From contig JBDHWW010000048.1 in NCBI GenBank assembly GCA_039810425.1, forward strand, positions 1-21,488: 21,488 nt of DNA, read 5' to 3'. The translations under genes were made by a program, and so were the position numbers. Source of the stretch: Pseudobdellovibrionaceae bacterium (GTDB taxonomy: Bacteria > Bdellovibrionota > Bdellovibrionia > Bdellovibrionales > Bdellovibrionaceae). Numbering within the stretch: the stretch's first letter is position 1; each line of letters begins with the position of its first letter. Of this stretch, positions 1-21,488 are shown piece after piece. The notes beneath the pieces were generated by a model, which did not search any database, was not told the origin of the DNA, and saw only the letters and a program-made list of their open reading frames with translations.

Positions 1-120
1 ACTGGTGGTGAACAAGGCGGCGGCACTGGTGGTGAACAAGGCGGCGGCACTGGTGGTGAACAAGGCGGCGGCACTGGCGGTGAACAAGGCGGTGGCACTG
101 GCGGTGAACAAGGCGGTGGT
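1..120 (+). repeat. Coding tandem repeat, at least 5 x 24 bp (ACTGGYGGTGAACAAGGCGGYGGY), encoding TGGEQGGG
   Basis: Units at 1-24, 25-48 and 49-72 are identical; 73-96 and 97-120 differ only at synonymous third positions in frame 1. May extend upstream of the window. Confidence 0.95.
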
Positions 121-1998
121 AACAGCGGCACTGACAACGGAAATGGAACCGATAACGGTGGCAACAGTTCCGGCAGTGGTTCTGACGATGGTAACAAGGG
201 TCCCGACGGAGACAAACCGAATGACACTCCTGCTCAGAAGGAAGAGAAGAAAAAGAAAGAATTGAAGGCAAAACTTTTGCCAGCGTTCTACTTGGATTTC
301 GATTCTGGCAATAAGATCGTGAACACAACTCCTCATGATCCGCGTAGAGCGAACAACAGCCTGGTAAAATCTGATTTCAATGCTTCAAATGATACTCTCG
401 TTTACGGCGACTACCGGAATGGCTTCCAAGTGACTACTTACAGCCGTCTTGAAGGTGGCGTGGGCGCGAATGTGGCTTTCTACTACGAAAATGCAACAGG
501 TTTACAGAACTCTCTGTGGGCGACTGTCGGTTTGATTCCCTACGTAGGACGCGAACTCGTTTCCAACAGGTACGCTCCGCTTTTGACGGCGGCTCAGGCT
601 AAACCATCGTTGCAAATCCCGCTCTCCGCCGATGTGATCAACACTTGGACTGTTGGCGACAACACAACACATGCTAGCAAGGGTGGAATCATCTTCTTCG
701 CTGGCCCCGGCGTGGGCCCTGCCGGCTTGAACGCTGCTTACGTCGCAAACGGTACATATCAAGTTTACGTTGAAAAATTCGACGCAGACCATGTCCTCGT
801 TCGTTTGACTGACATCGACGTTCATCGCCTGAGCCTCCAAACCGGCGTGACGTTGGCAAGTGTCGGCACGACGAAGTACAAAGAGGTTGCAAAAGCATTT
901 TCTTACTTAGTGAACTTCAAAGATCCAGCGGGCGGGCGCGCTTACAGTGATCTCGTTCGCGGTAACGTCGCAGCAATCCAGAAATTGGTCGTTCAAGGCA
1001 TCAGCTCCGTTCAGAAATGGGATAAGATGACTCGCACGCAAGTAGGTCGTATTAACCACTTCTTCTTCGGTTTCCCTATCATCTTGAATACAGTTTGGAC
1101 TTCCGGAAAAGTTTACGAACTTTCCAATACTCAAACTCTGTTTGACGACACTTTGACGACTGTCCAATACGGCGTTTACGTAAAAGATCGCCGAAACCGT
1201 TTGATCACGACTCACTCGTCGGTGACTCAAGCTTTCTACGGTGGTGTCGTAACGATCCAACCGAAAAACAGCTCAGCGACAAAGGCTTACTTCGGTCAGT
1301 ACACTTGGAACGCGGAAGACGATAGCACCAGCCATCGCGATATTCGCTCTGACATTAACGGCTTGATCCAAAAGACCGGCCTTAAGAAAGAACTGACTTT
1401 GAACATCCCGACGTTCAAAGATCTTGAATACTCTCAAGTGGCGTTCAAAATGAACTTGGATGAAGACACGACGTTGCGTGTGATCAACACAATCACGAAA
1501 TCTACAGAGCAGGCTCTTGCCGCGATGGCTGAGAAAAAAGCGATCACACACTTCGCTGACAAGTCAGACGCTTACGGCCTCTGCCCGCTCAACCAAGACG
1601 ACTTCGACAACTGCATGAACATTCAAATTGGCGGCGCTCGTTATGCTGGCAAACAGCTTTACAAAGCCGCTCTCAACATGAAGGCTCAATATGCAGCTGG
1701 ACGCGATAGAGAGTTCACCACAGCATACGCTGATTTCGGCCGAGCTCTTCTTTCTAGCCCCTTTGCATTCCAGTCTTTCTTGCAAATTGCGGGCGCGGGT
1801 CTCGAGATGGAGTACATCGTGAATAGCACGCACTTCTCTTCTTACCACGTTAAACTGCTGACAACAGCCGTTCCTGGAACTTATGTGAAAACTTTGATTC
1901 CAACATACGTTTTCGCTCCGAACTTCCCGATCAACTCCGGTGCTGCCCGTGGCGGCGCCGTCGTACCTCCGGGAGTTTCTCCGATCGTTTCTCCGTAA
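1..1998 (+). CDS. Large hypothetical protein, 5'-truncated by the window edge; Gly-rich (TGGEQGGG)n linker followed by a ~580-aa domain of unknown function
   Basis: Frame 1 is open from base 1 (act ggt ggt gaa caa ggc ggc ggc...) and runs in frame through the TTG at 262 to TAA at 1996-1998, so the 262 start in the ORF track is internal. A strong terminator follows. No family recognised. Confidence 0.85.
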   Translation, partial: TGGEQGGGTGGEQGGGTGGEQGGGTGGEQGGGTGGEQGGGNSGTDNGNGTDNGGNSSGSGSDDGNKGPDGDKPNDTPAQKEEKKKKELKAKLLPAFYLDFDSGNKIVNTTPHDPRRANNSLVKSDFNASNDTLVYGDYRNGFQVTTYSRLEGGVGANVAFYYENATGLQNSLWATVGLIPYVGRELVSNRYAPLLTAAQAKPSLQIPLSADVINTWTVGDNTTHASKGGIIFFAGPGVGPAGLNAAYVANGTYQVYVEKFDADHVLVRLTDIDVHRLSLQTGVTLASVGTTKYKEVAKAFSYLVNFKDPAGGRAYSDLVRGNVAAIQKLVVQGISSVQKWDKMTRTQVGRINHFFFGFPIILNTVWTSGKVYELSNTQTLFDDTLTTVQYGVYVKDRRNRLITTHSSVTQAFYGGVVTIQPKNSSATKAYFGQYTWNAEDDSTSHRDIRSDINGLIQKTGLKKELTLNIPTFKDLEYSQVAFKMNLDEDTTLRVINTITKSTEQALAAMAEKKAITHFADKSDAYGLCPLNQDDFDNCMNIQIGGARYAGKQLYKAALNMKAQYAAGRDREFTTAYADFGRALLSSPFAFQSFLQIAGAGLEMEYIVNSTHFSSYHVKLLTTAVPGTYVKTLIPTYVFAPNFPINSGAARGGAVVPPGVSPIVSP

Positions 1999-2016
1999 GA
2001 AACGTCCGGTAATGGC

Positions 2017-2059
2017 AAAAACAAAAGCCCGCGTTAAAAAAACGCGGGCTTTTGTTTTT
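2017..2059. terminator. Bidirectional intrinsic terminator between the convergent hypothetical gene and msrA
   Basis: Perfect 19-bp inverted repeat AAAAACAAAAGCCCGCGTT-aaaaa-AACGCGGGCTTTTGTTTTT with T-rich tails on both strands. Confidence 0.92.
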
Positions 2060-2667
2060 TAGAAACTAAATTTTCTGAGAAAATGGTTGTCATAACCACC
2101 TGGATTCTTAATCAGGTACTTCTGGTGGTATTCTTCGGCCGGATAAAACGGTCCGGACGCTTCAAGTTTCGTCGTGAGCGGCGCTTGCCATTTCTTTGAG
2201 TCATCGACCCATTTCATGACTTTTTCCGCCGCCCTCTTTTGATCGTCACTCGTATAGAAAATTTCGGAACGGTACTGAGTACCGACGTCATTTCCCTGAC
2301 GGTTCAGCGTCGTTGGATCATGCATGCGAAAAAAAAGCTTCAACAGATCTTCATAGCTGATCTTAGCGGGATCGTATTCAATCCTCACAGACTCCGCATG
2401 ACCGGTTTTGCCACTGCCGACTTGCGAGTAAGTTGGATTGGCTTGATCACCACCCGTGTAACCGACTTGTGTACTGACAACTCCGGGTGTTTTGCGAAAA
2501 AACTCTTCAACACCCCAAAAGCATCCCGCCGCAAGAACCGCCGTTTGAGTTTTGACTTTTTCTTCGCGTTTCACTTTTTGACCCGCCGGCGCCGCTGCGA
2601 TCGCCACAAGTGCCGTCGCCCCAACCAAGAATAAACCGATTTTCACCAAGATCTTTAAGTAAGACAT
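2059..2667 (-). CDS. msrA: Peptide methionine-S-sulfoxide reductase MsrA with N-terminal signal/anchor sequence
   Basis: Motifs GCFWG, GYTGG, TGHAE, HDPT..NRQGNDVGTQYRS and FYPAEEYHQKY; GGGGAGGA Shine-Dalgarno upstream; hydrophobic N-terminus. Confidence 0.97.
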   Translation of the reverse strand: MSYLKILVKIGLFLVGATALVAIAAAPAGQKVKREEKVKTQTAVLAAGCFWGVEEFFRKTPGVVSTQVGYTGGDQANPTYSQVGSGKTGHAESVRIEYDPAKISYEDLLKLFFRMHDPTTLNRQGNDVGTQYRSEIFYTSDDQKRAAEKVMKWVDDSKKWQAPLTTKLEASGPFYPAEEYHQKYLIKNPGGYDNHFLRKFSF

Positions 2668-2757
2668 AAAGTCCTCCCCTAGAAAAAATTATTTAACCTC
2701 ACAAAGTGCTGATTTCCCGCTACTTACGCATTGCGTGTATTAAAATATTTAAAATGC

Positions 2758-2784
2758 TGTAACCTTTTTCCAGACCCGAATGAA
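2758..2784 (+). promoter_or_regulatory. Putative ECF sigma-factor promoter for msrB-dipZ (TGTAACC-N16-TGAA)
   Basis: TGTAACC at 2758-2764, a 16-nt spacer, TGAA at 2781-2784, ending 37 nt before the msrB ATG. Resembles the GTAACC-N16-CGAA type of ECF promoter (recalled for Caulobacter SigF). Confidence 0.55.
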
Positions 2785-2821
2785 TATACTGGCGCGATAG
2801 AAATCCATAAAGAGGTGTCAA

Positions 2822-3328
2822 ATGAAACAAAGTGTTTGGCTATTGAATCTCATCGCCCTTCCCGCCTTGGCGATTAATTTGAGCGGCTATAAAAAACCTT
2901 CCGAAGCCGATCTCAGAAAAAAGCTCACACCCTTGCAGTTTGAAGTCACTCAAAAAGACAGCACGGAGCCTTCTTTTAAAAACGAATACTGGAACAATCA
3001 TCAAGAGGGAATCTATGTCGATGTGGTTTCAGGAGAGCCGCTCTTTAGCTCCCTCGATAAATACGAATCGGGCACCGGTTGGCCGAGCTTTACAAAGCCG
3101 CTCGATCCGAAATTTGTGACAACAAAAACGGATAGCACCTTTGGCATGACCCGCACGGAAGTTCGCAGTGTTATCGCAAACTCGCATTTGGGGCACTTGT
3201 TTCACGACGGCCCTCAGCCACGGGGCACACGCTATTGTATGAATTCGGCGTCACTTAAATTTATTCCTGTCGCAGATTTAGAAAAAGCCGGTTATGGCGA
3301 GTATCTGAAGCTTTTCAAAAAGAAATAG
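2822..3328 (+). CDS. msrB: Peptide methionine-R-sulfoxide reductase MsrB, zinc-free type, with signal peptide
   Basis: Motifs [33 protein letters not shown] and RYCMNS; GAGGTG SD; N-terminus ends in ALA. Confidence 0.97.
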
Positions 3329-3339
3329 CAGGAGACCTC

Positions 3340-5040
3340 ATGACATTACTCATACTATCTTACGTCGGTGGTTTTTTAACCATTCTGAGTCCCTGCATCC
3401 TGCCGGTTCTTCCGTTTGTTTTTGCGAAGGCCGATCAACCATTTTACCGGTCTTCGCTACCTCTTCTTGCCGGCATGGCGGTGACATTTACGGGAGCCTC
3501 TCTGCTGGCTGTGCTAGGCGGCGCCTGGGTGGCGGAGGCCAACAACTGGGGCCGCTGGATTGCGATGGTTTTGCTGGCGATTTTCGGCCTGTCTTTGATC
3601 TTTCCGATCTATCTTGAAACTTTGATGGCTCCACTGACTCAGTTTGGAGTCAAGCTCACCCGCCATCAGAAGGGCCCCGCAAACCCCGGACAATCCTTCA
3701 TCATCGGCATTGCCACGGGTTTTCTGTGGGCTCCCTGTGCCGGTCCGATTCTTGGTTTGATTTTGACTGGCGCCGCCGTTCAAGGAAAGCCATCCGAAGC
3801 GGCGAGTTTTCTTTTTGCCTACGCCTTGGGAGCGGGCTCGTCACTCGCCCTCGCTCTTCTTGCCAGTGGAAAAGTATTTGCAAAGATGAAGAGTTATTTG
3901 AAGGCCGAGAGTTATGTTAAGGAAATCCTCGGTGTTTTAGTGCTCTTAGGCGTCGCTGCTATAGCCTTGAATCTAGACCGCACAGTTCTTACGCAAGTTG
4001 CCCGCGTGCAAACGGAGACCGTTGAACAACAATTGCTGAACATGGTGAACGCTGGTCCCGCCAGTGTCGGATTCAAAGATGAGGGGGAAATGCCAAGTAT
4101 TGACGGTGCAGTTGCGTGGTTGAACTCAGCACCGCTCACGAATGCCGGGCTTAAAGGCAAAGTTGTGCTCATCGATTTTTGGACTTATTCCTGCATCAAC
4201 TGCCTTCGCACACTACCCTATATGAAAGCGTGGAATGAGAAATACAAAGACAAAGGATTCGTCATTATTGGCGTTCACACACCGGAATTTGCCTTCGAGA
4301 AAGACTTGAACAATGTCGCACAAGCGGCGAAAGATCTGGGAGTAACTTATCCCATTGCCGTTGATAACAACTACACCATTTGGAAGGCCTTCAAAAATCA
4401 ATATTGGCCGGCTCACTACTTTGTCGACCGCTCCGGCCGTGTCCGCCATCACAAATTCGGCGAAGGAAAATACGAAGAGTCTGAAAAAGTAATCCAAGAG
4501 CTTTTAGGCGAAGAGGCCCTCGGCAAAGACACAAGCCTTGCCAGCGTTCATGCCACTGGCGCGCAGGCTTCTGGACAATTGAAACAAGCCTACTCCGGTG
4601 AAACTTATATCGGCTACAGCCGTGCCGAAAACATGAAAGTAACACCTCAAGTTATCCCCAAAACTGCGCAAAATTACAAACTCACTGGCGCTTTGAAACT
4701 CAACGAATGGGGCGTCACCGGCAACTGGCAAATCAACCCTCAAGATGCGACTTTAATGAAGGCTCCGGGCAAGATAAGTTTCAAATTCCGCGCTCGGGAT
4801 TTGCATTTGGTTTTGGGCTCCAGCTCTGAAAAAGAAATCCGCTTTAAAGTAACGGTCAATGGGCAGCCACCAGGACCAGCCCATGGCGTGGATAGTAAAG
4901 AGGACGGTCGCGGAGTGGTGAAAGATCATCGCTTATACCAGCTCATTCGCCAGCCAAGCGCACCCGCCTACCAAGAGAGGTTGTTTGAAATTGAGTTTGA
5001 AGACCCGGGAGTTCAGGCCTTCGCATTTACTTTCGGATAA
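3340..5040 (+). CDS. dipZ: DipZ-type protein: CcdA/DsbD-like membrane domain + thioredoxin (TlpA-like) domain + C-terminal beta domain
   Basis: SPCILP and WAPCAGP Cys-Pro motifs in a multi-TM N-terminus; DFWTYSCINC redox motif; GVHTPEFAFEK, N.YWPAHY and GEG.YE; C-terminal ETYIGY...AFTFG; AGGAG SD. Confidence 0.93.
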   Translation: MTLLILSYVGGFLTILSPCILPVLPFVFAKADQPFYRSSLPLLAGMAVTFTGASLLAVLGGAWVAEANNWGRWIAMVLLAIFGLSLIFPIYLETLMAPLTQFGVKLTRHQKGPANPGQSFIIGIATGFLWAPCAGPILGLILTGAAVQGKPSEAASFLFAYALGAGSSLALALLASGKVFAKMKSYLKAESYVKEILGVLVLLGVAAIALNLDRTVLTQVARVQTETVEQQLLNMVNAGPASVGFKDEGEMPSIDGAVAWLNSAPLTNAGLKGKVVLIDFWTYSCINCLRTLPYMKAWNEKYKDKGFVIIGVHTPEFAFEKDLNNVAQAAKDLGVTYPIAVDNNYTIWKAFKNQYWPAHYFVDRSGRVRHHKFGEGKYEESEKVIQELLGEEALGKDTSLASVHATGAQASGQLKQAYSGETYIGYSRAENMKVTPQVIPKTAQNYKLTGALKLNEWGVTGNWQINPQDATLMKAPGKISFKFRARDLHLVLGSSSEKEIRFKVTVNGQPPGPAHGVDSKEDGRGVVKDHRLYQLIRQPSAPAYQERLFEIEFEDPGVQAFAFTFG

Positions 5041-5043
5041 GAT

Positions 5044-5337
5044 TTAAGATCTTGTAACCACGCGGTTCACGAGAACTAAAACAGTCGCCCCCGCAATACC
5101 GATGCCGATTCCCTGCCAACTAAATGCGTAATACGCAGGCCAGCTGAATAAAATTGGTGCCAGATAATTTCCCAGAAACGAGCCCGCAAGGCCGAGCAGA
5201 ATCGTGCGGACCCACCCCATGGCTTCACTCCCGGGAATAATCAACTTCGCCGCAACCCCAACTCCAAGACCAAGAGCAGCCCAAAGAAGTATTTTATGTG
5301 TCATGGGATGATTCAAAACAGCGTAAACGTAATCCAT
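5044..5337 (-). CDS. GlsB/YeaQ/YmgE (transglycosylase-associated) family small membrane protein
   Basis: 97 aa with three hydrophobic segments and the pattern W..LGL.VG..AK.I.PG...MG...TILLG..GSFLG...GA.VL. Confidence 0.85.
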   Translation of the reverse strand: MDYVYAVLNHPMTHKILLWAALGLGVGVAAKLIIPGSEAMGWVRTILLGLAGSFLGNYLAPILFSWPAYYAFSWQGIGIGIAGATVLVLVNRVVTRS

Positions 5338-5370
5338 AAAAATATCTTAGACAGAAAATCCGAACATCGG

Positions 5371-5403
5371 AAGTCAATTCTGAAAAGCGACCTGGTACCT
5401 TTT
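5371..5403 (-). repeat. 33-bp dispersed REP-like repeat, copy 1 (minus strand reads AAAAGGTACCAGGTCGCTTTTCAGAATTGACTT)
   Basis: Exact reverse complement of 21262-21294. Contains the imperfect palindrome AAAAG-gt-ACC-a-GGT-cg-CTTTT and overlaps the TAA stop of the upstream minus-strand gene. Confidence 0.9.
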
Positions 5404-5903
5404 TAGGCGGAGAGCTTTGCGCCTTGCATGATGGTTGGCCAGAACCAATCCAGCATCGGGTCTTCTGAGATCACTTCGTGCAAAAAAATCTGTGGCGGAG
5501 CTTTGAATTTGAGCTTGCCGATTTCGTACTCGAGATCATCAAAACCCGGGCCAAAAACATACATATGAAACTCTGGAGCCTGATGAAGCAGCTTTTTAAG
5601 AGCACGGCGCCAAGCTGTGGAATCACTGAACTTTCGCCTTTCCACAACTATGTCGCACGTTATTTGCGAAAGCCTCCAACGCTTAAACAAAGCCTCCTGC
5701 AAAAGCTGCGCGAGCTTCAAATGAAAGTCACGTGGCATCTTCATAAAAAGTTCCTGCGAACCCATGATTGAAATCAAATCCATTTCAGGCGCCAAATCCT
5801 GCGCCTGACGCAAATCTGATAACACTTCCGGCACACGCAAAAGTTGCGTGCGGATTTCGATGTCCACTATGGAATCACCAAGGGTGAAATAAACCACGTT
5901 CAT
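5403..5903 (-). CDS. Hypothetical protein (~166 aa)
   Basis: The ORF track gives 5403..5984, but the first ~27 codons look non-coding. ATG at 5903 (or 5909) is more plausible, with an extended -10-like TGGTACCTT ending 7 nt upstream of 5903. Confidence 0.7.
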   Translation of the reverse strand: MNVVYFTLGDSIVDIEIRTQLLRVPEVLSDLRQAQDLAPEMDLISIMGSQELFMKMPRDFHLKLAQLLQEALFKRWRLSQITCDIVVERRKFSDSTAWRRALKKLLHQAPEFHMYVFGPGFDDLEYEIGKLKFKAPPQIFLHEVISEDPMLDWFWPTIMQGAKLSA

Positions 5904-6055
5904 ACCCATAAAGGTACCACGCCGGCCCCACCAGAACCGAGTCCTGATAGGCCAAGGTCCAGGTCCAATTTTCTTCCTGCCCACAGGCCAGCCTTTTTGT
6001 TAGTCTATGTTTGGACTTGAAGGATTCAAATCCCTGATTTGGCAAAGGAAAATCT

Positions 6056-6988
6056 GTGGCGGTAGATAACAAGAAGTTGAAGAAAAAACGCCCCCCATTT
6101 GAAAAATGGCTTTCATACCTGCTTTTTGTGTTCATTGGTTTTGTTGCCGCCGATTTGTTGATCCTCAGCTACCGCGATCTCATGCTGCCAAACCAGACTC
6201 CCCCACCGCACCCCAAAAAAGCCCTAAGCGACAATAATATTGGCCGTGGCGCTTACAACACTCTTATTTCCCGCAATATTTTTTCTTCTGACGGCGTGAT
6301 TCCCGATGCGTTGATCGCAAAAGGCCAAGACCCAAGCAAGACCGAAGAAACCGCTCCGGTTCCTTCACAATTACCACTGACTCTTGTTGGTACTTTGGTT
6401 CACTCAAACCCTGATAAGTCGATCGCAGCCATCGAAATCAAAGGCAAAAGCCAGACCCTGTCTTACACGCCAAAGAGAAACATCGAAAACATGGCGACAC
6501 TGCTCAAAGTGGAGCGCCAAAAAGTGATCTTACGCAATCTTAACAGCAATGTGCTTGAGTACATCGAGATGAAGCCTTTCGGGAACCAGAAAGTTGCTTT
6601 CGGGGCGGCGCCCCCCGCGGCACCGGCGACTGGTGGCGGCGGCGATGTTAAAGACTTGGGTGACAACAAATTCATGATCAAGCGCGCTGACTTGCAAAAA
6701 TACTTAAACGATCTTTCCAGCATTTTGATGCAGGCTCGCGCGGTTCCTTCGCGCGATAAAGTGACCGGCGAAGTGAATGGCTACCGCATCGTGGATTTCC
6801 AACCAAATAGTATCTTCTCGCAGTTGGGAATCCAACGCATGGACCTCATTAAGGGAGTGAACGGTGAAACCGTGGATACCCCTCAAAAGGCCATGGAGCT
6901 TTTTAATATGTTTAAAAACTCGAATGAAATTAAAATGACTGTTGAACGCGGTGGACGCACTGAAACTCTTCAGTACAATATTCAGTAG
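6056..6988 (+). CDS. gspC: Type II secretion protein GspC (TM + HR domain + PDZ)
   Basis: N-terminal TM, RNIF motif, L.LVGT, QARAVP, PDZ-like S.FSQLGI...DLI..VNG; first gene before the secretin; GTG start with AAAGGA SD. Confidence 0.92.
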   Translation: MAVDNKKLKKKRPPFEKWLSYLLFVFIGFVAADLLILSYRDLMLPNQTPPPHPKKALSDNNIGRGAYNTLISRNIFSSDGVIPDALIAKGQDPSKTEETAPVPSQLPLTLVGTLVHSNPDKSIAAIEIKGKSQTLSYTPKRNIENMATLLKVERQKVILRNLNSNVLEYIEMKPFGNQKVAFGAAPPAAPATGGGGDVKDLGDNKFMIKRADLQKYLNDLSSILMQARAVPSRDKVTGEVNGYRIVDFQPNSIFSQLGIQRMDLIKGVNGETVDTPQKAMELFNMFKNSNEIKMTVERGGRTETLQYNIQ

Positions 6989-7033
6989 TTTTTTCCGTTT
7001 TGTGATTAGTATCCGCAAAGGAAGGTGGATGAC

Positions 7034-9268
7034 ATGAAGGTAAAAAGAAGACCGAAGACAGCGCTTGGAATTGCTTCTTTGCTCACGACTCAAATTGCAC
7101 TTGCGCAGGGTTTTCCTCCTCCGCCACCAATGCCATCTATGAATAACTTTCCACCACCCCCTCCCGTCAACGTGCCGGCGGGGAACAACGAAACAACGAT
7201 CGGCCCCTCGGGCTCCGATAAACCAGGCGCTCTCAACAAAAATCAACAGAGCAAGTTTGCAAAAGCGGGCCTTGAAGACATCACAAATGAAAACTTTCCG
7301 GAAACGATTGAATCTTTCGACTTCCCGAACGTTGAAATCACGGACGTCATCAAAGCGATCTCAGAGCTCACGGGTAAAAACTTTATCATTGATCCTGGCG
7401 TGCGTGGCAAAATCACCATCGTTGCACCCTCTAAAATCACCGTTGCCGAGGCCTACAAAGCTTTCTTGTCCGCCCTCGCTATCAATGGCTTTACAGTTGT
7501 TCCAAGTGGTAGTTTCTTAAAAATCAAATCCGCAAGAAACGCGCAACGTGACAGCATCGAGACCTACTCTGGCGCCTACTATCCGAACTCGGACCAAATG
7601 ATCACCCGTATTATCCACTTAAAGCATATTCAAGCCGACCAAGTGAACCGTGACCTTCGTATTTTGTCGTCTAAAGACGGTGAAATGTCTGTTTATACGG
7701 CGACAAACTCTTTGATCCTCTCAGACTACGGTTCCAACATTGATCGCGTGATGAAAATCATCAGCCAGCTTGATGTTCCAGGCTTTGAGGACCAAATCGA
7801 AGTGATTCCGGTGAAGTACGCAAAGGCGAAAGACCTTGCTGACCTCGTTGATAAAATTGTGAATAAAGGCCAAAAAAGCACGGGCACCGCTCCTGGTTCC
7901 TTCTCCGCCGGCGTGCCGCGCTTTACCCGCTCAACCGGTGGCGCGAGTGCCCAGCAAGGAACCAGCTTTTTTATGGCTATCCCTGAAGACCGCACAAACT
8001 CCCTCATCGCGATGGGAAATAAAGCCGGTATCATCCGTTTAAAGAAATTGATCGCCCAATTGGATTTCCGCCCGCCGTCCGGCGGCTCTGGTGGCGTTTA
8101 CGTTTATTACGTAAAAAACGGCGTTGCTAAGAATATCGCGCAAACTCTTCAGGGTGTCGCGAAAGATGCGGCGCCAAAACCAATGGGCGGAAGCCTGCTG
8201 AGTCCCCTCGGTGGCAATCCGACTGCCCAGCAAGCGGAAGTCTTCGGGAGTGATGTAAAAATCCAGGCGGATGAAGCCACAAATTCACTTGTTATTACTG
8301 CAAGCAAACAAGACTACGAAACCGTTTTGCATATTTTAAAGCAGCTCGATATCGCCCGTGACCAAGTGTTTGTTGAGACCGTAATCATGGAAATGGCGAA
8401 CAGCGACGCAACAAACTGGGGCATCGGCTACTACAAGTACCAAGACGGTGCCGGTAAAGTCGGTTTCTCGAGCAATATCAGTTTGACAGATATGTTATCA
8501 CCAACAGGCGGCACAGGAGCCACTCTTGGCTTCGGCAGCGGCGATACGGTGACCGTGACAAATCCAATCGATAAGAGCTCCATCACAATCCCCAGCCTGA
8601 TCGGGTTTATCAACTTCATTAAGTCGAATACAAAAGCCAACATTCTTTCAACTCCCCAAGTTCTCGCTTTGGATAACCAAACAGCCGAGATTGAAGTGGG
8701 TGATAAAGTTCCTGTCAGCATCAACTCGACGACAAATGCAGCCGGCCAGATCACGAACTCCGCAAACTTCGAAGAAGCGACGATTAAGCTCACAATTAAG
8801 CCATTTATCAGCCCGGCCTCTGAAACAATCCGCATGGAAGTGGATCAAAAAATCAAGCAGTTGACCCAGGTTGCGGCTTTGCCTAAGAATCTTTCTGACA
8901 ATTCCCAGCCTTTGGCGACTCGTAACATCAAAACAACCCTCGTAATCAAAAACGAAGACACTGCCGTGTTGGGTGGTTTAATTCGCGACCGCGATTCTGA
9001 AACAGTTTCTAAGGTGCCTCTCTTGGGGGACCTGCCAATCATTGGCTGGTTGTTTAAAAGCCGCCAATCGACGAAAGAGAAAGTGAACCTCTTGGTGTTC
9101 TTAACCCCGAAGATCATTCGCAATCCGGCGGACCAAAAATCAGTCGTAGATCGCAAACTTGGTGAGCGCTTGAAGCATATTAAAGCTCAAGGCGGCAACG
9201 ATCCTTTTGGTGGTACTGTTGACAGACTTGGCAAAAAGACGTCGCAAGTGATTGACGATAACGAGTAA
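7034..9268 (+). CDS. gspD: Type II secretion secretin GspD
   Basis: N0 motif FPNVEI.DVIK.ISELTGKNFIIDPGVRGKITI; N-domain TNSL repeats; QVFVE; ILSTP...LDNQTAEIEVG; secretin signature GGLI...SKVPLLGDLPIIGWLF. ATG 7034 is preferred over GTG 7025 on SD spacing. Confidence 0.97.
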   Translation: MKVKRRPKTALGIASLLTTQIALAQGFPPPPPMPSMNNFPPPPPVNVPAGNNETTIGPSGSDKPGALNKNQQSKFAKAGLEDITNENFPETIESFDFPNVEITDVIKAISELTGKNFIIDPGVRGKITIVAPSKITVAEAYKAFLSALAINGFTVVPSGSFLKIKSARNAQRDSIETYSGAYYPNSDQMITRIIHLKHIQADQVNRDLRILSSKDGEMSVYTATNSLILSDYGSNIDRVMKIISQLDVPGFEDQIEVIPVKYAKAKDLADLVDKIVNKGQKSTGTAPGSFSAGVPRFTRSTGGASAQQGTSFFMAIPEDRTNSLIAMGNKAGIIRLKKLIAQLDFRPPSGGSGGVYVYYVKNGVAKNIAQTLQGVAKDAAPKPMGGSLLSPLGGNPTAQQAEVFGSDVKIQADEATNSLVITASKQDYETVLHILKQLDIARDQVFVETVIMEMANSDATNWGIGYYKYQDGAGKVGFSSNISLTDMLSPTGGTGATLGFGSGDTVTVTNPIDKSSITIPSLIGFINFIKSNTKANILSTPQVLALDNQTAEIEVGDKVPVSINSTTNAAGQITNSANFEEATIKLTIKPFISPASETIRMEVDQKIKQLTQVAALPKNLSDNSQPLATRNIKTTLVIKNEDTAVLGGLIRDRDSETVSKVPLLGDLPIIGWLFKSRQSTKEKVNLLVFLTPKIIRNPADQKSVVDRKLGERLKHIKAQGGNDPFGGTVDRLGKKTSQVIDDNE

Positions 9269-9282
9269 CGGAGTAGACCCTG

Positions 9283-10977
9283 ATGGCTTCAATGGATATT
9301 TCAAGTATTCTGCAAAAGAGTACTTCACTCACGAATGACCAGATCAAGTCGATTCTGAAGAATCCTTCGGTCTTGCGTCCCGTGAGTGTCGGCGAGGCTC
9401 TTTCCCATAAAGAATACTCCACCGCCGACGAACTTCTCGGCGATCTCTGCAAAGAGATGGGGCTTGATTTCATTAAAGACATTCCCGTGAACGACATCTC
9501 TGCGGACCTCGTTCGTGATATTCCCATCAACTACGCGAAAACCAACTCGGTCCTCCCCTACAAAGATGAGGCCGAAGCGGTGACGGCCCTGACCAGCAAC
9601 CCGCTCAATCTCAAGGCCATGGACGACCTTCGCGTCCTCTTTGGGAAAAAGATTAAGCCCCTGATCACAACAAACTCAAAAATCCAAGACGCCATCAACC
9701 GCGTCTATGAAAAGTCCACTGCGAATCTTTCAGGCCTTGATGAAATTGAAGCTGAAGATTATGACCTCGAAGAATCAACGATCGATCTTCTCGAGGCTGG
9801 CGAAGACGATGCGCCGGTGATTAAGCTGGTGAATAGCCTTCTTTTCCGTGCGGTCAAAGAAAAAGCGTCCGATATCCACGTAGAACCTTATGAAAAAGAC
9901 ATCGTCGTGCGCTTCCGCATCGACGGTATATTGTTCGACATTTTCAAGCCGCCTAAAAAATTACAAAACGCGATCACATCCCGTATCAAAGTTATGGCGA
10001 ACTTAAACATCGCTGAGAAGCGATTGCCTCAGGACGGCCGCATCCCGCTGAAAGTCGGCGGAAAAGATATTGATATTCGTCTTTCCACCGTACCCACCGC
10101 TTTCGGTGAGCGCGTGGTCATGCGTCTTCAAGATAGATCCAACGTCGTTCTCGAACTCGAACAATTGGGCTTCTCTCCGGACACCTTGAAAAAACTGGAC
10201 GGCGACTTGCTGCTGAGAACCTACGGGATCTTGCTCGTCACCGGTCCGACCGGCTCCGGTAAGTCGACGACGCTTTATGGTTGTCTTAGTAAATTGAATC
10301 AACCCGACGTCAACATCCTGACAGTCGAAGATCCGGTGGAACAACGTATTCATGGAATCGGCCAGGTGCAGGTCAATGCGAAGATCGGTTTGACGTTCTC
10401 CTCGGGCTTGCGGTCCTTCCTTCGTCAAGACCCTGACATCATCATGGTCGGTGAGATTCGTGACTTGGAAACAGCCGAGCTCGCAATCACCTCGTCGATG
10501 ACGGGTCACTTGGTTTTATCCACACTGCATACGAATGACGCCGCCGGCGCCTTCCCACGTTTATTTGACATCGGGGTTGAGCCTTTCTTGATTGCAACGT
10601 CGATTTTGGGTGTCGTTGCGCAACGTCTCGTGCGCGTTCTCTGCCCGCACTGCAAAGTGCCTTATGAGCCTTCGGATTTTGAAATCAACGCTCTGGGCGT
10701 GACTCGCACGCAAGTCCAGGAAGGCAACGTCTGCAAAGCGGTGGGTTGCAACCACTGTAATCAAAAAGGTTATCTCGGCCGAAGCGTTATTCAAGAACTG
10801 CTGGTCGTCAATGACGATATCCGTTCTTTAATTTTGCAACGCAAAGACGGTAACACTATTAAACGTCAGGCTGTGGGCGGCGGAATGAAAACTTTCCGTG
10901 ACCATGGTATTAGTAAAGTTCTTTCGGGCATTACGTCGATCGAGGAACTGAACGCCAACACGCAATTGGATATTTAA
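9283..10977 (+). CDS. gspE: Type II secretion ATPase GspE
   Basis: ASDIHVEP, EKRLPQDGRI, Walker A GPTGSGKS, TVEDPVE, LRQDPDIIMVGEIRD, TGHLVLSTLHTND, Zn motif CPHC...CNHC. Confidence 0.98.
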   Translation: MASMDISSILQKSTSLTNDQIKSILKNPSVLRPVSVGEALSHKEYSTADELLGDLCKEMGLDFIKDIPVNDISADLVRDIPINYAKTNSVLPYKDEAEAVTALTSNPLNLKAMDDLRVLFGKKIKPLITTNSKIQDAINRVYEKSTANLSGLDEIEAEDYDLEESTIDLLEAGEDDAPVIKLVNSLLFRAVKEKASDIHVEPYEKDIVVRFRIDGILFDIFKPPKKLQNAITSRIKVMANLNIAEKRLPQDGRIPLKVGGKDIDIRLSTVPTAFGERVVMRLQDRSNVVLELEQLGFSPDTLKKLDGDLLLRTYGILLVTGPTGSGKSTTLYGCLSKLNQPDVNILTVEDPVEQRIHGIGQVQVNAKIGLTFSSGLRSFLRQDPDIIMVGEIRDLETAELAITSSMTGHLVLSTLHTNDAAGAFPRLFDIGVEPFLIATSILGVVAQRLVRVLCPHCKVPYEPSDFEINALGVTRTQVQEGNVCKAVGCNHCNQKGYLGRSVIQELLVVNDDIRSLILQRKDGNTIKRQAVGGGMKTFRDHGISKVLSGITSIEELNANTQLDI

Positions 10978-10979
10978 TT

Positions 10980-12197
10980 ATGCCTATCTTCGAGTACAAG
11001 GGCCTAGCCAGGGACGGAAGAAATGTTAAAGGGACTCTCGATGCCGAGAATCTTCGCGCGGCCCGTGCTCGTCTGAAAAAGGACGGCATCTTCGTCACTG
11101 AAATCCGCGATAAGAAAAAAGGTACTGCGACAAAAAAACGCGGTGGCGGCAATCGTGGCAAGGCCTCGGTTCAAGAGCTTTCTTTGATGACCCGTCAGTT
11201 GGCCGTGCTCGTCAAAGCGAACATTCCCCTCGTGGATTGCTTGACGGCAGTTTCGGAGCAAGTAGAAAACCCTGTGCTTGCCGAAGCGATTGCCGACTGT
11301 AAGAACATGGTCAACGAAGGCAGTCCGTTCTACAAAGCTCTCGCAAAGTATCCGAACCTGTTTGATAAGATTTATATCTCGATGGTGGAAGCCGGGGAAA
11401 TGTCCGGAAGCCTCGATGTCATCCTCGTGCGCCTCGCCGAATTTACCGAGGCTGCGGCAGAATTGCGCTCGAAAGTCAGCAGCGCGATGACCTACCCGAT
11501 CATCATGCTCGTGGTCACTTTTGGCTTGCTGTCGTTGATGTTCATCTTCGTCATTCCAAAAATGGTGACAGTGTTTGAGTCCGCACCGGGTCTGACGTTG
11601 CCGTGGTACACTGTTGTGCTTATAAATATCAGTACCTTTATGGTGAACTACTGGTACCTTGTGTTTGGCCTCCTGTTCATGATTTATATGATTTTCAACA
11701 GCTGGAAAAAATCGCCCAGCGGCGCTGAACAATGGGATGGCATCTCATTGAACCTTCCGATCGCGGGACCGGTCGTTAGAATGGTGGCGGTTTCACGCTT
11801 CACCAGAACTCTGTCGACGCTCTTAACGGGTGGTGTGCCGATGTTGCAAGCTCTCGACATCGTCCGTAACGTTGTGGACAATCACGTTCTTGCTTTAGCT
11901 ATTGATGATGCCCGCAGCAATATCAGCGAAGGGGAATCTATCGCAGGACCCCTAAAAAAATCGGGCCAGTTTCCGCCAATTGTGATTCACATGGTCAATA
12001 TCGGCGAAAAAACCGGTGAGCTTGAAACCATGCTGAGCCAGGTCTCAGACGCTTATGATTTCCAGGTTAAAAATAAAGTCGACGGGCTAACGGGTTTAAT
12101 GGGTCCAGTCGTCATTGTGATCATGGGTCTGGTTATTGCGACGATTGTGTTCTCCGTGATGTTACCTATGTTTGACATGACTAGTGCCTTTGGCTAA
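10980..12197 (+). CDS. gspF: Type II secretion inner-membrane platform protein GspF
   Basis: MPIFEYKG start, TRQLA.L, AGEMSGSL, AMTYP, RF.RTL.TLL.GGVP, GEKTGEL; three TM segments. Confidence 0.97.
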   Translation: MPIFEYKGLARDGRNVKGTLDAENLRAARARLKKDGIFVTEIRDKKKGTATKKRGGGNRGKASVQELSLMTRQLAVLVKANIPLVDCLTAVSEQVENPVLAEAIADCKNMVNEGSPFYKALAKYPNLFDKIYISMVEAGEMSGSLDVILVRLAEFTEAAAELRSKVSSAMTYPIIMLVVTFGLLSLMFIFVIPKMVTVFESAPGLTLPWYTVVLINISTFMVNYWYLVFGLLFMIYMIFNSWKKSPSGAEQWDGISLNLPIAGPVVRMVAVSRFTRTLSTLLTGGVPMLQALDIVRNVVDNHVLALAIDDARSNISEGESIAGPLKKSGQFPPIVIHMVNIGEKTGELETMLSQVSDAYDFQVKNKVDGLTGLMGPVVIVIMGLVIATIVFSVMLPMFDMTSAFG

Positions 12198-12231
12198 AGT
12201 CATCTTCTGAACTCATGCGGAGGCTAATACA

Positions 12232-12657
12232 ATGATTTCGAACTCTTCAAACAAGTCTTTCTTGGACAACCAAAAAGGTATGACTCTGATTGAGATCATG
12301 ATCGTCATCGCGATTCTTGGTGGTTTAATGGCACTCTTGGCGCCAAAATTCTTGGGCCAAAAAGATAAAGCCAACGTTGGCCAAGCAAAGATCCAGATGG
12401 GTCAAATAGCGAATGCGCTAAGCATGTACTACAACGACTGCGGTAAATTCCCTGCCTCTTTGGACAACTTAATACAACAAGATGCCAACTGTGCGAACTG
12501 GGGCCCGGAGCCTTACTTGAAAAAAGACCAAATCGACCCTTGGGGAAATCACTACGTTTATGAATTGAATGGTGGCGATTACACTCTGAAATGCCTTGGT
12601 AAAGACGGGCGCGAGGGCGGCACTGGATTTAATGCGGATATTCAGTACGAGCAATAA
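12232..12657 (+). CDS. gspG: Major pseudopilin GspG
   Basis: Prepilin motif QKG|MTLIEIMIV, DPWGN.Y.Y and the C-terminal Ca-binding-type loop LGKDGREGGTGFNADI; GGAGG SD. Confidence 0.95.
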   Translation: MISNSSNKSFLDNQKGMTLIEIMIVIAILGGLMALLAPKFLGQKDKANVGQAKIQMGQIANALSMYYNDCGKFPASLDNLIQQDANCANWGPEPYLKKDQIDPWGNHYVYELNGGDYTLKCLGKDGREGGTGFNADIQYEQ

Positions 12658-12672
12658 ACTCTAAGGAGTTTC

Positions 12673-13266
12673 ATGAATAAAAGGGGCTTCACCCTCATTG
12701 AAGTCATGATCGTGATCGCTATTATTGCCGGTCTGATTGCCGTGGGAGCTCCCCGCCTTCTTAAAAAAGACACCAATATCAAAACCGTGGCACGTCAGCT
12801 CACGGTTCTCGTCAAAGAAGTCCGCAACCAAGCAAAACTTTTTAATTCCACTTACCGCATCGTCATCCGCATGGAGCAAGGTCAAGAGTCTTGGTGGGTT
12901 GAAAAAGCCAGCGGCCCGACTCTGATCGACCCTGAAAAACTAAAAGAAGATTATGAAGGCAAAAGTAAAAAAGACGATAAAGACAAAGATGCTCCTCCGC
13001 CGCTTTTCCAAATAGACAAAAGGTTGTCGAAGAAGGAAAAAACCCTTCCGCCAAATCTGCACTTCAAACAAGTAGAAACCATCAATATGTCTCAGCCCGT
13101 CACAAGTGGGCTTGCGTATATTCATTTCTTTCCAGAAGGCCTTCTCGAGGCTTCTGCCATTCAAATCACCGACAACAAAAACACCTGGACGCTTGTCTTT
13201 AACCCCCTAACAGGTCAAGCTGATATTGTTGAAAAAGAAACCAGCTTAAAGGATATAAGTCGGTGA
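12673..13266 (+). CDS. gspH: Minor pseudopilin GspH-like
   Basis: KRG|FTLIEVMIV; I.FFPEG and V.NPLTG motifs of the GspH/FimT type; AAGGAG SD; position after gspG. Confidence 0.85.
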   Translation: MNKRGFTLIEVMIVIAIIAGLIAVGAPRLLKKDTNIKTVARQLTVLVKEVRNQAKLFNSTYRIVIRMEQGQESWWVEKASGPTLIDPEKLKEDYEGKSKKDDKDKDAPPPLFQIDKRLSKKEKTLPPNLHFKQVETINMSQPVTSGLAYIHFFPEGLLEASAIQITDNKNTWTLVFNPLTGQADIVEKETSLKDISR

Positions 13267-13790
13267 CCGAAAACAGAAACGGCTTCACGTTGCTAGAGAC
13301 ACTGCTCGCGGTAGTGATTCTCTCTATGGGTATTTTGCTCTTGACCCAGTCATGGAGCGGAAGTTTTTTGCGTATTCGAAAGACGCAGCTGAATCAAGAC
13401 GTCGCCGCTTTGCTTGAGCGCAAAATGAATGAAATCGACCTTGAGTTCCGCGACAAACCCCTAGATACCATTCCCGAGGAAAAAGAAGACGACTTTGGAT
13501 CCGAATATCCACAGTACAAATGGAAGATGATCTCACGCGAGTTCCAGATGCCGAACATGTCTTCAATCCTGATGCAGCAAGATGGCGGCGCCAACGACAT
13601 GATGATGATGATGATTCAGCAACTCACTGAGCATCTGTCTAAAACCATCAAGGAAGTTAAAGTCAGCGTGATCTATACCGGTGGCAAGAAACCGCTGGAG
13701 TATTCGATCGTCACGTATTTTGTCGATTACAATAAGCCGTTGGCTATCGGCGGATCCACGGGTGCCGCGCCGGGCGGGGCAGGTCCATAG
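13263..13790 (+). CDS. gspI: Minor pseudopilin GspI-like
   Basis: NG|FTLLETLLAVVIL prepilin motif; GTGA overlap with the gspH stop; operon position. Confidence 0.8.
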   Translation: MTENRNGFTLLETLLAVVILSMGILLLTQSWSGSFLRIRKTQLNQDVAALLERKMNEIDLEFRDKPLDTIPEEKEDDFGSEYPQYKWKMISREFQMPNMSSILMQQDGGANDMMMMMIQQLTEHLSKTIKEVKVSVIYTGGKKPLEYSIVTYFVDYNKPLAIGGSTGAAPGGAGP

Positions 13791-14623
13791 TGGCTTCTTC
13801 CCGTCTGTTCTCACGGCAGGGTTTTACTCTCATCGAGATGATGATCACGGTGGCCATTCTTGGAACACTGACCGTGCTTGCAACTCAAAGTATTCAACAA
13901 GCCATCCGTCAGAAAGTAAAAATCCAGGAACAGATCGACGATGTCTCGCGTATGCGCGACGCTCTTCGTTTGATGGAAGCTGACATTAACCAAGCTTATC
14001 ACTATCGCGACATTGAAAAGGAAATCACGGCGTTGGTGAATAAGCCGCAGCAGGCTGCGAATTCGCCGCCGGGAATGCCAACGCCGATTCCGATTCAAAC
14101 ACCGACGCCTCCGCCGAATCCGGACGAAGCAACTCGCATGGACCCGACCACTCAGTTCATGGGCACCGACAACACTGTCGACTTCGTCACAATGAACAAT
14201 GCGCGGATGATGCGCAACTTGAAACAAGCCGACTTCATGGAGGTCGGTTACTCGCTGAAGTCCTGCAAAAGCCTGACAGGCGATAGAGGCTCTTCGCAGT
14301 GTTTATGGCGCAGAACCACAAGCTGGGTGGATGACGATGTCACCAAAGGTGGCGATGAGGTTGTGTTGTTGGAAAATATCACCGAGTTCAAATTACGTTA
14401 CATTGGCAAAGGCAAAGAAGATTGGGTTAATGGCTGGCGCACGGACAATGGCGGCGACACCGTGACAAAAGGAAACTTTCCTGCGGCTGTTGAGATCTCG
14501 ATGACGATTGAGCATGGCACTGGCGACAAAAAGAAAAAGTATTCGATGCAGATTATTGCGCGAATCCATTTCCCGAATAACGATGAGAGCAAAAATGCAA
14601 ACAGCGCGACCAGTGGGCCTTAG
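13790..14623 (+). CDS. gspJ: Minor pseudopilin GspJ-like
   Basis: QG|FTLIEMMITVAIL; ME.DI.QA; EVGY.L; LWRR; LLENI.EF.LRY; W...W; P.AVEI. Confidence 0.87.
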   Translation: MASSRLFSRQGFTLIEMMITVAILGTLTVLATQSIQQAIRQKVKIQEQIDDVSRMRDALRLMEADINQAYHYRDIEKEITALVNKPQQAANSPPGMPTPIPIQTPTPPPNPDEATRMDPTTQFMGTDNTVDFVTMNNARMMRNLKQADFMEVGYSLKSCKSLTGDRGSSQCLWRRTTSWVDDDVTKGGDEVVLLENITEFKLRYIGKGKEDWVNGWRTDNGGDTVTKGNFPAAVEISMTIEHGTGDKKKKYSMQIIARIHFPNNDESKNANSATSGP

Positions 14624-15803
14624 GCTCCTAAAAAACAATCGCGGAATGGCCTTGATCATGGCTGTTACTTGCGTGCTTTTGATTTCTTACATCGCCATGG
14701 AAGTCTCCTACGACTCATTGGTGGAGTACAACGTCAACGTCAACTCCCTCAATCGCCTGAAGGCTTACTATGCGGCCCGTGCCGGCGTGGATTTAAGCCT
14801 GCTTCGAATTAAAACTTTCCAGCAAGCTTCGGCTCAATTTGGCAAGCAGTTGGGGGGCCAGTCGGAAATGCTGGATCAAATCTGGAAGTTTCCGTTTGCG
14901 TGGCCGGTGCCAATGCCGGACGGCTTAACCGGTGTGGACAAAGATCAGATTAAATCCGCCCTGAAGGAATCCATTATGGATGCCGCCTATGTTGTCACGA
15001 TTGAAGACGAAGGCTCGAAGTTAGATCTCAGCGACCTTGCTTCACCTTCGAAAGTTTTGGCGGAGTCCACCCGCCGCCGTTTGTTGGATATTTTCCAAAA
15101 TAAACTTAAGAGCGACCAGGAGTTTCAGCGCAAGTACGGCAACTTCCGCTTTGAAGAACTTGTAAATGCGATCACCGATTGGCAATCGAAAAACCGTACG
15201 GGCGTGGACGGCGGCGATAAGCGTTCTGGCTACAGCGGTTACCCAGAAAACTACCCGCCGAATCGCGGTTTTCGAACCTTGCAAGAGCTCCGCCTTGTGA
15301 GCGGCATGAATGAGGACTTTTACGATCTGCTGGAACCGGCCCTCACAATATACGGGATGAAAGCGATCAATCCGAATCAAGCCAGCAAGGAAATTCTTAA
15401 GTCGCTGGACCCCGAAATCACCGACGAGATCGCTGATGCCGTCATTAAGCGCCGCGAAAGTCCGAATGAGGGCGGTCCCTTTAAAAACAAAGAGGATTTC
15501 TGGGGCTTCATTACAGGCCGCGGGGCCCGCCTTGGCGCTAAAACCGAAGAGACTCCTTTGATCTTTGATAAGGTCGTGAACTTCAAAATCAGAAGCACCG
15601 GCGAGTACGCCGGAGTGTCCCGTGAGATCACGGTCATCGTGATGGATTTGCAAACAATCGCGAGTACTCTGAAGGGCTACGTCGAAAAAGAAAAACAGCA
15701 ACAACAGCAAAATCCGCAGGCAAAGCCGCAAAACCCAGCCCAAAGTCAGAGCGCAACCCTTCCCAAAGGAGCTCCAAGGATTGTATACTGGGGCGAGCGC
15801 TAA
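14595..15803 (+). CDS. gspK: Minor pseudopilin GspK
   Basis: NRG|MALIMAV lacking Glu5 (a GspK hallmark); AYYAARAG, I.DE.SKLD, AI.DW, EL.LV.G, IN.N.A. Start is probably ATG 14595 (or GTG 14613) rather than 14508. Confidence 0.9.
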   Translation: MQTARPVGLRLLKNNRGMALIMAVTCVLLISYIAMEVSYDSLVEYNVNVNSLNRLKAYYAARAGVDLSLLRIKTFQQASAQFGKQLGGQSEMLDQIWKFPFAWPVPMPDGLTGVDKDQIKSALKESIMDAAYVVTIEDEGSKLDLSDLASPSKVLAESTRRRLLDIFQNKLKSDQEFQRKYGNFRFEELVNAITDWQSKNRTGVDGGDKRSGYSGYPENYPPNRGFRTLQELRLVSGMNEDFYDLLEPALTIYGMKAINPNQASKEILKSLDPEITDEIADAVIKRRESPNEGGPFKNKEDFWGFITGRGARLGAKTEETPLIFDKVVNFKIRSTGEYAGVSREITVIVMDLQTIASTLKGYVEKEKQQQQQNPQAKPQNPAQSQSATLPKGAPRIVYWGER

Positions 15804-15833
15804 GCACTCGTAAGATTTAAAAAAAGGCGAAAA

Positions 15834-17504
15834 ATGAGATCTGTTGGTATCGACATTGGCAGTAGTAGCATTAAAGTTGTTGAGGTGCTGACGACAAGCA
15901 AGGGTTTTCAAGTCACTCAATGCTTCGAACGCCCGCTCGGCCTCAATCCAGCTCATGACCAAGAAATTGAAATCATCGAGTTTCTCCGTGAGATCTCCGC
16001 GAAGTACGATCCGGCGCAAACCCGCTACTGCTTGGTCCTTCGTCAGGACCAAGTAAGTATCCGTAATAAAATCTTCCCATTCAGCGACAGGATGAAAATT
16101 TCTAAGAGCTTGCCATTCGAGCTCGAAGAAGAAATTCCATTCTCGGGAGATAACTCTATCTTTGATGCGAAGATCGTACGCACAATCGGGGTTACTGCCG
16201 AAGTTTTAGCCTGTGCGGCGCCGAAGCACCATATCCGCACTCTTCTTCAGCGCTGCTCTGACGCGAACATCGAGCCGGCTTTGATTTCCACTGAAGGAAC
16301 AGCCTTTGCAAATATCTACGAAAAATGGAATGAAGCTCCGCCGGCTCACCCCACAACCGACACGACTCTGCTCGGAGAGCAGGAAAAGGTCGAGCGTCCG
16401 ATGCATTTGACTCTGAACATGGGGCACACACGCACCCTCGTTTGCGCTTTTGAAGGCAACTCTCTGATCGGTGTTCGCACGATTCTTTGGGGTGCGAAAA
16501 ATATCGCGGACTCTGTTGCGAAGAAATATGAAATCCCGTACTTGGACGCTTTAAAAGAGGTGCAAAACAAAGCTTTCATTCTGACGAACAAGCAAGGCGC
16601 GACTTTTGACCAAATCACCTTCTCGGAGACGATTGCGAAATCAGTTCGCGAGCTTGTGCGCGACTTGCAGCTTTCTATTTTGGAATTTAAGAGCGAGTTC
16701 AACGCCGTGATCACTCAGATTGGATTGACGGGCGGTTCTTCAGCGATTAAAAACTTGGGCCCGTTCCTGACTCAACAGCTTGAGTTGCCCGTGAACAAAG
16801 TCTACCCACTGGATATGATTCCAAACGTGCTCTTTGAAAAGGGCCCAAAAACGGACACCACCTTTGGTTTAGCTCTCGGCATTGCGATCGAAGGCCTTAA
16901 AAAACCGCGCAACCCCGCCGTCAACTTCTTACGTGGCGAATTCGCAAAACAAAACCACTTTGCCCGCAACATGTGGGAAAAATGGGGCCCGACATTCAAA
17001 ACAGCGGCGGCCGCGATGCTCGTGTTCTTCATTTACTCAATGATGCGCGAGAGCTTTTCGATGAATCTTGCCGACCGCGCGGAAGAGGCCCTAAAAACTC
17101 AAGCCAAGAACGTGGCAAAATTGACCGGCAAAAAGGCGACCGAAGCCAATATCAAGAAATACATCCGTGATAATAAAAAACGCGCTGCGGATTTAAAAAC
17201 CCTTGCGAACGTCGCAACGATGAACTCCGCGCTTGAGATCGTCAAAAAAATCAACGACGCAACTCCGGCAAAGAATTCGGTCACATTGGACGTTAAAGGC
17301 GTTCACATCCGTGATAGCGAGGTGTCCGTTGAAGGGTACGTGAAGAACCCAAATGAACTCACGGTCCTTCAACAGGCCCTGACAAACTTGTCCGTGGACG
17401 GCAAAGTGAATAGTGGCCATTCACAATTGCCTGCAGCCGCGGGCAAAACAGCGTTCTCATTGAACTTTAAAGTCGACCGCGGCATTACTAAAAACATCCA
17501 ATAG
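15834..17504 (+). CDS. gspL: GspL-position protein: PilM-like actin-fold cytoplasmic domain + TM + PilN/GspL-like periplasmic domain
   Basis: VGIDIGSSSIKVVE, LPFELEEEIPF, LTGGSS.IKNL, VNFL.GEF, a single TM (AAAAMLVFFIYSMM) and a C-terminal V.VEG...F.L.F pattern; lies between gspK and gspM. Confidence 0.85.
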   Translation: MRSVGIDIGSSSIKVVEVLTTSKGFQVTQCFERPLGLNPAHDQEIEIIEFLREISAKYDPAQTRYCLVLRQDQVSIRNKIFPFSDRMKISKSLPFELEEEIPFSGDNSIFDAKIVRTIGVTAEVLACAAPKHHIRTLLQRCSDANIEPALISTEGTAFANIYEKWNEAPPAHPTTDTTLLGEQEKVERPMHLTLNMGHTRTLVCAFEGNSLIGVRTILWGAKNIADSVAKKYEIPYLDALKEVQNKAFILTNKQGATFDQITFSETIAKSVRELVRDLQLSILEFKSEFNAVITQIGLTGGSSAIKNLGPFLTQQLELPVNKVYPLDMIPNVLFEKGPKTDTTFGLALGIAIEGLKKPRNPAVNFLRGEFAKQNHFARNMWEKWGPTFKTAAAAMLVFFIYSMMRESFSMNLADRAEEALKTQAKNVAKLTGKKATEANIKKYIRDNKKRAADLKTLANVATMNSALEIVKKINDATPAKNSVTLDVKGVHIRDSEVSVEGYVKNPNELTVLQQALTNLSVDGKVNSGHSQLPAAAGKTAFSLNFKVDRGITKNIQ

Positions 17505-17512
17505 GTGAGCTG

Positions 17513-18205
17513 ATGAACTTTGATGACATTAAGGACAATCTAAAATCTCAGCTCGGTCAGACCTGGTCACGTTTCGAGGACAGCTCGGCGTACAACCAGC
17601 TTCGAGATCGCTTCGAAAATCTGACGCCGACAAACCAGAAACTTGTGCTCGTGGGCGCCGGCGCTCTCACCGCTTTGCTGATCTTCTCAATTCCATTTTC
17701 TTACTACTCCACTTCCAGTGAGTACGTAACGACATACGAAGACAAACGTGGTTTGATTCGTGAGCTCTTGAAAGTGACTCGGGAATCCAACGAGGTCCCG
17801 GATCTGCCGACCGCACCTAAAGCGGATATGCTGAAGAACGCGATCGAAGGTCAGCTGAATATGGCAAAACTTCTTCCAGAGCAAATGAAAGGGATCGAGG
17901 TGATGGCGGCGGAGACGGGCCTGATTCCCAAAGGCTTGCTGGAAAGCGGCTTGCGCGTGAGTCTTGCTAAACTCAATCTTCGCCAGATCATCGATATCGG
18001 CTACAACATCCAGGCGATCAGCTCGAGTGTTAAAATGAATGCGCTCAATATCACGGCGAATCCCGAAGACCCACGTTACTTTGACGTGGAGATGAGATTG
18101 GTTTCTTTGGCAGTGCCTCAGGCTCACATTGAAATGCCGGATGTTGCCGATGAAGAAGGCGGCGGTAAGGCAAAAAAGCCGGCGTTTAAGAGAGGAAATC
18201 GCTAA
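17513..18205 (+). CDS. gspM: Type II secretion protein GspM-like
   Basis: RFENLTP..QKLV followed by a single TM, a helical segment and a ferredoxin-like C-terminal pattern; operon position. Confidence 0.72.
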   Translation: MNFDDIKDNLKSQLGQTWSRFEDSSAYNQLRDRFENLTPTNQKLVLVGAGALTALLIFSIPFSYYSTSSEYVTTYEDKRGLIRELLKVTRESNEVPDLPTAPKADMLKNAIEGQLNMAKLLPEQMKGIEVMAAETGLIPKGLLESGLRVSLAKLNLRQIIDIGYNIQAISSSVKMNALNITANPEDPRYFDVEMRLVSLAVPQAHIEMPDVADEEGGGKAKKPAFKRGNR

Positions 18206-19173
18206 TGGTGACCGCGATTCGTAAGTTGTTCGGCATCATCTTCAGCTCAAAACTCAAAATCCTCGTCATGATCCTCTCGACGCTGGTTTTCTTGCTGGTT
18301 CTTTTTCCGATTAATGACCTCGGCGATTTTGTTTCTTCCCAAGTGGCGCGCTTAACCGGCAACAAAGTGTTCTTGCAGTTTGAAGAACTCAAAATGTCTC
18401 TTTTCCCCGCTCCGGGCATGAAGGTCGAACAAGTGTTTGTTGAAGCTCAAGGCGTTCCGGGAATTTCCGTTCAGGAAATCCGCTTTGCTCCAGCGGTGAT
18501 GGGTATGATCTCGCAAAAGCCTTACGGCACTGTCGATGCAAAAGGTTTATTTAAAGGCGATGTGCAGATTTCTGTAAAATCCGGTTCCCGCTCTGAAAAC
18601 GGCGGCGAAAGACAGCGTGTGGAAATCAGCGCTAAGAAGCTGAGCCTGCAGGATTTGCGCGAAGTGGCCCGTTTGCCGGTGATGATGAAGGGGAAACTTG
18701 ATCTTGAATCCACGGCGCTTGTGGACCTCTCGTTCACTGAGCAACCGGACGTTGATGTGAACCTCAACATCTCGCAATTCGAGCTCCCGCCGTCGAATGT
18801 GAATACGCCGATGGGCCCGCTCACCATGCCTGATTTAAAACTCACCAGCGTTGAAATTAAGGGCCGTTTGGCCGGTGGCAAGCTCATTATTGAGCATGGT
18901 CAAATCGGTAAAGAGAGCGACGAAATGCGTGGCACAATCACCGGGAACCTCGATCTGTCTTTGGCGAACCAAGGGGGCGTGATCAATCCGGTTATCGGCG
19001 GTTACACGTTCAACATCGATCTTCGTATGAAGAATAATTTCCTCAATCGCGCCTCGACGTTCCTCATTTTAGTTGATCAGTACAAAACGCCGACTGCTGA
19101 AGGTGCGCAGTACAAATTCAAAGTTTCTGCGGCAAATACCATGATGCCGCCATCAATCGGCGCCGTGCGTTAG
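18205..19173 (+). CDS. gspN: Type II secretion protein GspN-like
   Basis: N-terminal TM ending LFP..DL, beta-rich body, last gene of the operon; TAATG coupling to gspM. Confidence 0.8.
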   Translation: MVTAIRKLFGIIFSSKLKILVMILSTLVFLLVLFPINDLGDFVSSQVARLTGNKVFLQFEELKMSLFPAPGMKVEQVFVEAQGVPGISVQEIRFAPAVMGMISQKPYGTVDAKGLFKGDVQISVKSGSRSENGGERQRVEISAKKLSLQDLREVARLPVMMKGKLDLESTALVDLSFTEQPDVDVNLNISQFELPPSNVNTPMGPLTMPDLKLTSVEIKGRLAGGKLIIEHGQIGKESDEMRGTITGNLDLSLANQGGVINPVIGGYTFNIDLRMKNNFLNRASTFLILVDQYKTPTAEGAQYKFKVSAANTMMPPSIGAVR

Positions 19174-19355
19174 TCCGCTGAACGACACTTCTTGTCCGAT
19201 TTATACTCCTTCATCTTTTTCCGCCACTAATCCCGTTGACCGCCGGGTTGGTCCTTGATTTGCTCATTGTGCAGGCAAACCCGGGAGCTTTTTTAAGTCT
19301 TTATTGACAAGACTCTCACTAACTACAAAAACCTTATAGTCTCATGGGAGGGATT

Positions 19356-19796
19356 ATGTCTGGTATAAATAAAGTTATCATCGTAGGCCGCTTGGGCGCT
19401 GACCCTGAAGTAAAAGCCGTTGGCCAAGGAACGACTGTGACCCGTTTGAATATTGCAACGAGTGAAAATTGGATGGGCAAAGATGGTCAAAAACAAGAAC
19501 GCACTGAGTGGCATCGTGTTGTTGTTTGGGGCAAGCTTGCGGAAATCTGCGGTAAGCATCTGAGCAAGGGCCGCCAAGTCTACATAGAGGGCCGTTTGCA
19601 GACCCGTCAGTGGGAAGACCAACAAGGCCAGAAAAAATACACAACTGAGATTATCGCAAACACTGTGCAATTCCTTGGTTCCGCTAGCGGTGAGCGTTCT
19701 AACGAAAACAAGCAATCTGCCGGTGGGGATGATTTCGGCTATCAAGATTTCGGACCGGAACCGAGCTTCAATAGCTCTGACGATATTCCGTTCTAA
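19356..19796 (+). CDS. ssb: Single-stranded DNA-binding protein
   Basis: [44 protein letters not shown], acidic tail DDIPF; GGGAGG SD supports ATG 19356. Confidence 0.98.
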
Positions 19797-19818
19797 GACT
19801 TTCGAACATTTTTAACTT

Positions 19819-19859
19819 AGAAAAGACCCGTTTAAAGAAAACGGGTCTTTTCTTTTTTT
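19819..19859 (+). terminator. Intrinsic terminator after ssb
   Basis: 15-bp stem AGAAAAGACCCGTTT-aaaga-AAACGGGTCTTTTCT followed by a T run. Confidence 0.92.
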
Positions 19860-19885
19860 AGCACCTCTGCGTAGAATTTATATCT

Positions 19886-20272
19886 ATGCTTCGCAGTCTT
19901 TATTTTCTTCTTTGTATGATGCTTTTGAGTTCCTGCTCGCTTTACAGCTCCGCGGGCCGTAAGCAATTTGAAGAAAAGGCTCCGAACTCCATTCAATCCT
20001 TCACACTCCAAGGCTGTCGGGAAATGAGCGCCGCTGAAGCCTGGTTGCGCGGGGAGTTTCCAAGTAGCAATCACGAACTGATTGAAATGCATCCCGACTA
20101 CGAAGTTTGGGGAAGCACTCTCGATGATGGTCAGGTTGAAGTGACTGTTGTCTCCCAGGACAATACGGCAACAGAGTCTTGTATTTACAAATTCGAGTCG
20201 AAGAAGATCTGGCAAATCTATAAAAAGAGTTTTTTAGACGAGCTTTCTCGCAGTCTTGTTAGCCTTGACTGA
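19886..20272 (+). CDS. Hypothetical lipoprotein (128 aa)
   Basis: Short hydrophobic leader with lipobox LSS|C at Cys17; two further Cys in the mature part. Confidence 0.8.
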   Translation: MLRSLYFLLCMMLLSSCSLYSSAGRKQFEEKAPNSIQSFTLQGCREMSAAEAWLRGEFPSSNHELIEMHPDYEVWGSTLDDGQVEVTVVSQDNTATESCIYKFESKKIWQIYKKSFLDELSRSLVSLD

Positions 20273-20372
20273 TCATTTCTATCCTAGCCTATGGTCTACG
20301 TCCGGATGGACACTGGACATTTTCTGCATGAAAATATGAGGGAATATGGTCCACCAACCAGGAGTCCTTAGC

Positions 20373-21251
20373 GTGAAGAAATTCTCGGTTTTTTTCGCTG
20401 TTTCATTGTTTTTTGCGAGCTATTCCGCACTGGCCGCAAAAATTTCCCAGGTAAAAAATAATAAAGTCATGATCGAGCTTGACGGCGAAGGCGCTTCAAC
20501 GGGGACGGAGTTTTTTGCATTAAATCCGCAGAACAAACGCGTCGCTGTCATCAAAGTAACACAAGTCAAAGGCGGCCGCGCCATCGGTGAGATCACCAAA
20601 GGCACAGTCAAGCCTGGTTACCTTTTACAGAACAGAGGCGGCTCTGCGGCGGCGGCAGGTTCCGGTGGCAACTCCGGCACGGATGATTACTACGACCGCA
20701 AACTCAATAGCAAAGTTCACAACGGGAACTCTTGGGGTATCGTTGGCGGTTATTTGATGAACACGATGGCCGTGAAAACCACAAGTATGCAAATCAACAT
20801 GTCGGGGTCAGGCTTCGGCGCTCTTGGTTACTATGATTATGCCTTGTCACCTTCTCTGGTTTTCCGTGGGATGACGGGACTTGAGACGTACAATGTGGCG
20901 GGATCGAACTCCGCCGCTTCTCCGTCCAACTGTACAACAAACTGTGACGTGAAAATCCAGTATTTATCTTTCTACGGTTATGGCCGCTGGAACTTCATGC
21001 AGGGCCAATACAAATCGTGGCTTGGCGCTGGCGCTGGTTACTTGTATCCGATGTCTAAACCTGGTGGCAGCGTTTTCCAAAACAACACCGTGGGCGCGAA
21101 TCAAATCTTCATATTCTCGGCTGGCATGGATTATCGTTTAAGCGCAAAAAACTACATACCTATCTCTCTCGAGTACGGCCTTTACCCAGCCACAGCCTCA
21201 GTCACAGCAAGCATCATCTACCTCCGCGCCGGCTACGCCTGGAACCTCTAA
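20373..21251 (+). CDS. Putative outer-membrane beta-barrel protein with a small N-terminal beta domain and Gly/Ala/Ser linker
   Basis: GTG 20373 with AGGAG SD 8 nt upstream; signal peptide KKFSVFF...SALA; aromatic-rich amphipathic strands; C-terminal beta-signal-like YLRAGYAWNL. Confidence 0.8.
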   Translation: MKKFSVFFAVSLFFASYSALAAKISQVKNNKVMIELDGEGASTGTEFFALNPQNKRVAVIKVTQVKGGRAIGEITKGTVKPGYLLQNRGGSAAAAGSGGNSGTDDYYDRKLNSKVHNGNSWGIVGGYLMNTMAVKTTSMQINMSGSGFGALGYYDYALSPSLVFRGMTGLETYNVAGSNSAASPSNCTTNCDVKIQYLSFYGYGRWNFMQGQYKSWLGAGAGYLYPMSKPGGSVFQNNTVGANQIFIFSAGMDYRLSAKNYIPISLEYGLYPATASVTASIIYLRAGYAWNL

Positions 21252-21261
21252 AAAGGTACCT

Positions 21262-21294
21262 AAAAGGTACCAGGTCGCTTTTCAGAATTGACTT
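21262..21294 (+). repeat. 33-bp dispersed REP-like repeat, copy 2, preceded by a partial tandem duplication (TAAAAAGGTACC, 21249-21260)
   Basis: AAAAGGTACCAGGTCGCTTTTCAGAATTGACTT is the exact reverse complement of 5371-5403. Confidence 0.9.
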
Positions 21295-21339
21295 TGCGCT
21301 TTTCCATTTCTTGGCATGGAACTTGTTAGGTATGCGTTC

Positions 21340-21435
21340 ATGCCAAGAAAAACCCACTTAATTTCGACAGAATATCCGTATCACGTAAATTGCCGGACTC
21401 ATGGCGGACAATTTATTACCTGGAGCAGTAGATAG
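21340..21435 (+). pseudogene. Truncated N-terminal fragment resembling a REP-associated tyrosine transposase (RAYT, Y1/IS200-like)
   Basis: My translation is MPRKTHLISTEYPYHVNCRTHGGQFITWSSR*. The MPR......E.PYHV..R pattern is typical of RAYT/Y1_Tnp N-termini. It stops at 21433-21435 before any HUH motif and lies next to a palindromic repeat. Confidence 0.6.
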
Positions 21436-21488
21436 TTTGCATTATCAAGCGGCGTAGCGAACGTGCTTGTTATGAAAATATCTGCGTA

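Follow-up and report, generated by a model that had tools for sequence, protein, structure and literature searches.

TIRtrons (TIRYT; Di Nocera et al. 2013, PMC3733652) combine a RAYT-like gene with one inverted-repeat pair unrelated to the GTAG REPs, and the available text of that paper describes TIR families as moderately abundant, with single and dimeric copies and with some TIRs partly self-complementary. TnpA_Y1 subclass 2.1 (Quentin et al. 2018, PMC6006769) corresponds to RAYT Group 1 (Bertels et al. 2017, PMC5581495), whose genes have modestly abundant 16-mers at their flanks (12 per replicon; PMC5581495). Among the better-described relatives, TnpA_REP cleaves between C and T (PMC8266576), and stop-codon donation is known for GTAG REPs (PMC3733652). 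The role of RAYT-type transposases in the cell, and the reason why hosts keep them, are a long-standing open question, and the portions of the literature examined contain no biochemistry on Group 1 or subclass 2.1. The name 'Bdellovibrio' is absent from the main text of PMC3733652 and from the available parts of two text supplements concerning TnpA_Y1 subclass 2.1/RAYT Group 1.

Here we describe a 21,488-nt stretch of DNA (the window; contig C48) from the genome of a Pseudobdellovibrionaceae bacterium (G000, whose contigs carry C-numbers), and compare it with a sister genome (G005) and with further relatives. One end of a TIRtron and a solo copy of its repeat are an ordinary finding in themselves; the composition of the genes beside these repeats is the unexpected part.

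Features of the window

Two 33-nt sequences at 5371-5403 and 21262-21294, with 15,858 nt between them, are exact reverse complements. They form the longest of the 126 inverted pairs detected in the window, where the only other long perfect inverted pair is a 19-bp terminator hairpin. As the initial annotation had stated, both copies lie at gene boundaries and no target-site duplication surrounds them, as judged by comparing both flanks. Stop codons meet both outer ends: the TAA of a 193-aa gene occupies 5405-5403, and that of omp (21249-21251) leads into 12 nt that partly duplicate the outer end of the repeat. The features are as follows.

5371-5403, minus strand: solo repeat copy (21-nt core and 12-nt tail); the TAA of the 193-aa gene shares bases with the A-run at its outer end; the same copy is at the same site in G005 and is absent there in G001-G004
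5406-5495, minus strand: final 30 codons of the hypothetical 193-aa gene, with a shift to C/A at four-fold silent sites
5403-21251, no strand assigned: host block between the copies, with the hypothetical gene, the gspC-N type II secretion genes, ssb, a lipoprotein gene and the outer-membrane protein gene; collinear in G005
21159-21248, plus strand: last 30 codons of omp; four-fold silent sites shifted to C/A
21249-21260, plus strand: 12-nt partial tandem duplicate of the repeat's outer end; begins with the omp stop and joins the full copy at a step from C to T; absent in G005
21262-21294, plus strand: upstream TIR of the transposase element; partner TIR on contig C36, 31393-31425
21340-21415, plus strand: first 25 codons of a predicted RAYT-like Y1/HUH tyrosine transposase; remainder on contig C36; 215 aa when intact, in G005
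21416-21488, no strand assigned: end of a multi-copy insertion sequence, likely of the IS630 family; interrupts the transposase gene and breaks the contig

Profile matches in the host block comprise T2SSC, T2SSK, PilM_2 and SSB, and the remaining gsp gene names are putative readings of the translations. A search of Rfam gave no match within the window.

A dispersed repeat family

The inverted pair does not stand alone. The same 33-mer is also found on contig C18, which gives three exact copies in G000, and the 21-nt core occurs 17 times in this genome at ≤1 mismatch (reversed control, 0). These 17 cores make up three tail-to-tail dimers, the two ends of the element and nine solo copies; they represent 14 distinct 33-mers, and one variable position takes four states among them. 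Across 41 genomes, the core was found 17 times in G000, 36 times in G005, 4 times in G002 and not at all in the 38 others. The three core-bearing genomes belong to a single genus, in agreement with the lineage-restricted family proposed in the initial annotation. The recent spread proposed with it did not hold, because 15 of the 17 copies are at orthologous places in G005, where the left copy is identical and the host block is 86-87% identical.

The palindrome noted previously had been overstated, since the 33-mer folds at only -1 kcal/mol as DNA, no better than shuffled sequences (z about +0.5; z +0.5 and +1.6 as RNA). Some related TIRs do fold (L033, z -2.6). An intrinsic terminator or RNA hairpin was ruled out because the 33-mer does not fold. 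The repeat is not a canonical REP, having neither a GTAG/CGTC tag nor a stable hairpin; the word GT[AG]G is present in or beside 3 of the 17 copies and CGTC beside one, and neither is conserved. The A-run is preceded by CT in 10 of the 17 copies and by CG in 6, and 10 of the 17 abut a stop codon, compared with 34 of 2038 control AAAAGG words.

A degenerate version of the motif has 14-77 matches in 10 of the 41 genomes, all of which carry a full-length transposase homologue, and 0-3 matches in 12 genomes that lack one. Among the 28 genomes besides G000 with a homologue (E≤1e-10), 18 have few matches to this motif, which misfits some TIR types. A clean empty/filled junction was seen in only one short-gap case (G005 L056 versus C14), which is unpolarised, and the other sites differ by replacements. 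The left copy lies somewhat nearer to the element than random placement would give, as chance would put about 0.07 further copies in the 16 kb upstream of the element. We conclude with high confidence that the two 33-mers are members of one dispersed repeat family, the left a solo copy and the right the upstream TIR of the element, with no programmed inversion between them. That they enclose the secretion genes is probably coincidental.

The transposase gene and its element

The transposase fragment begins 45 nt past the right copy and had been overlooked in the initial annotation, which had nevertheless anticipated an association with Y1 transposase genes; a cognate Y1/HUH gene indeed adjoins this copy. 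In G005, the order omp-TIR-gene-TIR-relA is intact and the two TIRs are complementary at 36 of 36 nt. In G000, the TIR pair is split between C48 and C36, and the C36 TIR directly follows the transposase stop and overlaps the relA/spoT stop. The window fragment matches residues 1-27 of the G005 protein (96%) and the C36 part matches residues 25-214 (84%). The gene order in G005 and the complementarity of the frames suggest that C48 and C36 would be joined across the insertion sequence; only one of the seven contigs that begin with the other end of this insertion sequence continues the transposase gene. The end seen in the window is present six times and the other end seven times, nearly all at contig ends. 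TA is duplicated at the insertion sequence, and the motif LPAYSPELNP can be read on the C18 copy; on marks of this kind, we take it to be a member of the IS630 family.

The G005 transposase matches Pfam Y1_Tnp (31.3 bits; cut-off 23). Its sole sequence match among solved structures is TnpA_REP (4ER8, E 3.9e-7), which is also the best structural match of its alignment-based predicted fold (pLDDT 92; E 4e-9). When compared with Table 1 of PMC6006769, NHFH is nearly invariant among 28 homologues, and YVYRNP and S140 are invariant (L134, with an in-frame stop, and L042 were left out of the protein alignment). A C-terminal HTH (Bac_DnaA_C, HTH_23 or HTH_28) gave no Pfam match at E≤0.1 in 28 of 28 members, and the NCBIfam NF047646 score was 67 bits, under the cut-off of 80. 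An inverted pair of their own flanks 24 of 25 full-length homologues (L024 was left out of this survey) and 16 of 20 usable named Bdellovibrionota loci, with 3 of 23 and 6 of 36 loci dropped from the named-loci survey for having no match or lying too near an end. From these sequence features, the gene is assigned to the RAYT-like Y1/HUH tyrosine transposases, and the cognate copy is broken in G000.

Directional shift of silent sites at gene ends

Silent sites are shifted directionally toward C and A over ~90 nt outside the outer end of the repeat. In the last ~30 codons of 11 repeat-adjacent genes, 117 of 154 four-fold sites are A or C (0.76), compared with 0.47 in 2821 other genes, and none of 200,000 permutations reached this value. 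A second repeat family gave 124 of 179 sites (0 of 100,000 permutations). At the end of the 193-aa gene, A and C account for 9 of 12 sites in both G000 and G005 and for 17 of 49 in four repeat-free orthologues; at the end of omp, the corresponding counts are 16 of 19 and 36 of 67, again in four repeat-free orthologues. The A/C share exceeds that of repeat-free orthologues in 9 of 9 genes, and one of the 11 genes, on C14, is unskewed (4 of 11 sites). The idea that genes ending in CTAA are simply A/C-rich was rejected, as 366 such genes stand at 0.47. No dinucleotide is depleted, as avoidance of a cleavage site might cause, once base composition is removed (relative values 0.87-1.22).

Relative to repeat-free orthologues, G/T>A/C changes were found at 28 of 37 sites near the repeat and at 43 of 177 far from it (Fisher 6e-9), whereas A/C>G/T changes were found at 1 of 27 and 57 of 98, respectively (Fisher 1e-7). 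Three outgroup orthologues with related repeats and three with the same repeat were left out of this strict polarisation; when the three with related repeats were kept, the near-repeat counts were 27 of 35 and 1 of 28. T>C or G>A account for 21 of the 28 G/T>A/C changes, and the remaining 7 are transversions, which deamination does not explain.

Possible origins of the shift and of the copies

The shift may be a local mutational footprint of the transposase, for which we found no precedent in the literature searched. The transposase would recognise its repeat on single-stranded DNA, nick it at the step from C to T (or from C to G) at its outer end, and join it to new sites between C and T. Insertion at a C-TAA stop would do no damage, since the A-run of the repeat restores the stop, and copies of this kind would therefore persist even where genes are densely packed. 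After each of many nicks, a 3'-OH would remain on the side of the gene. The opposite strand would become exposed during resection and gap repair, and deamination of its A and C would end as T>C and G>A on the strand that runs toward the repeat. We propose nick-linked mutation as the cause of the skew only tentatively, at slightly less than even confidence. A little more tentative still is the wider idea that Bdellovibrionales TIRYTs are domesticated, site-directed and strand-specific mutators, with nick repair rewriting ~100 outer bases toward C/A.

The shift might instead result from selection on mRNA or translation, for example if the last codons were kept unpaired beside the repeat RNA or were tuned for termination or stability, which we consider doubtful. 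In its favour, the effect is greatest where the gene reads toward the repeat, and a reverse skew is missing from five genes that start at an outer end (G+T 0.52 of 63 sites versus 0.52). Four-fold divergence between G000 and G005 is not raised near the repeat (42 of 115 versus 186 of 459 far from it, p 0.46), nor are A/C flips significantly more frequent there (17 of 79 versus 16 of 92, p 0.56). In addition, E. coli REPs are described as 3'UTR regulators in the available part of a recent preprint (bioRxiv 10.64898/2026.03.23.713779). However, the skew also follows the strand of the repeat. The in-frame copy in coaBC has the opposite orientation, and beyond it G and T predominate on the sense strand of G005 (17 of 20 sites, versus 47 of 95 in five repeat-free orthologues), although G000 has only 11 of 20 and coaBC is also A/C-rich ahead of the linker in three orthologues that lack the repeat. 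Mechanically called frames reading away from a copy, some of them doubtful, have A+C on the repeat's strand at 21 of 32 sites in G000 and 35 of 45 in G005. The skew extends to 12 non-coding outer flanks of other elements (C-over-G skew +0.21 to +0.24), but not to the 17 non-coding flanks of G000 and G005 copies, nine of which are G005 copies tied to another repeat. Furthermore, weak selection would have to drive many silent sites of each gene almost wholly in one direction, which is a lot to expect of it.

The solo copies were probably spread by the cognate transposase. Spread by another Y1 protein, either the intact homologue on C10 or a multi-copy 163-aa Y1-like element, seems unlikely. Such an agent is suggested by the broken cognate gene in G000, by a hybrid dimer of both repeat families on C70 and by eight G005 loci at which the core lies beside a leader shared with the 163-aa element. 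Nevertheless, every full-length homologue has a repeat type of its own at its flanks, the C10 gene has a family of its own (23 copies), and G001 has neither a full-length homologue nor copies; moreover, most copies predate the split of G000 and G005, when the cognate gene was presumably intact.

Target preference, by which the copies would have inserted at gene ends that were already C/A-rich and nothing would have been rewritten, is less plausible again. HUH transposases work on single-stranded DNA, where the sequence determines which site is used (PMC8266576, in the part available), unstructured C/A-rich DNA could be favoured, and the repeat-free orthologues of relA and ctaB are mildly A/C-rich (0.64 and 0.58). 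Against this, repeat-free orthologues as a whole are at background (0.49 in the last 15 codons and 0.44 in the next 15), and the lineage that carries the repeat shows a single direction of polarised change.

Gene order around the secretion locus

The initial annotation had raised the possibility that the pair inverts or mobilises the secretion locus. The copies are many, and the order and orientation of the locus are conserved, a combination that the initial annotation itself had named as evidence against this possibility. G005 carries both repeats and its block is collinear over both junctions. The omp gene adjoins relA or the element in G001, G002, G005 and G006, and dipZ is found to the left of the block in G002 and G005. 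A swapped junction (omp-dipZ, or the 193-aa gene with relA) was found in none of six genus relatives, of which G003 and G004 have other neighbours and G006 has a contig end on the left side. The likely source sample is the only listed data set that contains the stretch, and no RNA data set is among those listed. In its assembly, one contig spans 5374-21291 exactly, as expected if 31-mers collapse both repeats, and no inverted joint is listed among its contigs, which drop rare variants. One side of a 'joint' listed at 5406-10230 measures 33 nt, and this entry probably reflects a further copy of the repeat.

The same omp-relA site holds a related element in the opposite orientation in G002 (protein 54% identical; sister position in the tree with 99/95 support), so the 0.75-kb element has either flipped between these TIRs or been inserted anew. 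Despite this, and despite the perfect 33-bp identity, the inverted orientation and the agreement of the G000 upstream TIR with the left copy at the one position where that of G005 differs (which could be conversion), it is highly improbable that recombination at the pair inverts or mobilises the 15.9-kb T2SS-ssb-omp block, given the collinearity in G005, the absence of exchanged neighbours in the six relatives, the four states of the variable position and the presence of the block in genomes without the repeat. The block is the context of the element and not its cargo.

Implications

If the footprint is mutational, it would be evidence that fixed repeats are nicked again and again in vivo, and would represent a local bias in mutation that has not been described. 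Under the wider mutator idea, the repeats would be portable, self-installing mutational devices at gene ends, and the skew would preserve, like a fossil, the places at which a RAYT-type enzyme has cut in vivo and the length of time over which it has done so. If the footprint is selective, it would point to a constraint, so far unrecognised, on the final codons of genes beside such repeats. In addition, codon-usage and dS estimates are distorted at repeat-adjacent gene ends. This Bdellovibrionales clade offers well-defined cognate repeats, a measurable polar footprint and cultured carriers (B. bacteriovorus Bd16 and Bdellovibrio sp. HCB strains).

Comparison with known systems

An invertible segment or composite transposon is unlikely to describe this locus, since a single orientation is seen wherever flanks are shared and there is no duplication. 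The REPtrons, REPs and REPINs of E. coli and Pseudomonas (TnpA_REP, 4ER8; PMC3116915 and PMC8266576, as far as their available text goes) share the protein fold, the inverted dimers and the CT at the outer end, but the repeat described here has no GTAG foot and no stable hairpin, and the transposase scores below the NF047646 cut-off. Cleavage and strand transfer by the cognate transposase are part of what defines a REPtron; in the family described here, the outer-end CT or CG no more than hints at them.

Resemblance to TnpA_Y1 subclass 2.1/RAYT Group 1, in the parts of those sources consulted, includes NH[YF]H, Y---NP, a conserved serine after the core, a C-terminal extension, low copy number and the lack of a canonical REP. 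The available text assigns a C-terminal HTH to 20 TIRYTs of subclass 2.1, whereas none was found by Pfam in the 28 members here, and subgroup 2.1.1 has a different tail. It also reports no REP-like sequence beside subclass 2.1 genes (PMC6006769), in contrast to the TIR pair of nearly all full-length members in our survey.

The likeness to TIRtrons is closest in organisation. The available text of PMC3733652 makes no mention of recoded flanks, and the motif GGGGWSAS, which is found in some TIRs and is not required there, occurs in 0 of our 17 copies. As in TIRtrons, a transposase gene with a non-GTAG TIR pair (intact in G005, interrupted in the window) is accompanied by dispersed single, dimeric and grouped repeats (17 copies with 3 dimers in G000, 36 copies in G005). 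Judged by sequence, the repeat and its gene would work like a TIRtron-type element rather than a GTAG REP, and we are fairly confident that such an element with a solo copy is the best overall explanation of this locus.

Copy number and conservation of the repeat family

The exact 33-nt reverse-complement pair described in the initial annotation was confirmed on the window sequence, in which 15,858 nt separate the left copy (5371-5403) from the right copy (21262-21294) and the T2SS-ssb-omp secretion block lies between them. The window is the complete contig C48 of an assembly totalling 3.54 Mb (G000). The 33-mer, which consists of a 21-nt core and a 12-nt tail, did not form a stable hairpin when folded as DNA or as RNA. 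The core occurs 17 times in G000 when up to one mismatch is allowed (14 exact cores); 14 distinct 33-mers are found among these copies, and the exact full 33-mer is present three times. Three tail-to-tail dimer loci, two copies that are the ends of a transposase element and nine solo copies make up the arrangement. Core matches were detected in 3 of the 41 genomes searched, all of one genus, namely G000, the sister genome G005 (36 copies) and G002 (4 copies), and control hits were zero. Because flank comparison places a G005 counterpart at the orthologous site for 15 of the 17 copies in G000, the family is conserved or homogenised, and the recent spread previously proposed was not borne out. 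The two genomes are 86-87% identical over the block.

Two further repeats were noted in the window. The contig begins with a 24-bp tandem repeat (1-144; five copies, Gly-rich peptide unit), and where two genes converge (2017-2059) there is a perfect inverted repeat of 19 bp, A/T-rich at its ends, which is likely a bidirectional terminator.

The transposase element at the right copy

A reading frame starting at 21340 runs for 25 codons before one end of a multi-copy insertion sequence interrupts it, with duplication of TA; from its marks, this insertion sequence is likely of the IS630 family. Identical ends of the IS630-like element are present at 21416-21488 and on contigs C18, C49, C59, C81, C8, C29, C50, C63, C83 and C110. 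The element has been recently active, and one copy inactivated the transposase gene. In G005, the intact order is omp, repeat, a 215-aa gene, inverted repeat and convergent relA/spoT. Residues 1-27 of the G005 protein are matched by the window piece and residues 25-214 by contig C36; of seven candidate contigs, no other carries the gene on. The partner repeat directly follows the transposase part on C36. The protein is predicted to be a Y1/HUH transposase: it scores above the cut-off for Pfam Y1_Tnp and below that for NF047646, it is nearest to E. coli TnpA_REP (4ER8) by sequence and fold, and its named relatives are from Bdellovibrio and other Bdellovibrionota, so the organism is described here as Bdellovibrio-like. 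A search of the homologues for a C-terminal HTH tail found none.

Among 30 homologous loci examined, an own terminal inverted repeat (TIR) pair was found in 24 of the 25 full-length loci and in none of the 5 short or partial ones; the pairs are mostly of the AAGGTRCC type, and one is marginal. In a set of named loci, which may overlap these homologous loci, pairs were present in 16 of 20 usable Bdellovibrionota loci; for loci of other phyla the count was 10 of 30. A degenerate motif gave 14-77 hits in 10 of 41 genomes, all ten of which carry a full-length homologue, and 0-3 hits in the 12 genomes that lack a homologue.

G000 also contains a second Y1-like gene (163 aa) with an HIH motif and a Y motif unlike Y---Q or Y---NP. 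Many copies, 90-97% identical and with a structured upstream leader, lie at contig ends, and >20 contigs end in a copy (e.g. C41:53-544, C72, C56 and C103; L003-L007, L009-L012); these features suggest an IS-like element that is active. At eight G005 loci (L055, L064-L069, L079), the 21-nt core has TG at its outer end and a different tail, and lies inside a longer repeated unit sharing the leader of the 163-aa element; no C/A flank skew was seen at these copies. Separately, G000:C1:168.7-169.1 kb contains an insert of ~280 bp relative to G005 L071, with a duplicated tRNA 3' end, and resembles an island remnant.

Orientation of the secretion block

The inverted pair had also been regarded as a possible set of breakpoints for inversion or mobilisation of the block. 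At the level of assembled genomes, inversion is contradicted by G005, in which both repeats are present and the block is collinear across both junctions, and synteny comparison revealed a swapped junction in none of the six relatives G001-G006. The left copy is absent from G002, where the left-hand neighbour is still dipZ and the right-hand one relA; omp lies directly against relA in G001 and G006 (spacer <20 bp, element absent), and G003 and G004 have other neighbours at the block edges. A sister element in G002 (C67:138.8-139.6 kb; L025, L087) occupies the same omp-relA site in opposite orientation. If anything, flipping concerns the 0.75-kb element and not the block, re-insertion being the alternative. 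With ~0.07 further copies expected within 16 kb upstream of the element, the left copy lies slightly nearer than chance would predict, and a local hop could also account for this.

The empty omp-relA spacer of G006 resembles a collapsed remnant of both element ends. In a 31-mer assembly (run X1), the 33-bp identity collapses and the block becomes a single contig (5374-21291) of ambiguous orientation. Inverted 33-bp pairs of this sort can mis-orient blocks in short-read assemblies.

Copies on stop codons and recoding of gene ends

The stop of a long frame lies -6 to +3 nt from the outer end in 10 of 17 copies, compared with 34 of 2038 control words, and element ends facing a gene end in other genomes abut the stop in 20 of 30 and 17 of 24 cases. 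Since repeat-free orthologues end at the same place, the repeat overlaps a pre-existing stop. The two bases before the A-run at the outer end are CT in ten and CG in six of the 17 G000 copies. C|T is given as the cleavage step of TnpA_REP in PMC8266576, and stop-codon supply by GTAG REPs is described in PMC3733652. The repeat may thus be strand-transferred to C|T sites, the survivors being insertions in which its A-run would restore TAA. A 12-nt duplicate (21249-21260), which G005 lacks and whose junction falls at a C|T step, is consistent with another strand-transfer event.

Of the 154 four-fold sites in the last 30 codons of the 11 G000 genes that stop at a copy, 117 are A or C, a level reached by none of 200,000 random gene sets; the value is 0.47 in 2821 other genes and also 0.47 in 366 CTAA-ending genes. 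A+C declines away from the repeat in 15-codon steps (0.88, 0.64, 0.47 and 0.39). A second repeat family in the same genome gave 124 of 179 in 13 genes (0 of 100,000 random sets). The second element is as follows.

G000:C10:38553-39310 (L008), second TIRtron-type element, intact; 23 copies of own family, 21 other sites

On C35, one copy of this second family appears to lie in frame within a gene.

In other genomes, A+C in genes that face an element is 0.70-0.73 up to 90 nt away and 0.41-0.45 at more than 400 nt, and all nine G000 genes compared, including both window genes, exceed their repeat-free orthologues. At sites with a G or T majority in the outgroup, G000 carries A or C in 28 of 37 cases near the repeat and in 43 of 177 far from it; the opposite change was found at 1 of 27 near and 57 of 98 far sites. 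The 28 near changes comprise T>C (16), G>A (5), G>C (4) and T>A (3). The genomes compared are kin, and p-values therefore overstate independence, but the nine genes and the two repeat families represent distinct loci. Sequence comparison, then, shows polar recoding of the flanking codons, on which the interest of the finding rests.

Read on the complementary strand, T>C and G>A become A>G and C>T, the changes that deamination produces in exposed single-stranded DNA. A nick at the outer end of the repeat would leave a 3'-OH on the gene side, and resection from it would expose the opposite strand, giving a gradient that fades from the repeat. Such nick-linked mutation is the leading candidate cause of the A/C shift, at slightly less than even odds. 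Whether the shift follows the strand rather than the gene received mixed support. Non-coding flanks of other elements are skewed to C over G, and in the coaBC linker, where the in-frame copy faces the other way, the sense strand beyond is G/T-rich in G005 (17/20 versus 47/95 in repeat-free orthologues); however, the same zone in G000 gave 11/20, five genes starting at a copy showed no reverse skew, the pooled non-coding flanks of G000 and G005 copies showed no skew, and G000-G005 divergence did not rise near the repeat. Selection on the transcript is a somewhat less likely explanation, and target preference an improbable one.

The in-frame copies lie in the interdomain linker of a coaBC-like gene (G000:C70:5893-5984; G005 L073). 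Linker length is about equal with the repeat and in repeat-free orthologues, indicating replacement and not addition. In G000, both repeat families are joined there as a hybrid dimer; in G002, similar residues are kept and the DNA motif is absent.

Comparison with known systems

Full-text literature searches, with subscription journals mostly outside their scope, yielded no publication that treats these repeats in Bdellovibrio and none that describes a change of base composition next to REP or TIR repeats; in some of these searches, no REP paper among those listed contained the word Bdellovibrio. Related TIRs may be on record in PMC3733652 (Figure 9 and supplements). The protein motifs fit subclass 2.1 of PMC6006769, except for the HTH tail. 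Of the REP-type reading in the initial annotation, the association of a repeat family with a Y1/HUH transposase holds, but the family failed the canonical REP tests. The element instead has the same anatomy as the TIRtron of PMC3733652, a transposase gene between an inverted pair, and it works like a TIRtron and not as an inversion hinge.
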